From assembly GCA_965552055.1 (NCBI GenBank), contig CBEVQO010000002.1, positions 430,796-494,795 on the forward strand: a stretch of DNA of 64,000 bases. Direction: 5' to 3'. Below the pieces are notes generated by a model. The model was not told the origin of the DNA and ran no database searches. It saw only the letters and a program-made list of their open reading frames with translations. The position numbers were made by a program, and so were the translations under genes. Below, piece after piece: positions 1-64,000 of this stretch. The stretch is from an uncultured bacterium (GTDB lineage Bacteria; Hydrothermota; UBA3073; NMUJ01; CBEVQO01). How positions within the stretch are numbered: the stretch's first letter is position 1; every line of letters begins with the position of its first letter.

Positions 1-1
1 A

Positions 2-805
2 TTTATAAAATCAGATGATATAAACATTTTAATTGACCCTGCGGTTGCTCTTGGACCAAGAAGATATGGCTTGCCACCACATAAAAAGGAACTCGAAAGA
101 AAAGAGGAACACTGGAAAAAAATAAAAGAATATGCAAAAAAAGCAGATTTGATAATAATAACACATTATCATTATGACCATCACAATCCAAATTATCCCG
201 AACTTTTTAAAGACAAAATTTTATTTATAAAGCATCCTGAGAAAAACATAAACCGCAGTCAATATGTGCGTGCAAAGCGCTTTCTGGAGCGAATTGAGGG
301 ATATCCAAAGGAGATAAGAATTGCAGAAGGTGTGGAAGAAAAATTTGGAAAATTAAGGTTAAAAATATCACAAAGTGTATGGCATGGTAACGATAAAAGA
401 TTGGGTTTTGTAGTGGAAATTTTTATCGAAGAAGATAAAAGATTTTTGTTCACATCGGATGTTGAAGGACCTGTTACAGATGAACAAACTTTATTTATTC
501 TTGAGAACGACCCCGATATTATTTTTTCGGATGGTCCCATGACCTATCAGCCACAGGTTTATGATGAAGAAACTTTAAAGAAGGCAATTGAAAATATAAA
601 AAAGATAATCGAAAAGACAGGAGTAAAAAAATATATTCTTGACCATCATCTTGTAAGAGACCTTGAATTTTCTCGTAAGATAAAAGAGATTTTTGAAGTA
701 GCAGAGCAAAATGGCTGTGAGATTATGACGGCTGCGAAATTCGGTGGCTTTGAAGAAGATTTCCTTGAAGCACACAGAAAAGATTTGTGGAAAGGAGAAA
801 AATAA
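2..805 (+). CDS. Metallo-beta-lactamase-fold hydrolase, UPF0282-like (5' end outside window)
   Basis: Frame is open from base 2 (FIKSDDINILIDPAVALGPRRYGLPPH); THYHYDH metal motif, FTSDVEGP and DHH motifs. Confidence 0.8.
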   Translation, partial: FIKSDDINILIDPAVALGPRRYGLPPHKKELERKEEHWKKIKEYAKKADLIIITHYHYDHHNPNYPELFKDKILFIKHPEKNINRSQYVRAKRFLERIEGYPKEIRIAEGVEEKFGKLRLKISQSVWHGNDKRLGFVVEIFIEEDKRFLFTSDVEGPVTDEQTLFILENDPDIIFSDGPMTYQPQVYDEETLKKAIENIKKIIEKTGVKKYILDHHLVRDLEFSRKIKEIFEVAEQNGCEIMTAAKFGGFEEDFLEAHRKDLWKGEK

Positions 806-806
806 C

Positions 807-833
807 TTGACTTTACAGTTCTTTAATTAAAAT
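807..833 (+). promoter_or_regulatory. sigma70-like promoter TTGACT-N15-TAAAAT
   Basis: Intergenic; -10 lies 5 nt before ATG 839; no SD. Confidence 0.65.
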
Positions 834-835
834 AA

Positions 836-1249
836 ATGATGAAAAGAGATTTACCTTTGACTCCACAAGAAGCAATTGAAAGGTCAGAAGAATATTATAA
901 CAACGCCAAAGAAATTTTAAAAGATGTGGAAATAAAATTTGGGATTTACACTGATGGCAAAAAGGTAAGGGAAGCATGTGCAATGGGTTATCTGTCTGCA
1001 TTGACCGCAATAGACGCATATCTGCTGAAAAGAGGTAAAAAGCCAGAAGAATTGCCAACATCTTTTGCGGAATACAGAGAGGTGGTATCAAAAATGCCTT
1101 ACAATGGAAAGCTAACAGCATCTTTAACCGCAGTTTACCAGAACCTTCATGTGCTCGGATATTACAGAGGCGGTATAGAAGTAGAGATGATTAAATCTGG
1201 CTTCAAACATGCAAAGAGAATAATCGATACAATTAAGAAACTGGTATGA
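836..1249 (+). CDS. DUF5618-like/HEPN-like helical protein, copy 1 (start may be 839)
   Basis: YYNNAKEIL...VREACAMGYLSALTAID...LHVLGYY pattern. Confidence 0.6.
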   Translation: MMKRDLPLTPQEAIERSEEYYNNAKEILKDVEIKFGIYTDGKKVREACAMGYLSALTAIDAYLLKRGKKPEELPTSFAEYREVVSKMPYNGKLTASLTAVYQNLHVLGYYRGGIEVEMIKSGFKHAKRIIDTIKKLV

Positions 1250-1659
1250 TGAAGAGGGATTTGCCCTTAAATCCTAAAGAAGCGATTGAAAGGTCTGAAG
1301 AATATTACAATAATGCGAAAGAAATTTTAAAAGATGTTGAGATAAAATTTGGTCTTTATACCGATGGCAAAAAGGTAAGGGAGGCATGTGCAATGGGCTA
1401 TCTGTCTGCATTGACCGCAATAGACGCATATCTGCTGAAAAGAGGAAAAAAGCCAGAGGAATTGCCAACATCTTTCGCGGAATACAGAGAGGTGGTATCA
1501 AAAATGCCTTACAATGGAAAGCTAACAGCATCTTTAACCGCAGTTTATCAAAATCTTCATGTTTTTGGATATTACAGGGGTGGAATAGAAGTAGAGATGA
1601 TTAAATCTGGCTTCAAACATGCAAAAAGAATAATCGATACGATTAAGAAACTGGTGTAA
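1246..1659 (+). CDS. DUF5618-like/HEPN-like helical protein, copy 2
   Basis: 133/137 aa identical to copy 1; ATGA overlap. Confidence 0.6.
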   Translation: MMKRDLPLNPKEAIERSEEYYNNAKEILKDVEIKFGLYTDGKKVREACAMGYLSALTAIDAYLLKRGKKPEELPTSFAEYREVVSKMPYNGKLTASLTAVYQNLHVFGYYRGGIEVEMIKSGFKHAKRIIDTIKKLV

Positions 1660-2660
1660 TGGAAAGAATACTGCTTGTTAGGACGCATGCGATCGGAGAT
1701 GTATTGCTGACAACACCGGCTGTAAAAGCTGCGAGAAAAATTTATCCAGATGCAAAAATAGATTACTTAACAACAAAATGGTCAAAAGAAGCAATAACTT
1801 TAAATCCTAATATAGACGAAATAATAGCAGTGGATGACGATGTTTTTTTCTCAAAAAATCCTACAAAAATCATCAAATTGGTAAAAGAATTGAAAAAAAG
1901 AAATTATGATAGAATTTATGCATTTCACAGATCAAAGAAAATCCATCTTTTATGCAAGTTAATAGGCAATAAAGTAACAGGAATATCTGATGGCGATTTT
2001 AATCCTTTTCTCGATGAAAAAATAGTTTTAAAAAGGGAAAACAGCAATTATGTGGCAGATGATTATCTAAAAATGTTTAACATTGAAATTGAAAATTCTT
2101 CTCTCGAATTTTACTGGAGCAAGGAAGATGAAATTTTTATTGATAATTTAATTGGTGATTTAAGGTTTGTCTGTGTAGCACCTGGTGGTGCACATAATCC
2201 TGCGGAAAGCGTCTGGCAAAAATTGTGGAAGATTGAGAATTTTATAAAAGTAATTAAATATTTGAAAAACAGGAAGGAAAAAGTTATAATAGTGGGTGGC
2301 AAGAGCGATGAAAAAATTTGTAAGGAAATCGAAGAAAAATGCGAAATTTTAAATCTGTGCGGTAAATTAACTTTAAAGCATCTCGGAGTTTTGTTGAAAA
2401 GGAGTAAATTTTTATTAACAAATGATAGTGCACCCCTTCATATTGCTGTTGCGGTAAATACTCCTGTTATCGGGCTTTTTGGACCCACATCCCCTGATGT
2501 GCTTTTACCCAAAAGAGAAAACATTATAGCAATAAGGAGCGATGCCGAATGTAGCCCCTGTTATGTTAACCGCAGATTTAAAGGATGTAAAAAGCCAATT
2601 TGTATGGATATGATAACCACTGATAAAGTAATCTCCGTAATTGAGAAGAAATTCTATTAA
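1659..2660 (+). CDS. GT9 lipopolysaccharide heptosyltransferase (WaaF-like)
   Basis: ILLVRTHAIGDVLLTTP; TNDSAPLHIAVA; LFGPT; CSPC. Confidence 0.85.
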   Translation: MERILLVRTHAIGDVLLTTPAVKAARKIYPDAKIDYLTTKWSKEAITLNPNIDEIIAVDDDVFFSKNPTKIIKLVKELKKRNYDRIYAFHRSKKIHLLCKLIGNKVTGISDGDFNPFLDEKIVLKRENSNYVADDYLKMFNIEIENSSLEFYWSKEDEIFIDNLIGDLRFVCVAPGGAHNPAESVWQKLWKIENFIKVIKYLKNRKEKVIIVGGKSDEKICKEIEEKCEILNLCGKLTLKHLGVLLKRSKFLLTNDSAPLHIAVAVNTPVIGLFGPTSPDVLLPKRENIIAIRSDAECSPCYVNRRFKGCKKPICMDMITTDKVISVIEKKFY

Positions 2661-2670
2661 AATTTTTAAT

Positions 2671-2794
2671 GCGAGCGAAAGCGAGTAAGGCACTGCCTTG
2701 ACCACGCTGTGGCTTTATAAACACCCTTCCCGTAATGAATCACAAGTACCTTGAGAGGGGTGTGCACGAGGGCGGTGGGGACAGGGAGGTGGGC
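2671..2794 (+). ncRNA. Candidate structured ncRNA (rod with internal bubble; possibly 6S-like)
   Basis: GC-rich island; CACUGCCUUG/CAGGGAGGUG, CCAC-GCU/GGC-GUGG and ACACCCUUC/GAGGGGUGU pairings; G-U pairs favour the + strand. Confidence 0.5.
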
Positions 2795-2803
2795 AAAAAA
2801 TAT

Positions 2804-2830
2804 TTGACAAATAAATAATTTGATTAAATT
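2804..2830 (+). promoter_or_regulatory. promoter TTGACA-N15-TAAATT
   Basis: -10 lies 5 nt before rph ATG. Confidence 0.7.
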
Positions 2831-2835
2831 TAGAG

Positions 2836-3549
2836 ATGAGATTCGATGGTAGAAATTATGATGAACTGAGACCCCTTGAAATCATAAAGGATTATTTAAA
2901 GGATGTTGAAGGTTCGTGTCTTATAAAACTTGGCAATACCCATGTTATCTGTACTGCTACTGTTCAATCAGGTGCGCCGAAATTTGCGAAGGACCAGGGT
3001 ATTGGCTGGGTTACCGCGGAATACAGGATGATACCGAGAGCTGTTCCCGAGCGCCTTCCCCGTGACAAAATAAACGGAAGGTCAATAGAGATACAGAGAA
3101 TTATAGGAAGGTCTTTGAGAGGAGCATGCGATTTATCTTTACTAAATGGTTATACAATATGGATTGATTGTGATGTGATACAGGCAGATGGTGGCACAAG
3201 GGTTACTTCGATCATCGGTGGTTTTGTTGCACTTTATGATGCAATTCAACATATGTTATCACTTGGAATGATTGAAAAAAGTCCCATCAAAAAATTCATA
3301 GGCGCTGTAAGTGTGGGTATTGTGGAAGGCAAACCTATGCTTGATTTAACTTTTGAAGAAGATTCAAAAGCAGATGTTGACATGAATGTCGTAATGACCG
3401 AAAATTATGAGATTATTGAATTACAGGCAACGGGAGAAGGAGGAACTTTAAAAGAAGAAGATTTAAAATTAATGCTTGAACTTGCCAAAAAAGGAATAAA
3501 TGAAATAATAAATAAGGAAAAAGAAGTCCTGTGGTTGAAGCGTAGTTAA
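2836..3549 (+). CDS. rph: Ribonuclease PH
   Basis: MRFDGR..DELRP; GWVTAEY; EIQRIIGRSLR; DCDVIQADGGTR; DVDMNVVMT. Confidence 0.95.
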   Translation: MRFDGRNYDELRPLEIIKDYLKDVEGSCLIKLGNTHVICTATVQSGAPKFAKDQGIGWVTAEYRMIPRAVPERLPRDKINGRSIEIQRIIGRSLRGACDLSLLNGYTIWIDCDVIQADGGTRVTSIIGGFVALYDAIQHMLSLGMIEKSPIKKFIGAVSVGIVEGKPMLDLTFEEDSKADVDMNVVMTENYEIIELQATGEGGTLKEEDLKLMLELAKKGINEIINKEKEVLWLKRS

Positions 3550-3560
3550 TCCACCTTCAA

Positions 3561-4517
3561 ATGCCTCTAATAGTTTTTGAAAGAAAAGTTCGTGCTGGTG
3601 CAGGAATGCGTCTTGACAAATATTTACATCAAGTAGGACTCGGACTCTCTCGTACACAAATCCAGAAATTAATAGAAGAAGGCAAAGTACTGGTAAATGG
3701 CAGACCTGTAAAACCCAGTTATACTTTGAAAAGAGGAGATGAAATTTATGCAGAATACGAAAGAAAAGAACCTTTAAAGATAGAACCTGAACCCATTCCC
3801 CTTGATATAATTTATGAAGATGATTACATAGTAGTTGTGAACAAGCCTGCTGGTATGGTTACGCACCCTGCGCCCGGCAATCTACGTGGCACCCTTGTAA
3901 ATGCGCTTTTACATCACTGCGGCTTGGCAAAAGCAGATAGTATCGCAAGACCAGGCGTAGTCCATAGACTTGATAAAGACACATCGGGAGTTATTGTTTT
4001 CGCAAAAGAAAAGATTGCCTTATCAAATCTTGCAGAACAACTGCAAAAAAGAAGAATGAAAAAAGAATATTTAACATTTGTATGGGGAAATTTGCCACTG
4101 GATAAAGGAATAATCGATGCTCCGATTGGCAGGGATTTTATCGATAGGAAAAAAATGGCAGTAACACCTCTTTTATCCAAAGATGCTATTACCGAATATT
4201 TTGTTGAAAAGCGTTATAAATACATAACATTTGCGAGGGTGCATATTTTAACAGGCAGGACACATCAAATAAGGGTACACATGGCGCACATAGGGCATCC
4301 TGTTGTGGGTGACGAAACTTATCAGGGTAGACAGCGCTTATCGGGTATACCCCATGAATTTTTCGAAAAGGTTTTAGAAATTATGCAAAGACAGGCGTTG
4401 CATTCACATAAACTTGGTTTTGAACATCCTGTTACAAAAAAATGGATGGAATTTGAAGCTCCTCTTCCAGAAGACATGAGAAACTTAAAAGAGTTTTTGG
4501 AGGCACAAATTAATTGA
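3561..4517 (+). CDS. rluD: RluA-family pseudouridine synthase with S4 domain
   Basis: RLDKYL S4 domain; NKPAGMVTHP; VHRLDKDTSG; TGRTHQIRVH; RQALH. Confidence 0.9.
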   Translation: MPLIVFERKVRAGAGMRLDKYLHQVGLGLSRTQIQKLIEEGKVLVNGRPVKPSYTLKRGDEIYAEYERKEPLKIEPEPIPLDIIYEDDYIVVVNKPAGMVTHPAPGNLRGTLVNALLHHCGLAKADSIARPGVVHRLDKDTSGVIVFAKEKIALSNLAEQLQKRRMKKEYLTFVWGNLPLDKGIIDAPIGRDFIDRKKMAVTPLLSKDAITEYFVEKRYKYITFARVHILTGRTHQIRVHMAHIGHPVVGDETYQGRQRLSGIPHEFFEKVLEIMQRQALHSHKLGFEHPVTKKWMEFEAPLPEDMRNLKEFLEAQIN

Positions 4518-4540
4518 CAAAACTGTAAATCGATTATAAT
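4514..4540 (+). promoter_or_regulatory. promoter TTGACA-N15-TATAAT
   Basis: Perfect hexamers, followed by SD AGGAGGG and ATG 4560. Confidence 0.75.
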
Positions 4541-4559
4541 GGGCTAAAAAGGAGGGATT

Positions 4560-4979
4560 ATGGCAAGGATTGAGGACTATGAATTGCCGGATGACCTTTA
4601 TTACCATAAAGAGCATTTCTGGGTAAGAGTAGAAGACAAAAAAGCTGTTGTGGGCTTTACTGACTTTGCTCAAAAAATGGCAGGTGAGATTAGTTTCGTA
4701 GAATTGCCCGAAGTTGACCAGGATGTACAAAAAGACGAAGTAATAGGTTCAATCGAAACAGGTAAATGGCTTGGAAAAATTTACGCACCACTATCTGGTA
4801 CAATCACAAGAGTAAATGAAGAGTTAGAGGACGAACCCACTCTCATAAACGAAGACCCATACGGTAGAGGATGGCTGTTTGAAATGGAAATAACAAATCC
4901 AGATGAACTTAAAGAATTATATAAAGGAGAAAAAGCTGTTGAATGGCTTAAGGAAGAAATCAAAAAATATAAAAAATAG
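4560..4979 (+). CDS. gcvH: GcvH/LbpA-like lipoyl carrier protein
   Basis: GFTDFAQ, IETGKW lipoyl-Lys motif, INEDPYGRGW. Confidence 0.85.
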   Translation: MARIEDYELPDDLYYHKEHFWVRVEDKKAVVGFTDFAQKMAGEISFVELPEVDQDVQKDEVIGSIETGKWLGKIYAPLSGTITRVNEELEDEPTLINEDPYGRGWLFEMEITNPDELKELYKGEKAVEWLKEEIKKYKK

Positions 4980-4983
4980 CAAG

Positions 4984-6027
4984 ATGTATTTGTTTAACCT
5001 CGGATATCTCGAAGGTTTTGATTCCATGACAGTTTTCCATGCTCTTGCGCGTCTCGGAATAGAAGGATTGTGCATCTGTTCACCTGCATCGCCTCAAATA
5101 AGTATAGGATACTTTCAGGATGCGGAAAAAGAAATAGACCTTGAAATGTGCAAAAAACTTGGCTTACCTTATATGCGTAGAGAAGTGGGAGGAGGTGCGA
5201 CTTATCTTGACCAAAATCAAATTTTTTATCAAGTTATCCTGAAAAAAGACAATCCATTATTCACAAGAGATGTTTCAAAACTTTTTGAAACTTTTTCCCA
5301 GCCTGTGTGTGAAATGTATAAAGAATTTGGCATAAAGGCACAATTTAAACCCATTAATGACATTGTAACTGCAGAAGGTCGCAAAATATCAGGCGAAGGC
5401 GTTGGAGATATTGGAGAATGCATAGTATTCGTGGGAGGTGTCCTTCTTGATTTTAATTATGACACAATGGTGAAAATCTTAAAAGTACCTGACGAAAAAT
5501 TTAGAGATAAAATTTACAAATCTATGAAAGAATATCTCACAACGATGAAAAAAGAATTAGGTGAAATACCAGATAGAGAGGAAATTGTAAAAGTATTAAT
5601 TGAAAAATTTGAAAATCTACTCGGAAAACTAACACCTGCAAAATTAACTCCTGAAATTTATCAAAAAATGAAAGAAGTTGAAAAATATTTAACATCTCCC
5701 GAAATGATTTATAAAAAGACGATGAAAAGATTTGAAGGAGTAAAAATCAAAGGCGGTGTTGAAATTATCTGGGGACTTCACAAAGCAAAAGGCGGACTCA
5801 TAAGGACAGCACAGGAAGTAAAGGAAGAAAAAATCGAAGATGTTGAAATAACAGGAGATTTTACTTGTTATCCAAAGGAAGGATTACAAAAGATTGAAGA
5901 AAATGTTAAAGGTGTGAAGAGAAAAAGAGAAAAAGTAATGGAGAAAATAGAAGAAGCAAAAGAAAAAGGAAAAATTCAAACACCCGGAGTTGAAGTAGAA
6001 GATTTTGCTATAGCTTTAAAATTATGA
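4984..6027 (+). CDS. Lipoate-protein ligase (LplA catalytic + C-terminal domain)
   Basis: SIGYFQD; RREVGGGATYLD; KPINDI; RKISG; KAKGGLIR...ITGDF. Confidence 0.85.
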   Translation: MYLFNLGYLEGFDSMTVFHALARLGIEGLCICSPASPQISIGYFQDAEKEIDLEMCKKLGLPYMRREVGGGATYLDQNQIFYQVILKKDNPLFTRDVSKLFETFSQPVCEMYKEFGIKAQFKPINDIVTAEGRKISGEGVGDIGECIVFVGGVLLDFNYDTMVKILKVPDEKFRDKIYKSMKEYLTTMKKELGEIPDREEIVKVLIEKFENLLGKLTPAKLTPEIYQKMKEVEKYLTSPEMIYKKTMKRFEGVKIKGGVEIIWGLHKAKGGLIRTAQEVKEEKIEDVEITGDFTCYPKEGLQKIEENVKGVKRKREKVMEKIEEAKEKGKIQTPGVEVEDFAIALKL

Positions 6028-6722
6028 TAGGGGTATTTTTTGGATGCACAACAAGGTCCAATGAATATTTGGATGCCAATCTCAACACTTTTCTTAAAAA
6101 GATAAAGATTAGTTTTTTACCACTTGGCAGAGAGTTATGCTGTGGTGCTCCTCTCCATCTCGCAGGCACAGAGCATGATTTCAAAGAACAGGCAAAAAAA
6201 GTAAAAGAAGAAATTGAAAAACAAAAATTAAATTTAATAATCACAACATGTCCTCATTGTTTTACAACTCTAAAATATGAATATTCGAAAATTGGAATTC
6301 AGTTAGAAAAAGAAGTTTTACATATCACCCAGTTTATTAAAAAAATGATAGATGAAGGAAACCTGATTTTCCAGAAAAAATTGAATAAAAAAATATTATA
6401 TCACGACCCATGCTATATCGGGAGGCAGAGTGAAGGTATTTTTGACGAACCAAGAGAAATCTTACGAAAAGCAGGCTATGAGATAGTGGAATTTGATTTA
6501 AACAGAGACAACTCTATTTGTTGTGGCGGAGGAGGTTTATTGCGCGCTTATTTACCAAAGTTATCGGTTGAGGTATCAAAAGAAAAATTAATAACTTATG
6601 GTAAAGAAGCCGATTTTGTAACAGCTCCCTGTCCTTTTTGCTATCAAAATCTAAAAGAAGGTGCAGAAGGTTTAAATTATGAGGTTAAAGATTTTATCGA
6701 AATTTTGCTGGAAGCATTATGA
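6024..6722 (+). CDS. Two-CCG-domain Fe-S protein (GlpC/HdrB/LutA-like)
   Basis: CCG..CPHC; YHDPCYIGR; CCGGGG; CPFC. Confidence 0.85.
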   Translation: MIGVFFGCTTRSNEYLDANLNTFLKKIKISFLPLGRELCCGAPLHLAGTEHDFKEQAKKVKEEIEKQKLNLIITTCPHCFTTLKYEYSKIGIQLEKEVLHITQFIKKMIDEGNLIFQKKLNKKILYHDPCYIGRQSEGIFDEPREILRKAGYEIVEFDLNRDNSICCGGGGLLRAYLPKLSVEVSKEKLITYGKEADFVTAPCPFCYQNLKEGAEGLNYEVKDFIEILLEAL

Positions 6723-7969
6723 AAAAGTTCACAGAATATAAAAAACAGATTTATAAAGTTATAAAAGATGAGTTTACACGAACGGCTTTAAGACGGGCGG
6801 TATCGTCTTTTAGAAAAGCACGCGATGAAGCTCTAAAAATGTTCCCCTATGTCGAAGAAGAAAGAAAAAAATTGAGAGAAATAAAAGAAAAAGTATTGTC
6901 AAACCTCGAATATTGGATTGACAAAGTAATGGAAATTGCAAAGAAGAATAAAGTCAATGTTTATTTTGCAAAAAATTCATGTGAAGCCCTTGAAATAATT
7001 AAAAATATCGTTGGTAATGGGAAACGAATAGTAAAGTCAAAATCCATAACCTCAGAAGAACTTGAACTAAACAAGTATCTCGAAGAATGGGGAAATGAAG
7101 TTTATGAAACGGATTTGGGCGAATTCATAGTGCAGTTGTTGAAATCCCGTCCGATGCATATTCTTACGCCTGCTGTTAATGTACCAAAAGAAAAAGTTGC
7201 AGAATTATTTTCAAAAGTAGCAGGAAAAGATTTGCCATCCGACCCTGTAAAGCTTACTCTTTTTGCACGCGAATATTTGCGTGATAAATTTATAACTGCA
7301 GATGTTGGAATCAGCGGTGCAAATGTTATAACAGCCGATACAGGTTCAGTATTTTTAATCGAAAATGAAGGTAATATAAGATTTGTTACAAATGCTCCTC
7401 CTGTTCATATTGTCCTTTGTGGTGTTGAAAAGATTTTACCTACTTTAAGGGATGGTATGCTCTTTGTTGAAGTTATCTCACGCTATGCCGGTTACCCTGC
7501 AATGACCTATGTATCCATAATTTCCGGTCCTTCAAAAACTGGTGATATCGAGAAAACGGTCGTTTACGGTGCTCATGGTCCCCGTGAATTACATATAATT
7601 TTACTTGATAACGGTAGATGTGAAGTTGCGAAAAATGATGATTTGAGAGAATTTTTACTTTGTGCAAGATGCGGTGCATGTATGTACGAATGCGCAGTAT
7701 ATCCTATAACAACAGGATACTGGGGATATAGATACATGGGAGGAATTGGTATCCCATGGACAGCATTTATAGCAGGAGGTCTCGAAGAAGCTGCTCCACT
7801 TGCTTTCACCTGCACACTTTGTGGTAGATGTAAAAAGTATTGCCCAATGGAAATAGATACCCCCAAACTTGTTGAAAAAATAAGAAAAATACTTTTTGAA
7901 AAAGATTTGATACCACCTTACATCAAAAAAATGGTAGAGGAAATCAAAGAAAAAGGTGTTCCTTATTAG
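6719..7969 (+). CDS. LUD-domain 4Fe-4S protein (LutB/LldF-like)
   Basis: KSKSITSEE; ETDLGEFIVQL; ENEGN; SGPSKTGDIE; GAHGP; CxxCxxC twice. Confidence 0.85.
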   Translation: MKKFTEYKKQIYKVIKDEFTRTALRRAVSSFRKARDEALKMFPYVEEERKKLREIKEKVLSNLEYWIDKVMEIAKKNKVNVYFAKNSCEALEIIKNIVGNGKRIVKSKSITSEELELNKYLEEWGNEVYETDLGEFIVQLLKSRPMHILTPAVNVPKEKVAELFSKVAGKDLPSDPVKLTLFAREYLRDKFITADVGISGANVITADTGSVFLIENEGNIRFVTNAPPVHIVLCGVEKILPTLRDGMLFVEVISRYAGYPAMTYVSIISGPSKTGDIEKTVVYGAHGPRELHIILLDNGRCEVAKNDDLREFLLCARCGACMYECAVYPITTGYWGYRYMGGIGIPWTAFIAGGLEEAAPLAFTCTLCGRCKKYCPMEIDTPKLVEKIRKILFEKDLIPPYIKKMVEEIKEKGVPY

Positions 7970-7977
7970 GGGGTAAA

Positions 7978-9066
7978 ATGGAAGAAATGATTGAAGTACC
8001 GGTTAAGAATTTAAAAGAATTCACAAAACAGTTCTTTACAGGTCTTGGATGCACCGAAGAAGATGCAGAAATTTCTGCTGATCTTCTAATAGCAGCTGAC
8101 AGAAGAGGAATAAGTTCACATGGAGTCCAGCGTCTCAAAAGATATTACACTTATGTAAAAGAGGGACGTATTAAACCAAGGTACGAATTAAAAATTATAA
8201 AAGAAACACCCAACACTCTTACAGTATCTGGAGGATTTGGTATGGGTCATCCTGTTGCTTATAAGGTTATGAAAATGGTAATAAACAAAGCAAAAGAAAC
8301 TGGAATGTGCTTTGCAACTGTAAGGGAATCAAATCACTTTGGTATAGCAGGTTATTATGCGATGATGGCGTTGCCTTACGATATGATAGGAATAGCGCTT
8401 ACAAATACCGAACCTATTGTTGTGCCTACACATGGCAGGACAGTAGCTATCGGCACCAATCCCATTTCGGTAGCTGTACCTGCTAAAGAAGAACGACCAT
8501 TTGTACTTGACATGGGCACTTCTACGGTAGTGCGTGGCAAAGTTGAAATCTATGCAAGATTAGGTAAAGAAATGCCAGGAACATGGGCTGCAAATGAAGA
8601 AGGCTATCCAATACAAGACCCTGCAAAAGCCCTCGAAAATATAAAAAAGAGAAAAGGAGGAGGATTACTTCCTCTTGGTGGCGCAGAAGAAGAAACAGGC
8701 GGTCATAAAGGTTATGGCCTTGCCGTTCTCGTTGATATTCTTTGTGGAGTATTATCTGGTGGTGCCTTTGGTGCACTTGTAGCGCGTGACCCAAAATCTC
8801 CACCCAACATCTGCCATTTCCTTGGCGCTATAAGAATTGACCTATTCTGTGAACCTGAGGAATTTAAAAAGAGAATGGATGAATTCATCAGAATGTTAAA
8901 AAATACCCCAAAAGCAAAGGGAAAAGACAGAATTTGGATACACGGTGAAAAAGAGTTCGAGGCAGAGGAACGCCATAGAGAAAAAGTGCCAGTCTACCGA
9001 AATGTATTGGACGAAATTAAAAAACTCGGAAAAGAACTTGGAGCAGATATCTCGCTTTTGCCTTAA
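7978..9066 (+). CDS. Ldh_2-family (AllD/ComC-type) 2-hydroxyacid dehydrogenase
   Basis: ADRRGISSHG; SNHFGIAGYY; GTNPI; GHKGYGL; HGEKE. Confidence 0.9.
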   Translation: MEEMIEVPVKNLKEFTKQFFTGLGCTEEDAEISADLLIAADRRGISSHGVQRLKRYYTYVKEGRIKPRYELKIIKETPNTLTVSGGFGMGHPVAYKVMKMVINKAKETGMCFATVRESNHFGIAGYYAMMALPYDMIGIALTNTEPIVVPTHGRTVAIGTNPISVAVPAKEERPFVLDMGTSTVVRGKVEIYARLGKEMPGTWAANEEGYPIQDPAKALENIKKRKGGGLLPLGGAEEETGGHKGYGLAVLVDILCGVLSGGAFGALVARDPKSPPNICHFLGAIRIDLFCEPEEFKKRMDEFIRMLKNTPKAKGKDRIWIHGEKEFEAEERHREKVPVYRNVLDEIKKLGKELGADISLLP

Positions 9067-9077
9067 TTTTTAACTTT

Positions 9078-9347
9078 TTATTTTCTTAAACCCAGCTCCT
9101 TTATTATTTTTCGATATCTTTCCGGGTCTTTTTCCATCAAATATTGTAACAATCTTTTTCTCTTGTTAACCATGGCGATCAGTCCTCTTCTCGAGTGTAT
9201 ATCCTTTTTGTGTTGCGAGAGATGTCGTGTAAGGTTGTTGATTCTTTCTGTAAGAATCGCTATCTGCACCTCAGGTGACCCTGTATCTTTTTCGTGTAAT
9301 CTAAATTTTTCTATGAGTTCTTTTTTCCTTTCTTTTGATATCGACAT
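9078..9347 (-). CDS. rpsO: 30S ribosomal protein S15
   Basis: [32 protein letters not shown]. Confidence 0.97.
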
Positions 9348-9356
9348 CCCTCCCTC

Positions 9357-10496
9357 CTATTTTATCCTTCTAACAGCAAGCAGCGCAATATCATCGAACA
9401 ACTCCTGCCCCTCAGAAAACGCTAACACTTCATTTAATATCCCTTTTAGAAACATGTCAATATCAAATTTTGAATATTTTACTATCGCATCATAAAACCT
9501 TTTTTCTCCGAATCTTTCCTTTTTCTTATTTCTTGCATCAACAACACCATCAGTATATAAAATAATCATATCTCCCACTTCAATATTAAAATCCACAATT
9601 TCAAGGGATTTTATAAACTCATTGTGATTTACTATTCCCAGTGCCTTACCTTTGGGTCTTATAAGTTTTACTTCGTCAGCCTTATAGGGCAGGTGTATCA
9701 TTGGTTTATGACCTGCATTTGCGTAAGTTATTTTATGATATTCCTGCTCCAAAACTCCATATCCCATTGTTACGAACATAAAAGGTGGAATATCCGAAAG
9801 TAACTTTCTATTCAAACCATCTAACAATTCTTTTATGTTTTGCGGATTTCTTGCATAGTATAGGATAAGTGCCCTAACTTCTGACATTACTAGAGTTGCA
9901 GGAATTCCTTTACCGCTCACATCTGCGATGACAAGTCCATAAAGATTATCCTGAAAAGGTATAATGGCACAATAATCTCCTCCTACTTTTTCTGCCGGAA
10001 AAACAACAGCATTCGCCTCATAATATTCATTTTGCAGTTTATATTTCGGCAAAAATGTATCCTGAATCCTGCGAGCAACTTCCATCTCGTGCTTTAACCT
10101 CTCTGCTTCTCTTATATCATGCAACATCTTCCTGACATCCTTTATCGTCTGATCAAACATCTTCGAAATATACCCTACTTCATCACGAGATGCCACTTCT
10201 ACAGAACGGGAAATGTCACCCAGGGCAACACGCTTTACGCTCTCCCTTAAATAACGCAATGGCTTCGTTATAAGCCTCAAAGAAGGATACGATAAGCCAT
10301 AAAGAAAAAGGATACTTAAAAATAGAGCCCAGTTATAAAAAAAATCCAACAGAAAAATATAAAGTAACAAAAGTGAAAACCCAACATATATCCTTATTTT
10401 AAACTCAAGGGTAAATTCTTTTTCTCTCAAACATTTAAAATACTCAATAGCCAGTGCTATCACTATTACAATTGCAGGGATAAATTTCTCCATCAC
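9357..10496 (-). CDS. Membrane HAMP + SpoIIE/PP2C phosphatase
   Basis: N-terminal TM helices; RDEVG HAMP; VGGDY; ADVSGKG; NAGH; YTDG; DDI. Confidence 0.9.
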   Translation of the reverse strand: MMEKFIPAIVIVIALAIEYFKCLREKEFTLEFKIRIYVGFSLLLLYIFLLDFFYNWALFLSILFLYGLSYPSLRLITKPLRYLRESVKRVALGDISRSVEVASRDEVGYISKMFDQTIKDVRKMLHDIREAERLKHEMEVARRIQDTFLPKYKLQNEYYEANAVVFPAEKVGGDYCAIIPFQDNLYGLVIADVSGKGIPATLVMSEVRALILYYARNPQNIKELLDGLNRKLLSDIPPFMFVTMGYGVLEQEYHKITYANAGHKPMIHLPYKADEVKLIRPKGKALGIVNHNEFIKSLEIVDFNIEVGDMIILYTDGVVDARNKKKERFGEKRFYDAIVKYSKFDIDMFLKGILNEVLAFSEGQELFDDIALLAVRRIK

Positions 10497-11641
10497 ATTT
10501 TCGCATAAGGTAAAAATAATCTTTCGTATTCATCCTGTGCAAATCTATCTGTCATTCCAGCGATATAATCACATACTATCTGCTCAGGTGGAGCATCACC
10601 GCATCTCTTCTTAAAATCAGGTGGAATTTGCCTCATATCCGAAAGATAGGTCGTAAAAAGAGCTTTAACATAACGCTTCGCTTTATTCTGCATCTTTACA
10701 ACCTTATAATGAGTATACAAATTTTCGTATAAAAATTTCTTTAACTCATTTTGATACTCTGCCATATCTTTGCTAAATTCCACAAGAGGCGGCAATTCTC
10801 TTACCTTTTCAACAGAATCTACATTATGTTTTTCGATATTCCTAAGAGTAGTATTTATCACATCCTCAATTTGAGCAGAAATGAGTTTTCTTAAAGTTTT
10901 CCGAATACAAAGTTCAATATCTTTCCCTTTAAGTTCCTTTTTAACTTCATCAAAAATTTCTTTCCAGATTTTTACTTCCTCCAGTTGTTCAAGTTCGATG
11001 TAGCCCGATTTCAATCCATCATCTATATCATGGACATTATATGCGATTTCATCTGCAAGATTTATAATTTGTGCTTCTATCGTTGGCGATTTATCAGGTT
11101 CAAATTCTTTTAATTGAGATATATCCGGCTTATCATAAACAGTTACATGTTTAACAATTCCTTCTCTTACTTCAAAAGTAAGATTAAGTCCATGGAAATC
11201 GGGATAACGATATTCGAGCACATCCACTACTCTTAATCCCTGCAAATTATGTTCAAAACCATTTGGCATAAGCTCGTTTAATGCTTCTTCACCAGCATGT
11301 CCAAAAGGTGGATGTCCTATATCATGTGCAAGTGCTATGGCTTCGGTAAGGTCTTCATTAACCCTGAGTGCACGCGCAATAGTGCGAGCAATTTGAGCAA
11401 CCTCAATCGTATGCGTTAACCTTGTCCTGTAATAATCACCTTCATGATTGACAAAAACCTGTGTTTTATATTCCATGCGCCTGAAAGCTGTGGAATGTAT
11501 TATTCTGTCCCTATCTCTCTGATAACATGTCCTGTATTCATATTCTTCTTCGGGATATTTTCTCCCCCTAGAATATTTAGCTTTCATAGCATAGGGAGCC
11601 AGAACCTTTTCTTCTAAATTAAGTAATTCTTTGGAGGTCAT
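10493..11641 (-). CDS. dgt: dGTP triphosphohydrolase
   Basis: RDRDRIIHS; RTRLTH; AHDIGHPPFGHAGE; DYIAGMTD. Confidence 0.93.
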   Translation of the reverse strand: MTSKELLNLEEKVLAPYAMKAKYSRGRKYPEEEYEYRTCYQRDRDRIIHSTAFRRMEYKTQVFVNHEGDYYRTRLTHTIEVAQIARTIARALRVNEDLTEAIALAHDIGHPPFGHAGEEALNELMPNGFEHNLQGLRVVDVLEYRYPDFHGLNLTFEVREGIVKHVTVYDKPDISQLKEFEPDKSPTIEAQIINLADEIAYNVHDIDDGLKSGYIELEQLEEVKIWKEIFDEVKKELKGKDIELCIRKTLRKLISAQIEDVINTTLRNIEKHNVDSVEKVRELPPLVEFSKDMAEYQNELKKFLYENLYTHYKVVKMQNKAKRYVKALFTTYLSDMRQIPPDFKKRCGDAPPEQIVCDYIAGMTDRFAQDEYERLFLPYAKM

Positions 11642-12444
11642 ATTGATAAAGCCTCACAAATAAGCTCTGTAAAATATTTTACCTCTATACCTGTGAAATC
11701 TGGATAGTTTTCCTTTATAAAATCCTGAAAGTTCTTAAGATTATAATGGCAAAGCGGACAGGAGGTTATCAAAATTTCTCCTCCCCTATCTATTGCGGAT
11801 TTAAGTATCTTGTGAGCCCTCTCAATAACGAATTCCTTTTCATTTACAACCTGATAACTTCCGCAACATTCATTCATAAATGGAAACTCAACGGGCTCAC
11901 CGCCTATTGCTTTTATTAAATCGGATAATATATGGGGATTCTCAGGGTCATCAAGCGCTGCTTCTTCGGGACGCAAAAGCATACATCCATAATAAGGTGC
12001 CACTTTCTTACCTATCTTTTTCTTCACCATTTGCCCCAATTTATCGAAACCAAATTCTTTTAACAAATGAAGACCATGAATTACCTCAACACCTCCATCA
12101 TATTTCGTTTCCTCTTCATACATCAAATCGTTTATCTTATCCATCTTTTCTTTATCTCTTTTCACAAGTAAATCAACTCTTTTAAGGGTGTTGTAACACA
12201 TAGAGCACATACACAAAATCTTATCTGCCCCTTCTTCCTTTGCTCTTATCAAATTTCTGAAAGACGCAACATGAAACATAACATTATCAGAAGCAAGTGA
12301 ATAAACTGTTCCACAACAATTCCATCTATCGAGTTCTTTTATGTCGTATCCTAAATACTTAAAGAGTTTTTTCGAAGTCTCATCAAATTCTTTCGCATCT
12401 GATTTTAAGGTGCATCCAGGATAATATAAAATCTTCTCACTCAT
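11638..12444 (-). CDS. hdrB: Heterodisulfide reductase subunit B-like
   Basis: YYPGC; WNCCG; CSMC; YYGCMLLRP; CCG; CPLC. Confidence 0.85.
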   Translation of the reverse strand: MSEKILYYPGCTLKSDAKEFDETSKKLFKYLGYDIKELDRWNCCGTVYSLASDNVMFHVASFRNLIRAKEEGADKILCMCSMCYNTLKRVDLLVKRDKEKMDKINDLMYEEETKYDGGVEVIHGLHLLKEFGFDKLGQMVKKKIGKKVAPYYGCMLLRPEEAALDDPENPHILSDLIKAIGGEPVEFPFMNECCGSYQVVNEKEFVIERAHKILKSAIDRGGEILITSCPLCHYNLKNFQDFIKENYPDFTGIEVKYFTELICEALSI

Positions 12445-12833
12445 GCTGATAACTTTCTTTGCGCACTTATCAAAGCAATTGGTGGCAGGATTTTTCTTTC
12501 ATCTTCCTTTATTTTATTCAAATGCACATGGTCTATATTTTCGCGTAATTTCAACAATCTAACGGCTTCAAACACACGGGCAAGGTCAATTCCCCGGGGA
12601 CACCTGACAGTACACATAAAGCAACTTGCACAAATCCATATCGTTTTTGAATCAATTACCCTCCTTACATTGCCCATCTGTAAATACCTTATCGCCTGAT
12701 TCGGAAGCAAATCCATTGCAGAAGCAGAAGGACAACTACCAGAACATCTACCACACTGATAGCACAACATTATGTTTTGCTCAGATATCTCTTCTATTCT
12801 CTTAAGCTCGGAAATGTTCAATCCTAAATTCAT
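12441..12833 (-). CDS. hdrC: Heterodisulfide reductase subunit C-like
   Basis: CYQCGRCSGSCP; IWICASCFMCTVRCPRGID. Confidence 0.85.
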   Translation of the reverse strand: MNLGLNISELKRIEEISEQNIMLCYQCGRCSGSCPSASAMDLLPNQAIRYLQMGNVRRVIDSKTIWICASCFMCTVRCPRGIDLARVFEAVRLLKLRENIDHVHLNKIKEDERKILPPIALISAQRKLSA

Positions 12834-12838
12834 CATCT

Positions 12839-12865
12839 ATTTTAATCCTATTCCCAGAATGTCAA
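12839..12865 (-). promoter_or_regulatory. promoter TTGACA-N15-TAAAAT
   Basis: -10 lies 5 nt before ATG 12833. Confidence 0.7.
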
Positions 12866-12889
12866 GTTATTTTTGAAAAAATTTTCCGC

Positions 12890-12916
12890 TTGACATTTTT
12901 AAATTTCTTTTAAATT
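12890..12916 (+). promoter_or_regulatory. promoter TTGACA-N15-TAAATT
   Basis: -10 lies 6 nt before ATG 12923. Confidence 0.7.
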
Positions 12917-12922
12917 TTCAAG

Positions 12923-13576
12923 ATGAAAATAAAAGCAGATTTGCATATCCACACCTTTTATTCTCCCGATAGTATAATAACATTTCAAACCTTAATAAAA
13001 ATTTGTAAAAGGAGAAAGATAAATTGCGTTGCCATCACAGACCATAACACAATTAAAGGAGCTGTAGAATTTTCAAAAATTTCTCCGCTCAAAGTTATTA
13101 TCGGTGAAGAAATTGATACGAAAGATGGCGAAATTATAGGCTATTTTTTGAAAAAAGAAATCAGAAAAGGTTTAAGTGCAGAAGATACTGTTTATGCTAT
13201 AAAAGAACAAGATGGTCTTGTGTGCATTCCCCATCCTTTTGACAAATTAAGGGGCTCTGCATTGAATCCCGATAAATTAATGAAAATCATTGATGATGTT
13301 GACATAATCGAAGGTGTAAATGGCAGGGTTTTTAAAGAGCTTGATAATGCTCTCGCAATAGAATTTGCGGTTGCTTATAAAAAGCAGGTATCCGCAGGAA
13401 GCGATGCACATACAGCACTTGAAATCGGTATCGCAACAGTAGAACTTGAAGATTTTAACTCAAAAGAAGAATTTTTAAAAAACCTTGAAGATGCTAAAAT
13501 TTATAACAAAGTAAGTCATCCCATTGTCCATATTTTTAGCACGGGAATTAAAATTGCGAAAAAAATATTAAAATGA
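12923..13576 (+). CDS. PHP-domain phosphoesterase
   Basis: DLHIHT; AITDHN; PHPF; GSDAH. Confidence 0.9.
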   Translation: MKIKADLHIHTFYSPDSIITFQTLIKICKRRKINCVAITDHNTIKGAVEFSKISPLKVIIGEEIDTKDGEIIGYFLKKEIRKGLSAEDTVYAIKEQDGLVCIPHPFDKLRGSALNPDKLMKIIDDVDIIEGVNGRVFKELDNALAIEFAVAYKKQVSAGSDAHTALEIGIATVELEDFNSKEEFLKNLEDAKIYNKVSHPIVHIFSTGIKIAKKILK

Positions 13577-14427
13577 CAGACATCATCATTGTAACCCATA
13601 ATTCAGAAAAATTCATAGAACATTGTTTGAATAGCATTCCCAAAAATTACAGAATAATCATAATAGATAACGCTTCAAAAGATAAAACAAAAGAAATTGT
13701 CAAAAAATTTGAAAATGTAAAACTTATCGAGAATAAGAAAAATATTGGATTCACAAAGGCGGTAAATCAAGGGATAAAAGAAACGCGGTCGGAATTTATT
13801 TTATTATTAAATCCGGACATCATTGTATTAGGTGACGCAATAAAAAAGCTTGAAGAGTTCATGAAAGTACATCCGGAATGCGGAGCGGTTGCTCCACAGC
13901 TTTTAAATCCAGACCTCACAATTCAAAACTCATGCAGAAAATTCCCAACACCATTTAACATATTTCTGGAGTTCATGTTATTACCGCGGATTTTTAAAAA
14001 ACTTTCTCTATGGAAAATGGGATATTTTAAACACAATAAGTTATGTGAAGTAGAACAACCAATGGCATCTGCTATCATGATAAGAAAAAAAGTTTTCAAA
14101 AAGATTGGATATTTCAACGAAAAATACAAAAACTATGTCAGCGATGTCGATTTTTGTTACAGAATGAAAAAGGAAGGTTTTAAAATTTACTTTTATCCTG
14201 ATGCCAAGATGATTCATTATCTTGGTAGGACGATGAAAATGTATCCTTTAAAATCTGTAATAGAATTACATCATTCGCTTTATAAATTTTTAAAGGAAAA
14301 TTACGATAAGAAATTTTTATTGATTATCGACGGATTTCTACTTTATTTCAGCATGTTGATTCGTGTATTTTTCCTTTTATTTTTTAAATTTTTCAAGAAT
14401 ATCTTTCGCTGTTTTTTTACCCGATAA
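13573..14427 (+). CDS. GT2 glycosyltransferase
   Basis: IIIVTHN; IDNASKD; NIGF; LLNPD; DVDFC. Confidence 0.9.
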   Translation: MTDIIIVTHNSEKFIEHCLNSIPKNYRIIIIDNASKDKTKEIVKKFENVKLIENKKNIGFTKAVNQGIKETRSEFILLLNPDIIVLGDAIKKLEEFMKVHPECGAVAPQLLNPDLTIQNSCRKFPTPFNIFLEFMLLPRIFKKLSLWKMGYFKHNKLCEVEQPMASAIMIRKKVFKKIGYFNEKYKNYVSDVDFCYRMKKEGFKIYFYPDAKMIHYLGRTMKMYPLKSVIELHHSLYKFLKENYDKKFLLIIDGFLLYFSMLIRVFFLLFFKFFKNIFRCFFTR

Positions 14428-15129
14428 CAGCATACCGGCGAATATCGGACCCATTCTTGGACCACCATATACTGCGTTGACTGCCATACCGGCTACATAA
14501 AGACCAGGGACTACTTCTCCTGCTTTCTCGACAACAAACTTTTCTCCTTCTTCAGCGTTCATAGGACCTTCTCCTTTGATTATCTTCTCTCCCATTTTCT
14601 TCTCATACAGTTTCACAAGCTGAGCATCATGTCCTGTTGCATCAACAAGTGCTTTACATAGAAAAGAAAGAGGGTCAACATGCAAGCCAGATGCAAGAGC
14701 AGAATGCCAGTTCACCACAACACCGCATACCTCCTTATTTTTTATCACTAAATCTTCAACTTCTATGAGATTTAAAATATTTACTCCTTCTTTTTTACAT
14801 TTTAAACCGAGCCCGCAAGCAAGTTCAATTGCATCAACAATCAAATATCTATCTTTCTCTTTATATTTTACGCCTATTTCTTCTAAAATCCCAATCGATT
14901 CTTTGCTGAGTACAGTTTTATTAAACATCATACCGCCACCCCATATCCCTCCTCCTATTGACAATCTTTTCTCGAATACACAAACCTTTAGTCCTCTTTG
15001 AGCAAGAGTATAAGCACATGTCAAACCAGCAGGACCAGCGCCACAAATTATAACATCAACTTCTAAATTATTTCGTAAGGAATAAAAATACTCCTCTATT
15101 ATAAGGCGGGAAATTTCTTTTTCTATCAT
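14377..15129 (-). CDS. thi4: Sulfide-dependent (His-type) thiazole synthase
   Basis: GAGPAGL; GGGIWGGGMMF; LHVDP; DATGHD; PRMGPIF. Confidence 0.9.
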   Translation of the reverse strand: MIEKEISRLIIEEYFYSLRNNLEVDVIICGAGPAGLTCAYTLAQRGLKVCVFEKRLSIGGGIWGGGMMFNKTVLSKESIGILEEIGVKYKEKDRYLIVDAIELACGLGLKCKKEGVNILNLIEVEDLVIKNKEVCGVVVNWHSALASGLHVDPLSFLCKALVDATGHDAQLVKLYEKKMGEKIIKGEGPMNAEEGEKFVVEKAGEVVPGLYVAGMAVNAVYGGPRMGPIFAGMLLSGKKTAKDILEKFKK

Positions 15130-15130
15130 T

Positions 15131-16648
15131 TTATTGTATCACAACAAATTTATACGATTTCCCACCCGTTCTGCAAATATAAATCCCGGGCTTAAATTCT
15201 CCGTTTATTTTCAAGATATATCTATCTCCGGAGATATTCACCTCTTTTATCAATCTTCCTGTCATATCGTATATCGTTAGTTTGCCTTTTAATCCGTTAA
15301 ATATCACATAATTTTTAGCAGGATTTGGATAAATATTTATTTTATTGAGGGAAAGTTGTTGCAATGCTTTGATATTTTCTTTTGCAACTTCGATTCTTAT
15401 CTCATGTAAAACAGGACTCCCGATATCCGAAACTGCATTAAATTCGACCATATACTGAACATATCTGTGATTAGAATTTACAGATGCAATTACCGAAAGG
15501 TCATCACCGCACTGCAACTGCGGACACATATCCCAATCCATAGCATCGGACATATCAGGAGTGGAGCCCGTACGAACTTTAACCACAGGATTACCTGTCG
15601 CCCTAAAATAAATTTTGCCATAAGGTGTTTGAAGAGGTCCCCTATCGAAAACAGAAGATTCAAAATAACCGAATTGATGAAAACCAGAGCAATACATCCA
15701 TTCTTTACCCGCAACCAGTATCAATTGATTTGGCAAAATAAGCAAAGACAAAGGCGAACCAAGATATGAAAAATCTTTGCATAAGCTCCAGTTAACATCC
15801 TTTTTGTATAACCTTCCTGCGTCTGACAGAGCATAAAGCTTATCATCAGCGTTTTTAATCAAAGAGATTATCTCCTGCTCCGGTATAGCAGAAGTTATTT
15901 TAAATGTATCATTAATCAAAGTAAGGATACAGGCAGGTTTACCAGTTGCTATTATTTTGCCATCATATTCTGTTATTATGTTTATCTTTTCAACAGTATC
16001 AGGTAAAGGATATTTTTTCACACTACCTGCTAATATACTGTAAATAGTATCTGTTTTACAGCCGACAAATATTGTTTCTCCCTTTGTGTAGATAGCTGTT
16101 ATTTCGGATGGCAATTGAGCGAGCTCCTGCCAGACATTATCCTCTTTTAAAACTTTACCGCATGCTGTTCCCAGCAAAATTTTATCATCAACTGTAAGCC
16201 CTGTAGCAGTCACACTAACATTCAATGTATCACATGGAATGTAACTAACCCATTCACCATACTCATTCAGATATAAAACAGGATTAATAGTATTGGATGT
16301 AACCGCAAATAATTTTCCTGTTTTCTTAAATAGCAACCATTTAACTGTATCATCAACTTCCCAGTATCCATCCCATGATATACCATTGTTAAACGAGACC
16401 CATATTTCACATCCTGTACAGCAGAACAGAGCCTCATCTCCTGCTTTTAAGAAAGTTAGTCCATCTGCAGGTGGTCTAAGCTTAACCCACACTTCGTCGC
16501 TTGCTTTCAGCATAATGTCACCCACTGGCAAGCCCTGCACATTTATCCCAATGAGATATTTATTCGTATCAGACCACATAGATTGGTAAGGACCACCCGA
16601 CCAGTCTGTTTGTAGCCACTGGAAAGCAAGAAATATCGCTATTATCAT
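15131..16648 (-). CDS. Secreted beta-propeller-like protein with T9SS-type C-terminal domain
   Basis: C-terminus IYPNPA...IYDMTGRLI...PGIY...KFVV; N-terminal QTDWSGG. Confidence 0.7.
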   Translation of the reverse strand: MIIAIFLAFQWLQTDWSGGPYQSMWSDTNKYLIGINVQGLPVGDIMLKASDEVWVKLRPPADGLTFLKAGDEALFCCTGCEIWVSFNNGISWDGYWEVDDTVKWLLFKKTGKLFAVTSNTINPVLYLNEYGEWVSYIPCDTLNVSVTATGLTVDDKILLGTACGKVLKEDNVWQELAQLPSEITAIYTKGETIFVGCKTDTIYSILAGSVKKYPLPDTVEKINIITEYDGKIIATGKPACILTLINDTFKITSAIPEQEIISLIKNADDKLYALSDAGRLYKKDVNWSLCKDFSYLGSPLSLLILPNQLILVAGKEWMYCSGFHQFGYFESSVFDRGPLQTPYGKIYFRATGNPVVKVRTGSTPDMSDAMDWDMCPQLQCGDDLSVIASVNSNHRYVQYMVEFNAVSDIGSPVLHEIRIEVAKENIKALQQLSLNKINIYPNPAKNYVIFNGLKGKLTIYDMTGRLIKEVNISGDRYILKINGEFKPGIYICRTGGKSYKFVVIQ

Positions 16649-16660
16649 GGCACCCCCTTT

Positions 16661-19015
16661 TTAACGCATCCAGATTATCTTTGATAAGCAAACATTTCTA
16701 CCCGATTGAACTTTAATGAAATAGATTCCCGATGGAACCATTACTCCTTTACTATCTTTTCCATCCCATCTTAATATCTTTTCTCCTGTCAGCATCCCAT
16801 CGAACAATGTCCTTATTTTCCTGCCAGCTATATCATAAATAGCAACCTTCACATTTCCCTTTCCTGCAGGTAGCAATCTTATATTAACAAAGTATGAAGC
16901 AGGATTTGGATACACTTCTATCCTCTTATCAATTGCAACTTTCTTTTCTTCGAGCTCAATTGCCTTCTTTTTACCAGTAAGTGCAAGTACCAATGAGTCT
17001 TCTGTAAATGTCGTTAAAACTTTTAAACCTGTTCCTCTCCAGATTGCAGTCTCAGCTTCGGGTATCATAAATGTATCAAATGCTACAACGACAGATTCAC
17101 CCGGGAGAAGCTCAACCAATCTCTCAGATGAATACATCCACAACGGCTCAATAAGGGTATCTTTCCTCTCAGGTGAAATCGAATCAATCGAAGGGTATAT
17201 GTAAAGAGTATCATGATATATGAAGAAACCTGTAAATATAATTTCTGCCCTCGCTGTAAACTTTAGCGGTCTGTCACCTGCATTTTTGTACATCACTTTA
17301 GGAACAATAGGCACCCCAAAATCAGTGGTATCAACAAAATGCAAAGCATAATTATACAATTTAACCGTGTCCAGAGAGGTAAATGGCATTATCACCGTAT
17401 CAATAGTATCATTCGGTAACAAACCTTCTACATGTTTCTCAACAATTTCACCTTCTCCTATCACCGGCAAATCTCCTACCTGTCCAACAACTACAGGATT
17501 CACAGTGTAATTATAGCCATCCTCTGAAGGATCTATGTCCCTTAAAGGATCAAGGTCCTGCTGGAAAAGAATATAGGGTTTATTTTCCGATTCTGACCAG
17601 CATGCTGATAAGAACCATTCTGAAAGTTCAGGAGTATTTGAAATATTGAATTTCGGACTCCATGTCCTGCCCATATCCGTTGAGAATGCAAAGTATATCT
17701 CTCCAATAGCAACAGTATCCGAACCCTGAAAACCATATTGATGAAACGGTGGCTCTATCCAGAAGCAATATAGAGTGTGGGTTCCGGGGTCTTCCACGAG
17801 AGCAAAATGGTGAATTATATTACCCCAGTAGAAAGGATATATCCCGAAGCTCCATGGTAATTCTCGGGAAGGTGCAAAATTATATGCCACCATGTAAACA
17901 GAATCTGTCTTCTCATAATAGTGCCAGAGAACACTCGACCATACACTTACATAGTATCTTCCAACATCCGGCAAACTCGATGCAGGTTTTCCGATGAATA
18001 GAACATGTAAATAACCTTCGCTATCGAACATCGCATATACATCGCCATCGAATGCATTTATAAACCCTTTCAGGGTATAAGTACCTTTGCCTCCTTTCAT
18101 CTTATTTGTTATATCAACTTTATCTCCCCATGTAAGCCCACCATCATTCGAGATTTGATAATACACATGCACATTATAGGGGTCGAGAGCAGTATCGCAT
18201 CCTGCATACACCAGTGCCATAACACATGTATCTTTCCTAGCACATGGAAATGCTCCTCCCAGAATATAAGGATATTCGCCCATTTCAATCCAGTCTATAA
18301 ATCCTCCTCCACCCATCAACAGATCGACATTCGCCCAGGTGTACAGTGTTGGTTTGGGAGGGTTCTGAGCATAAAGTGTTGCTGTAAGCACAAGATTGTT
18401 ATACCCATCAACGGCTATACATGGCCAGATATATTCTGTGCCAGGAGACTTCGTGTAATGTTCATCAAAAATATTCGAACCAGGCCATAGATTAATCGCT
18501 ACACCTGATTGATAATAACCATCCTGCTTCACATGTGCCGATACAACCGTCAAACCAGCGGTATCAACTTCTATATCACCATAGCCATTTTTTGCACCGA
18601 AAATCTTTATCCCAGCAGAAGTATCCACACCACCACCATAAACCCATGACCCTTCCTCCGGATTATAATAATTCCAGGTCATTTTTCTATCAGGATAAGA
18701 AGGTGGGCTCTCAAATCCTCTCATCCACAGAACATGTATCCATCCATTTTTCCTGTCGTAAACTATTCTTTTATTATAAGGACCCGGATTCCATTGCCAG
18801 TCATAAGCAGTATATCCAACTGTATCAACTTTCAAGAAATAGGGATATGCATTTTCACCGAGTTTAATATTGGGATGATACGGCTTCACACTTTTCGCTT
18901 TATCAACCGCACCCATACTCGGATATTCGGCTTTCGACATCATTCTCACTTTACCCAGTAAATCCCTGTCTACAGGCATTATTTTTACAACATACATTAA
19001 CAACACAAGCAACAT
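16661..19015 (-). CDS. Secreted BNR/Asp-box protein with T9SS/FlgD-type CTD
   Basis: SNDGGLTW and STDMGRTW Asp-boxes; VYPNP...IYDIAGR...WDGKD...SGIYF. Confidence 0.75.
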   Translation of the reverse strand: MLLVLLMYVVKIMPVDRDLLGKVRMMSKAEYPSMGAVDKAKSVKPYHPNIKLGENAYPYFLKVDTVGYTAYDWQWNPGPYNKRIVYDRKNGWIHVLWMRGFESPPSYPDRKMTWNYYNPEEGSWVYGGGVDTSAGIKIFGAKNGYGDIEVDTAGLTVVSAHVKQDGYYQSGVAINLWPGSNIFDEHYTKSPGTEYIWPCIAVDGYNNLVLTATLYAQNPPKPTLYTWANVDLLMGGGGFIDWIEMGEYPYILGGAFPCARKDTCVMALVYAGCDTALDPYNVHVYYQISNDGGLTWGDKVDITNKMKGGKGTYTLKGFINAFDGDVYAMFDSEGYLHVLFIGKPASSLPDVGRYYVSVWSSVLWHYYEKTDSVYMVAYNFAPSRELPWSFGIYPFYWGNIIHHFALVEDPGTHTLYCFWIEPPFHQYGFQGSDTVAIGEIYFAFSTDMGRTWSPKFNISNTPELSEWFLSACWSESENKPYILFQQDLDPLRDIDPSEDGYNYTVNPVVVGQVGDLPVIGEGEIVEKHVEGLLPNDTIDTVIMPFTSLDTVKLYNYALHFVDTTDFGVPIVPKVMYKNAGDRPLKFTARAEIIFTGFFIYHDTLYIYPSIDSISPERKDTLIEPLWMYSSERLVELLPGESVVVAFDTFMIPEAETAIWRGTGLKVLTTFTEDSLVLALTGKKKAIELEEKKVAIDKRIEVYPNPASYFVNIRLLPAGKGNVKVAIYDIAGRKIRTLFDGMLTGEKILRWDGKDSKGVMVPSGIYFIKVQSGRNVCLSKIIWMR

Positions 19016-19028
19016 ATCCCCCCCTTTT

Positions 19029-21572
19029 TTATTTCAATTTTACAAGTTTCAAAACTTCCTCCCTATTACCACATTTTATCTTCAAAAAGTAAATACCGGG
19101 ACTTAATCCCTTTAAATCCCAGATTATCTCTTTGCCTGAAAAATGCTTCTCTTCTTTTACACCTACAAGCCTGCCAATGTTGTCATATAACTCCAGAGTC
19201 AGGTTATTTCCCACTTTATTCTTAAACCTTATTTTTACAACATCCCTAACTGGATTTTTATAATAAGCGACGAATTGCTCCTTTTCTCTTTTTTCTTCTT
19301 GCTTGATACCTTCTTCTTTTAATATCCTCTCAAGAACATCGGCTACAGAATTATATCCGCTACCAGACCTTATTCCTTCCAGACCGAATCCAAAATAATA
19401 TAAACTATAATCGCCCTCGTATCTCACAGCTGCAACTCTACCTGAGCCGTAAACGAAGCAAGTTTCAGAGCCAACAGGTATCAATGCATCTTTATCACGC
19501 TGACCAACAACCACTAAATTTAGACCCTCACTAACTGAATTCCCCTCAACACCATAAATATAGTATCCTGATTCATCTCCTGGGTCAAACTCAGCTTTCA
19601 AATAATTGCGATAAAAATCCGTGTTACCAATATCATTCCCTATGTTCCTGCCACTCAATACAAGTGCACCACCGCCATTTAAATATTCTTTCAAATCAAT
19701 TGTATCTTCCGGCTCCAGTGTAGTTAAAGAATCACCCCCTGTAAACCATATTACAAGTTTATATTGTTTAAGAAGGTCACCCAATCTTCCTTTTTCCCTG
19801 TTATAAATATCAAATTTTACCTTCAAAGAATCCCTGAGTGCGGATATGTAAATATCTTCGCCCGAACTTTTATCATCATCAACGAGTAATATATCGGGAT
19901 AGCCTATTTCCAGCTTAAATGTATCTCCTGCATTTTCGGACTGAGGTGTCACAAAATAACTAAGATAAAACTCCACCGAATCTACAAGGGTATCAATTAT
20001 GGTGAATTTGAATTCAACTGTATCTTTAAAACCGGCATCCAATCTTCCTATTTTAACTATTGAATCGATCATTTTAATTTCGGGTCTCTCTGTATGTAAT
20101 CTCACTTCCCCTGAATCCACATCCTGCCATATTTGAGCATTCTTTAAAATAATCCTCAATAGCACAGTGTCACCAAACTCGGGTCTGCCATTACCATTAC
20201 CCATAGATGAATCATCAACATTGAAGCCTATGAGTTTTAGCTTTGAGTAGATAAGAGTTGCTATCGCCCTATATACATTTAACCTTCCGCTCCCCAATTT
20301 TCCTGCATAATCAGGATTTAGATGGTCAATCGAATCTGCCGTTAGTTTTAAGTGTTCAAATATAAATTTGTTATCTGCCTGTGGATAAAATGCTTTCAAA
20401 AGCCCCGCTGCTCCCGTCACAAATGGTGCAGCCATCGAAGTACCATCCCATTTGACATAGCTATTATCATAAACTGTGCTCAAAATTGACACACCAGGTG
20501 CAGAAATATCAATGGTATATCCATAATTCGAAAACCACGCCTTATGATCTGAAGAATTTGTAGCCGCTACAACCATTATAGTATCGCCCATTATAGCACC
20601 TGCTTCATTTAAAGTATCAAAAAACACATTATCATTACCAGCAGCTTCTATGAGCAACACACCTTTAGAATATGCATATCTGCAAGCATCAAGGAAGTAG
20701 CCCACAGTATCCGTGCCCCAGCTCATATTAATTGCAGTCGCACCTTTATCAGCAGCGTATATTAAAGCCTCTTTACAATAATCAAGCCAGACCACACCAC
20801 CATACACCGAATCAGCTGCTCCCACTCTCAAACACATTATCTTGCATTTAAAGCCAACACCCGCTATACCCCTATCATTATCAGCTACAGCACTGGCTAT
20901 CCCTGCACAATGCGTTCCATGTCCTCCAAAATCCATAGGGTCATTATCGGGTATCCAATAATCCTCGCCCGATACTGGATTATTCGATTCTCTATTTACC
21001 CAGTCCCAGCCTATAAAATCATCAGGAAGTCCATTACCATCGTCATCTATACCGTTCGAATCATCTTCAACATCCCAGACAACCCCATCCCCATCGATAT
21101 CCTCACCGGGATTAACCCATATATTGGTAATCAAATCAGGATGATTCCAGTCAACACCGCCATCAGGTATAGCAAGTATAACTTCTTCTGAGCCCTTACA
21201 GATATCCCATGCTTTATCTGCCATTATCTTAAAAATACCCCATTGCTGTTGAATAAAAGAATCAGATGGTATATAGCGTAAAGGCGCACAAACAATCGGG
21301 TCAACTCTTTTTATCCCTTTCATCTTCTTCAAAATTTTTTCAGCAAATTTATACTTATCTGTTGAAAACTTCATAGCATACCACAAATCGAGCCCATATT
21401 TCTCACCAAGCTCTTTATCAGCATAGAAACGAAACATCGGATATAAAGTATCGGGATGAAAAACCTTGTAAATTGAATCAAGCAACATTTCCTTTTTCTC
21501 CCTGAAATCTTTATCGATTTTAAAAGCAATTCTATCCTGCAATATCCATATTCCGATTAGAAATAAAATCAT
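19029..21572 (-). CDS. S8 subtilisin-family peptidase with T9SS-type CTD
   Basis: PDGGVD, HGTHCAG, AAGN, GTSMAAP; C-terminal NP...YDNIGR...PGIYF. Confidence 0.9.
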   Translation of the reverse strand: MILFLIGIWILQDRIAFKIDKDFREKKEMLLDSIYKVFHPDTLYPMFRFYADKELGEKYGLDLWYAMKFSTDKYKFAEKILKKMKGIKRVDPIVCAPLRYIPSDSFIQQQWGIFKIMADKAWDICKGSEEVILAIPDGGVDWNHPDLITNIWVNPGEDIDGDGVVWDVEDDSNGIDDDGNGLPDDFIGWDWVNRESNNPVSGEDYWIPDNDPMDFGGHGTHCAGIASAVADNDRGIAGVGFKCKIMCLRVGAADSVYGGVVWLDYCKEALIYAADKGATAINMSWGTDTVGYFLDACRYAYSKGVLLIEAAGNDNVFFDTLNEAGAIMGDTIMVVAATNSSDHKAWFSNYGYTIDISAPGVSILSTVYDNSYVKWDGTSMAAPFVTGAAGLLKAFYPQADNKFIFEHLKLTADSIDHLNPDYAGKLGSGRLNVYRAIATLIYSKLKLIGFNVDDSSMGNGNGRPEFGDTVLLRIILKNAQIWQDVDSGEVRLHTERPEIKMIDSIVKIGRLDAGFKDTVEFKFTIIDTLVDSVEFYLSYFVTPQSENAGDTFKLEIGYPDILLVDDDKSSGEDIYISALRDSLKVKFDIYNREKGRLGDLLKQYKLVIWFTGGDSLTTLEPEDTIDLKEYLNGGGALVLSGRNIGNDIGNTDFYRNYLKAEFDPGDESGYYIYGVEGNSVSEGLNLVVVGQRDKDALIPVGSETCFVYGSGRVAAVRYEGDYSLYYFGFGLEGIRSGSGYNSVADVLERILKEEGIKQEEKREKEQFVAYYKNPVRDVVKIRFKNKVGNNLTLELYDNIGRLVGVKEEKHFSGKEIIWDLKGLSPGIYFLKIKCGNREEVLKLVKLK

Positions 21573-22501
21573 AATTCAAAATTTACAGCAACTCTATGGA
21601 TATAACCGAGATACTTATGCTTTTGAACAGTATAATCGATACCCATACTTGAGCCAACATTATATCCTATTCCAGCACCGTATTCTATCAAATCTTTTCG
21701 GGTAATTCCTGTTCTTATTTTCATATTCCCGAGAACTGCTTCCAGACCAACAGCATAGGTAGTTGGCTGATCATTCTGATGCACAATCTCAGCATCCACC
21801 GTTACTTTAGGACTTGAAAGCACATCCACAGCAAACCCTCCCTGAAAGCAGAGAGGCATAGGGAATGATGTAGAAATATATGTCCACGAAAAACCCTCTT
21901 CGGTTTCTTCTGTCAGATTCTCGCCCCTGTATCTGGTATTCGGTCCAAAATTCCTTATCGCATAACCAAACCTCAAATTGCCTGCAAGTCCTGTGTTGTA
22001 TGTGCCACCGATATCTATCAACCATCCTGTCGCTGTAACTTTATAAATGTTCAGACTATAAACTTTTATCGTAAATCCCGCATTAAATTTATCTGTCAAC
22101 CTCCTTGCGTAACTTATACCGAGTGCATAGTCGTTTGCAGAATAGTAATGCCCGGTACCTTCCTGTTGCTCCTCTGTTGTAATCTCAATCTTACCCGAAA
22201 AAGAAGCAATCATACTTATACCAACCGCTCCTTCTTTGGATGGGCTCACAAAAGCTATATCTGCACCTGTTATCCCGGCAAAAAACTTATTGCTCGTTAA
22301 AGATACACTCTTCCTACTTACAAGCGCTATACCTGCGGGATTCCAGAACACAGCCTGTGGACCTTCTGCTATCGCAGTAAATGCACCACAGAGAGCTGTA
22401 GGTCGAGCACCTGCTCCGCGCGATAAGAACACACCCCCTGACCTGCCAGTATAGGCACTCAATACCCCTGGAAAAATAATTAATAACAAATACTTCCTCA
22501 T
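21569..22501 (-). CDS. PorV/PorQ-family outer-membrane barrel
   Basis: FLSRGAGARPTALCGAFTAIA..AVFWNPAG; C-terminal IDY...HR. Confidence 0.8.
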   Translation of the reverse strand: MRKYLLLIIFPGVLSAYTGRSGGVFLSRGAGARPTALCGAFTAIAEGPQAVFWNPAGIALVSRKSVSLTSNKFFAGITGADIAFVSPSKEGAVGISMIASFSGKIEITTEEQQEGTGHYYSANDYALGISYARRLTDKFNAGFTIKVYSLNIYKVTATGWLIDIGGTYNTGLAGNLRFGYAIRNFGPNTRYRGENLTEETEEGFSWTYISTSFPMPLCFQGGFAVDVLSSPKVTVDAEIVHQNDQPTTYAVGLEAVLGNMKIRTGITRKDLIEYGAGIGYNVGSSMGIDYTVQKHKYLGYIHRVAVNFEL

Positions 22502-22510
22502 AATCACCTC

Positions 22511-24283
22511 CTATAATCCATTAAATACCTGAATCCTGCCGTTACCTGTATCACTTACATAAACTTTACCATCTTTCACCATTATACCGTGGGGATTCTG
22601 GAACAATCCTTCAGCTGTGCCTCCTGCTCCCCATCTGGCTATCCTTACTTCTTTGTTAATGTCATAAATCTTCACAGCATCTTCATCTAAATCTGTAACA
22701 TAAATCTTATTCCCGTCTATTACAAAAGCAAATGGCGTGGTAGAGAGACCCACTGAAAAAGAGTTATAAATATTTATGTAAGAGTCAGGGGAGTCATGTA
22801 TATTCACATATTTTTCTAATTTACCAACACCTCTTCCTGCATATTTCTTTAATATCCAGATAACAGTATCTACATACTCGACATCGTTAATCTCACTTAT
22901 CACAGCTGAATCCATTATTTCTTTATTATGTAAGTTGAAAATGTACAATTTTTGTGCATCCGCATCAACAACTGCAAGCATACTATCTTTTACTGACATA
23001 CTCCTGGGACGCAATTTCCTTTCACCCTTTGTAATTTCACCTATAATCTCACCCTTTACATTAAGCATAAATACTTTGAAATCACTAAGGTCACTTACAA
23101 AAATAGTGTCACCGAGCACCTCAATATCCCATGGTCTCTTAAATCCTTCCCACCTGCCAGCATACTCACCATTTTCAAAAATGTAAATGTAGCCACCTTC
23201 TTCATCGGCATCAGCCACAAGCAAACTGTCACCAAAAAATGCAAGCCCTATTGGCTGATTCAATACTCCTTCACCTATCACCTTATCGAATTTTGATACC
23301 AGTTCTAACTTCAATGTGCATGCCTGAGGCGAATATTTACCATGGACATTCATAACCCTAACAATGACATTGTAAGTACCAGGCTCAACATAATAGTGCG
23401 AAGCTGTTATCTCCGCTTTCATGGGATTCTTAAAAGAAGTCCTCCATTTCTCACCATCTCCCCAATCGAATTCTGCACATAAAAGAGAATCACCAGGATC
23501 CGGGTCACTTGCTCCACCTTCAGCTATCGCTACCCAGTACTCCGTCTTGCTGAACATTATGGTATCTGTAATTGTATCTATACCTGTGTTTTTAAACTTA
23601 ATCGCATCCCTTTCAAGATAGGGTGGTCTATCATAATATAACACATTTAAAGTCTCAGATGCAAACCACCAGTTACAATCCCTCGCTTTTACCACAACAG
23701 GTAAAAAGACATCAACATCCCTCGTTGCAAAACTATGATAAAAAACAAACTCCTTGCCACTGGGCAAATCAACTACCTTCCAGTCTTCTACTTTGCCATC
23801 ACCCCATTCTACCATACAATTCACACTATCATTCTCCGGGTCAGTTATCTTCACAACTAATTTATATTGGGTGCCAACATAACATGTTTCCCTTGCTTCC
23901 ACAAAATTTATCACAGGAGGCTTACTCACAGGATATACTCCCACCACCTGAATTTTTGTCCATTCGGAAATCTTACCATGATAATCCTTTGCCCTGGCTT
24001 TAACCGTGCAGATACCTGTAGATTGATAAACATGCTTCATCTCCACCATCTTACCATATTCAACAAACTTACTCCAATCACTTATCTTACCATCGCCCCA
24101 ATCAACCTGAAAAGACAAACTATCAAATTCTGCATCTTCGGCAGAAAGGTATACATTTAGAGTTTCTCCAACATGAGTGTAATCTTTCATCAAGCCAGTG
24201 ATATTTACAGGAGGATATTCTGTTCTTTTGAAACACCCCCAGATTACTAATCCTAAAATTAAGCCTATATACAATTTCTTCAT
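22511..24283 (-). CDS. Putative lipoprotein with PKD-like domains and NHL repeats
   Basis: Lipobox-like WGC; three (D/E)WGDG units; VYVSDTGNGRIQVF. Confidence 0.75.
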   Translation of the reverse strand: MKKLYIGLILGLVIWGCFKRTEYPPVNITGLMKDYTHVGETLNVYLSAEDAEFDSLSFQVDWGDGKISDWSKFVEYGKMVEMKHVYQSTGICTVKARAKDYHGKISEWTKIQVVGVYPVSKPPVINFVEARETCYVGTQYKLVVKITDPENDSVNCMVEWGDGKVEDWKVVDLPSGKEFVFYHSFATRDVDVFLPVVVKARDCNWWFASETLNVLYYDRPPYLERDAIKFKNTGIDTITDTIMFSKTEYWVAIAEGGASDPDPGDSLLCAEFDWGDGEKWRTSFKNPMKAEITASHYYVEPGTYNVIVRVMNVHGKYSPQACTLKLELVSKFDKVIGEGVLNQPIGLAFFGDSLLVADADEEGGYIYIFENGEYAGRWEGFKRPWDIEVLGDTIFVSDLSDFKVFMLNVKGEIIGEITKGERKLRPRSMSVKDSMLAVVDADAQKLYIFNLHNKEIMDSAVISEINDVEYVDTVIWILKKYAGRGVGKLEKYVNIHDSPDSYINIYNSFSVGLSTTPFAFVIDGNKIYVTDLDEDAVKIYDINKEVRIARWGAGGTAEGLFQNPHGIMVKDGKVYVSDTGNGRIQVFNGL

Positions 24284-24291
24284 ATCCCCTC

Positions 24292-27200
24292 CTATTTAAT
24301 TATCGCAAACTTACCGACCTTCCTTTTTCCATCAGGAGTAGTTATTAGATAAATATAAAGTCCACTGGGAGCTTCAAATCCATCATCCGTCCTTAAATCC
24401 CATGCATGTGCACCAGGACCCCTATCTTCCTGCCTCAACTCCTCAGGTGACGCTCCACTCAAAGGTCTTATCGTCTGCTCCTTATGCTCTATCGTCTTTA
24501 TCAAAAGACCAGCTGCATTAAATATCCTTATCGTGCACTCAGAAGGCAGACCCTGGAACCATATTTTCCTTTTTTCAACACTTTCATCCCAGCTCGCTTT
24601 AACAAAGTAAGGATTGGGCACTACCCTCACACTGTCAAGTGAGTAGCTTTCTTTTTTAATCCCGAATTTCGTTGGCACAAGTATAAATTGAGTTGAAGGT
24701 GTCAATCTATTCAATGTATATAAATAGAATACAGTTCCACTATCGGGTAATGGCGGATATTCTTCGCCCGCTGGCGTCGCTCCCTTCACAGTATCCCATT
24801 TCAAACATATCACCCAGTTATTCGGATAATTATCGGTGAATATACTACTATCAGCGTATATGTAGATAGCATCAAGATTGGGGTTTAAGATTTCGGGCTG
24901 AATTTTATTGTAAAACCAGAAATAAGCAGGCTTATCGTCTGTTACATCCCACACTGTGAAGAAACAGGGATTACCCCTTGTATCCTTCTCCGACCATGTA
25001 TCGCCAACAAATCTTATCTCATACTCATGCAAAGGATAATATTTATCTACATTTTTAAGATCATAGTTAAACTTCCAGCCCACACTCTTTGACCAGTGAG
25101 AATAAACTGTGTCTATTACTTTCTCGGTATCAATCTTACAGACTCTGCACGCCGCTAACCTGAATACTATTCCTTTTGTTGGCGGTAATGCCTTGAAATC
25201 AAAATCTGTACATCTATCCACTATCGTATCACCCGATTCTTTCCCTATTATGCTCCAGGACTCTATCTTTGTGGTTTCTGTAGGCGAAGTTTGAAACACC
25301 AGCAACAATGTTTCCTCGGGCATATCAAGGGGATTTGCTACAAAAGCTTCGAACCTTACATCTCCCATTCCTTTTATTCTCTCTAATCTTAATCCCGGTT
25401 TCTTCAAATCCGCTGGCGTTTCCATCGGGATAGCCCAGTATTTTGTGCCTGTCTTACCTGATTCCATAGAAGGAATACCATAATAGGGCAACTCCCTGCT
25501 GTAAGAAGTAACACAATAATAGTATTTCTTACCATTCACAACATCTTCATCAACATATACATAGTTTAGCCCTGTTTCCTGACCCACGGTATAGCCCTTA
25601 AAGCTTTTCACTTCAAAGACATCCCCTGGATTCGGCGAAATATCGGCAGGCTGAGATGGATTATAAACACCATCTTTTATTATTATATAAAATCCATCAA
25701 TGTAGATTTTAGCTCCCGAAACATAACCCGGGTCAGAAGAATATGGCTTATTCGTGTTCGGATCTATTATACAATAATCACCTATTTCATCATCAATTGC
25801 ATCAGGATTATATTCATAAAGTATTCTCTCAGTTTCATTATAAATTTTGAAAGAATTCTTTGACTCAAATGTTATCGTGTATGAATAAGTCCCAAGTATT
25901 GTGTCAATCTGCGCCAATAAAATTTGGGCACTCGATGTTCCCTTTAAATATCCCACAATAACTGTATCTTTAGTCCTGCTTCCTTTTTTATCAAATTCTG
26001 CTAACAATTCCCATGTTCCTGGCAAACCTGATTCACTTTTGTAAACTCTATAGCCCTCAAATGTTTTTTCTCCGCTCATAGGACAAACATAGCTCTCCGG
26101 TTTATTATCCCATGCTATTATAACTTTCTTATCCAGTGGCGTGATCCAGACATCAGGCGAAGGAGGCGGTGCAAACCCCACATACCCATTCTCAAACTGC
26201 TTCCTCGCCATCTCTGCTCTTTCCTTCAACTCATCGAGAGTAAGCCCCACAACCAAAGCAACAGTAAAAGATATCTCTTCACCCGGTTCCAGCACAGGAT
26301 AAGGACCTGTTGATTGTAATTGCCTGATGTCAAAAGGATTATTCCATACCATAAATGCTGTATCAGACAGGAATAAGTATTTTAAAGAATCGGTTCTATC
26401 TTCGTCAATATCATGCCCATAATGCCACACTTTAAATCCCGTCATTCCCTTATCACCCGGTGTCTCACAGAAAACACATCCAACATACCCAGCCGGTGTC
26501 TCCCAACCGGGCTCAAAACCATCGGAGTCATAGGTATAACCCAAATCAAGTTCTTTATCGTATCCAGCTAAATCATCCTGGGCACCTTGACCCTCTTCAG
26601 AAACTTCAGAACCCACATCGTTATCCATAAATACACCACAATAAATATTCTTCAAAGGAAAAGGATTCATATTCCTTATTCTCCAGTTGATATAAACATA
26701 GGCGTTATTATAATCATAATTCCATGAGTATGTTCTCTGCTCTATCCTTATCCCCATCCCCCATTCATCATAAGGTCCTGCATCCCTCACCCAGAGCACG
26801 GTTGCCTGACCAGCTGGTATCCAGTCGCCCGCACATGCATAAGTGTCCTCAAGGGATATTATATCACCTGTATCCACCTCCATACCCTCTGGTCTTCTCC
26901 TGTTTATTGTAGTATCAGTAAAGGGCCAGCGCGCCTGATAGGAAGCAGGTTCTTCTCCCTGCTGAGCAAACAACAGATTGCCTTCACCTTCATAGCCATA
27001 TCCAACAGGTATCACCTGGTCGCTGAAATAGAGACCCAATCCACTTAAATCCTTGCCACCCAAATTCTGTGCCTCATAGCAAGCCATAGCACCCAGATCC
27101 GAATAATAGGCACATTTGCTGACATTTGGCTTCCATACAGTATCTGAACCTGATATCACAGGATAAAGCGCACCAACCCACAATCCATAAGCCCAGATAT

Positions 27201-27519
27201 AATATTGACCTGAACCAGCAGGATATTCTCCATTTAGACCGAGTGGCATATCAAGAGTTTCAAAAGGAAATGTACCATCATAATATTGCCATGATGGGGG
27301 TCTTGAAAATATTCCTCCCTGCAGAGTATTACTTATGCAAATATCCCTTAACTCACCTACCCCTGTCCATGCTACAATCCACCAATCCGCAGGCTTATCC
27401 CAGACCCTTGTCTTATCACCAGTAGCATGATACGGCTCAGTGAACCTCAATTTCATCTCGTATTTACCATAGAGCAGGAAAGAATAAAGCAAACCTGTTA
27501 TTAAAAACAATCTCCTCAT
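24292..27519 (-). CDS. Large secreted protein with FN3-like region and CTD variant
   Basis: Signal peptide; PPPSP..FEGYRVYKS; DVVNGKKYYY; VRVVPNPY...CTIRIF...WDL...SGLYIY. Confidence 0.7.
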   Translation of the reverse strand: MRRLFLITGLLYSFLLYGKYEMKLRFTEPYHATGDKTRVWDKPADWWIVAWTGVGELRDICISNTLQGGIFSRPPSWQYYDGTFPFETLDMPLGLNGEYPAGSGQYYIWAYGLWVGALYPVISGSDTVWKPNVSKCAYYSDLGAMACYEAQNLGGKDLSGLGLYFSDQVIPVGYGYEGEGNLLFAQQGEEPASYQARWPFTDTTINRRRPEGMEVDTGDIISLEDTYACAGDWIPAGQATVLWVRDAGPYDEWGMGIRIEQRTYSWNYDYNNAYVYINWRIRNMNPFPLKNIYCGVFMDNDVGSEVSEEGQGAQDDLAGYDKELDLGYTYDSDGFEPGWETPAGYVGCVFCETPGDKGMTGFKVWHYGHDIDEDRTDSLKYLFLSDTAFMVWNNPFDIRQLQSTGPYPVLEPGEEISFTVALVVGLTLDELKERAEMARKQFENGYVGFAPPPSPDVWITPLDKKVIIAWDNKPESYVCPMSGEKTFEGYRVYKSESGLPGTWELLAEFDKKGSRTKDTVIVGYLKGTSSAQILLAQIDTILGTYSYTITFESKNSFKIYNETERILYEYNPDAIDDEIGDYCIIDPNTNKPYSSDPGYVSGAKIYIDGFYIIIKDGVYNPSQPADISPNPGDVFEVKSFKGYTVGQETGLNYVYVDEDVVNGKKYYYCVTSYSRELPYYGIPSMESGKTGTKYWAIPMETPADLKKPGLRLERIKGMGDVRFEAFVANPLDMPEETLLLVFQTSPTETTKIESWSIIGKESGDTIVDRCTDFDFKALPPTKGIVFRLAACRVCKIDTEKVIDTVYSHWSKSVGWKFNYDLKNVDKYYPLHEYEIRFVGDTWSEKDTRGNPCFFTVWDVTDDKPAYFWFYNKIQPEILNPNLDAIYIYADSSIFTDNYPNNWVICLKWDTVKGATPAGEEYPPLPDSGTVFYLYTLNRLTPSTQFILVPTKFGIKKESYSLDSVRVVPNPYFVKASWDESVEKRKIWFQGLPSECTIRIFNAAGLLIKTIEHKEQTIRPLSGASPEELRQEDRGPGAHAWDLRTDDGFEAPSGLYIYLITTPDGKRKVGKFAIIK

Positions 27520-27528
27520 AGCCCCTCC

Positions 27529-30500
27529 TTAAATTGATAACCTTATACCAACTCTTATTAATCTCCTGTTCATGTAATGATAAGGATTTGTTACATATAT
27601 TTTCCAGAACTCTTTCACAGCGTTATACCACTCTTCAGGTGATTCAAAACCATAATCTTTATAATACCTCGAATAAAGTGAAGGCTCATAAACAGGTGCA
27701 GCTCCATTATCATCGGGCAAACCTGTCGTTTCATAAACATCAGCGATGTTCAAGTTATTGGTCATATTCAAAATATCAGCATATAACTCCATTGGCAGCT
27801 TAAATTTATACAATTCTTTCCTCAATCTTACATCTATTTGCCATGTAGAAGGTCTCCTTTTTGAACCCGGAGCAAGTGGATTGCCTTTCAGGTCTTCGGG
27901 TGTATAAGGTGTGCCCGATTGGAATGTCCAATCCAAGTTTATGTTTAAACCGCCGAGTAACAGATTAAATTTAGGATAATCTATCGGGAAATAAAAGTTT
28001 ATATAACCCCTGAATGTGTGTGGCACTTCAAAATCCAGTGGAAACTCCATCTTCGGTAATTCCCTTGTCGTCAGCATATATCTCCTGTAATACTCATCGG
28101 ATTCCGAACCTGTACCCCTTGCCGATTGATATTCATAACTTACCTCAAAACTCGTCTGTATACCGGCAAAAGAGCCAGCTCTCTGTTTCAAAGTAATCTC
28201 CATACCTTTAACTTCTGCAATATCTCTTAACAAATAAATTGTGTACTGGGCAAGACGCTTACGCCAGATTGTTCTAACAGGACGGCTACTTAATAGATTC
28301 TTGACATCTTTAAAGTAAAAGGCAATAAGTCCTTTGAATTCCGGTGAAAACGCATATTCGTATCCCACCTCATAAAGCACCTGGCTCTCTGGTGGCAAGT
28401 TTGGATTGCCTATCAGCGGATATCCGCAGGTTATATCGGCGTATAAATTCTGATAAAGGTCTTCAAGATTTACATGCTTAAAGAACCATCCATAATGGGC
28501 ATACATCTTTGATTTCTCTGTCACTGCATAACTTATTCCGAATCTCGGTGAAATCTGCCACTTGGGCTTTACCCATGCCCTACCAGAATCGAGATTCTCA
28601 AGATCAACATAGAATTCGGACATAGGATGGAAGAAATCTATCCTTAAACCAGGTTTCATTGTAAGGTCTCCGTACTCTATCTTATCCTGTATGTAAGCAG
28701 CAGCAGATACAGGTTTTTTACTATAATGGTCGGTATAAGGGTTCTCATTTGCAAAATATACCTCTGTCATCTTAACATTATAAAATCTTACCTGACCCCC
28801 TGCTTTTATAGTATGGAATCTATTAGGAGCATATGTCATTTTGAAACTTATTTCATAATGTTTATTCATCCTATCATGCCAGTAAGGATAAGCATACCAG
28901 CCAAATAACACACCAGATGGCCATGCCCAATCAGGTCCCCTGTTGTATCTTATCATATACATATTACCACTGGGCTCCATCATTTCACGGGTAAATGTAG
29001 TGTCTTCTATCAATTTTACTACATCTTCGATATATTTATCGAGATTAAATTTATGATAGAAAATAGCCGTATCCCCTTTCATTAACACAACTGTATTCCA
29101 CACGGTATCAAGCGTATCTGGACGCAATGTCCAGTGATAAGAATTTACCTCATACCACCTGTCGTTCAAAGCATCAACAATATTTGGCACAGAAGTAGTC
29201 CAAATCCATCCTTTCTCCGGGTCCCATTTACCCCAATTTAGCACATTTTCATAATAGTAATAATATGCTTTATCAGCACCCCAGCCTTCTTTCCATTTCC
29301 TCCAGGCAGGGTCCCACCAGCCCTGAGATACCGCATAAGAAACCCAGGGCAACCTCTCTGCTATAACCTTCCATTCACTGTAATGTTTCCCATTAAACCC
29401 CGCTACATGATAATGGGTGTTGAATAATCCAAAGGTAAAATAAAATTTTAACTTCGCAGAAGCAGAATATGTCAGATTCGCATTTAGTCTATAACTATCA
29501 TGAGAATATAATGGAGTATCCCTTAACCAATCTCCCCATGAAAAGTAATGAATATACCTGTGCCATACCCTTTTACCATAGCTCCCGGATAGCTTCAATA
29601 TCAGTTTCTTCTCTTTACCGAAACCCCTTTCCCATTTAACGGTACCAGAACCTCCATACCTTCTTTCATCACTATGAGGCAATCTCCTTGGTCTCTTATA
29701 TTTAAGCAACTCGTTGCGATAAAAGTTCCACATTGAAACAGAATCTTTTATCTCATACTCAGGAGAATCAAACCAGTTACCCTGCAAGAAGAAAGTGGAA
29801 CCCTTACCAAGGAACTTCAATGGACCACTCAAAACCCATCCAAGTTTATTATAGCCACTGTTATAAGGTCCAAGGAAGACATCACCATAATAGTTCAATC
29901 CAGCCATCAGAATCGGTGTACCTGCTTTGGTAACGATATTTGCGACACCAGAAAGCACCTGTCCATATTCTGCATCAAAACCACTTTTTATAAGCTCCAT
30001 TTCTTCAATGGCTGCGTTATCGATTATCTCACCAGCTTCACCTGTAAAAGGATCATTTACCACTACACCATCAACTATGTAAACGGTTTCTCCTGTTCTT
30101 CCGCCTCTTATGTGAATCTCTTTACCCGCTCCCCTCTGTATCGCTACAACTCCAGTGGATTTAGCTATAACATCGTGATAATTGGTAACGGGTTTTTGCT
30201 CTATCTCCTTACTTGTAACACGACTCACTGATGCAGTTACATCCCTCTCAACAATGGGTCTTTTCGCAGTAACAACTATAACCTGACCTTTCACCACCTC
30301 GGGCTCGAGGTAAAAATCCAGAGTATAAGTCATATCCGCAAATATCCAAACACTGTCAACACGCATCTTCGAATAACCCATACGAGATGCTTCAACAGTA
30401 TAGCAACCGACCGGGATATCTATTATCATGTAATTGCCATTCTTATCGGAAATAGCTCCTATCCCTGTGGGCTTGCCATTACGCAACAATGTTATTGAAA

Positions 30501-30618
30501 CATATCCCAGCGGCTTATTGGTAGATTTATCATAAGTCCTGCCAACGAGTTTACCAGTAACCCCTGCATACGCCGTCCAGCTCATTACACATAAAAATGC
30601 AATCGTTAAATACCTCAT
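27529..30618 (-). CDS. TonB-dependent receptor with carboxypeptidase-like N-domain
   Basis: GVTGKL; HIRGGR..YIVDG plug; GFDAEYG; SPRFGISY; GNPNL; C-terminal RLIRVGIRLSI. Confidence 0.85.
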   Translation of the reverse strand: MRYLTIAFLCVMSWTAYAGVTGKLVGRTYDKSTNKPLGYVSITLLRNGKPTGIGAISDKNGNYMIIDIPVGCYTVEASRMGYSKMRVDSVWIFADMTYTLDFYLEPEVVKGQVIVVTAKRPIVERDVTASVSRVTSKEIEQKPVTNYHDVIAKSTGVVAIQRGAGKEIHIRGGRTGETVYIVDGVVVNDPFTGEAGEIIDNAAIEEMELIKSGFDAEYGQVLSGVANIVTKAGTPILMAGLNYYGDVFLGPYNSGYNKLGWVLSGPLKFLGKGSTFFLQGNWFDSPEYEIKDSVSMWNFYRNELLKYKRPRRLPHSDERRYGGSGTVKWERGFGKEKKLILKLSGSYGKRVWHRYIHYFSWGDWLRDTPLYSHDSYRLNANLTYSASAKLKFYFTFGLFNTHYHVAGFNGKHYSEWKVIAERLPWVSYAVSQGWWDPAWRKWKEGWGADKAYYYYYENVLNWGKWDPEKGWIWTTSVPNIVDALNDRWYEVNSYHWTLRPDTLDTVWNTVVLMKGDTAIFYHKFNLDKYIEDVVKLIEDTTFTREMMEPSGNMYMIRYNRGPDWAWPSGVLFGWYAYPYWHDRMNKHYEISFKMTYAPNRFHTIKAGGQVRFYNVKMTEVYFANENPYTDHYSKKPVSAAAYIQDKIEYGDLTMKPGLRIDFFHPMSEFYVDLENLDSGRAWVKPKWQISPRFGISYAVTEKSKMYAHYGWFFKHVNLEDLYQNLYADITCGYPLIGNPNLPPESQVLYEVGYEYAFSPEFKGLIAFYFKDVKNLLSSRPVRTIWRKRLAQYTIYLLRDIAEVKGMEITLKQRAGSFAGIQTSFEVSYEYQSARGTGSESDEYYRRYMLTTRELPKMEFPLDFEVPHTFRGYINFYFPIDYPKFNLLLGGLNINLDWTFQSGTPYTPEDLKGNPLAPGSKRRPSTWQIDVRLRKELYKFKLPMELYADILNMTNNLNIADVYETTGLPDDNGAAPVYEPSLYSRYYKDYGFESPEEWYNAVKEFWKIYVTNPYHYMNRRLIRVGIRLSI

Positions 30619-30634
30619 ACTCCCCTCCAGCTTT

Positions 30635-30661
30635 TTTATAATCCATCTGTGAGGTTGTCAA
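30635..30661 (-). promoter_or_regulatory. promoter TTGACA-N15-TATAAA
   Basis: Upstream of SD GGAGGGG of the TonB receptor gene. Confidence 0.65.
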
Positions 30662-30696
30662 GCTAAATTTAATTTCAAATTTTTTTTAATTTCTAC

Positions 30697-30723
30697 TTGA
30701 CAATTTCAAAAATCGATTAATAT
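30697..30723 (+). promoter_or_regulatory. promoter TTGACA-N15-TAATAT
   Basis: 9 nt before ATG 30733. Confidence 0.65.
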
Positions 30724-30732
30724 AGTAATGCT

Positions 30733-31512
30733 ATGGATAAAAAATTTCCATTCCCAACTTCAACGGTAAACCAGTTGATAAATACCCTGGAGAATATTCC
30801 ACCTGAAGGTATTACTTCGGATGAGCTTTGTGAGAAGATGAAATGCACCAAAAAAGATTTAAGTAAAGTTATCCCCTTCTTAAGATATTTAAATCTCATT
30901 GATATTAAAGAAGGCAAAATAATTTTGACAGAAATTGGCAAGGAATTTTTAGATGCTCCCGAAAAAGATAGACCCAAAATTTTCAGGAAAGCGCTCTTAA
31001 ACAGTGTTTTTAAGGACCTTCTCAAATTACTTGATGGGAAAGAGTTTACCCTCTCCGAGCTTGCTCACTTCTTCAAAAACAAATTGAAAAGCAAAGGTAA
31101 CTTAGCGGTTTTAAAAGGTTATGCTGTGAAGCTCCAAACATGGCTCGATTATGCTGGTATCGCTACAAAAAAGAGAATAGGCAGAGAAGTAAAAAGATTT
31201 TTTAGTTTAAAAGAAAAGGAAGAAGAAGTTCCGAAGGAAGAGAAAGTAGAAGCAAAAGAGAAATTTGATAATAAATTTTTCTATGAACTGGGAAAATTGA
31301 TAGGCTATATTTATGCAAAGTCCGAGAAAGAACCTTTTTTATTGAGCCAGATTGATAAACTTGCTGAATTATCGAAGGAAATTGACAAAGAAGGTATAAT
31401 TGCTGAGTTACTCAATGTTCATAAAGAATTGTTTAAGGAGCTGCGGGAGCCTCGTATTTTCATTGCAGATATTCAATTGCTCGAAAAGAAAATACAAAGC
31501 TCTTTAAAATGA
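30733..31512 (+). CDS. Winged-helix-like hypothetical protein
   Basis: ITSDELCEKM...LRYLNLI...LTEIGKEF wHTH pattern; second WLDYAGI unit. Confidence 0.5.
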   Translation: MDKKFPFPTSTVNQLINTLENIPPEGITSDELCEKMKCTKKDLSKVIPFLRYLNLIDIKEGKIILTEIGKEFLDAPEKDRPKIFRKALLNSVFKDLLKLLDGKEFTLSELAHFFKNKLKSKGNLAVLKGYAVKLQTWLDYAGIATKKRIGREVKRFFSLKEKEEEVPKEEKVEAKEKFDNKFFYELGKLIGYIYAKSEKEPFLLSQIDKLAELSKEIDKEGIIAELLNVHKELFKELREPRIFIADIQLLEKKIQSSLK

Positions 31513-31517
31513 AAATT

Positions 31518-31646
31518 GGGGACCTTCGGTGCCCATACCGTGGGGGACACACCCGAACCCATTCCGAATTCGGTCGTTAAGCCCCACAGGGCCGATGGTA
31601 CTGCACCCGCAAGGGTGTGGGAGAGTAGGTCGGTGCCGGGGGTCCC
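31518..31646 (+). rRNA. rrf: 5S rRNA (orphan)
   Basis: CACCCGAACCCATTCCGAA, GCCGATGGTACTG, GGGAGAGTAGGTCG; terminal helix GGGACCTTCGG/CCGGGGGTCCC. Confidence 0.95.
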
Positions 31647-31655
31647 TTCACTCAA

Positions 31656-32861
31656 ATGAATAAGAATTTTAAATTATCAGAAAGAGCAAAAAAAATACCC
31701 GCTTCTCCGATAAGAAAACTATTGCCTTATGCAGATGAAGCTAAAAAGAGAGGAATAAAAGTATATCATCTGAATATCGGACAGCCAGATATCCCGACTC
31801 CAGATGTATTCTTCAAAGCAATAAAAGAAACGAAAGAAAAAGTGATAGCTTATGGACCATCTCAGGGATTACCCATCTTACGGGAAGCAATTGCTGAATA
31901 TCTAAGAAAGAATAGCATAAATGCAGAGCCTGATGATGTTTTCATAACAATAGGCGGTAGCGAAGCAATTCTTTTCTCTTATCTCCTGACATGTGATAAG
32001 GATGACGAAGTTCTGATACCCGAACCCTGCTATGCAAATTATATAAGCATTGGTGCAATGTGCGAGATTAAACTCATACCAATAAGGACAACAGTAGAAA
32101 CAGGCTTCCATTTGCCACCCGCTGAAGAAATTAAAAAACTTGTAACGAAAAAGACAAAGGCAATAGTGCTAATATCTCCAAACAATCCCACGGGTACCGT
32201 CTATTCCGAAAATGAATTAAGGGAAATTGTCAAAGTAGCAAGAGAATTTAACCTTTGTATAATTTCCGATGAAGTTTATAGAGAATTTACCTTTGATAAC
32301 ATTCATCATACGAGTATCTTTCACATAAAAGAAGCAGAGGATATTTCGATAATGATTGATAGCATTTCCAAGCGCTTCAGTGCATGTGGTGCAAGGATAG
32401 GTTTTATCTTTACGAAAAATGAGAAATTCAAAGAGGCATTGTGGAGGATACCGCAGGCAAGATTGTGTCCCCCTACTCTTGAGCAATATGGGGCAACCGC
32501 CTGTTTTAAAGAATTTCAAAAAATAGTCCCAAGGATAAAAGAAGAATTCGAAAGAAGGAGAAATGTAGTTTATGAGGAGATTTTAAAAACAGATGGCTTA
32601 TTTACCCAGAAACCCGAAGGCGCTTTTTACACAGTTGTAAGATTACCCGTAGATGATGCCGAGGATTTTGTAAAATTTATGCTAACAGATTTTAATGTCA
32701 ATGGCAAAACAGTAATGCTTGCACCGGCAAACGGCTTCTATGTGTCTAACCGTGGTAAAAACGAAGCAAGAATAGCCTATGTTCTTGAAGAAGAAAAATT
32801 AAGAGAAGCGATGCAAATTTTGAGAGAAGGATTAAAAAAATACAGGCTCAAGACTCAATAA
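31656..32861 (+). CDS. PLP-dependent class I/II aminotransferase (AspAT-like)
   Basis: LNIGQPD; PNNPTG; SDEVY; SISKRFSACGARIG; PEGAFY. Confidence 0.9.
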   Translation: MNKNFKLSERAKKIPASPIRKLLPYADEAKKRGIKVYHLNIGQPDIPTPDVFFKAIKETKEKVIAYGPSQGLPILREAIAEYLRKNSINAEPDDVFITIGGSEAILFSYLLTCDKDDEVLIPEPCYANYISIGAMCEIKLIPIRTTVETGFHLPPAEEIKKLVTKKTKAIVLISPNNPTGTVYSENELREIVKVAREFNLCIISDEVYREFTFDNIHHTSIFHIKEAEDISIMIDSISKRFSACGARIGFIFTKNEKFKEALWRIPQARLCPPTLEQYGATACFKEFQKIVPRIKEEFERRRNVVYEEILKTDGLFTQKPEGAFYTVVRLPVDDAEDFVKFMLTDFNVNGKTVMLAPANGFYVSNRGKNEARIAYVLEEEKLREAMQILREGLKKYRLKTQ

Positions 32862-33923
32862 AATATTTTTTATCCTCTCAGCCGATTTGCCATCCCACAA
32901 ATAATATCCCTTTGTCTTTTTAACTTTTCCTCTTAAAATTTTATCCACCTCTTTTTTTAACTTCTCTGTTGTCTTGCACAAAGTATTTGTCCCCAATCTT
33001 ATGGTTATCGGGCGTTCTGTGTTGCGACGCAGAGTTAGACACGGTACATCGAGAAACATCGTCTCTTCCTGTACGCCACCCGAATCTGTAATAACAAACA
33101 GGGCATTCATTTCAAGATTTAAAAAATCAATATAACCCACAGGCTCTATTACATATATATTTTTTAATAAAGAAGAAAGACCAAAACTTTTGATATTTTT
33201 CGAAGTCCTCGGATGAATCGGGAAAACTATCTTTACTTTCCTTGCGATTTCATTTAATGTTTTTAAAATTTTTTCTAATTTCTCTCTATCATCAACATTC
33301 TCCGGGCGATGTAATGTCAAAAGGCAATATTCTTTTTCTTTTAAACCTAATTTTTGTAAAATTTCCGATTTTTTTATTTTTTCAAAGTTCTCAATTAAAG
33401 TATCGATCATGACATTACCAACCAGAAATATTTTTTCTTTCGGGATTCCTTCTCTTAACAAATTTTTATCGGCTTCTGGTGAATGGGTAAAAAGTAATTG
33501 TGATATTGAGTCTGTCAATTTTCTGTTTATTTCTTCTGGCATTTTATCGTCAAAAGACCTGAGCCCAGCTTCTACATGGCAGACGGGAATATGGAGTTTC
33601 ACAGCTGTGAGTGCAGCAGCAAGAGTAGAATTTACATCACCCACAACCATCACCCAATCGGGTTTTTCCTTAAAAAGTATTTTCTCAAATTCTATCATGA
33701 CCTTACCTTTTTGCTCTGCATGAGTACCTGAGCCTACTCCAAGATAAAAATGAGGTTCAGGAATTTCAAGGTCTTCGAAAAATTTTTTCGACATATTGAA
33801 ATCATAATGCTGACCTGTATGACATATTAAAAAATTGACCCCCTCTTTGTGCTTAAATTGATTGTAAATAGGTGCGATTTTCATAAAGTTGGGACGAGCA
33901 CCAACTACTCCTATTATTTTCAT
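32832..33923 (-). CDS. wecB: UDP-GlcNAc 2-epimerase (non-hydrolysing)
   Basis: GARPNFMK; HTGQHYD; HVEAGLRS; PEEINR; TDSGGVQEE. Confidence 0.95.
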   Translation of the reverse strand: MKIIGVVGARPNFMKIAPIYNQFKHKEGVNFLICHTGQHYDFNMSKKFFEDLEIPEPHFYLGVGSGTHAEQKGKVMIEFEKILFKEKPDWVMVVGDVNSTLAAALTAVKLHIPVCHVEAGLRSFDDKMPEEINRKLTDSISQLLFTHSPEADKNLLREGIPKEKIFLVGNVMIDTLIENFEKIKKSEILQKLGLKEKEYCLLTLHRPENVDDREKLEKILKTLNEIARKVKIVFPIHPRTSKNIKSFGLSSLLKNIYVIEPVGYIDFLNLEMNALFVITDSGGVQEETMFLDVPCLTLRRNTERPITIRLGTNTLCKTTEKLKKEVDKILRGKVKKTKGYYLWDGKSAERIKNILLSLEPVFF

Positions 33924-33929
33924 CGTGGG

Positions 33930-34002
33930 AGGCGCCGGGCGGATTCGAACCGCCGCATAGTGGTTTTGCAGACCACCCCCTTAACCCCTTGGGTACGGCG
34001 CC
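33930..34002 (-). tRNA. tRNA-Cys(GCA)
   Basis: Cloverleaf; anticodon arm GTGGT-CTGCAAA-ACCAC; GGTTCGAATCC; no encoded CCA. Confidence 0.95.
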
Positions 34003-34003
34003 G

Positions 34004-34075
34004 AGCGGAAGACGGGATTCGAACCCGCGACCTCCTGCATGGCAAGCAGGCGCTCTACCGCTGAGCTACTTCCGC
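34004..34075 (-). tRNA. tRNA-Gly(GCC)
   Basis: GCGGAAG acceptor; CCTGC-TTGCCAT-GCAGG; GGTTCGAATCC. Confidence 0.95.
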
Positions 34076-34083
34076 CCTAATAT

Positions 34084-34110
34084 ATTATATCCAAAATCTT
34101 AAATTGTCAA
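34084..34110 (-). promoter_or_regulatory. promoter TTGACA-N15-TATAAT
   Basis: Perfect hexamers 8 nt upstream of tRNA-Gly. Confidence 0.75.
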
Positions 34111-34119
34111 GCTTAATTT

Positions 34120-35583
34120 TCATAAGAAATAATTTAAAAATAAACATTCTGTTAACTCATCTCCCATTTTTTCACCCATTCTCTCGGCAACAAGATAATA
34201 TCTCAACGCAGGTTCATAATACCCCTCTTTATAGAAAAGGTCTCCTATCATTCTCAACAATTTACCAGACCCCCTCTTTTCTGCAGCTATCACAAGAAAA
34301 TCAACACTAAAAAGCGGTACCCCATCCGCACCTGCAATGGATAAACTCTCACGAGTGTGCGGAAACAAATTCGATAAAAACAACCAAAAAGAAACTTCAT
34401 CCTCAAATTTATTACCAGTCAAACTCTCAAAATACTCTTTCACATATTTAAATCCCTTTTCTTTGTACTTAACAAATCCCAACAAAAAATCTATTTCGAA
34501 AGTCCTTTTTTCCGATTTCGCCATCGATAAATATAATTTTGCACTGTTTATATTACCCATCGCCAAATTTATTATTCCACACCATTTTAAATTTTCATAT
34601 CTTCTTTCTTTTAAACTTTTTTGCACTGCATCCAGCGCCATCTTTAACAAAACTTCTCTTTCTGCCACTTTACGCAACGCAGCAAAATAATATGCTTTAC
34701 ACAAATTTAAATAAACATCCTCTTTTTCTTCAATAGCTTTAATATCTTCTTTTTCAATTATTTCACGCATCTTCTTTCCCCTTTCCTCAAAGGTATGTTC
34801 TTTATGCGTCCGCAGATAGCCCATTTCTGCTATTTCTTTCCTTTCTTTATCATTTTCAAGATAATAAGAAATCAAATCCAAAAAATTTTTGGGATTAAAA
34901 ACGATTATTTCTTTTTTATCTTCAAAAATATCTTCAAGTCCATCTAATTTTTCTGTAAGTAAAAGTGCCTTACTGCCTGTTGCTTCAAACACTCTAAAAT
35001 TTAACTCATTCAAAATCGCTTCGTTTATCACAATTTTCGACTGATTGTAAATTTTTCCAAGTGTATCCCAATCAATCCTTTCTTTATCATCGGTACCAAA
35101 TAACTTTATCTCAAATTTTTCTGCAATTCTTTGTAATAATTTTTTCCTTTTCAATCTATAGAAATTTACCTTTCCACAAAAACTTATATCGTAAATCTTT
35201 GGCAATCCATAATCTTTAAAAAATTTAGTTTCTGTTCCCCAGGGTATCCAGAAAGAATTTAATCCTTCTCTCCTACCCTTTTCTGCAAAGGATTTCTGAG
35301 TAAAAAACACCACATCGAATGATTTCCCGTAGTATTTATGCCAGATATAATTGAGATGTACATCAATCCCATAAAATACTTTTTTAACGGGTATTTTCTC
35401 AAAATTTAAAGGAAATTTTCTCTTTCCAAGTTCTTCTGCAATAAAAACTATGTTGAATTTTTTATCGGAATTTTCCCATATTTTCGACAAATCCGGATTT
35501 TTACCAGAAACATAAAAAACATCACACCCTGCATATTTTAACATCTGACCCACATAATAGTTACCGCAAAATAGAATTTTCAC
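34120..35583 (-). CDS. CgeB/Glyco_trans_1_2-type glycosyltransferase with helical C-terminus
   Basis: YDISFCG; YNQSKIVIN; NFRVFEATG; YYLEND.ER.EIA; HTF. Confidence 0.75.
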   Translation of the reverse strand: MKILFCGNYYVGQMLKYAGCDVFYVSGKNPDLSKIWENSDKKFNIVFIAEELGKRKFPLNFEKIPVKKVFYGIDVHLNYIWHKYYGKSFDVVFFTQKSFAEKGRREGLNSFWIPWGTETKFFKDYGLPKIYDISFCGKVNFYRLKRKKLLQRIAEKFEIKLFGTDDKERIDWDTLGKIYNQSKIVINEAILNELNFRVFEATGSKALLLTEKLDGLEDIFEDKKEIIVFNPKNFLDLISYYLENDKERKEIAEMGYLRTHKEHTFEERGKKMREIIEKEDIKAIEEKEDVYLNLCKAYYFAALRKVAEREVLLKMALDAVQKSLKERRYENLKWCGIINLAMGNINSAKLYLSMAKSEKRTFEIDFLLGFVKYKEKGFKYVKEYFESLTGNKFEDEVSFWLFLSNLFPHTRESLSIAGADGVPLFSVDFLVIAAEKRGSGKLLRMIGDLFYKEGYYEPALRYYLVAERMGEKMGDELTECLFLNYFL

Positions 35584-35611
35584 ATAGAGTTTAAAGCAAA
35601 ATATATATCAA

Positions 35612-36970
35612 CTAAATATTTTCCGGCAGCTTAATTATGCCTTCTTTCATCATCAGGTGTATTTCTTCGCGTGCTCTTTTTATCCTCTCTTCTGCCATTT
35701 TTCTTAATTCTTCTTCTGTTCTCTTTATCCTTGCTACTCCCTGTTCTATTGCTTTCATTCCGCAAGCCACTGCTTCATCAACAAAAACTTCCCATTCATC
35801 CATCCGCGGTATGATATAATCTTCGCTTAAACCTTTTTTCTCTGCACTTTTTGCAAGCGATTCTGCAGCCGCTATGCACATCTCATCGGTTATCGTTCTT
35901 GCCCATACATCGAGCACTCCTCTGAAAATACCGGGGAATCCCAGGGAATTATTAATCTGATTTGGAAAATCAGACCTTCCTGTTGCAACTATTCTGGCAC
36001 CTGCTTCTTTTGCTTCCCATGGCCATATTTCGGGAATCGGGTTCGCTTCCGTAAATACTATGGGCTCTTTCGCCATCATTTCAATCCATTCCTTTTTAAT
36101 GGTACCTGGACCCGGCTTTGAAGCAGCTATCAATACATCTGCTCCTTTCATCGCCTCTGGTATGCCACCTGTTCTGCCTTCGGCATTCGTATGCGTGCAA
36201 ACCCACCATTTCTCTTTGAATTGTTCTTTTTTCTCCTCAATGTCTTTCCTACCCGGATGTAAAATTCCTTTTGAATCGCACATTATTACATTTTCGGGTT
36301 TAACCCCTGCTTTTATTATCACGCGTAAAATACAAATATTTGCTGCTCCAGCTCCCACCATTGCTACTTTTATCTTATCAAGAGGTTTACCCACAATTTT
36401 ACATGCGTTTATCAGACCTGCACAGGTTATGGCAGCTGTCCCCTGCTGGTCATCATGCCATACAGGTATTTCCATCTCATTTCTTAGCCTCTCAAGAATA
36501 TAAAAACATTTCGGTTGCGCTATATCTTCCAAGTTTATTCCACCAAATGTAGGCTCCAGTGCTTTTACTATCTCGCAGAACTTATCCGGGTCTTTTTCTC
36601 TTATACAAATCGGAAATGCATCCACTCCTCCCAGATATTTAAAAAGTAACGCTTTTCCTTCCATTACAGGCAAAGCAGCTTCCGGACCTATATCACCCAG
36701 ACCGAGTACCCTTGTTCCATCTGAAACAACTGCAACGAAGTTCGCTTTGTTGGTATATTCAAAAACCTTCTCAAAATGCTCCTTTATATCTTTACAGGGT
36801 TCCGCTACTCCAGGAGTATACCATATTGCAAAATCATCGAATCCTCTGATACAACATTTCGCAGTCACTTCAATTTTACCCTGATAGAATGGGTGCAGCT
36901 TTAATGCATCCTGTCCCGGTTTCTTAGCCTTTGCAAGCAACTCCTCAACTGTATATTTTTTCTCCATCAC
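35612..36970 (-). CDS. NAD(P)-dependent malic enzyme
   Basis: YTPGVA; GLGDIGPEA; NLEDI; HDDQQGTA; GAGAA; TGRSDFPNQINN. Confidence 0.93.
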   Translation of the reverse strand: MMEKKYTVEELLAKAKKPGQDALKLHPFYQGKIEVTAKCCIRGFDDFAIWYTPGVAEPCKDIKEHFEKVFEYTNKANFVAVVSDGTRVLGLGDIGPEAALPVMEGKALLFKYLGGVDAFPICIREKDPDKFCEIVKALEPTFGGINLEDIAQPKCFYILERLRNEMEIPVWHDDQQGTAAITCAGLINACKIVGKPLDKIKVAMVGAGAANICILRVIIKAGVKPENVIMCDSKGILHPGRKDIEEKKEQFKEKWWVCTHTNAEGRTGGIPEAMKGADVLIAASKPGPGTIKKEWIEMMAKEPIVFTEANPIPEIWPWEAKEAGARIVATGRSDFPNQINNSLGFPGIFRGVLDVWARTITDEMCIAAAESLAKSAEKKGLSEDYIIPRMDEWEVFVDEAVACGMKAIEQGVARIKRTEEELRKMAEERIKRAREEIHLMMKEGIIKLPENI

Positions 36971-36990
36971 CCCCTCCTTAAATTACTTTT

Positions 36991-37017
36991 AATTTAAGCC
37001 ATATACCAGTTTGTCAA
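36991..37017 (-). promoter_or_regulatory. promoter TTGACA-N15-TAAATT
   Basis: Upstream of SD AAGGAGG of the malic enzyme gene. Confidence 0.7.
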
Positions 37018-37026
37018 TATATTTTC

Positions 37027-37053
37027 TTGACAAATATAAATTTTCATTAAAAT
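37027..37053 (+). promoter_or_regulatory. promoter TTGACA-N15-TAAAAT
   Basis: -10 lies 5 nt before ATG 37059. Confidence 0.7.
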
Positions 37054-37058
37054 CGCAG

Positions 37059-37559
37059 ATGATAGTTTTTTTAATATTTTTTGATACTTTAACCTTTAAA
37101 AGCTACTTAAAAACAGCAGATTCTCTTTTTATCTTCAAAAATTACTCTCTGTCAATTCTCTATTATAGAAAAGCGCTCGAAATAGACAGCACTTCACCTA
37201 TTGCTCACAACAACCTCGGATTGGCTTATAAGGAGAAAAAATATTTATCTCTTGCCGAAAAAGAATTTAAAAAAGCAATAAAATTCGCACCCCTTTTTTA
37301 CAAAGCTTATATAAATCTTGGAAATCTATATTTTGAGCGAAAAAGATTTTCCGATGCTGAAAGTTGTTATAAAATGGCAGAACGTTTAAAACCCAATTTC
37401 CCTGACCTTCACTGGAATTTCGCTTTATTTTATGAAGCAAAAGGCGACACCATGCTCGCTGTAAGACACTGGAGGAAATACATTTATTTAAAAAGAGAAG
37501 ATTTCGATGCATCCGTTAAATTCGCAGAAGATAGAATCAAAAAATTGCTAAAAAAATGA
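37059..37559 (+). CDS. TPR-repeat protein
   Basis: AHNNLGLAY; AYINLGNLY; HWNFA; start moved to the ATG after the promoter. Confidence 0.8.
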   Translation: MIVFLIFFDTLTFKSYLKTADSLFIFKNYSLSILYYRKALEIDSTSPIAHNNLGLAYKEKKYLSLAEKEFKKAIKFAPLFYKAYINLGNLYFERKRFSDAESCYKMAERLKPNFPDLHWNFALFYEAKGDTMLAVRHWRKYIYLKREDFDASVKFAEDRIKKLLKK

Positions 37560-38455
37560 TTTTTTTATTATTTTCTTTGAAATATTTATTTGCAGATACA
37601 AAGGATGCAAAATACTGGAAATTCAACAAAAGTTTGCGATGGCAAAAAGCAGAAATTATCGAAGTTCATAAAAACTATTCAGAAATAAAAAAAGCAGAGT
37701 TAAAATATTTCTTTTGCAAAAAGGTTGAAAATGGTGAAATAAAAAATAATAAAAAAATTTGTTATCTTATCGCGTATCATAGGTTTACCGATTTTCCTTT
37801 AAACGATTATGAAACGACGCCCTATCATTTTTATCGTCATATTGATTTTTTTGAAAAAAGGGGCTTTGAAATAATACCCTTAAAATGGCTCATCGATGCA
37901 CTTTATACTGGTAGGGACGACTTCCTGCCCGATACTTCAGTTGTTATAACAATCGACGATGGATATAGATGTTTTTTCAAAATTTACGATTTTGTAAAGA
38001 AAAGAGAAATTCCTCTTACTCATTTCATTTATATAAATTTTGTGGAAGCACCAGGGGGCTTTAATTGGGATGAACTACGAAAATTAGCAAAAGAAGGTTT
38101 TGACATTCAATCACATACAATCTCACATCCCGACTTAACAGAAATAAATAATAATAGATTGCGAATAGAATTAGAATTATCGAAAAAATGGCTCGAAGAT
38201 GAACTTGGTGTAAACATTTATGCAATTGCCTATCCTTATGGTGCAGTTAATCAAAGGGTGGAAAGAGAAGCGATTCTCGCAGGATACTGGGCTGGTGTAA
38301 CGATATATTGGGGATATAACGACCTCAGGGTAAATCCAATGAGACTACGGCGCTTAGAAATCTTCTCACACGACACTCCTCAAATATTATCACAGAAATT
38401 GCTCCAATCAAATAATTATATGCGTGAATATTACCGCAATAAATGGACATTTTAA
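37556..38455 (+). CDS. Polysaccharide deacetylase (CE4/NodB-like)
   Basis: YHR; ITIDDGY; SHTISHPDL; AYPYG. Confidence 0.85.
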   Translation: MIFLLFSLKYLFADTKDAKYWKFNKSLRWQKAEIIEVHKNYSEIKKAELKYFFCKKVENGEIKNNKKICYLIAYHRFTDFPLNDYETTPYHFYRHIDFFEKRGFEIIPLKWLIDALYTGRDDFLPDTSVVITIDDGYRCFFKIYDFVKKREIPLTHFIYINFVEAPGGFNWDELRKLAKEGFDIQSHTISHPDLTEINNNRLRIELELSKKWLEDELGVNIYAIAYPYGAVNQRVEREAILAGYWAGVTIYWGYNDLRVNPMRLRRLEIFSHDTPQILSQKLLQSNNYMREYYRNKWTF

Positions 38456-38473
38456 ATTATGAATAAATTTTTA

Positions 38474-38500
38474 TTGACAAACTGATATTTTACTTAAAAT
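38474..38500 (+). promoter_or_regulatory. promoter TTGACA-N15-TAAAAT
   Basis: -10 lies 5 nt before ATG 38506. Confidence 0.7.
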
Positions 38501-38505
38501 TGGGG

Positions 38506-39510
38506 ATGTATGTAAGTGTTTCGCCTCATATAAGATGGCGTAAGACGACTTCAAGGATAATGTGGCTTGTGGTTATTGCTCTTTTACCTGCTTTTGCGGG
38601 TTCTATCTATTTCTTCGGTTTAAGAGCCCTTTATTTAACACTTATTGCCTGTGCTTCTGCACAATTTTCTGAATGGCTTTGTTTATGGGTTCGTCGTAAA
38701 AAAATAACATTTGATGGAAGTGCTATTCTAACCGGCATCCTGTTAGCATTCAACATACCTCCTAAATCTCCATGGTGGTTGCCTGCTGTTGGCTCTGCTT
38801 TCGCCATAATAATAGCAAAACAATTATTCGGAGGACTGGGGTTTAACATTTTGAACCCAGCACTCGCAGGAAGAGCTTTTCTAATGGCATCATGGCCACT
38901 TATTATGACAAAAGAATGGATGACACCTTTGAGACCCGCTGGAAGCACAATGAGTGGCTTACCACAAATGCAAATCTCACCCAAATATACTCAAATAATA
39001 ACATCAGCAACTCCCTTAAAGGTTTTAAAATTACATTCGAATATCCCTGCAATTGCCAAAAATTTAAATTCATTGAACACAATAAAAGCACTTTTCATCG
39101 GAAATGTAGGTGGCTCACTTGGTGAGACATCTGCACTGCTATTACTGATAGGGGGGCTATTTTTGATTTTCACAAAGATAATCGACTGGAGAATACCCCT
39201 TGGATATATTGGCACGGTGTTCGGTTTTACAGGAATTTTATATCTTACAGGAGTAACAAAAGCTACTCCTCTTTTTCACATTCTTTCTGGTGGTTTATTT
39301 TTGGGTGCATTCTTTATGGCAACTGATTATGTAACATCTCCTGTTACCAAGAAAGGCAGATGGCTTTTCGCAATAGGATGCGGTATCATTACGGTTATCA
39401 TAAGGTTATGGGGAGGTTATCCCGAGGGTGTGTGTTATTCTATTCTTTTGATGAATTGCGTTACTCCTTTGCTTGATAGGTCAACCCGTCCTCGTCGCTT
39501 TGGAACATAG
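38506..39510 (+). CDS. rnfD: Rnf complex subunit D
   Basis: SPH; KQLFGGLG.N.LNPA; SATPL FMN site; GETS; MATDYVTSP; YPEG. Confidence 0.93.
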   Translation: MYVSVSPHIRWRKTTSRIMWLVVIALLPAFAGSIYFFGLRALYLTLIACASAQFSEWLCLWVRRKKITFDGSAILTGILLAFNIPPKSPWWLPAVGSAFAIIIAKQLFGGLGFNILNPALAGRAFLMASWPLIMTKEWMTPLRPAGSTMSGLPQMQISPKYTQIITSATPLKVLKLHSNIPAIAKNLNSLNTIKALFIGNVGGSLGETSALLLLIGGLFLIFTKIIDWRIPLGYIGTVFGFTGILYLTGVTKATPLFHILSGGLFLGAFFMATDYVTSPVTKKGRWLFAIGCGIITVIIRLWGGYPEGVCYSILLMNCVTPLLDRSTRPRRFGT

Positions 39511-39518
39511 GAGGGGGT

Positions 39519-40100
39519 ATGCAGAGACAGATGATATTAAGTTTAACAATTGTATGCGTTGTATCCTCATTATTACTTGCAGTTGTCTATAAAATAACGA
39601 ATCCCAAAATTCAGGAAGATATAAGAAAAAAGACATTGCAAAATTTAAAAGAAGTTTTTCCGGATACTTTGAGGTATGATGATAAGGTTATAGTTTTCAA
39701 ATCGCCTTTAAGTTTTAAAGAAATTGTTCGGGATAGTGTGTGGGCGGTTTATGACGCTGATGGCATGAAAGTGGGTATTGTTTTCCGATATGCGAAGCGT
39801 GGCTATGGCGGTCCTGTTCCTATTCTTTGTGGTCTGACACTTGATACCGTGGTTACGGGGGTGCGTCCTGCATTACCTGTTGAGGGCTTAAAAGAAACAC
39901 CTGGTCTTGGCACAAAAATTTTAGAACCATGGTTCAAAAATCAATTCATAGGTAGAAAAGGAAAAGAAGTGAGATTAAAGCGTGATGGTGGTAAAATTGA
40001 TGCTATAACAGGTGCAACCATATCTTCGAGAGCAGTAGCTGACGGAGTTTTTGAAGGAATTGAGAAATACAAAAAATATTTAAGTAATGAAAAGCAGTAA
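39519..40100 (+). CDS. rnfG: Rnf complex subunit G
   Basis: GYGG; ETPGLG; DAITGATISS FMN site. Confidence 0.9.
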   Translation: MQRQMILSLTIVCVVSSLLLAVVYKITNPKIQEDIRKKTLQNLKEVFPDTLRYDDKVIVFKSPLSFKEIVRDSVWAVYDADGMKVGIVFRYAKRGYGGPVPILCGLTLDTVVTGVRPALPVEGLKETPGLGTKILEPWFKNQFIGRKGKEVRLKRDGGKIDAITGATISSRAVADGVFEGIEKYKKYLSNEKQ

Positions 40101-40103
40101 GTT

Positions 40104-41921
40104 GTGATTTTATGTTTTTTGATAAACTTATCTGCACAAATTGAAATTTTGCCTTCAGGCTCTTTACCTATTATTTTAGATAGTGATACTGTCCCTGGCA
40201 CTCCTTTTTATGTAAAAGTCAAAATTAGAGAAATTGTCCCTGATACTTATAAGATAGGCATCTGGGTTTATGGTGGTGCCGGTGATATCTGTGAGTGGTG
40301 GGACCCCTGGCTTTCATCGTGGCGTGGCTGGTATCATACATCACCTGCATTTACAACAGAAAAAGAATCATTAACTTTTATAATCCCGGTCAGGATAAAA
40401 AAATTTCCAGAAGCAGGATACGATTACTATATAAAATTTAAAATTGAACAAATTAGTGAAGGTGTAGAAGCCACATCGCAAATATACGATTATGAGGGAT
40501 TCAATTTAATGAATATGCGGACAGAAGGAGGCTGGATTTGTGGTAAAACTTCAAAATCAGGTTACTATGTGCTTGTAAAAAGGAATGACACCGTTTTTGG
40601 ATTTGTTAGAGCAGAAGATAATGGAGTGGATGAAGGCAATCCTTCTCTTTCTGGCTATTTTATCTGTGCTGTACCCGCGGGAAATTATGATGAGATAGAA
40701 GTAAGAGATACTAATTTTAACATTTTTTCAGAAAGTTTTGATATACCACCGCCTTATTCTGTATCTGCAGGTGATACAACTTTTGTCTCATTCTTTGTAA
40801 ATGTCGATTCACTAAAAGTTTCGCCACAAAATCCCATTCCATATATGCCATGCACTTTGAAAATTTTTGTAAAAAATCCATTCGAAGCAGAAGTTACACT
40901 AAAAATCAGAATTTTCGAAGATACAACCTGGGATTATAAAGAAGATGTTTTTCTCGATAGTTCTTCTCATAAAATTTTTGCCTTATCTGATACAATTTTA
41001 TCGTGTATTTTGAAATTGCAACAGGGAAATCGCATTCTCATAATTTATGCTGATAATACGAGATTTAAAAAATGTATCAAAGTAGGAAACCCTATTGGCG
41101 AAATAGTGATAAACGAATTTTTGCCTTACACTTCTGATTACAACGAATTCATTGAAATTTTAAATCGCTGGAATAAACCCATAAATCTAAAAGGATGGTG
41201 GATAGGTAAAGATGAGCCTGATTTTCAGATTAAAGATTCCATTGTATTAAATCCAGGACAATTTGCTGTTTTATGTTCTGATAGAGCAGATTTTAGAAAA
41301 TATCAAATACCTCAAACCGCTATAATCATTGAGTTCGATGATTGGGCTGAAAGTTATTTACCGCAGGCTGGAGAAATAAGAATTTATATGCCCGATTCCT
41401 TTGAAATAGATTATGTGAGATATACCATTGACCTTGGCAGTCATTATGATACATCGGTTGAGCGAATAAATCCAGAGATACCTTCTCTTGATAGCACAAA
41501 CTGGGGATTGTGCGTCCATCCACTGGGAGCTACCCCCGGCGATACAAATAGTATCTATGCAGGGTTTAAAGTAAAAGAATTAAAGTTAGAAATAGAACCA
41601 AAAGTTTTTAATCCAGAAGACCCCACAAAATCTCGCATATTTATATCCTATAAATTGCCATTTGTGAGAGCTTATGTAAGATTATTTATTTTCGATGTAA
41701 GGGGTCGTGTTGTCAGGAAACTTTGTGATGGCACACCTTCTGGTGCAAGAAGTATATATCTCGAGGATGGAAGCGTTATTTATAGCCACATATGGGATGG
41801 AAAAGACGATAAAGGAAGGAATTTACCAATGGGACCTTACATAATTTACTTACAGGCACAGGATATGGATTCTAAAAAAGTAGTATCTGCCAGAAAAACC
41901 TGTATCGTAATAAGAAAATAA
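40104..41921 (+). CDS. Secreted lamin-tail-domain protein with FlgD/CTD-type C-terminus
   Basis: IVINEF...EFIEILN...INLKGW; TPG..NS; IFDVRGRVVR...WDGKD...GPYI. Confidence 0.75.
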   Translation: MILCFLINLSAQIEILPSGSLPIILDSDTVPGTPFYVKVKIREIVPDTYKIGIWVYGGAGDICEWWDPWLSSWRGWYHTSPAFTTEKESLTFIIPVRIKKFPEAGYDYYIKFKIEQISEGVEATSQIYDYEGFNLMNMRTEGGWICGKTSKSGYYVLVKRNDTVFGFVRAEDNGVDEGNPSLSGYFICAVPAGNYDEIEVRDTNFNIFSESFDIPPPYSVSAGDTTFVSFFVNVDSLKVSPQNPIPYMPCTLKIFVKNPFEAEVTLKIRIFEDTTWDYKEDVFLDSSSHKIFALSDTILSCILKLQQGNRILIIYADNTRFKKCIKVGNPIGEIVINEFLPYTSDYNEFIEILNRWNKPINLKGWWIGKDEPDFQIKDSIVLNPGQFAVLCSDRADFRKYQIPQTAIIIEFDDWAESYLPQAGEIRIYMPDSFEIDYVRYTIDLGSHYDTSVERINPEIPSLDSTNWGLCVHPLGATPGDTNSIYAGFKVKELKLEIEPKVFNPEDPTKSRIFISYKLPFVRAYVRLFIFDVRGRVVRKLCDGTPSGARSIYLEDGSVIYSHIWDGKDDKGRNLPMGPYIIYLQAQDMDSKKVVSARKTCIVIRK

Positions 41922-42395
41922 TCATTTTAAGTCTTTAAGAAAAGGCTTTAACACATGGTGAAAAATTGAGAGTATAACTGCACTTACAATAACCGCTAAT
42001 GTCACATTCCAGGAAAATCCAGTAAGAGCTACACCAAGAGCGGTCCCTGCAGCCGGTGGATGACGCACCCCTACAACTACCATCAGAAAAATGGATAAAC
42101 CAACAGCCAGAGAATAAACAAGAATAGAATGAAAAAGGGTAACCTGCGGAATAAGAGAGCAAAGCGAACCGCACAGCAAACCTATTAAATGCCCGCCTAT
42201 AACATTTTTCGCATTTGCTACAGTGCTCTTTGGAGTTATAAAAACGATAAAAGCAGTTGCACCAATGGATGCAATAACAACCTGATACTTTATGTTCAAA
42301 ATAAGCAAAACAACAAATAAAGAAAGAGTAGCTAAAAAACTTTGCATTAAATAATTTTTCCATAACTCTTTAAATTTCTTCATTCTATCACCCAT
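41922..42395 (-). CDS. HPP-family membrane protein
   Basis: ASIGATAFIVF; NVIGGH; HPPAAGTAL. Confidence 0.85.
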   Translation of the reverse strand: MGDRMKKFKELWKNYLMQSFLATLSLFVVLLILNIKYQVVIASIGATAFIVFITPKSTVANAKNVIGGHLIGLLCGSLCSLIPQVTLFHSILVYSLAVGLSIFLMVVVGVRHPPAAGTALGVALTGFSWNVTLAVIVSAVILSIFHHVLKPFLKDLK

Positions 42396-43378
42396 ATCCC
42401 AAGATTCTTTAATTCTTCGATAACTTTTTCAAGTTTTTCAATAATTTCATCTCTTGTCTTTCTTATATCCCAGGGTTCGGGTACATTTAAAACTTTTATC
42501 TTACGATGAACATCAGGACACATTTCCAATATTTCATCTTTATGCATCTCTTCCATACAAATGATTAAATCTGCCCATTCTATCAGCTCTAAATCGAGTT
42601 TCTTGGTTCTGTGATGCGATATGTCAATTCCTATTTCTTTCATTGCATTAATTGCAGATTGGCTTGCACCCTGTGTTATCGGCATTATTCCACATGACCC
42701 AACATCTAAAGATTTCACATATTTCTCTTTAAGATAATAATGGGCAATGGGACTGCGGTCTTTATTTGCTGTGCAAACAACCAATATCCTTAATTTGCCA
42801 TCATATTCTACTTTTTCTCCTGATATTTTGACAATTTCATAAACACCAACCCTTCCCCGTCTCAAAATTTTGAAAGGTTTTTCCGAAACTTTTAAGACAG
42901 TCGAAGGAAGATTATATTTTGTTTCACCTCCATTTATCACATAATCTACTTTCAGCTTTATTTCCTTTGCCGAACGCGGTGGAGCTTCACCCGAAGGATT
43001 TGCACTTGTAGTTGCAAGCGGATTTTTATAAACCCTAAGAATTTCAAGAATTTCTTTATTGTTCGGAATCCTAATTCCTATTGTTCCGTCTTCTGCTTTT
43101 ATTGGACATTCTTCTTTAGCTTTAAAAATTAAAGTCAATGCACCCGGCCAGAATTCATCAATTAGTCTTTTAGCACCTGCTGGAATTTCTTCTACATATT
43201 TCCCGAGTTCTTTTTTATCGTGAATGAATAAAATCAGAGGCTTTCTATAATCTCTTCCCTTTAAACCGTATATTTTTTTAACTGCTATTTTATTTTGGGC
43301 ATCTGCACCTATTCCATAAACCGTATCTGTAGGAAATGCAATAATTCCTCCTTTTTTGAGTATTTCTATTATCTCCAT
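42380..43378 (-). CDS. tsaC: TsaC/Sua5 threonylcarbamoyl-AMP synthase fused to an LMW-phosphatase domain
   Basis: FPTDTVYG; KGR; WPGALT; GIRIP; TSANPSG; then VCTANKDRS...ADLIICME. Confidence 0.85.
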   Translation of the reverse strand: MEIIEILKKGGIIAFPTDTVYGIGADAQNKIAVKKIYGLKGRDYRKPLILFIHDKKELGKYVEEIPAGAKRLIDEFWPGALTLIFKAKEECPIKAEDGTIGIRIPNNKEILEILRVYKNPLATTSANPSGEAPPRSAKEIKLKVDYVINGGETKYNLPSTVLKVSEKPFKILRRGRVGVYEIVKISGEKVEYDGKLRILVVCTANKDRSPIAHYYLKEKYVKSLDVGSCGIMPITQGASQSAINAMKEIGIDISHHRTKKLDLELIEWADLIICMEEMHKDEILEMCPDVHRKIKVLNVPEPWDIRKTRDEIIEKLEKVIEELKNLGIWVIE

Positions 43379-44307
43379 CTTAGTTTTAAAAAACTCAAGG
43401 ATAATTGTAACACCTTTGTATTGAAAAAGCGTGCAGTCAAATGTCCTGCCGGTATCCAGCAAAGAGGTGGATAGCCAAATGCTTCCCATGTTTCATAAAC
43501 TGCTTTCCTCGGAATTACTTCATCGAAAAAAGCATTAACCATTAAAACATTTCTTGGATTATTCCTGTAAGCGTAAGTTAAAGGGTCAATATAATACCAT
43601 GACCATCTTGTCTCATGCACTTTTTTGTCTCTATAAACTTTATCGAGATATTTTTTGTAATCCGAAAGAATGTAAAGGTAATCCTTTTTCCCTATTCCTC
43701 TTTTTTTAAGCCATCTTCTAATTGCTCTTCCTGCAAACCCTTCCCAGACAATTCTGTGTATGTGTCCTGCACCAAGAAAAGAAATACCAGCAGAATAACG
43801 CAAATCAACACCCATCAATGTATTCAAAATTATTGCTCCTAAACTTATACCAAAGCAGGCAATTTTAAATCCTTCTTTCTGAAAGAAATCAGCAAGTGAC
43901 ATGAGGTCAATAATCGCCTGTCTATAAGCTTCGTAATTCTGTCTTTCGTTCACTGTGAAAAACAGCTCTCCTGACCTGTATCCCGAAGGGGTTCTTTCCC
44001 TATGATATGGTAAAACAATTTGCACAGTATCGTATCCTTCCTTTCTAAACTGCACGGTGAAGTAGCAGGGATAAGTGCATTTTGGTCCGTGCCAGCCGTG
44101 AATTAAAACGATTACTTTATTGGAATTCTTTCTATGCCACAAAGCAAAAACTCTGTTATTCTCCGGAAAAGAAGTTTTTAAAGCACTTTCAAATTCAATC
44201 AAATAGGTATTAAGCCCCCATTTATCGAACTTTTTTATCCTATAGTTTTTGACCTTTTGATACTGAAATATTTCTTCTGGTTCAAATGTTGATTTCTGCT
44301 CCGACAT
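43369..44307 (-). CDS. Alpha/beta hydrolase
   Basis: IHGW; LPYHRER; GISLG nucleophile elbow; DEVIP; GH. Confidence 0.75.
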   Translation of the reverse strand: MSEQKSTFEPEEIFQYQKVKNYRIKKFDKWGLNTYLIEFESALKTSFPENNRVFALWHRKNSNKVIVLIHGWHGPKCTYPCYFTVQFRKEGYDTVQIVLPYHRERTPSGYRSGELFFTVNERQNYEAYRQAIIDLMSLADFFQKEGFKIACFGISLGAIILNTLMGVDLRYSAGISFLGAGHIHRIVWEGFAGRAIRRWLKKRGIGKKDYLYILSDYKKYLDKVYRDKKVHETRWSWYYIDPLTYAYRNNPRNVLMVNAFFDEVIPRKAVYETWEAFGYPPLCWIPAGHLTARFFNTKVLQLSLSFLKLRWR

Positions 44308-44920
44308 ATGCTTTTATGAAATTATCTTCCCATTCTTTTCCAAATAATTTCATCGCTGTATCCCCTGTGCAATGAGAAGGTGCTATTTTTTCCACACCTA
44401 ATTCTTTTAATTTGTTTATAACTTTATAAATTTCCTTTCGCGAAGTATGAAAAAGATGGAATCCCCCCATCAATAAATAAATTTTTTCATTTAATTTTTC
44501 TTTAAACAATTTTGCGATGTTTTCTACTCCTGGATGTGCGCAACCTGTAAGAATTACAAGACCTTTTTCTGTGCGTATGCAAAGGGATTGCTCTTTCACC
44601 CATCTACCCATCTCGCCCGATGTGTAAACATTTTCCAGAATTTCCGAAAAACTTTTAATCTTTTGAAAAATTCTAATTTCCGGATTTTTCTTCAAAATCG
44701 CATTAATTCCGCCTGTATGGTCATAATGGGAGTGTGATATAAACAGATATTTTAACTCTTTGGGATTTATTTTCAAAATTCCAAGATTTTGTATTAAAAT
44801 ATTACCGTCGCTTCCTGTATCAAACATCAGTTTCAATTCGGGAATTACAGCAGAGTATCCCCAGCCTGTTTTCAGAAGTTTATGACCCGGATAATTATCG
44901 AAGGCAATTATGATTTTCAT
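44282..44920 (-). CDS. MBL-fold metallo-hydrolase
   Basis: FDTG; SHSHYDHTGG; GCAHPG; GGFHL; HCTG. Confidence 0.85.
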   Translation of the reverse strand: MKIIIAFDNYPGHKLLKTGWGYSAVIPELKLMFDTGSDGNILIQNLGILKINPKELKYLFISHSHYDHTGGINAILKKNPEIRIFQKIKSFSEILENVYTSGEMGRWVKEQSLCIRTEKGLVILTGCAHPGVENIAKLFKEKLNEKIYLLMGGFHLFHTSRKEIYKVINKLKELGVEKIAPSHCTGDTAMKLFGKEWEDNFIKAYVGAEINI

Positions 44921-44925
44921 CCCAT

Positions 44926-44952
44926 AGTTTAAACAAATATTGTAATTGTCAA
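44926..44952 (-). promoter_or_regulatory. promoter TTGACA-N15-TAAACT
   Basis: -10 lies 5 nt before ATG 44920. Confidence 0.7.
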
Positions 44953-44962
44953 CAATTTTCAC

Positions 44963-44989
44963 TTGACAAAGTACTATTTTGAATAATAA
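44963..44989 (+). promoter_or_regulatory. promoter TTGACA-N15-TAATAA (register ambiguous in AT run)
   Basis: 9 nt upstream of tRNA-Arg. Confidence 0.55.
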
Positions 44990-44998
44990 TTATTGTGT

Positions 44999-45072
44999 GC
45001 CCCCGTAGCTCAACTGGATAGAGCATCGGATTTCTAATCCGAGGGTTGGGGGTTCGAGTCCCTCCGGGGGCA
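44999..45072 (+). tRNA. tRNA-Arg(TCT)
   Basis: GCCCCCG/CGGGGGC acceptor; TCGGA-TTTCTAA-TCCGA; GGTTCGAGTCC. Confidence 0.95.
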
Positions 45073-45081
45073 GGAGGTATT

Positions 45082-46587
45082 ATGAAAGAAAAATATGATG
45101 TGGTAATAATTGGAGGAGGTATTTCAGGGCTCACATGTGCTGCATGGCTTTCGCGTAAAGGTCTCGAAGTATTGCTCATTGAGAAAAACGATAGAGTGGG
45201 AGGATTGTGTTCTACATTTAAAAAAGGAGAATTCTTATTCCATCCCTGTGCATCCGTAATAGCCGGGTGTTCAGACGGCTTCTTACCGAAGTTATTTTCG
45301 GAGCTTAAATTAAAAGATATCGATTTCATCCCACTGCCATCGGTATTCAAATATGTGATACCAGGCTACACTGTTACGGAGGATAGGGATACGGGTAGTT
45401 ATGTAAATCGTCTGAGCGAATTGTTCCCCAAAGAGCAGGCATCTATAAAATCGTTCTTCGAAGAAATGCAACATATTTACTCTGACCTGGAGAAAGTTAT
45501 ACTTGCTGATGACAGGATAAATTACGGAAAAGTTAAAAAATCGCCTATAACAAAATATACAGGTAAAACATTAATTCAGGTTATCAGGAAGATATTTAAT
45601 TTTAAGGATGAAAAATTAATATCTTTACTTTGTGGCCTGCCTGCTTCTTTAATGTGCTTACCACCCGAAGAAGTATCCTTTCTTTCTTATGCCTTTTTCG
45701 TTATGCAATGGCATAATGGCGGATGTTTTATCGTAAAAGGAGGCATTCAGAACCTTGCAGATGCCCTTAAAGGAAGCATTGAAGAGCATGGCGGAGAAGT
45801 ACTTTTATCGAGCACTGTTAAGAAATTGTTAATAAAAGATAAAAAAGTTTATGCTGTCCGCCTTGAAAATGGAGAAGAGATACAGGCAAATTATTTCGTA
45901 TCCGCTATCAATCTTTATCACCTTTATTTAAATTTACTTGGGATAACCAACTCCGATATGGATACCGTTAAGAAATTGCGAGATGCTACTTTGCCTTATT
46001 CTATTTTTGGGGTATGTGTTGGCGTTGATGCTAAAGTAGTGGCTGATGCTGAGCCTGCATACCATTGTTATAGCCCTGCTTATAATTTAAGTGAATGGTA
46101 TTCCACCATTGAGAAAAATATGTATTCCATTGATGCTCAAGTAATTGCTAATGCAACTCTGGTTGCAGATTCTTCGCTTGCATCCAGTGGAAAAGCTACT
46201 CTCACTCTTTATCTACCTGTTACCTATCAAACAAAAGCCAGCTGGCCCAGTTTGAAAGAAAAAATGGCAGATGTCCTGATAAAGAGAGCCGAAAAATTGT
46301 TCCCAGGAATTAAAAATGCTGTCTCTGATTATATGGCATTTACACCTATTGATTATGAAAACTGGATTTTGAGCGAAAAGGCATCACTTACTGGCTTTGC
46401 TGAAACAGTTAATCACTCACTTGATAGAAGATTTGCTCATAAAACAATTTATGATAATTTGTTTACATGTGGACAATGGACACAACCGGGAATGGGAATT
46501 AATTCTGCAATCTACTCTGGCTTAACTGCAGCCAAAATTATTTTGCAAAAAGAAGGTATTGACCCACTTAGAGAATTAGGTTATTAG
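45082..46587 (+). CDS. Phytoene-desaturase-family FAD oxidoreductase
   Basis: YDVVIIGGGISGL; EKNDRVGG; GGIQNLADAL; TPIDY; GQWTQPG.G; SD AGGAGG. Confidence 0.85.
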   Translation: MKEKYDVVIIGGGISGLTCAAWLSRKGLEVLLIEKNDRVGGLCSTFKKGEFLFHPCASVIAGCSDGFLPKLFSELKLKDIDFIPLPSVFKYVIPGYTVTEDRDTGSYVNRLSELFPKEQASIKSFFEEMQHIYSDLEKVILADDRINYGKVKKSPITKYTGKTLIQVIRKIFNFKDEKLISLLCGLPASLMCLPPEEVSFLSYAFFVMQWHNGGCFIVKGGIQNLADALKGSIEEHGGEVLLSSTVKKLLIKDKKVYAVRLENGEEIQANYFVSAINLYHLYLNLLGITNSDMDTVKKLRDATLPYSIFGVCVGVDAKVVADAEPAYHCYSPAYNLSEWYSTIEKNMYSIDAQVIANATLVADSSLASSGKATLTLYLPVTYQTKASWPSLKEKMADVLIKRAEKLFPGIKNAVSDYMAFTPIDYENWILSEKASLTGFAETVNHSLDRRFAHKTIYDNLFTCGQWTQPGMGINSAIYSGLTAAKIILQKEGIDPLRELGY

Positions 46588-46669
46588 CGGAGGTGGCGGA
46601 AAGGTAGACGCTCTGGACTTAGGATCCAGTGGGGTTTTCCCCGTGTGGGTTCAAGTCCCACCCTCCGCA
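46587..46669 (+). tRNA. tRNA-Leu(TAG)
   Basis: GCGGAGG/CCTCCGC; CTGGA-CTTAGGA-TCCAG; long variable arm. Confidence 0.95.
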
Positions 46670-47497
46670 TCATTTGAAAATAACTATCTCTTCTTTTAGC
46701 TCTATCCCAAATTTTTCTTTCACTTTATTTTTCACAATTTGAATTAGTTTATAAATATCCTCTGCTTTTGCTTTCCCTTTATTTATAATGAAATTCGCAT
46801 GTTTTTGAGACACTTCTGCATCACCTATGCTTAATCCTTTACAACCAGCAAGTTCTATCAACCTACCTGCAAAGTTGTCTTCTGGATTTTTGAAGATACA
46901 GCCTGCACTTGGAAAATCCAAAGGAAATTTTTTTCGCCTTTCTTTCAAAATTTCATTTATCATTCGTTTTATAACCTCTTTCTCTCCTTTCTCACATTCA
47001 AAAACTACCTCAATTATTACCTTTCCCGTATTTTTGAAAATACTTTCCCTGTATCCAAATTTGCATCTTTCTTTTGGTATCTCAAAAATTCCTTCCTTTG
47101 TTGCATATTTCACTTTTAATATTTTATCAGAAATTTTCTTCCCTTTAAATCCTGCGTTCATTGCAGTAGCTCCTCCGATGGTACCTGGTATTCCTGCAAG
47201 AAATTCAAACCCTTTTATTTCGTTTTTTATGCAAAAATTCAAAAACTTTGTAATGGGTAAGCCTGCTCCTGCGGTTAAAAACTTATCTTTCAGTGTTATC
47301 TTCGAAAAATAAGGATATTTTATTAGCAGAAAAGGGGTTTTTTCGGCACTTTTTAAAATCAGAACATTTGAACCTCCTCCTATTACATAAAATTTCTCAA
47401 CTTTCTTTAAAAATTCCATCAAATCTTCTTCGTTTTTAGGCTGAAATAAAATTTCAGGATTTATTTCTGTTCGGAAAGTAGTTATGTATTCCATCAA
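46670..47497 (-). CDS. murB: UDP-N-acetylenolpyruvoylglucosamine reductase
   Basis: GGGSN; GIPGTIGG..MNAG; FGYRES; SAGCIFKNP; HANF. Confidence 0.93.
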   Translation of the reverse strand: MMEYITTFRTEINPEILFQPKNEEDLMEFLKKVEKFYVIGGGSNVLILKSAEKTPFLLIKYPYFSKITLKDKFLTAGAGLPITKFLNFCIKNEIKGFEFLAGIPGTIGGATAMNAGFKGKKISDKILKVKYATKEGIFEIPKERCKFGYRESIFKNTGKVIIEVVFECEKGEKEVIKRMINEILKERRKKFPLDFPSAGCIFKNPEDNFAGRLIELAGCKGLSIGDAEVSQKHANFIINKGKAKAEDIYKLIQIVKNKVKEKFGIELKEEIVIFK

Positions 47498-48123
47498 ACT
47501 GTTTCTTTAATTAAGGCGATGATTGAACCTATTATCAAACTTATCAAGGCAGCGATTAATAAATTTAGCTTGATGTTAGGGACGGCGGGTTTCTTTGGCA
47601 AATAAGGTTTATCCAGCACTTTTGCCATTGGATTTATAGCCGTTAATTTTAATTCTTCATTTAATTTATTGAGAATCTGGGGATAAAGATTTGCTATTGC
47701 AACTGCCACATCAGGGCTTTCGTCTCTGACCCTTATTTCAATCACACCTTCTTTTGTTTTCCTTATCCTTGTTCTTTTTCTTAAAATACTAACAGCACTT
47801 CTAATTTCTTTGCGATTATAATGTTCTTTTAAATTCAATTTCTTTACGATTTCTTCGCAAATTTTGTTGCTTTGAAGTAATGCGAGTATCATTGAGACAG
47901 AAGGTGAAGGTATCTCAAATGATGTAAAATATGGGATAAAACCCGGTGATGGCAATTTTTCAGAGGACGGAGGCAAAAGTGAAATGCGTGCTTCATATAA
48001 AGGTGTCATCTTTTTTGAGATTACAAATGTTACTATTTCGCTACCTATAAAAATAGTTAAAATAAGTATTTTCCTTTTCCACAATATTCTCCAGATATCT
48101 ATAAGTGTTAGTTCTTTTTCCAT
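47494..48123 (-). CDS. Wzz/GumC-type polysaccharide chain-length protein
   Basis: ELTLIDIWRILWKRK + TM + PLYEA; C-terminal P..P..P + TM. Confidence 0.8.
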   Translation of the reverse strand: MEKELTLIDIWRILWKRKILILTIFIGSEIVTFVISKKMTPLYEARISLLPPSSEKLPSPGFIPYFTSFEIPSPSVSMILALLQSNKICEEIVKKLNLKEHYNRKEIRSAVSILRKRTRIRKTKEGVIEIRVRDESPDVAVAIANLYPQILNKLNEELKLTAINPMAKVLDKPYLPKKPAVPNIKLNLLIAALISLIIGSIIALIKETV

Positions 48124-50073
48124 TTATTTTTTAATAACAGCTATTGCGAGTGCTATATCTTTCAGTAAAGCAACCCACTGGGTTACCATATCCAATATGG
48201 ATTTCTTTTCAACGAGATAAGGCTTCGGAGGCACAACTATTATATCACCTGGTTCAACTTTTTGACGCCTTCCTCTTATTACTTTGCCCGATGCCTTTAT
48301 AACATACACATCTTTTTTTAAAGCATCAGGTGTAAAACCTCCTGCCAATTTTATATAATGTAAAGCAGATGAACCTTCTGCATAGGAAATTATACCGGGC
48401 TGATAAACACAGCCTATAACCTGAATATAATTAGGTTTTGACGGGACATGTAAGCTGTCGCCATTTTCCACTATCACATCAAATTTTTTCTCCTTTCTCA
48501 TTACTTTCTCCAAATCAATAGCAACCCTTCCCTTTCCCGCAAATGCCTGTAATTGCTGTAAAAATTTCGTTTTCATAAATAAAGTATATTCCTTCCTTCG
48601 TTTTTTTAACGGGTCTCTTTCTGTTTTAATTTCTTCCTTTAGTTGCGTAATTTCGGATTGCAATCCCGCGATCTGGGGCTTTACAAAAACATTTACATAT
48701 TTTTGTGCAACTTTGCGATAAAAAACAGCACCTTTTAAATAAGCATTGGGTGTAAAACCACCAGCTCTCTCAACAACCTCGGAAAGATGTGTACCACGCG
48801 GCACAAAATATACCCCTGGTTTATTAAATTCACCTGTTAAAGTAACTTTCACAAAGTCAGGTAACGCATATTTTATCTTCTTAAATGAAAATACATAAAT
48901 ACTGTCATTATCATTCAAAGGCAGTATCGAATCTTTCATCAAATTTATAAAAAATTTCTCCCTTTCGCCTTTTTCATTGTATCTGAAAAGCAAAGCAGTT
49001 TCATAATAAGTATCGTATTTTAATCCCCCTGCTTTTTTTATCAAATCGGAAAGTGTAAGTCCTTTATTGAATTCATATTTTCCTGGAACATTAACATTAC
49101 CATCTATGCTCACAACATGTTTCATCTGTAAAGGCAGTTTTTCAACTACTATGATATCCCCATTCTGCACCTTAAATTTAGAGAAATCCGAACTCTTAAC
49201 TTCCATCATTTCTCTGGCATTACCTTTTTGTCTTATAACCTTCACAAAATCTCTCATGGCAAAAGGTGAAAATCCGCCCGACATTTTTATCACTTCTGAT
49301 ATGGTTTCGCCTCCCCTTAGCTCGTATATCGCTGGACGCTTCACTTCTCCTGTTATACAGACAACTTCCTTCAAAGGCGGAACAAATATTACATCACCAT
49401 TCTCTAAAAAGATTTTTTCTATCGATTTCCCGTGAAGTAAAAGGTCATAAAGGTCGATTTTTTCTCTTTTACCGGCATGAATATAAACGATGTCTCTGAG
49501 AGAACCTGTTTTCTTTATCCTTCCTGCATAAAGAATGACTTGAGTTAAATCGTATGTCGCAGGTAAAAGATGATAACCAGGAGAATAAACCTCACCCAGA
49601 ATAAGAACCGAAATATTACGAATGCCCTCAAGTGAAACATCAACACCTATATTGGAGTAAATACCTAAAAGCTTGTCCCTTATAACCTTTTCAGCCTCAT
49701 TCAAAGTTAAACCAGCAACATAAATGGGACCCGTGTTCGGTAGAACAACTTTCCCTTCTTTATCTACCGTTAAACTAAAAGTTTGATTAACCTTACCCCA
49801 TACATTCACAGAAAGGCGGTCATCCGGACCCAATCTGTAATCTTCGGGAACATTATAAGGAACAGGAAAAATCTTATTTAATTCAAAGATATCATAACCA
49901 AATTGAAATACTTTTACTGTGTCAAATCCCAATATTTCTGAAAAAGATTTCTCAACTTTTGATATCTCTTTTAACCTCTGGATATAAATCGTTTCGGCAT
50001 AGAAAGGTCTTAATTGAATATCGGGGCTTATTTTTTGAAAATTTGATATTTGAATTAATATAAAAAATAACAT
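48124..50073 (-). CDS. Polysaccharide export protein with multiple SLBB domains (Wza/KpsD-like)
   Basis: DYRLGPDD; GLTL.EA; repeated GEV..PG / GD.I.VP units. Confidence 0.85.
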   Translation of the reverse strand: MLFFILIQISNFQKISPDIQLRPFYAETIYIQRLKEISKVEKSFSEILGFDTVKVFQFGYDIFELNKIFPVPYNVPEDYRLGPDDRLSVNVWGKVNQTFSLTVDKEGKVVLPNTGPIYVAGLTLNEAEKVIRDKLLGIYSNIGVDVSLEGIRNISVLILGEVYSPGYHLLPATYDLTQVILYAGRIKKTGSLRDIVYIHAGKREKIDLYDLLLHGKSIEKIFLENGDVIFVPPLKEVVCITGEVKRPAIYELRGGETISEVIKMSGGFSPFAMRDFVKVIRQKGNAREMMEVKSSDFSKFKVQNGDIIVVEKLPLQMKHVVSIDGNVNVPGKYEFNKGLTLSDLIKKAGGLKYDTYYETALLFRYNEKGEREKFFINLMKDSILPLNDNDSIYVFSFKKIKYALPDFVKVTLTGEFNKPGVYFVPRGTHLSEVVERAGGFTPNAYLKGAVFYRKVAQKYVNVFVKPQIAGLQSEITQLKEEIKTERDPLKKRRKEYTLFMKTKFLQQLQAFAGKGRVAIDLEKVMRKEKKFDVIVENGDSLHVPSKPNYIQVIGCVYQPGIISYAEGSSALHYIKLAGGFTPDALKKDVYVIKASGKVIRGRRQKVEPGDIIVVPPKPYLVEKKSILDMVTQWVALLKDIALAIAVIKK

Positions 50074-50079
50074 TTCCTA

Positions 50080-50163
50080 TGCCGAAGGGGGGACTTGAAC
50101 CCCCACCCCCTTGCGGAGACAGGGTCCTGAACCCTGCGCGTCTACCAGTTCCGCCACTTCGGC
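50080..50163 (-). tRNA. tRNA-Leu(CAG)
   Basis: GCCGAAG/CTTCGGC; CAGGG-TTCAGGA-CCCTG; variable arm; GGTTCAAGTCC. Confidence 0.95.
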
Positions 50164-50164
50164 A

Positions 50165-53100
50165 CTATCTGAAATTAACCTCAGCACCAAAACCTACTTT
50201 AAAATCTAACCTCCCTTCGTTCCTGCCCTTAAAATAATTTATCTCAAAAATCCCTGCTCCCGTTAACTGACGATTTATCCTGTAGTTCAACTTTAAGTCA
50301 ACACCCGCTGTCTTCCTGTCTTCCATTACTGTCCACTTCATTTTGCTATTATTATTTAAATCACTTCCTCCCTTTGTCAAGCTATTTTTTTCAGCTTCTT
50401 CACCGCCTCGAAGCTGGTATTTGCGGGATAATGTATATTCACCTGACAATGTTAAATTCACAACATTTTTCAATCTAATGTAGCCAAAAAATGGCAAATG
50501 TATTCCCTTGCGAGTATCTAAAGTCCTGCGAGTCGAGAATCTAAAATTAAAATCATAACCCTTTGTCCTGTTAACCATACCATAGGAGGAGAATTCCCCT
50601 TTTTCCAAGGAGTAATTAAAAGAGAAATCTACCTCTATACTTTTTATAAACCGAATCCTGGGTGACACACCCGTTGTAAAGGTCTTTTCTACTCTCTCCT
50701 TCTTTTCTGTCTCTCTTGTCCTCTTTATTAAATATCCGAGTGAAATACCCGATAAGGAAATACGCTCCACCATTGGCAAATACTTTGACAATATTTGAAA
50801 ATAGCTGTCATTGAGACCCACATCTATGCTGAAATTATGTGTTATTATCTTTGTGGGTGATAAATTTGCTCTCGTCTTGCTGATTTCCTGTGAATAATCG
50901 TAGGTAAACGACAATCTGTTAAAAATTAACCATTTTTTAAATTCAAATCCCTTTACCCTGATTGCGCGCTTCTTTCTCTGCGGAAAATTAATGGTATCGT
51001 AGTCATAAGGTATCTCATCTTTAAACGGATGAAATTTAAATATCCACCATTTTTTATCAGCTTTTAATGGAAAAGCAATCAAACCATCTATTTCCCTGAA
51101 TTCCTTTCTCCTCGATAGCTCGAAACTAACCCCATTCCAGCTTAAATGTTTTTCAATAAATTCACCTGCAAAAGGTATCCACTTCATCACTTTAAAGACA
51201 TCAAAATAAATATCAGCCTTCCAGTTTACATTTTTATTTATGCGTGCAACCGGATTTTCGATGTCTTTAACTACGGTATCTACATTTGGAATAGTTGCTC
51301 TCCTTTTTAGAGTCAATGAAATGTTTAATGAAGGTGAGAGACGAATTAGGGTAAAAACGGGGACCGATAAATTGATAGCAAGGTCTTCTTTTGTATCGGG
51401 AATCCACCATTTTATTATCCTGCCCCATTCTTCGTATTGCCTTGGTCTAACACGCAAATTGATAGGCGAAGGAATATCAGGCGAATATCTTGCAGAAAAA
51501 CTCGCTTTCTTATCACCCAGTGATGGAAATTTTAAACTAAAACCTAAACTCGGAATATTGCTGACCTTTATCTCTTGTTTTACTGTCCTTTTAAATTTCT
51601 CACCTTTATTCTTATCTAAAACATAAGAATACGAATATGATAAACCTCTGCTTTTCATAAAAGGTAATTTAAAAGATAAAACACTTCCACTTAATGAATA
51701 ACTATAAGAAAACTTATACCCATTTCTTTCTTCTGTAAAACTTCTTCTTAAATCCGCACGGCTGATATTGAATATCGGTAATGAAAAGGGTTGGGTTATA
51801 GAGAAAAATTTTGAATCAATGTCTGTCTTGTATTTTTTCCTCTCTTTTAAAGGAATTTTAATATCACTTTTCGGGAGATATGTTGGTATTTTTACACTTT
51901 TTTTGTAGTTAAATCTCGTTGTTATTTCTTTACCTCTTACAGGTATTTTCAATGTTGGAGCAATTTCAATTTCCCTTTTTGCTATGTGAGCAGGTTTACT
52001 TCCTATTTTTGAGAAATCCGCTGAATTATCCGTATATTTGGCGGTAACGCCTATGAGATTTTTAAACATGTTCAATTTCAATGTCGTTTGAATTATCTTT
52101 CCTTTCCTCACTCTTGGGGAAACAAGCGTTAACTCATTGACATAAACCTCTGCATCGATTGGTTCTGTCTCATCGTTAAGCAATTCAAGTTCCATAAATT
52201 TTATCTGGCTTAGAGAAGGATTGCCTTTCTTTATGAAATTCCCGCTCGTATCTTTTTCGACTGACTTCAATCTCGGAAAAGAATCTAACGGTATAACCCA
52301 TGGCTCATTCCAGTCATTCTGAACCTTTCTTGTATATGCATACCAGTCGTTTTCACCCGTGCAGAATTTAATAACGAGTCGCCCCCTGTTACCTTTTACA
52401 TAAACCCTTGCTTCGTTGTAATCCATTAAATCTCTCGGATTATTAAACCTTAACCTGGCTACACCTTTATGCCCTGGCAGTAAATTCCTTGCCCTTAATA
52501 TAAGAGAACCTTCAACTTCCCTTCCCATGCCTATTACACCTGTCTCACGGGTACCCTCGATGCCCTCTGGTGGACGATAAAGCGTATCTTCCTCTGTAGT
52601 AACGGCATCTATCTCAAACTCACCTCCAAGGCTATCAGAAGGGAAAATCCCAAGATTAACCCATTTCGGAGTCACTATGCTAAACTCCACTATCTCAATT
52701 TTATCACCAGGTTTTAAACTATCGAACCATATTCTCAGGAATTTTATACATCTCCATGTAGGCTTGCCAACACTATCTGCCTCTTTTAACGGCACACGAT
52801 ATAGTTTCCAGCCATGACTCTCTTTTAAATAATTTTTGTTTAACTTCAATTTAAAAGAAAAATAAGATGGCTCTTTTCCGTCAAGTACCCTATCTTTATC
52901 AAGGTCCTCTGAATCTATTTCTTTATTTCTCTCTGTGCCGTTTATCCTCAAATAACCTTCTTTTTCCGAGAAATCATCGTTACCATCGTCCCTGATTGAA
53001 TCTGGCAAATCTGGATTGAAATCAGCATCATTACCTGCTACACCATCGAGTCCAACATCTTCACCTGCATCGAGCATCCTGTTTTCATTCTTATCCTCTG

Positions 53101-55471
53101 TATCCAGTTTATTATTCGGTGGAATTAACCTGCCCGAGGCATCTCTCCTTACAATGTCCTCTGAAATCTCCCCACCCACATCTATATGCATTATTGCATC
53201 GCAATTTGATTTCGCCCAAAACTCAATGTAGGTTGCCTCCTTATAATCTTCTCCTGCGGTGGAAATGCAGGTGAGCAGGGATGTCCAGTGATAATCATAA
53301 TTGTCATCATATCGCCATTTTTCTGTTATCGTATCGGGCAATACAATACAAAGAGGTGTGCGCGTCTCACCACCGTAATACCCCGGATAAAACCATTTAT
53401 AAAGGGGCTTCTCCTTTTCTTTCTTTGGATTATACCATATAACCTGGGCAAAGTTCCAAAGTCTCTTACCGGGAACACTACCGCATATCCATTTTCTGTA
53501 AAATAAATTTATCCTGTCTTTTATCAACCCTGCATCCATATCATCTATGTATCCTGCACCTCTGGTATTCGGATTGTAAAATGTATATCCGCCTTGCATC
53601 GATATTTCCATATCTGCGAAAGATGCAGTGAATTTCTTCTTAAAGAACATTTCTGTTCCAAACAATCTAAAAGGTGCTGAATAAAACTTGGGCTTCAGCT
53701 CAAGAGGTGGTGCTGTCTGCGATAAAAGTGTGAAACCAAAATCACCTGTCCGGCTTACTCCCTGTATGATAAATAACTGCTTGGCACCTATTTGAATAAA
53801 CTGTTTATACCTGTAAGTAACTTTAATTTCAGCATTGGGGGACATAGCTTCTTTATCATAAATCACAATCTCTCCTGTCTCATAATCTATGGAATAATCT
53901 TTGCCCCTTTTTAACTCCCTGCCGTTTAAAATTACTGTCTCGGAACTATCTTCCACAGGCACATTCTTTAATCGTATCTTTTTAACTTCTTTTGGTTGAA
54001 ATTTTATTTTTATCGCATACGTGGGTTCAAAATCGGTAAAATCCTGAATGTTATAAATCGTATCCGGTGGTGATAACTTCTCAAAGGGTTTAAAATCAGG
54101 GAAATATAAAAAGCCATAATCAAAATTAACATACTCTATTTTGACAGCATTCTCATCCCCTATTCCAAGTAGTTCTCTGTATTTAATTCCATTTTCATCT
54201 CTTACTTTTAAACTTTCCTGACCTGCTTCTGTCCTTATTATTTTATAAACCTCAACATCAAAATTTCTTTCCTCAACTGGTTCGGTTGAAAATTGATAAA
54301 TGTTTTTTAACTCATACTCCCATGAAATGTAGTCCACATAGTTTGTGCTCCTATCCCTCCTTATAACAATTAAATTGGTAAATGTGTCTCTTACCGGATA
54401 AAAACTTCCAACGGTATCTATCTTTGAACCATCCTGATAAATGTAGGTTACAGCAAGCCAGTCAGATGAAGAGAGCGAAGTTTTCAAATATAATATCTCT
54501 CCTACATTGCTCGGCAACAATTCATACTCTTCCTTTTCCATCTCTTTCACCATCATTAACTTCTCATCTTTCTCACCTTTTTTGCTCCAGTCCACCAGTA
54601 TCGCTGGATATGTAACATCCTCGGGATAATAACTTGTTGTAAACACACGACAATCTATAATCGTAAAATTGGAAGAAATTTGCTCATTGGGTTTCAAAAG
54701 GAAAAATTTATCTTTAGTAAATTGATAATCGTATAATAAAACACTATCTATCCTTGCTTTACCAGTGAACTTCTCGGTCTTGAGCTCCGATCTCTCCAGT
54801 GCATAAAATATCCACAAATCTAAAGGTCCGAATTGCATCTTAGATTGAAGACCAAACATCCCTCCCATGCCAAGCGCAAGATTGCCCATCACTTTCGGGC
54901 CATAAAGCTGAGACGGTTTTATATCGCCTCCGTTTATAGTTTTTATTATCTCATGTTCCAGCCCCTCATATCTTATCTTAACCATATTCTGCCATGTGAA
55001 TTCCCTTTTCGCATCATAGGATATATCCGTGTGAATCTTTTGCCCAATGGTACCCCTTGCCCTTAGCTGCATGTCATGATCCATCCACATATTTGTTGTC
55101 ATTTTAGAATATTCACTTAATTTCTCGCCAAAAGGCTTTGTGCCCTGCAAACCCATATCTACCTTCACAAGTCCCCTTTCAACTTTTAAATTACCACCCT
55201 GACCGATAATACCAACAATCGGAGAAGGTAATTGAAGCGGTAAACTTATCTGCAAACCACTTATACGCGGTAGAGATTTTAATTCAGCTCTCCACCTGTC
55301 AACCAGAGCTTCACGAAAACTTGAATAAAGTAAACTATCAGAAAAATTACGAAAAGATAAATAACTTACACCAATAAGTAAAGTATCATAATAATATTCT
55401 TTAACCAAATAATCGTTTTCGACATCTATTTTTATGTTATTTAAAGCAAACAGAAAAATTAATTTCAGCAT
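50165..55471 (-). CDS. sprA: SprA/Sov-like giant outer-membrane protein (T9SS translocon homologue)
   Basis: G.IGQK; KIRYEG.E.EIIK; GMFG; SE.V.LNG..L.RG.DY.IDY..G; GEISED; DTEDKN; DVGLDG; NGTE.N; VNEL; C-terminal beta-signal. Confidence 0.75.
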   Translation of the reverse strand: MLKLIFLFALNNIKIDVENDYLVKEYYYDTLLIGVSYLSFRNFSDSLLYSSFREALVDRWRAELKSLPRISGLQISLPLQLPSPIVGIIGQGGNLKVERGLVKVDMGLQGTKPFGEKLSEYSKMTTNMWMDHDMQLRARGTIGQKIHTDISYDAKREFTWQNMVKIRYEGLEHEIIKTINGGDIKPSQLYGPKVMGNLALGMGGMFGLQSKMQFGPLDLWIFYALERSELKTEKFTGKARIDSVLLYDYQFTKDKFFLLKPNEQISSNFTIIDCRVFTTSYYPEDVTYPAILVDWSKKGEKDEKLMMVKEMEKEEYELLPSNVGEILYLKTSLSSSDWLAVTYIYQDGSKIDTVGSFYPVRDTFTNLIVIRRDRSTNYVDYISWEYELKNIYQFSTEPVEERNFDVEVYKIIRTEAGQESLKVRDENGIKYRELLGIGDENAVKIEYVNFDYGFLYFPDFKPFEKLSPPDTIYNIQDFTDFEPTYAIKIKFQPKEVKKIRLKNVPVEDSSETVILNGRELKRGKDYSIDYETGEIVIYDKEAMSPNAEIKVTYRYKQFIQIGAKQLFIIQGVSRTGDFGFTLLSQTAPPLELKPKFYSAPFRLFGTEMFFKKKFTASFADMEISMQGGYTFYNPNTRGAGYIDDMDAGLIKDRINLFYRKWICGSVPGKRLWNFAQVIWYNPKKEKEKPLYKWFYPGYYGGETRTPLCIVLPDTITEKWRYDDNYDYHWTSLLTCISTAGEDYKEATYIEFWAKSNCDAIMHIDVGGEISEDIVRRDASGRLIPPNNKLDTEDKNENRMLDAGEDVGLDGVAGNDADFNPDLPDSIRDDGNDDFSEKEGYLRINGTERNKEIDSEDLDKDRVLDGKEPSYFSFKLKLNKNYLKESHGWKLYRVPLKEADSVGKPTWRCIKFLRIWFDSLKPGDKIEIVEFSIVTPKWVNLGIFPSDSLGGEFEIDAVTTEEDTLYRPPEGIEGTRETGVIGMGREVEGSLILRARNLLPGHKGVARLRFNNPRDLMDYNEARVYVKGNRGRLVIKFCTGENDWYAYTRKVQNDWNEPWVIPLDSFPRLKSVEKDTSGNFIKKGNPSLSQIKFMELELLNDETEPIDAEVYVNELTLVSPRVRKGKIIQTTLKLNMFKNLIGVTAKYTDNSADFSKIGSKPAHIAKREIEIAPTLKIPVRGKEITTRFNYKKSVKIPTYLPKSDIKIPLKERKKYKTDIDSKFFSITQPFSLPIFNISRADLRRSFTEERNGYKFSYSYSLSGSVLSFKLPFMKSRGLSYSYSYVLDKNKGEKFKRTVKQEIKVSNIPSLGFSLKFPSLGDKKASFSARYSPDIPSPINLRVRPRQYEEWGRIIKWWIPDTKEDLAINLSVPVFTLIRLSPSLNISLTLKRRATIPNVDTVVKDIENPVARINKNVNWKADIYFDVFKVMKWIPFAGEFIEKHLSWNGVSFELSRRKEFREIDGLIAFPLKADKKWWIFKFHPFKDEIPYDYDTINFPQRKKRAIRVKGFEFKKWLIFNRLSFTYDYSQEISKTRANLSPTKIITHNFSIDVGLNDSYFQILSKYLPMVERISLSGISLGYLIKRTRETEKKERVEKTFTTGVSPRIRFIKSIEVDFSFNYSLEKGEFSSYGMVNRTKGYDFNFRFSTRRTLDTRKGIHLPFFGYIRLKNVVNLTLSGEYTLSRKYQLRGGEEAEKNSLTKGGSDLNNNSKMKWTVMEDRKTAGVDLKLNYRINRQLTGAGIFEINYFKGRNEGRLDFKVGFGAEVNFR

Positions 55472-55508
55472 TCACATCAACTTCCATACCCCTCCTTCTT
55501 ACACTAAT

Positions 55509-55535
55509 AAATTAACCAATTTCAATTATTGTCAA
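55509..55535 (-). promoter_or_regulatory. promoter TTGACA-N15-TAATTT
   Basis: Upstream of the sprA operon. Confidence 0.65.
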
Positions 55536-55551
55536 GGTCAAAATTAAATTT

Positions 55552-58500
55552 TTAGTGAATTTTGACGAATTTTTTAATCAGTTTTTGAGATTCGGCATCT
55601 ATGTGCAAGAAGTAAACTCCCTGAGGTAAATGTTTAACCCTCATTTTTATAATGCCATCGCCCGCATCATACAGAGATTTTTCTTCCACCACTCTACCCG
55701 TTACATCGTATATTCTGAATCTTACTTTTATTTTATCAGGTAAGTAATACCTTACAGTCAAATAATCTCTCACGGGATTTGGCATCGTCCTGAATTTCAC
55801 CTTGTCAAAGTCAAATTTCGATTGCACACCTCCTCTGCAGACATGTTCCATCGCAGAAAGCAAAACATAAGCTGTATGAAAACCGGTAATGGCAAGATTA
55901 TAGCAATACCACTCAATCCCTAAAATCTGCATATCAGGTGCAGGAGTGTTATAATAATCCCTTCCTTTCTTTATCGCTTTAATCGCCAGCCTGAAGAGAC
56001 TGTCACGGACGGTGTTTGTGAGATTTACTTCCCTCATCTTTTGCAGTGTCAACAAATCGCATGCTTCAGCAAGTAAAAAGCTCCAGCTCCTCAAACTATC
56101 AATCTCTCCATTCCGACCTTTACCTCTTATTTTTAGCAACCTCGCAGCTTCTTTCATCTTAAGAACCGATTTGTTAATTCTTATGAAAGTCCTGTTTACA
56201 CAATGCCATGAATCACTAAATGTGGATTCGGCAAACACAAGCTCTTTTATCGCACGATTTAGCTTATTTCTAACACATCTCATATCAACTTCCATGTTCT
56301 GCAGATTTTCTTTAACATATCTAACCCTGCACAAAGGAGGGAATTCCTGCCTGTAATAACCCGCTGATACGAATATAAAGCTCAATTTTTGAGTGTGGGG
56401 AATTGTATCAAATTCAATATCCAGTCTCTCGCCTATTCTCAACTGGACAAATGTTCTATTTGTATCACAAAGTTTATCTTTCATTTCACCTTCGATTGAA
56501 TGCTTTGCACTCTGCGGATAAATCAATGTTGGGGTTATGTTTTCTGTGACATTACATGCAACGATTTCATCGAGTGCGAATGCACACGGATAATTAACTC
56601 TAAGCCAGAGATAACCCGATTGACCCTGAGGCACATGGATAAGCAGATAATGAGGTGCGGGAATTTCTCTCTGATAGAAAATCTCACCTTCCGCCATAAC
56701 TTCAAATTGCACAGGAGGATATGCTCCCATAACTCTCTCGCATTGATAGGGTGCATCTTCCGGGAAAATAACTATATTGCCCGCTTCTATCTCTTTCTTT
56801 ATCGCCTCTGGTGACGGAATTTCTTCGGGAGGTATTTCGGGATATTCCGGAGGTCTCGAAGGAGCTTCCAGTTGATTCGTGAACCTTATTGCGATATCCT
56901 CTCCCATACCAGATATATCGAAGCAGACAAAAAGCACATCTTTTTCATCACCTCTGTATCTCCATCCATCAGCATATTTTACAAGTGAAAGAACACTTTG
57001 ACCACATTGATTGTAGCAGAATAAAGGATGTGAAATTTTATCATAACCAAAAATCTTGCCTGATGATGTTAAACCAATTTTCACACTCTCCGGATGCTCA
57101 ACGACAATTAATGCTACACCATCAAGATAAACCCTATCACGGTGACCTTCAAAAATTGTAAATTTATATTTGCCTGAGACAGCAGATGGGCTAAATCGAA
57201 TCGGATAGAAATCAATGAAATAATCCCTGAAAGGATTCAAAATATTATTTTCCACAATGTAAATTGAATCTACAAATGTTGCGAGGATAGGACAATGTGA
57301 TGGTTTTTCCGGAGGAGATGGTGATGGTGCAGGTATTTCTTCTGTTGAATAAAATTTTATCTCGTAGGGTGCTTTATCTCCCCGAGTATATGCGACATAA
57401 ATTTCATCATCTTTTATACCGATTTGCGGATGATAACAGTTTGTATCGCCCGATACAGTTTGTGGTGTTTCCCAATTCTCGCTGCCTGCATCCCATTTTG
57501 CAAGTTTTATTCTCCATATACCTCCTTCTTTTTGCATCCATACTAGACCTTTTTCCGCAAGTATTTGAGGGAAATTAGAAGAATAAGAAGGTAAATTTTC
57601 AAGCCGATGAATTATGAAAGCAGGAGTGTATTCTGGCTCTGGTTCGGGTTCCGGTTCGGGAGATGCTATATCATCCGGCTGTGGAGGAATGTAAGCCAGA
57701 GTGTAAGACGATGTAGAAGCCGACTGATAAACTGGTTCGATCAATGCCCAGTAGATTGTATCATCTTTGACCCATGAAAGCCACAAATCACCCGAAGATG
57801 AAATATCCATAGAAGGATGTTCTCCTTTTGACACAAACATTATGGTATCAATCACGATACTGTCACACACTCTGAAACTCATAAATCTATTCCATGGCAT
57901 TTTCCTAATCCTTGTAAGGAATAGAGAATCATTAACGGAGAAGGCAATAAATACAAAAGAATCTTTCACGGCAATGGATGGCGAAGCAATATAATGTCCT
58001 GTGTCAATTTCTACAATGCCAATTTCTTCTCTTGATGCTATTTTGTATTTTCTGTAGTTATAAAGATAAGTCCCGGGAGCACCTGATGCTCCATAAACAT
58101 CTGCAGGAAGTTTTGTGCAATCAATGTAAATAAGGCTCCAGCTCCGTCCACCTGTAAGTGGCACGGATAATTTTTCAACAGTAAGATAAGGTCTATCGGT
58201 GAACCATAGTGAGGGAGTTGAAAAATATTTGCGTGGATAAATATTTATCGTTATAGTGTCAACTGCCCTTATTTCGTCCGGATAATATGTTTTGATTTTA
58301 AGATATTCTTTATTTCCTTCGGTTTCAATCCATGCATAAGAGTATTGCGAGACACATGCAGGGCATCTGCCATTTTGCAATGGCTCTTCTCTGAAAGGAG
58401 CATTTAGGTTTTGAGATAGCCATATTTTACCCTGTTTTGTGAACATAAGCACAGGAGGGTCAAACTTCCTGTTGTTATTGGCAAATAATGCCTTGTCAAC

Positions 58501-61227
58501 ATCGCTCCACACGGGGATTGAATATTCCTCGGTATATACCGTATCCGAAGCAATTTCATAATAGGGGTCGGGCTCTACCATTATTTTTTCGAAACAATAC
58601 AACCGAAATTCATATTTCCTGTAAGGCTGTGATGCAAATGTGTAATTTTGAGTATTTGATGACAAAAATACTTTTTGCCATGAATTTTCTCCTTCTTCTT
58701 TCCACATCAATACACAGTAATCTTCGTATTTTGAGTTGTCTTTCCATTTTAATTCAATTTCATCATAACCTATTGCATCGGCTGTAAAATCAGAAGGTGC
58801 ATTTGGCTTCAAATATATGGAAGTGGATTCGTATGCAGAGTATAGTGTTTCGGTTGTTGCATAAAATGCACATAATTTTAAAATATTTGTTCCAAGCAGT
58901 AGTTCTATAGTTGTATCCGAAGTATTTGCAGGGAAGATGATTTTTTCTCTGACACCATGTTCACGATTAAACCATTCAAGCAGATATCCCGTTTCGTAAT
59001 TTGATCTGTCGCACCATTTTAAATTAACTGTGGCTTCGTCCAATGGCACTGCAACGAAGTTAGAAGGTGCATTGGGAACCACTTTTGCAGATGTATCACA
59101 GGGCTCGGAATAAATCGTATCCCCATCTCTCTCCAAATAAATTGCCTTTACTGTGATATGCCATTTGCCGAAACTGAGTGAATCTGTGATGTAGGAGAAA
59201 GAGTCTGCGGGCACAAAAGCAGAAAAGAAATCACCATCGGCAGGCTCTCCGGGATAGAGATGCCTCTGCCCATAGATATAAAATCCATTATGTAATTTAT
59301 CATAATCCCACTCTATTTTCAATATTCGCTCAACGATTTGATGTGCTTTTAAATCATTAACAGGATAGAAATAATTGGGCTGACATTTTACGGAATCGGA
59401 AAATGCAGAAGCATGCCCCTTATCATCAATTGCCCTAACCTTAAAGTAATACTCTTTGTGGTAATCAAGGTTATCAACAATTGCACAGGTAGTATCACTA
59501 ACGGTATCAACCTGCCAGTTATTACTCATAACCTCTTTATGCCATATTTCGTAACCTGTGTTCTTTCGAGAGTTATCGCACCATGTTAATTTTACATTGC
59601 TGTAATCGATGGCTTTTACTGCAAAATTAGTTGGCTTTAATAAAAATACAGGAAGGTCAATTTTTACTATGTTTGAGTAATGTGAGAGTGCATCCACATT
59701 CTCTTTGTAAGCTCTTACCTCAAATTTGTATTCATGCCCTGTTTCAAGTGTAATATCGCGCTGAATATAATAATCCCTCTTCCACGAATTAGGCGTAGGG
59801 ATAGTAGTGAGCAATGTAAAATCACCACCATCGACTGAATAATAAATTTTCCAGTGAGATTCAAGATTTGAATTGTCTTTCCATTGCAAACGAATTCTGC
59901 CAGCCTCTGGGTCAAGAATCTGTGCAGTCAAATTCGAAGGAGGGTTGAGTTTGCCATAGACTTTAACTATGCGAAAAGAAGCTTTATCTTGCAATACCCA
60001 TCCTGAACCTCCGTAAAAACATTGACCCGTCTCGATAACTTTGAAAAGATGTATTCCATTTCTTTCAGCAAAATCTTCTCTATCTTTATGGGTATGTCCA
60101 GCGAACCATCCTAATATATTCGGGCAATAATTATATTTAATTAAGGAGTCCGCTATCCTGTTATAGTCTTCAGCTGAAAAAGAATCCCACCACCATAAGA
60201 ATTCTCCTGTTTTTCGAAATGGATGGTGTGCAAATATTAAAACATTCTTTTTATTAACATGATTCATTAACCATTCATAATTACCCCCGTTTCCCCACAA
60301 TACTTTTGCAGTGAAATTTTTAGTACCTTCCCATACAGTTGGAGGGTAATCATGATGATTAAAATCTAAACAAAGAAATCTTTTATCTTCAATTTCAAAA
60401 TAAAAATCAATAAACCAATATTCCTCTCCTGAATTGGGGTCATATACCGGGAGTTCTGCCATCTCGCAATTGCATTCCTTTAAAATTTCTTTAAATAAAT
60501 TATAATAAACATATTTAAACACATCATAAAAAAGTCTTTGTTCTTCAGAAATAGAATAGCCACATACTCCTACATCATGATTCCCTCTTAATGGTACATA
60601 AAATAATCCTTTTTCTACAAAGCCCTCCAATGTATTTATATTGTTTAATATCACTTTTGCTGTTTCTAATTCTGCGATTTTACTTGTATAAGCAATATGG
60701 TCACTATGAGATAAATCTCCCAACACCATTAAGAATTTGGGATCTAAATATTCATAATCATCCAGTATATCATTAATGTAAACCAACATCTCACGCAATT
60801 GTTTTTTATGTGAACCTGTCCGCGTTACATGTGGATCCGTGATTATAATAAAAGAATAAAGAAAATCTCCGTTACCTACTCTTGTAAACCTAGTAAATTC
60901 GCAATCCATCTCAATTAACCTATCGGACTCCTCTTCAGCAGGTATTTTTACCACTTTGAGCCATTGATGTCCCATTTTTACAGCAACTATATAATAAGCC
61001 ACACTATCATAATGATAGGTCGCATAAGTAACTGAAAATGTCGCTTCTCCATTTTTTGATGTATATTGCGATCCTATGTACTTTGTGGCCCATATCCTAC
61101 CTGAAATATGACGAGATACATAAAGATGCACTTTTATATCCCTCGCAGTAGGATAGATCCGGATAGTTAGATTATATCCAAATACTTGTACAGAAATCAG
61201 CCACATAATACAACAATATTTTTTCAT
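55552..61227 (-). CDS. 1891-aa secreted protein: calcineurin-like metallophosphoesterase + FN3 repeats + CP..EN domain + T9SS-type CTD
   Basis: TDPH, GD, GNHD, HH, GHTH motifs; about 5 W.DNS FN3 units; PNP..IYDVTGR..GVYF..KFVK. Confidence 0.75.
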   Translation of the reverse strand: MKKYCCIMWLISVQVFGYNLTIRIYPTARDIKVHLYVSRHISGRIWATKYIGSQYTSKNGEATFSVTYATYHYDSVAYYIVAVKMGHQWLKVVKIPAEEESDRLIEMDCEFTRFTRVGNGDFLYSFIIITDPHVTRTGSHKKQLREMLVYINDILDDYEYLDPKFLMVLGDLSHSDHIAYTSKIAELETAKVILNNINTLEGFVEKGLFYVPLRGNHDVGVCGYSISEEQRLFYDVFKYVYYNLFKEILKECNCEMAELPVYDPNSGEEYWFIDFYFEIEDKRFLCLDFNHHDYPPTVWEGTKNFTAKVLWGNGGNYEWLMNHVNKKNVLIFAHHPFRKTGEFLWWWDSFSAEDYNRIADSLIKYNYCPNILGWFAGHTHKDREDFAERNGIHLFKVIETGQCFYGGSGWVLQDKASFRIVKVYGKLNPPSNLTAQILDPEAGRIRLQWKDNSNLESHWKIYYSVDGGDFTLLTTIPTPNSWKRDYYIQRDITLETGHEYKFEVRAYKENVDALSHYSNIVKIDLPVFLLKPTNFAVKAIDYSNVKLTWCDNSRKNTGYEIWHKEVMSNNWQVDTVSDTTCAIVDNLDYHKEYYFKVRAIDDKGHASAFSDSVKCQPNYFYPVNDLKAHQIVERILKIEWDYDKLHNGFYIYGQRHLYPGEPADGDFFSAFVPADSFSYITDSLSFGKWHITVKAIYLERDGDTIYSEPCDTSAKVVPNAPSNFVAVPLDEATVNLKWCDRSNYETGYLLEWFNREHGVREKIIFPANTSDTTIELLLGTNILKLCAFYATTETLYSAYESTSIYLKPNAPSDFTADAIGYDEIELKWKDNSKYEDYCVLMWKEEGENSWQKVFLSSNTQNYTFASQPYRKYEFRLYCFEKIMVEPDPYYEIASDTVYTEEYSIPVWSDVDKALFANNNRKFDPPVLMFTKQGKIWLSQNLNAPFREEPLQNGRCPACVSQYSYAWIETEGNKEYLKIKTYYPDEIRAVDTITINIYPRKYFSTPSLWFTDRPYLTVEKLSVPLTGGRSWSLIYIDCTKLPADVYGASGAPGTYLYNYRKYKIASREEIGIVEIDTGHYIASPSIAVKDSFVFIAFSVNDSLFLTRIRKMPWNRFMSFRVCDSIVIDTIMFVSKGEHPSMDISSSGDLWLSWVKDDTIYWALIEPVYQSASTSSYTLAYIPPQPDDIASPEPEPEPEPEYTPAFIIHRLENLPSYSSNFPQILAEKGLVWMQKEGGIWRIKLAKWDAGSENWETPQTVSGDTNCYHPQIGIKDDEIYVAYTRGDKAPYEIKFYSTEEIPAPSPSPPEKPSHCPILATFVDSIYIVENNILNPFRDYFIDFYPIRFSPSAVSGKYKFTIFEGHRDRVYLDGVALIVVEHPESVKIGLTSSGKIFGYDKISHPLFCYNQCGQSVLSLVKYADGWRYRGDEKDVLFVCFDISGMGEDIAIRFTNQLEAPSRPPEYPEIPPEEIPSPEAIKKEIEAGNIVIFPEDAPYQCERVMGAYPPVQFEVMAEGEIFYQREIPAPHYLLIHVPQGQSGYLWLRVNYPCAFALDEIVACNVTENITPTLIYPQSAKHSIEGEMKDKLCDTNRTFVQLRIGERLDIEFDTIPHTQKLSFIFVSAGYYRQEFPPLCRVRYVKENLQNMEVDMRCVRNKLNRAIKELVFAESTFSDSWHCVNRTFIRINKSVLKMKEAARLLKIRGKGRNGEIDSLRSWSFLLAEACDLLTLQKMREVNLTNTVRDSLFRLAIKAIKKGRDYYNTPAPDMQILGIEWYCYNLAITGFHTAYVLLSAMEHVCRGGVQSKFDFDKVKFRTMPNPVRDYLTVRYYLPDKIKVRFRIYDVTGRVVEEKSLYDAGDGIIKMRVKHLPQGVYFLHIDAESQKLIKKFVKIH

Positions 61228-61763
61228 TTTAACCTCCTTCCTATACTTAGTTTAACTCCAGCACCGTAGTAAATAACAGTGGACGATGTGGTAATAAATA
61301 TAACCTCAGGATGAATTATGGCACAAAGTTTGTACATCTGAAAATTATACATAAATTCTTTACCCAATGATAACTTAACACAGCTTTCTTCTGGTAACAT
61401 GCCGACAGCAAAGGATAAAGGTTCCCTCCCTGCTCCTATATAAAATAAACTTGTCCCTATTGTTAATAAAAAATTCCGCGACAATTCAAGAGAAATAGAT
61501 AAAGGAATAACTTCAGCTACTCCTCCAAATATTCCAGCGAGTCCTATCTCGCAAATTGCTCCTCTTGTGTAAAATTTAAAATTTAAAACTTTAAAATCCC
61601 ACATAGGACCAACTTTGTCCTCTGTCAATATATTGTAGCCATAGCCATTAAAACCACCCGTTTCCCAAAATTCCAGAACTACTTTTTTCCAGCCTTTTCC
61701 ATGTAAATGTAAGTAACAGCACACGCCTAATATTATCAAAAAAGTCCTCATTTTGACCTCCAC
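61224..61763 (-). CDS. Small exported beta-strand-rich protein (putative OM barrel)
   Basis: Signal-like N-terminus; alternating hydrophobic strands; paralogous to next gene. Confidence 0.55.
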   Translation of the reverse strand: MEVKMRTFLIILGVCCYLHLHGKGWKKVVLEFWETGGFNGYGYNILTEDKVGPMWDFKVLNFKFYTRGAICEIGLAGIFGGVAEVIPLSISLELSRNFLLTIGTSLFYIGAGREPLSFAVGMLPEESCVKLSLGKEFMYNFQMYKLCAIIHPEVIFITTSSTVIYYGAGVKLSIGRRLK

Positions 61764-62260
61764 CCTATACTCATTTCAAACCCTCCTATTAAATACATTT
61801 CCCCTATTTTATTAAATTCCAAAAATGGACGAAATTCAACGAAACTATTAGAAATATATTTTAGTGCCCTTTTGCCTATTCTCGCCCTTATACAAAGTTC
61901 CTTTTCTCTATAATAAATCCAGAATAACATTCCGAAAGTATAACCATTCTCATTTGAGGCAATTAGACATAAACTTGTCTCTAATTCCAATATGAGATTA
62001 AAGGGCAGTTTATAACAAAAAGAAATAGGAATAATTTCAAAGTAATGGGAAGATAGTGTGAGATGTCCTATGCTTAAAATTGTTCGTTTAAACTCAAATT
62101 CTGTGTTTAAAAGTCGTAAACCGTAAGCCCTTTTGAACTTAAATAACTCACTGCTTTCCATAATCAATGTTCCTCCCCAAAACTCAATTAGCTTAATTTT
62201 TGCTTCTTCCGGTTTAAACTGAAGCAGTGCTATCAAAATCCACAACATTTCATTATTCAC
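61748..62260 (-). CDS. Small exported beta-strand-rich protein (putative OM barrel)
   Basis: Collinear motifs shared with 61224..61763. Confidence 0.55.
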   Translation of the reverse strand: MNNEMLWILIALLQFKPEEAKIKLIEFWGGTLIMESSELFKFKRAYGLRLLNTEFEFKRTILSIGHLTLSSHYFEIIPISFCYKLPFNLILELETSLCLIASNENGYTFGMLFWIYYREKELCIRARIGKRALKYISNSFVEFRPFLEFNKIGEMYLIGGFEMSIGWRSK

Positions 62261-62865
62261 TTATAATCCACCAAGGTTTTACATAGCCATACTCTTGGAA
62301 ATTCGTCTTTTATAATTCCTACACCATCCGCAAGCCATAATCTCCTTACCACTCTTTCTTTATAAGAATAGAAATCCAGCCTTACACAAATAAATGTACC
62401 GGCAGGAGTAACTACAGTCTCTTCAGTGTCTGCCACTACGATAACAAGGCCCACTTCACTTCTCGGATATAATAAATAATGCCAAGTGTCACCTACTATT
62501 ATAGGCAATTTCGCAAGAGTACACGCCAAAACTGTATCAAATTCTTTTTCAATATCCGAACGCAGCTCCAATATCTCATTCGGAGTATTAGAATAATAAA
62601 CAGTTTCTGGCTTGATAGAATAAAGATAAACAGAGAGACCACCTTTGTTCGCAGGAAGCGCCCTGCAAGTCTCAATATATGTAGTCTCTACCAACAAAAT
62701 AGTGTCTCCGAAATTAAATCCTTTTTTCACCTCATAAACCCACATTCTATCAGATGCCAGTGGAAAATATTCAGCCTCAAGTACGTTTAAAAGTAACGAG
62801 CCTATTAGTACTAAACCCCTTTTTGCTATAAACTTTTTAATTTTTCTTACCCCCGCCAAAACCAT
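62257..62865 (-). CDS. Uncharacterised exported protein (YFPL..W.Y / TPAGTF / W.A.GVG family)
   Basis: Recurrent motif set; SD AGGAGGGAG. Confidence 0.6.
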   Translation of the reverse strand: MVLAGVRKIKKFIAKRGLVLIGSLLLNVLEAEYFPLASDRMWVYEVKKGFNFGDTILLVETTYIETCRALPANKGGLSVYLYSIKPETVYYSNTPNEILELRSDIEKEFDTVLACTLAKLPIIVGDTWHYLLYPRSEVGLVIVVADTEETVVTPAGTFICVRLDFYSYKERVVRRLWLADGVGIIKDEFPRVWLCKTLVDYK

Positions 62866-62882
62866 ACTCCCTCCTTTTTACC

Positions 62883-62909
62883 ATTTTAATCACCTTTTTT
62901 TTTCGTCAA
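62883..62909 (-). promoter_or_regulatory. promoter TTGACG-N15-TAAAAT
   Basis: Upstream of the SD of 62865. Confidence 0.65.
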
Positions 62910-63101
62910 GAGGAAATTTGATTTTATGATGCGAAGCAAATTTATACTCTCACCAAAATCTCCCAGACTTTTATCAATTTTTATCACTGCGTATTTCCTC
63001 ATATTTTCAAGGCTTAGAAATCTCATTTTTGTAACAATTGCAAGGAATTGTACAAAATTGACCCCCTCTATATTCTTCCCCGAAAAGCGGAGATAAGAGT
63101 C

Positions 63102-63998
63102 TTAACAGCTATGCAACCCATTATAATCCCACTCTATTTTTAATATTCGCTCAACGATTTGATCCACACTTAAATTACTAACAGAGTAAAAGTAAAAAGG
63201 CTCGCATTCAACGGAATCGGAGAACGAAGAAAAATTTCCTTCATTGTCAATCGCCCTCACTTTGAAATAATAGGTTTTATGATAATCAAGATTTGACATA
63301 ATTACAGATGTTGTGTCACCAATAGTGTCAACCTGCCACTCGCCACCAGCAGGCTTATACCATATTTCATAGCCCGTATTCTTCTTTGAGTTATCGCACC
63401 ACTCGAGTTTTACTTCGGAATAGGATAGGGGAAAAGCAGTGAGTGAGGTGGGTTTAGCGAGAAGGGTATTTATTTTGATATATCTGCCATCGTAAGACCT
63501 TCTTTTACTTTGTATAACTTCAAGATACAAACAACCTTCCCATTCAAATAATTCAGGTATATTTAGAGGATATTCGTATATACCTGGCCGTATTTTAAAA
63601 TCGGTTGCTATCAGACTATCCTTGAGATAAAAGTTAACATAATACTCGTAAAATCCAGCAGTTGAGTATTTCACTTTGCATTCGCTTACATCTGTCCATT
63701 CTTCATTTTCTGCAGGTGAAAGTATATTGACCGACCATGCCCCTGTGATATTTATTTTCACCTGGTCATAATTAGAATGACCATCACTGAAGACCCTAAC
63801 CACTATATAAACTGGTGAGGCTGTTACTTTTGGAGTAAACGAAAATGTGTCTGTCCATGAAGGCGAAGGATTGGGATTTGTTATCTCTGCTATTGTATCA
63901 ACGAATGGGCTGTAAAATCCCAGATATCTGCATTCTATAATTGCGCTTGTGAGATTGTGCTCATAACATTCAGGGGTATCGCACCATGCTTTAAACGA
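63102..63998 (-). CDS. FN3-domain protein, 5' end outside window, apparently C-terminally truncated (possible pseudogene)
   Basis: Frame open to the window edge; last about 110 aa closely match the protein encoded at about 59290-59640, then the ORF stops mid-domain. Confidence 0.6.
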   Translation of the reverse strand, partial: SFKAWCDTPECYEHNLTSAIIECRYLGFYSPFVDTIAEITNPNPSPSWTDTFSFTPKVTASPVYIVVRVFSDGHSNYDQVKINITGAWSVNILSPAENEEWTDVSECKVKYSTAGFYEYYVNFYLKDSLIATDFKIRPGIYEYPLNIPELFEWEGCLYLEVIQSKRRSYDGRYIKINTLLAKPTSLTAFPLSYSEVKLEWCDNSKKNTGYEIWYKPAGGEWQVDTIGDTTSVIMSNLDYHKTYYFKVRAIDNEGNFSSFSDSVECEPFYFYSVSNLSVDQIVERILKIEWDYNGLHSC

Positions 63999-64000
63999 GA

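Follow-up and report, generated by a model that had tools for sequence, protein, structure and literature searches.

The window analysed here, a stretch of 64,000 nucleotides, comes from an uncultured vent bacterium of WOR-3. The original prediction described in it 15 intergenic sites of the form TTGAC(A/T/G)-N15 followed by a -10-type box, and all 15 were recovered with their positions and strands. A leaderless-type arrangement is seen for TTGACT-N15-TAAAAT at 807..833 (+), where the DUF5618 gene (836-1249) offers in-frame ATGs 2 and 5 nt past the -10 box; the same two distances separate TTGACA-N15-TAAAAT at 12839..12865 (-) from the ATGs of a 4Fe-4S protein (12441-12836). The ATG lies 5 nt past the -10 box for the RNase PH gene (2836-3549) behind TTGACA-N15-TAAATT at 2804..2830 (+), for a TPR protein gene ending at 37559 behind TTGACA-N15-TAAAAT at 37027..37053 (+), for an NqrB/RnfD-family gene ending at 39510 behind TTGACA-N15-TAAAAT at 38474..38500 (+), and for a metallo-beta-lactamase-fold gene ending at 44282 behind TTGACA-N15-TAAACT at 44926..44952 (-). 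The distance is 6 nt for the PHP-domain gene (12923-13576) behind TTGACA-N15-TAAATT at 12890..12916 (+).

Shine-Dalgarno-led genes follow four sites, i.e., TTGACA-N15-TATAAT at 4514..4540 (+) before the glycine cleavage H gene (4560-4979), TTGACA-N15-TATAAA at 30635..30661 (-) before a TonB-dependent receptor gene (27529-30618), TTGACA-N15-TAAATT at 36991..37017 (-) before the malic enzyme gene (35612-36970), and TTGACG-N15-TAAAAT at 62883..62909 (-) before a gene at 62257-62865. TTGACA-N15-TATAAT at 34084..34110 (-) stands 8 nt upstream of tRNA-Gly/tRNA-Cys (33928-34075), and TTGACA-N15-TAATAA at 44963..44989 (+) stands 8–9 nt upstream of tRNA-Arg (44998-45073). TTGACA-N15-TAATAT at 30697..30723 (+) precedes a gene (30733-31512) followed by 5S rRNA (31525-31641), and TTGACA-N15-TAATTT at 55509..55535 (-) is located upstream of an SprA_N-domain gene (50165-55471). 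The sites beginning at 12865 and 12890, 30661 and 30697, 37017 and 37027, and 44952 and 44963 form divergent pairs.

The sites at 4514 (+) and 34110 (-) are perfect, as had been claimed, and the base composition next to the -10 box was also borne out, with G 3 nt upstream of it in 11 of the 15 sites and T directly upstream in 13. Across the window the proposed pattern has 19 matches at spacer 15, four of them inside ORFs (14477+, 20486+, 55302-, 9460-), and between 0 and 5 matches at any other spacer from 10 to 23. Two sites have overlapping alternatives at 18-nt spacing, namely TATAGT at 30697..30723 (+) and TAATTA at 44963..44989 (+), where the -7 base is weak.

Genome-wide counting of the TTGACA-to-TANNNT distance, a check set beforehand, gave a peak at 15 and not at 17. 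Among 1818 TTGACA occurrences, 416 are followed by TANNNT at spacer 15, compared with 93 at 16 and 106 at 17; the chance level for spacer 15, estimated from 200 shuffles, is 67.6±8.3 with a maximum of 96. Deep coding sequence makes up 82% of the genome, and 377 of the 416 sites lie outside it. When 727 non-coding TTGACA boxes were limited to those with a single candidate -10 box, the counts were 256, 39, and 21 at spacers 15, 16, and 17, with 32 at the rest of the range from 12 to 20, so that the mode falls outside the 17±1 of σ70/σA promoters. The word "invariant" in the original prediction was nevertheless too strong: 15 nt is the mode, a minority of sites have 16 or 17, and the promoter of one tRNA-Ser cleanly shows a 17-nt spacer.

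The placement of the sites is that of promoters. They were found upstream of 20 of 47 tRNA/tmRNA genes and, as two tandem copies, upstream of 16S in the rRNA operon; in gene-direction orientation they lead 201 of 380 divergently started genes, as opposed to 23 of 1140 inner genes. The genomic -10 consensus is TAWAAT, and the spacer has G at -15 in 52% of sites. An A-rich tract, which we take to be an UP-element, lies about 7–9 nt upstream of the -35 box, which is itself immediately preceded by C; canonical promoters have both features. Judged by motif and placement, the N15 sites are likely to be housekeeping promoters; the proposed σ70-type class with a lineage-specific 15-nt mode is thus supported by the genome-wide count, by placement, and by the restriction to one order described below.

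It is extremely improbable that the spacing is an artefact, whether of deletions introduced in assembly, of reading the boxes in the wrong register, or of mistaking the sites of a non-sigma regulator for promoters. AT-rich -10 regions do yield overlapping alternatives at a few sites, e.g., rRNA P2 can be read with a spacing of 15 or 18. However, no better -10 box was found 2 nt further downstream of the N15 -10 boxes, and 56 of the 106 spacer-17 matches are echoes of 15-nt sites. Contigs from separate sequencing runs cover five window promoters again, all with gap-free spacers: 30635..30661 (-) and 30697..30723 (+) in a contig of run X1, and 36991..37017 (-), 37027..37053 (+), and 38474..38500 (+) in runs X1 and X2. 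The coding density of 94% and the long intact ORFs also argue against assembly errors, and the peak recurs in a second family, represented by three genomes at 45% GC. The regulator reading finds no support in the palindromes expected of a dimeric protein: in a genome-wide search, TGTCAA-n-TTGACA distances were spread, with at most nine per distance, and TTGACA-n-TGTCAA gave at most two.

Two clean translation classes follow the promoters, leaderless-type and Shine-Dalgarno-led: where the ATG lies at 4–8 nt, 4 of 170 sites have a Shine-Dalgarno-like sequence, and where it lies at 15–29 nt, 55 of 60 do. Leaderless ATGs most often begin 5 nt past the -10 box (79 cases), followed by 6 (44), 7 (22), and 8 nt (15), and the start site in the largest class would therefore lie at most 6 nt past the box. 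From these ATGs, transcription at many genes likely starts 6 nt past the -10 box, one nucleotide closer than usual. Anchoring on TANNNT-N5-ATG only (n = 198), a -35 box with at most one mismatch was found at spacer 15 in 112 cases, at 16 in 16, and at 17 in 4.

The 15-nt mode is a single event within one order. In a scan of 262 WOR-3 genomes, which like a 36-genome panel counted spacers other than 16, the 15-nt excess was limited to this genome and three genomes of a sister family (45% GC) with the same peak; sampled relatives use 16 or 17. The sister family differs from this genome in the -10 box (TAWWTT versus TAWAAT), in G at -15 (14 versus 52%), and in leaderless use. Spacer G at -15 is as frequent in the 16-type genome G035 (54% of 13 sites) as here, and the 17-type G013 has the canonical TGn in 60% of 25.

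The RpoD of this genome (L002:490-2217) contains regions 1.1, 1.2, 2, 3, and 4 by Pfam, and its gene follows dnaG, in the order dnaG-rpoD. It scores 284.8 bits against a cut-off of 354 for NCBIfam TIGR02393, with a class relative also just under the cut-off (349.2), and it deviates at 16 of the 86 columns conserved among 36 other WOR-3 RpoDs; by the same measure, β deviates at 17 of 335 and β' at 27 of 447 columns. The changes cluster at S428G, I435V, T440M, R441K, D445E, Q446H, V454P, and E458N (E. coli-equivalent numbers derived from the alignment offset), positions that presumably serve in reading the -10 and extended -10 elements. Among 33 measurable RpoDs, this protein alone is one residue short in the stretch that joins the WW motif to σ3.2, and its σ3.2 linker has two extra residues; the net length separating the WW motif and σ4.2 is one residue longer, not shorter. 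N383, W433/W434, Q437, and the TRERIRQIE helix of σ4.2 are retained. Decay of the gene was considered and ruled out by its strain variants, 9 of 10 of which are synonymous. This RpoD is intact, under purifying selection, and remodelled in σ2.4-σ3.2. None of 7999 scored candidates shared more than 35% identity with it over most of its length, and in a quick tree it forms a long branch apart from the clade of its class.

The idea of an altered sigma or RNA polymerase geometry stood in part: the RpoD indels, which affect σ3 as well as the σ3.2 linker, and the changes at conserved σ2.4/σ3.0 positions speak for it, whereas the proposed β-flap indel is absent. RpoDs with identical linker lengths are found in both 16- and 17-type families, those of the 16-type genomes G030 and G036 are equally divergent (22/88 and 15/87 columns), and consequently neither indels nor divergence track the spacer length across the phylum. 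The RpoD of G035 is also altered at V454/E458.

In the sister family, RpoD was not found in any of the three genomes, which are incomplete (99, 87, and 66% complete), and in the two checked, dnaG is followed by a gene other than rpoD. As this family has spacer 15 without a detectable RpoD, the RpoD changes are not the whole cause. The sole group 1/2-like sigma detected in all three genomes is a short σ70 paralogue of about 265–275 residues, lacking region 1.1 and encoded in a degP-sigma-M23 peptidase operon; this genome has the paralogue in addition to the long RpoD.

The polymerase of this order likely measures promoters on a shorter gauge. We favour a reading in which the N15 sites are housekeeping promoters and the holoenzyme has been re-gauged, most likely through an RpoD remodelled in σ2.4-σ3.2, and rate its chances as about even. 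In such a holoenzyme, the distance between σ2 and σ4 would be shorter than usual by about two base pairs. We infer that the reader in this genome is RpoD, which would also be the subunit most likely responsible for the gauge; in the sister family, the short paralogue would read the 15-nt spacing with a TAWWTT -10 box. The gauge was probably fixed in the ancestor of the order and then inherited by whichever sigma reads now. The joint claim of an order-wide, intrinsically compact housekeeping holoenzyme, together with one family that lacks RpoD and uses a 275-residue paralogue, seems to us slightly better than an even bet. If true, its geometry comprises a 15-nt spacer, here with a 5-nt discriminator, so that TTGACA begins about 32 nt before +1.

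A single event would cover both families if the short paralogue had taken over housekeeping in the ancestor of the order, RpoD being later lost in the sister family and drifting here. The gene content of the sister genomes and the isolated position of this RpoD on the quick tree fit such a takeover, as does the clustering of the two families' paralogues there (SH-aLRT 85). The σ3.2-σ4 linker of the paralogue is 2–3 residues shorter than that of RpoD, and it has a [TS]RERVRQI helix in σ4.2 and a SYAxWWIRQ signature, the latter shared with two Bacteroidota sigmas, with which the tree does not firmly join it. In Chlorobaculum, the -10-type box and +1 are 4 bp apart (10.1101/172254), similar to the short distance inferred here. 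However, RpoD here is intact and under purifying selection; the families differ in the -10 box, the -15 G, and leaderless use as if they had different readers; and the spacer peak is at 16 or 16/17 in families f3, f5, and f6, which have equally short paralogues. Spacer 17 is favoured over 15 (65 versus 16 and 54 versus 7) in two Ignavibacteria with a presumed primary sigma of the short type. On balance the takeover is unlikely. Among RpoD-bearing relatives, no separate 15-nt promoter class was found upstream of the short-sigma operon, most loci ending before the operon start.

Spacer 15 is common to both families despite their probably different sigmas, which would be explained if the core set the gauge, i.e., if order-shared β/β' substitutions re-seated σ4 on the flap or shifted the template so that any sigma prefers 15. 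The core comparison comprised β and β'. Among the substitutions shared by the order at otherwise conserved columns (numbered as in this genome) are, in β, K825R at the base of the flap tip together with S1099A/N and F1117A, and, in β', E39D and S354A; these positions presumably lie close to the zipper and the switch regions. Against this, no indels were found in the β flap (19 RpoB sequences) or in the β' zinc-binding domain or zipper (20 sequences), the divergence of β and β' is no higher than in relatives, and one 16-type genome has K825R as well. The σ4-flap-tip module is reported to rotate with spacer changes (PMC10216364), yet a core-set gauge appears quite unlikely.

Reverse gyrase scored above the cut-off in this genome, in two of the three sister genomes, and in just 3 of 37 others, and in E. 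coli, DNA relaxation favours 15-nt spacers (PMC9303308). An ordinary polymerase on relaxed or overwound thermophile DNA, or one aided by an accessory factor, might then favour a short spacer. The three other reverse-gyrase genomes nevertheless peak at 16 or 17 (2/44/26 sites at spacers 15/16/17 in G029, 2/1/20 in G026, and 0/2/28 in G038). A loss of gyrase, hinted at by a crude motif scan, was refuted, as GyrB is present here and in two of the three sister genomes. By our arithmetic, absorbing 2 bp by twist takes about 69° over 15 bp, i.e., about 13% overwinding, and the missing 6.8 Å cannot be obtained from twist. As to an accessory factor, neither the spacer nor its flanks contain a conserved operator-like box or palindrome. 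We regard both variants as very improbable.

The 17-bp optimum is regarded as a near-universal outcome of holoenzyme geometry. In a TSS-mapped survey of 49 species, spacers are predominantly 17 bp (PMC12641261). The N15 promoters share with the canonical σ70/σA promoters of E. coli and B. subtilis the TTGACA/TA(T/A)AAT hexamers, the A-rich upstream tract, and placement at tRNAs, rRNAs, and operon leaders, but differ in the mode (15 versus 17), the inferred start (6 versus 7 bp past the -10 box), and the spacer G at -15 in place of TGn at -15/-14. Leaderless promoters of Deinococcus-Thermus similarly have TANNNT directly upstream of the start codon and no Shine-Dalgarno sequence (PMC12340547); there the motif precedes the ORF by about 6–7 bp, with help from a -35 box at 17 bp, whereas here the mode is 5 nt with a near-perfect -35 box at 15. 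The -33/-7 primary-sigma promoters of Bacteroidota/Chlorobi, as in Chlorobaculum tepidum, also have a -10-type box near +1, and their TA[ATC][ATC][AT]T resembles the TAWWTT of the sister family (10.1101/172254). A short sigma with a region 2.3-2.4 signature similar to that of Bacteroidota/Chlorobi is present here; unlike that group, this genome has a full TTGACA rather than TTG and keeps a long RpoD, and the two Ignavibacteria tested prefer 17. The Bacteroidota -7 box TAnnTTTG is absent: the -10 box is TAWAAT here, and that of the sister family is TAWWTT, with no conserved TG after it.

Alternative sigmas such as σ28, σ32, and σB have short nominal spacers, which shows that core polymerase accepts shorter -35/-10 distances when it carries another sigma; unlike the N15 promoters, which have TTGACA/TATAAT at housekeeping genes, theirs have different hexamers and belong to small regulons. 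MerR-activated promoters likewise have consensus boxes at a non-optimal distance (19–20 bp), but they are too long, few, and dependent on a bound activator (PMC8113463), and no operator is seen here.

The 17-, 16-, and 15-type families of one phylum form a natural series for the determinants of the σ2-σ4 distance, and with hundreds of near-consensus N15 promoters and 16/17 relatives these can be tested by subunit swaps. The system could also supply a sigma-promoter pair with little cross-talk in standard hosts. In 15-type lineages, prediction programs trained on 17±1 will overlook promoters or put them in the wrong place.

A viral contig with four 15-nt matches (L442) was dropped, as the matches lay in or overlapped coding sequence and ribosome-binding sites. 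The full leaderless pattern matched once in each of ten viral contigs; the named genome collection gave 61 single matches and no isolate with two, compared with 22 matches in this genome.

All 15 candidate promoters of the original prediction were recovered in the window (plus strand, starting at 807, 2804, 4514, 12890, 30697, 37027, 38474, and 44963; minus strand, at 12865, 30661, 34110, 37017, 44952, 55535, and 62909), two of them being perfect matches to the consensus, with G three bases before the -10 box in 11/15 and T immediately before it in 13/15. The underlying pattern matches the window 19 times with a 15-nt spacer and at most five times with every other spacer between 10 and 23 nt. 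Over the whole assembly (2.23 Mb, 15 contigs), the histogram of TTGACA-TANNNT spacings that had been proposed as a check peaks at 15 nt, with 416 sites vs. 93 at 16 nt and 106 at 17 nt; most other spacings have 26–54. Shuffling the 40 nt that follow each of 1818 TTGACA hexamers (200 rounds) yielded 67.6 ± 8.3 sites, with a maximum of 96. The bumps at 17, 20, and 22 nt are mostly echoes, since many of these sites (56/106, 61/95, and 41/82, respectively) also have TANNNT at 15 nt. The spacer had been described as invariant. It is the genome-wide mode, but of the 727 TTGACA hexamers outside deep coding sequence, those with one candidate -10 box gave 256, 39, and 21 sites at 15, 16, and 17 nt. When the anchor was TANNNT-N5-ATG with no -35 box assumed (n = 198), a TTGACA-like hexamer was found at 15 nt in 112 cases, at 16 nt in 16, and at 17 nt in 4.

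The 15-nt spacer is not an assembly artefact. Contigs from two other sequencing runs, one from another study and one possibly from the source sample, span the promoters at 30661, 30697, 37017, 37027, and 38474 without gaps, while diverging from the window by up to ~3% of letters; the sole indel listed, a single base at 30680, falls in neither spacer. An artefactual origin of the pattern is very unlikely. At 38455–38465, just upstream of the 38474 promoter, a contig of the possible source sample carries ~1.5 kb of extra sequence, a strain-variable insertion.

Judged by their placement, the 15-nt sites behave as housekeeping promoters. Deep coding sequence, estimated from a crude ORF set at 82% of the genome, contains only 39 of the 416 sites, leaving 377 outside it. 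For 380 genes with a divergent upstream neighbor, the site has a 15-nt spacer in 201, a 16-nt spacer in 25, and a 17-nt spacer in 39, and is absent in 137; among inner operon genes the 15-nt site is present in 23/1140. A perfect TTGACA-N15-TANNNT lies 6–18 nt upstream of 20/47 tRNA and tmRNA genes; one tRNA-Ser gene has a clean 17-nt site, one gene has a weak candidate, and 25 have none, several of the latter two kinds being inner members of tRNA clusters or of the rRNA operon. The 16S gene is preceded by two tandem sites, the first with a spacer of 15 nt and the second of 15 or 18 nt. An A-rich tract precedes the -35 box by 7–9 nt, C stands directly before the box in half of the sites, and the genome scan revealed no fixed-distance palindrome around TTGACA. 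The pattern is not uniform: no 15-nt site was found near several genes that are well expressed (dnaK, groEL, tuf, and rpsL), nor within ~9 kb upstream of rpoD, so that their transcription would start from promoters farther away or deviating from the consensus. The same 60-nt promoter block is present at two places on the minus strand of contig C1 (220094 and 225247). A 5S rRNA gene (window 31525–31641) follows a protein gene and is separate from the 16S-23S operon, which lies on contig C5.

The distance from the -10 box to the in-frame ATG of called genes peaks at 5 nt (79 sites), followed by 6 (44), 7 (22), and 8 nt (15), with a second peak at 17–18 nt. A Shine-Dalgarno-like word precedes 4/170 ATGs of the near class and 55/60 of the far class. 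Leaderless-type architecture is widespread in this genome: where a 15-nt site is followed by an in-frame ATG at 4–29 nt (256 sites), the distance is no more than 8 nt in 170, nearly all without such a word. If the near-class mRNAs are leaderless, transcription would start no more than 6 bp downstream of the -10 box, in contrast to the start centered at 7 bp in a 49-species survey (PMC12641261); likewise, the 5-nt peak differs from the ~6–7 bp between motif and ORF given for Deinococcus (PMC12340547). The 15-nt mode is probably accompanied by a short discriminator.

Among named records, those nearest to an RpoD of the same class are labeled candidate division WOR-3, and the labeled sequencing runs best covering this organism are vent or marine sediment metagenomes. 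Within WOR-3, the spacer mode differs by family. Counts of TTGACA-n-TAWAAT at 15/16/17 nt, made in 41 genomes, are 253/47/17 here; family f4 is sharply 17 (e.g., 1/5/251), genome G035 sharply 16 (5/224/17), and many others are 16 or mixed. In a sister family of the same order (three genomes), counts with a TAWWTT -10 box again peak at 15 nt (66/24/11, 50/16/9, and 41/15/6; controls 2–9), vs. 44/115/83 and 36/115/87 in family f3. A scan of 262 WOR-3 genomes with a completeness of 70% or more, a sample rather than a census, gave 163 15-nt sites per Mb for this genome, 47 and 42 for two sister genomes, and no more than ~17 for the rest. A further sample of 36 genomes reached via named loci (34 labeled outside WOR-3 or unlabeled, two WOR-3) has 17 above 15 in 32, a tie in two, and the reverse in two: one with 2 vs. 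1, the other, a 1-Mb genome labeled outside WOR-3 (G063, via L190), with a weak 12 vs. 6 (controls 2 and 5). The 15-nt mode is genuine and, among the genomes sampled, represents a variant of the σ70 promoter specific to this order.

A literature search reaching a minority of subscription journals turned up no description of primary-sigma promoters with a 15-nt mode, nor a paper on WOR-3 promoters together with sigma factors. The model of the 49-species survey was trained on E. coli, so that short-mode species could be hidden there (PMC12641261); other work used for comparison comprises 10.1101/172254, PMC10216364, 10.1101/2020.01.02.893370, and PMC8113463.

It is very probable that the holoenzyme itself is intrinsically changed, taking together reading by RpoD, takeover by a short sigma, and a gauge set by the core enzyme. 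The order has an unusual sigma complement. RpoD was not found in the three draft sister genomes (99, 87, and 66% complete), where the only sigmas found were an ECF sigma and the short paralogue, a 275-residue protein encoded after degP (L042–L044) and the sole group 1/2-like sigma. In the two sister genomes with dnaG found (L278 and L279), an unrelated gene follows it. Absence from drafts is in itself no proof, but a well-conserved gene was missed three times, and loss of rpoD is likely. Sister promoters have the same spacer, a different -10 flavor, no G at -15, and few leaderless starts (42 sites in 0.71 of the 1.4 Mb of G001). Hence, there are three options: a gauge inherited by both families and read by two sigmas, reading by the short sigma throughout, or a gauge fixed by the core. 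Bacteroidota and Ignavibacteria have a primary sigma of the short type. Takeover by the short sigma across this whole order seems unlikely.

Determination of the gauge by the core enzyme is somewhat less likely still. The order shares 11 substitutions in β and 11 in β' at columns that are otherwise conserved. The RpoB alignment proposed as a check in the original prediction shows no indel in the β flap, and no indel was found in the β' zinc-binding domain or zipper. In the sister family, rpoB (L280, L281) is followed by unrelated genes, rpoC lying on separate contigs (L372–L374).

DNA topology or an accessory factor offers an improbable explanation. Relaxation favors 15-nt spacers in E. coli (PMC9303308), and reverse gyrase exceeded the cut-off in 6/41 genomes, including this one and two sister genomes; however, the remaining three are one 16-type and two 17-type genomes, and GyrB is present in the order. 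Topology may contribute but is not sufficient.

The favored reading for this genome, to which we give about an even chance, is a holoenzyme re-gauged to 15-nt spacing in which a remodeled RpoD would be the reader; here as in the other readings, all causal steps are inferences. Of the five σ70-family genes found, one encodes RpoD and follows dnaG (L002:490–2217), one encodes a short paralogue of 265 residues within a degP-sigma-M23 operon, one is of the FliA/WhiG type, and two are small. Nothing closely related to this RpoD was found in the protein collection searched. The RpoD departs at 16/86 columns conserved in 36 other WOR-3 RpoDs, vs. 0–7 in class relatives; departures in β (17/335) and β' (27/447) are unremarkable. 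The changes cluster in σ2.4-σ3.0 (S428G, I435V, T440M, R441K, D445E, Q446H, V454P, and E458N in E. coli-equivalent numbering). RpoD also has indels, which are seen relative to solved SigA sequences as well: the σ3.0 helix end lacks one residue and the σ3.2 linker has two more. RpoD retains the residues for melting and the recognition helix of σ4.2, and 9/10 strain variants are synonymous, showing that rpoD is being maintained. The 16-type genome G035 (13 sites), whose RpoD is likewise changed at V454/E458, has the spacer G at -15 too, whereas 17-type G013 has TGn (25 sites). Two findings speak against a simple causal role of RpoD: 16-type families do not differ in linker length from 17-type ones, and two RpoDs of family f15 (L058, L059; G036, G030), which has a 16-nt mode, are equally divergent at conserved columns. 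The RpoD starts with two region-1.1-like repeats (L002:490–880), vs. one in seven relatives viewed. The FliA/WhiG-type sigma (L004) has an upstream gene that we take to resemble FlhG/FleN, which suggests flagellar genes in this WOR-3 genome.
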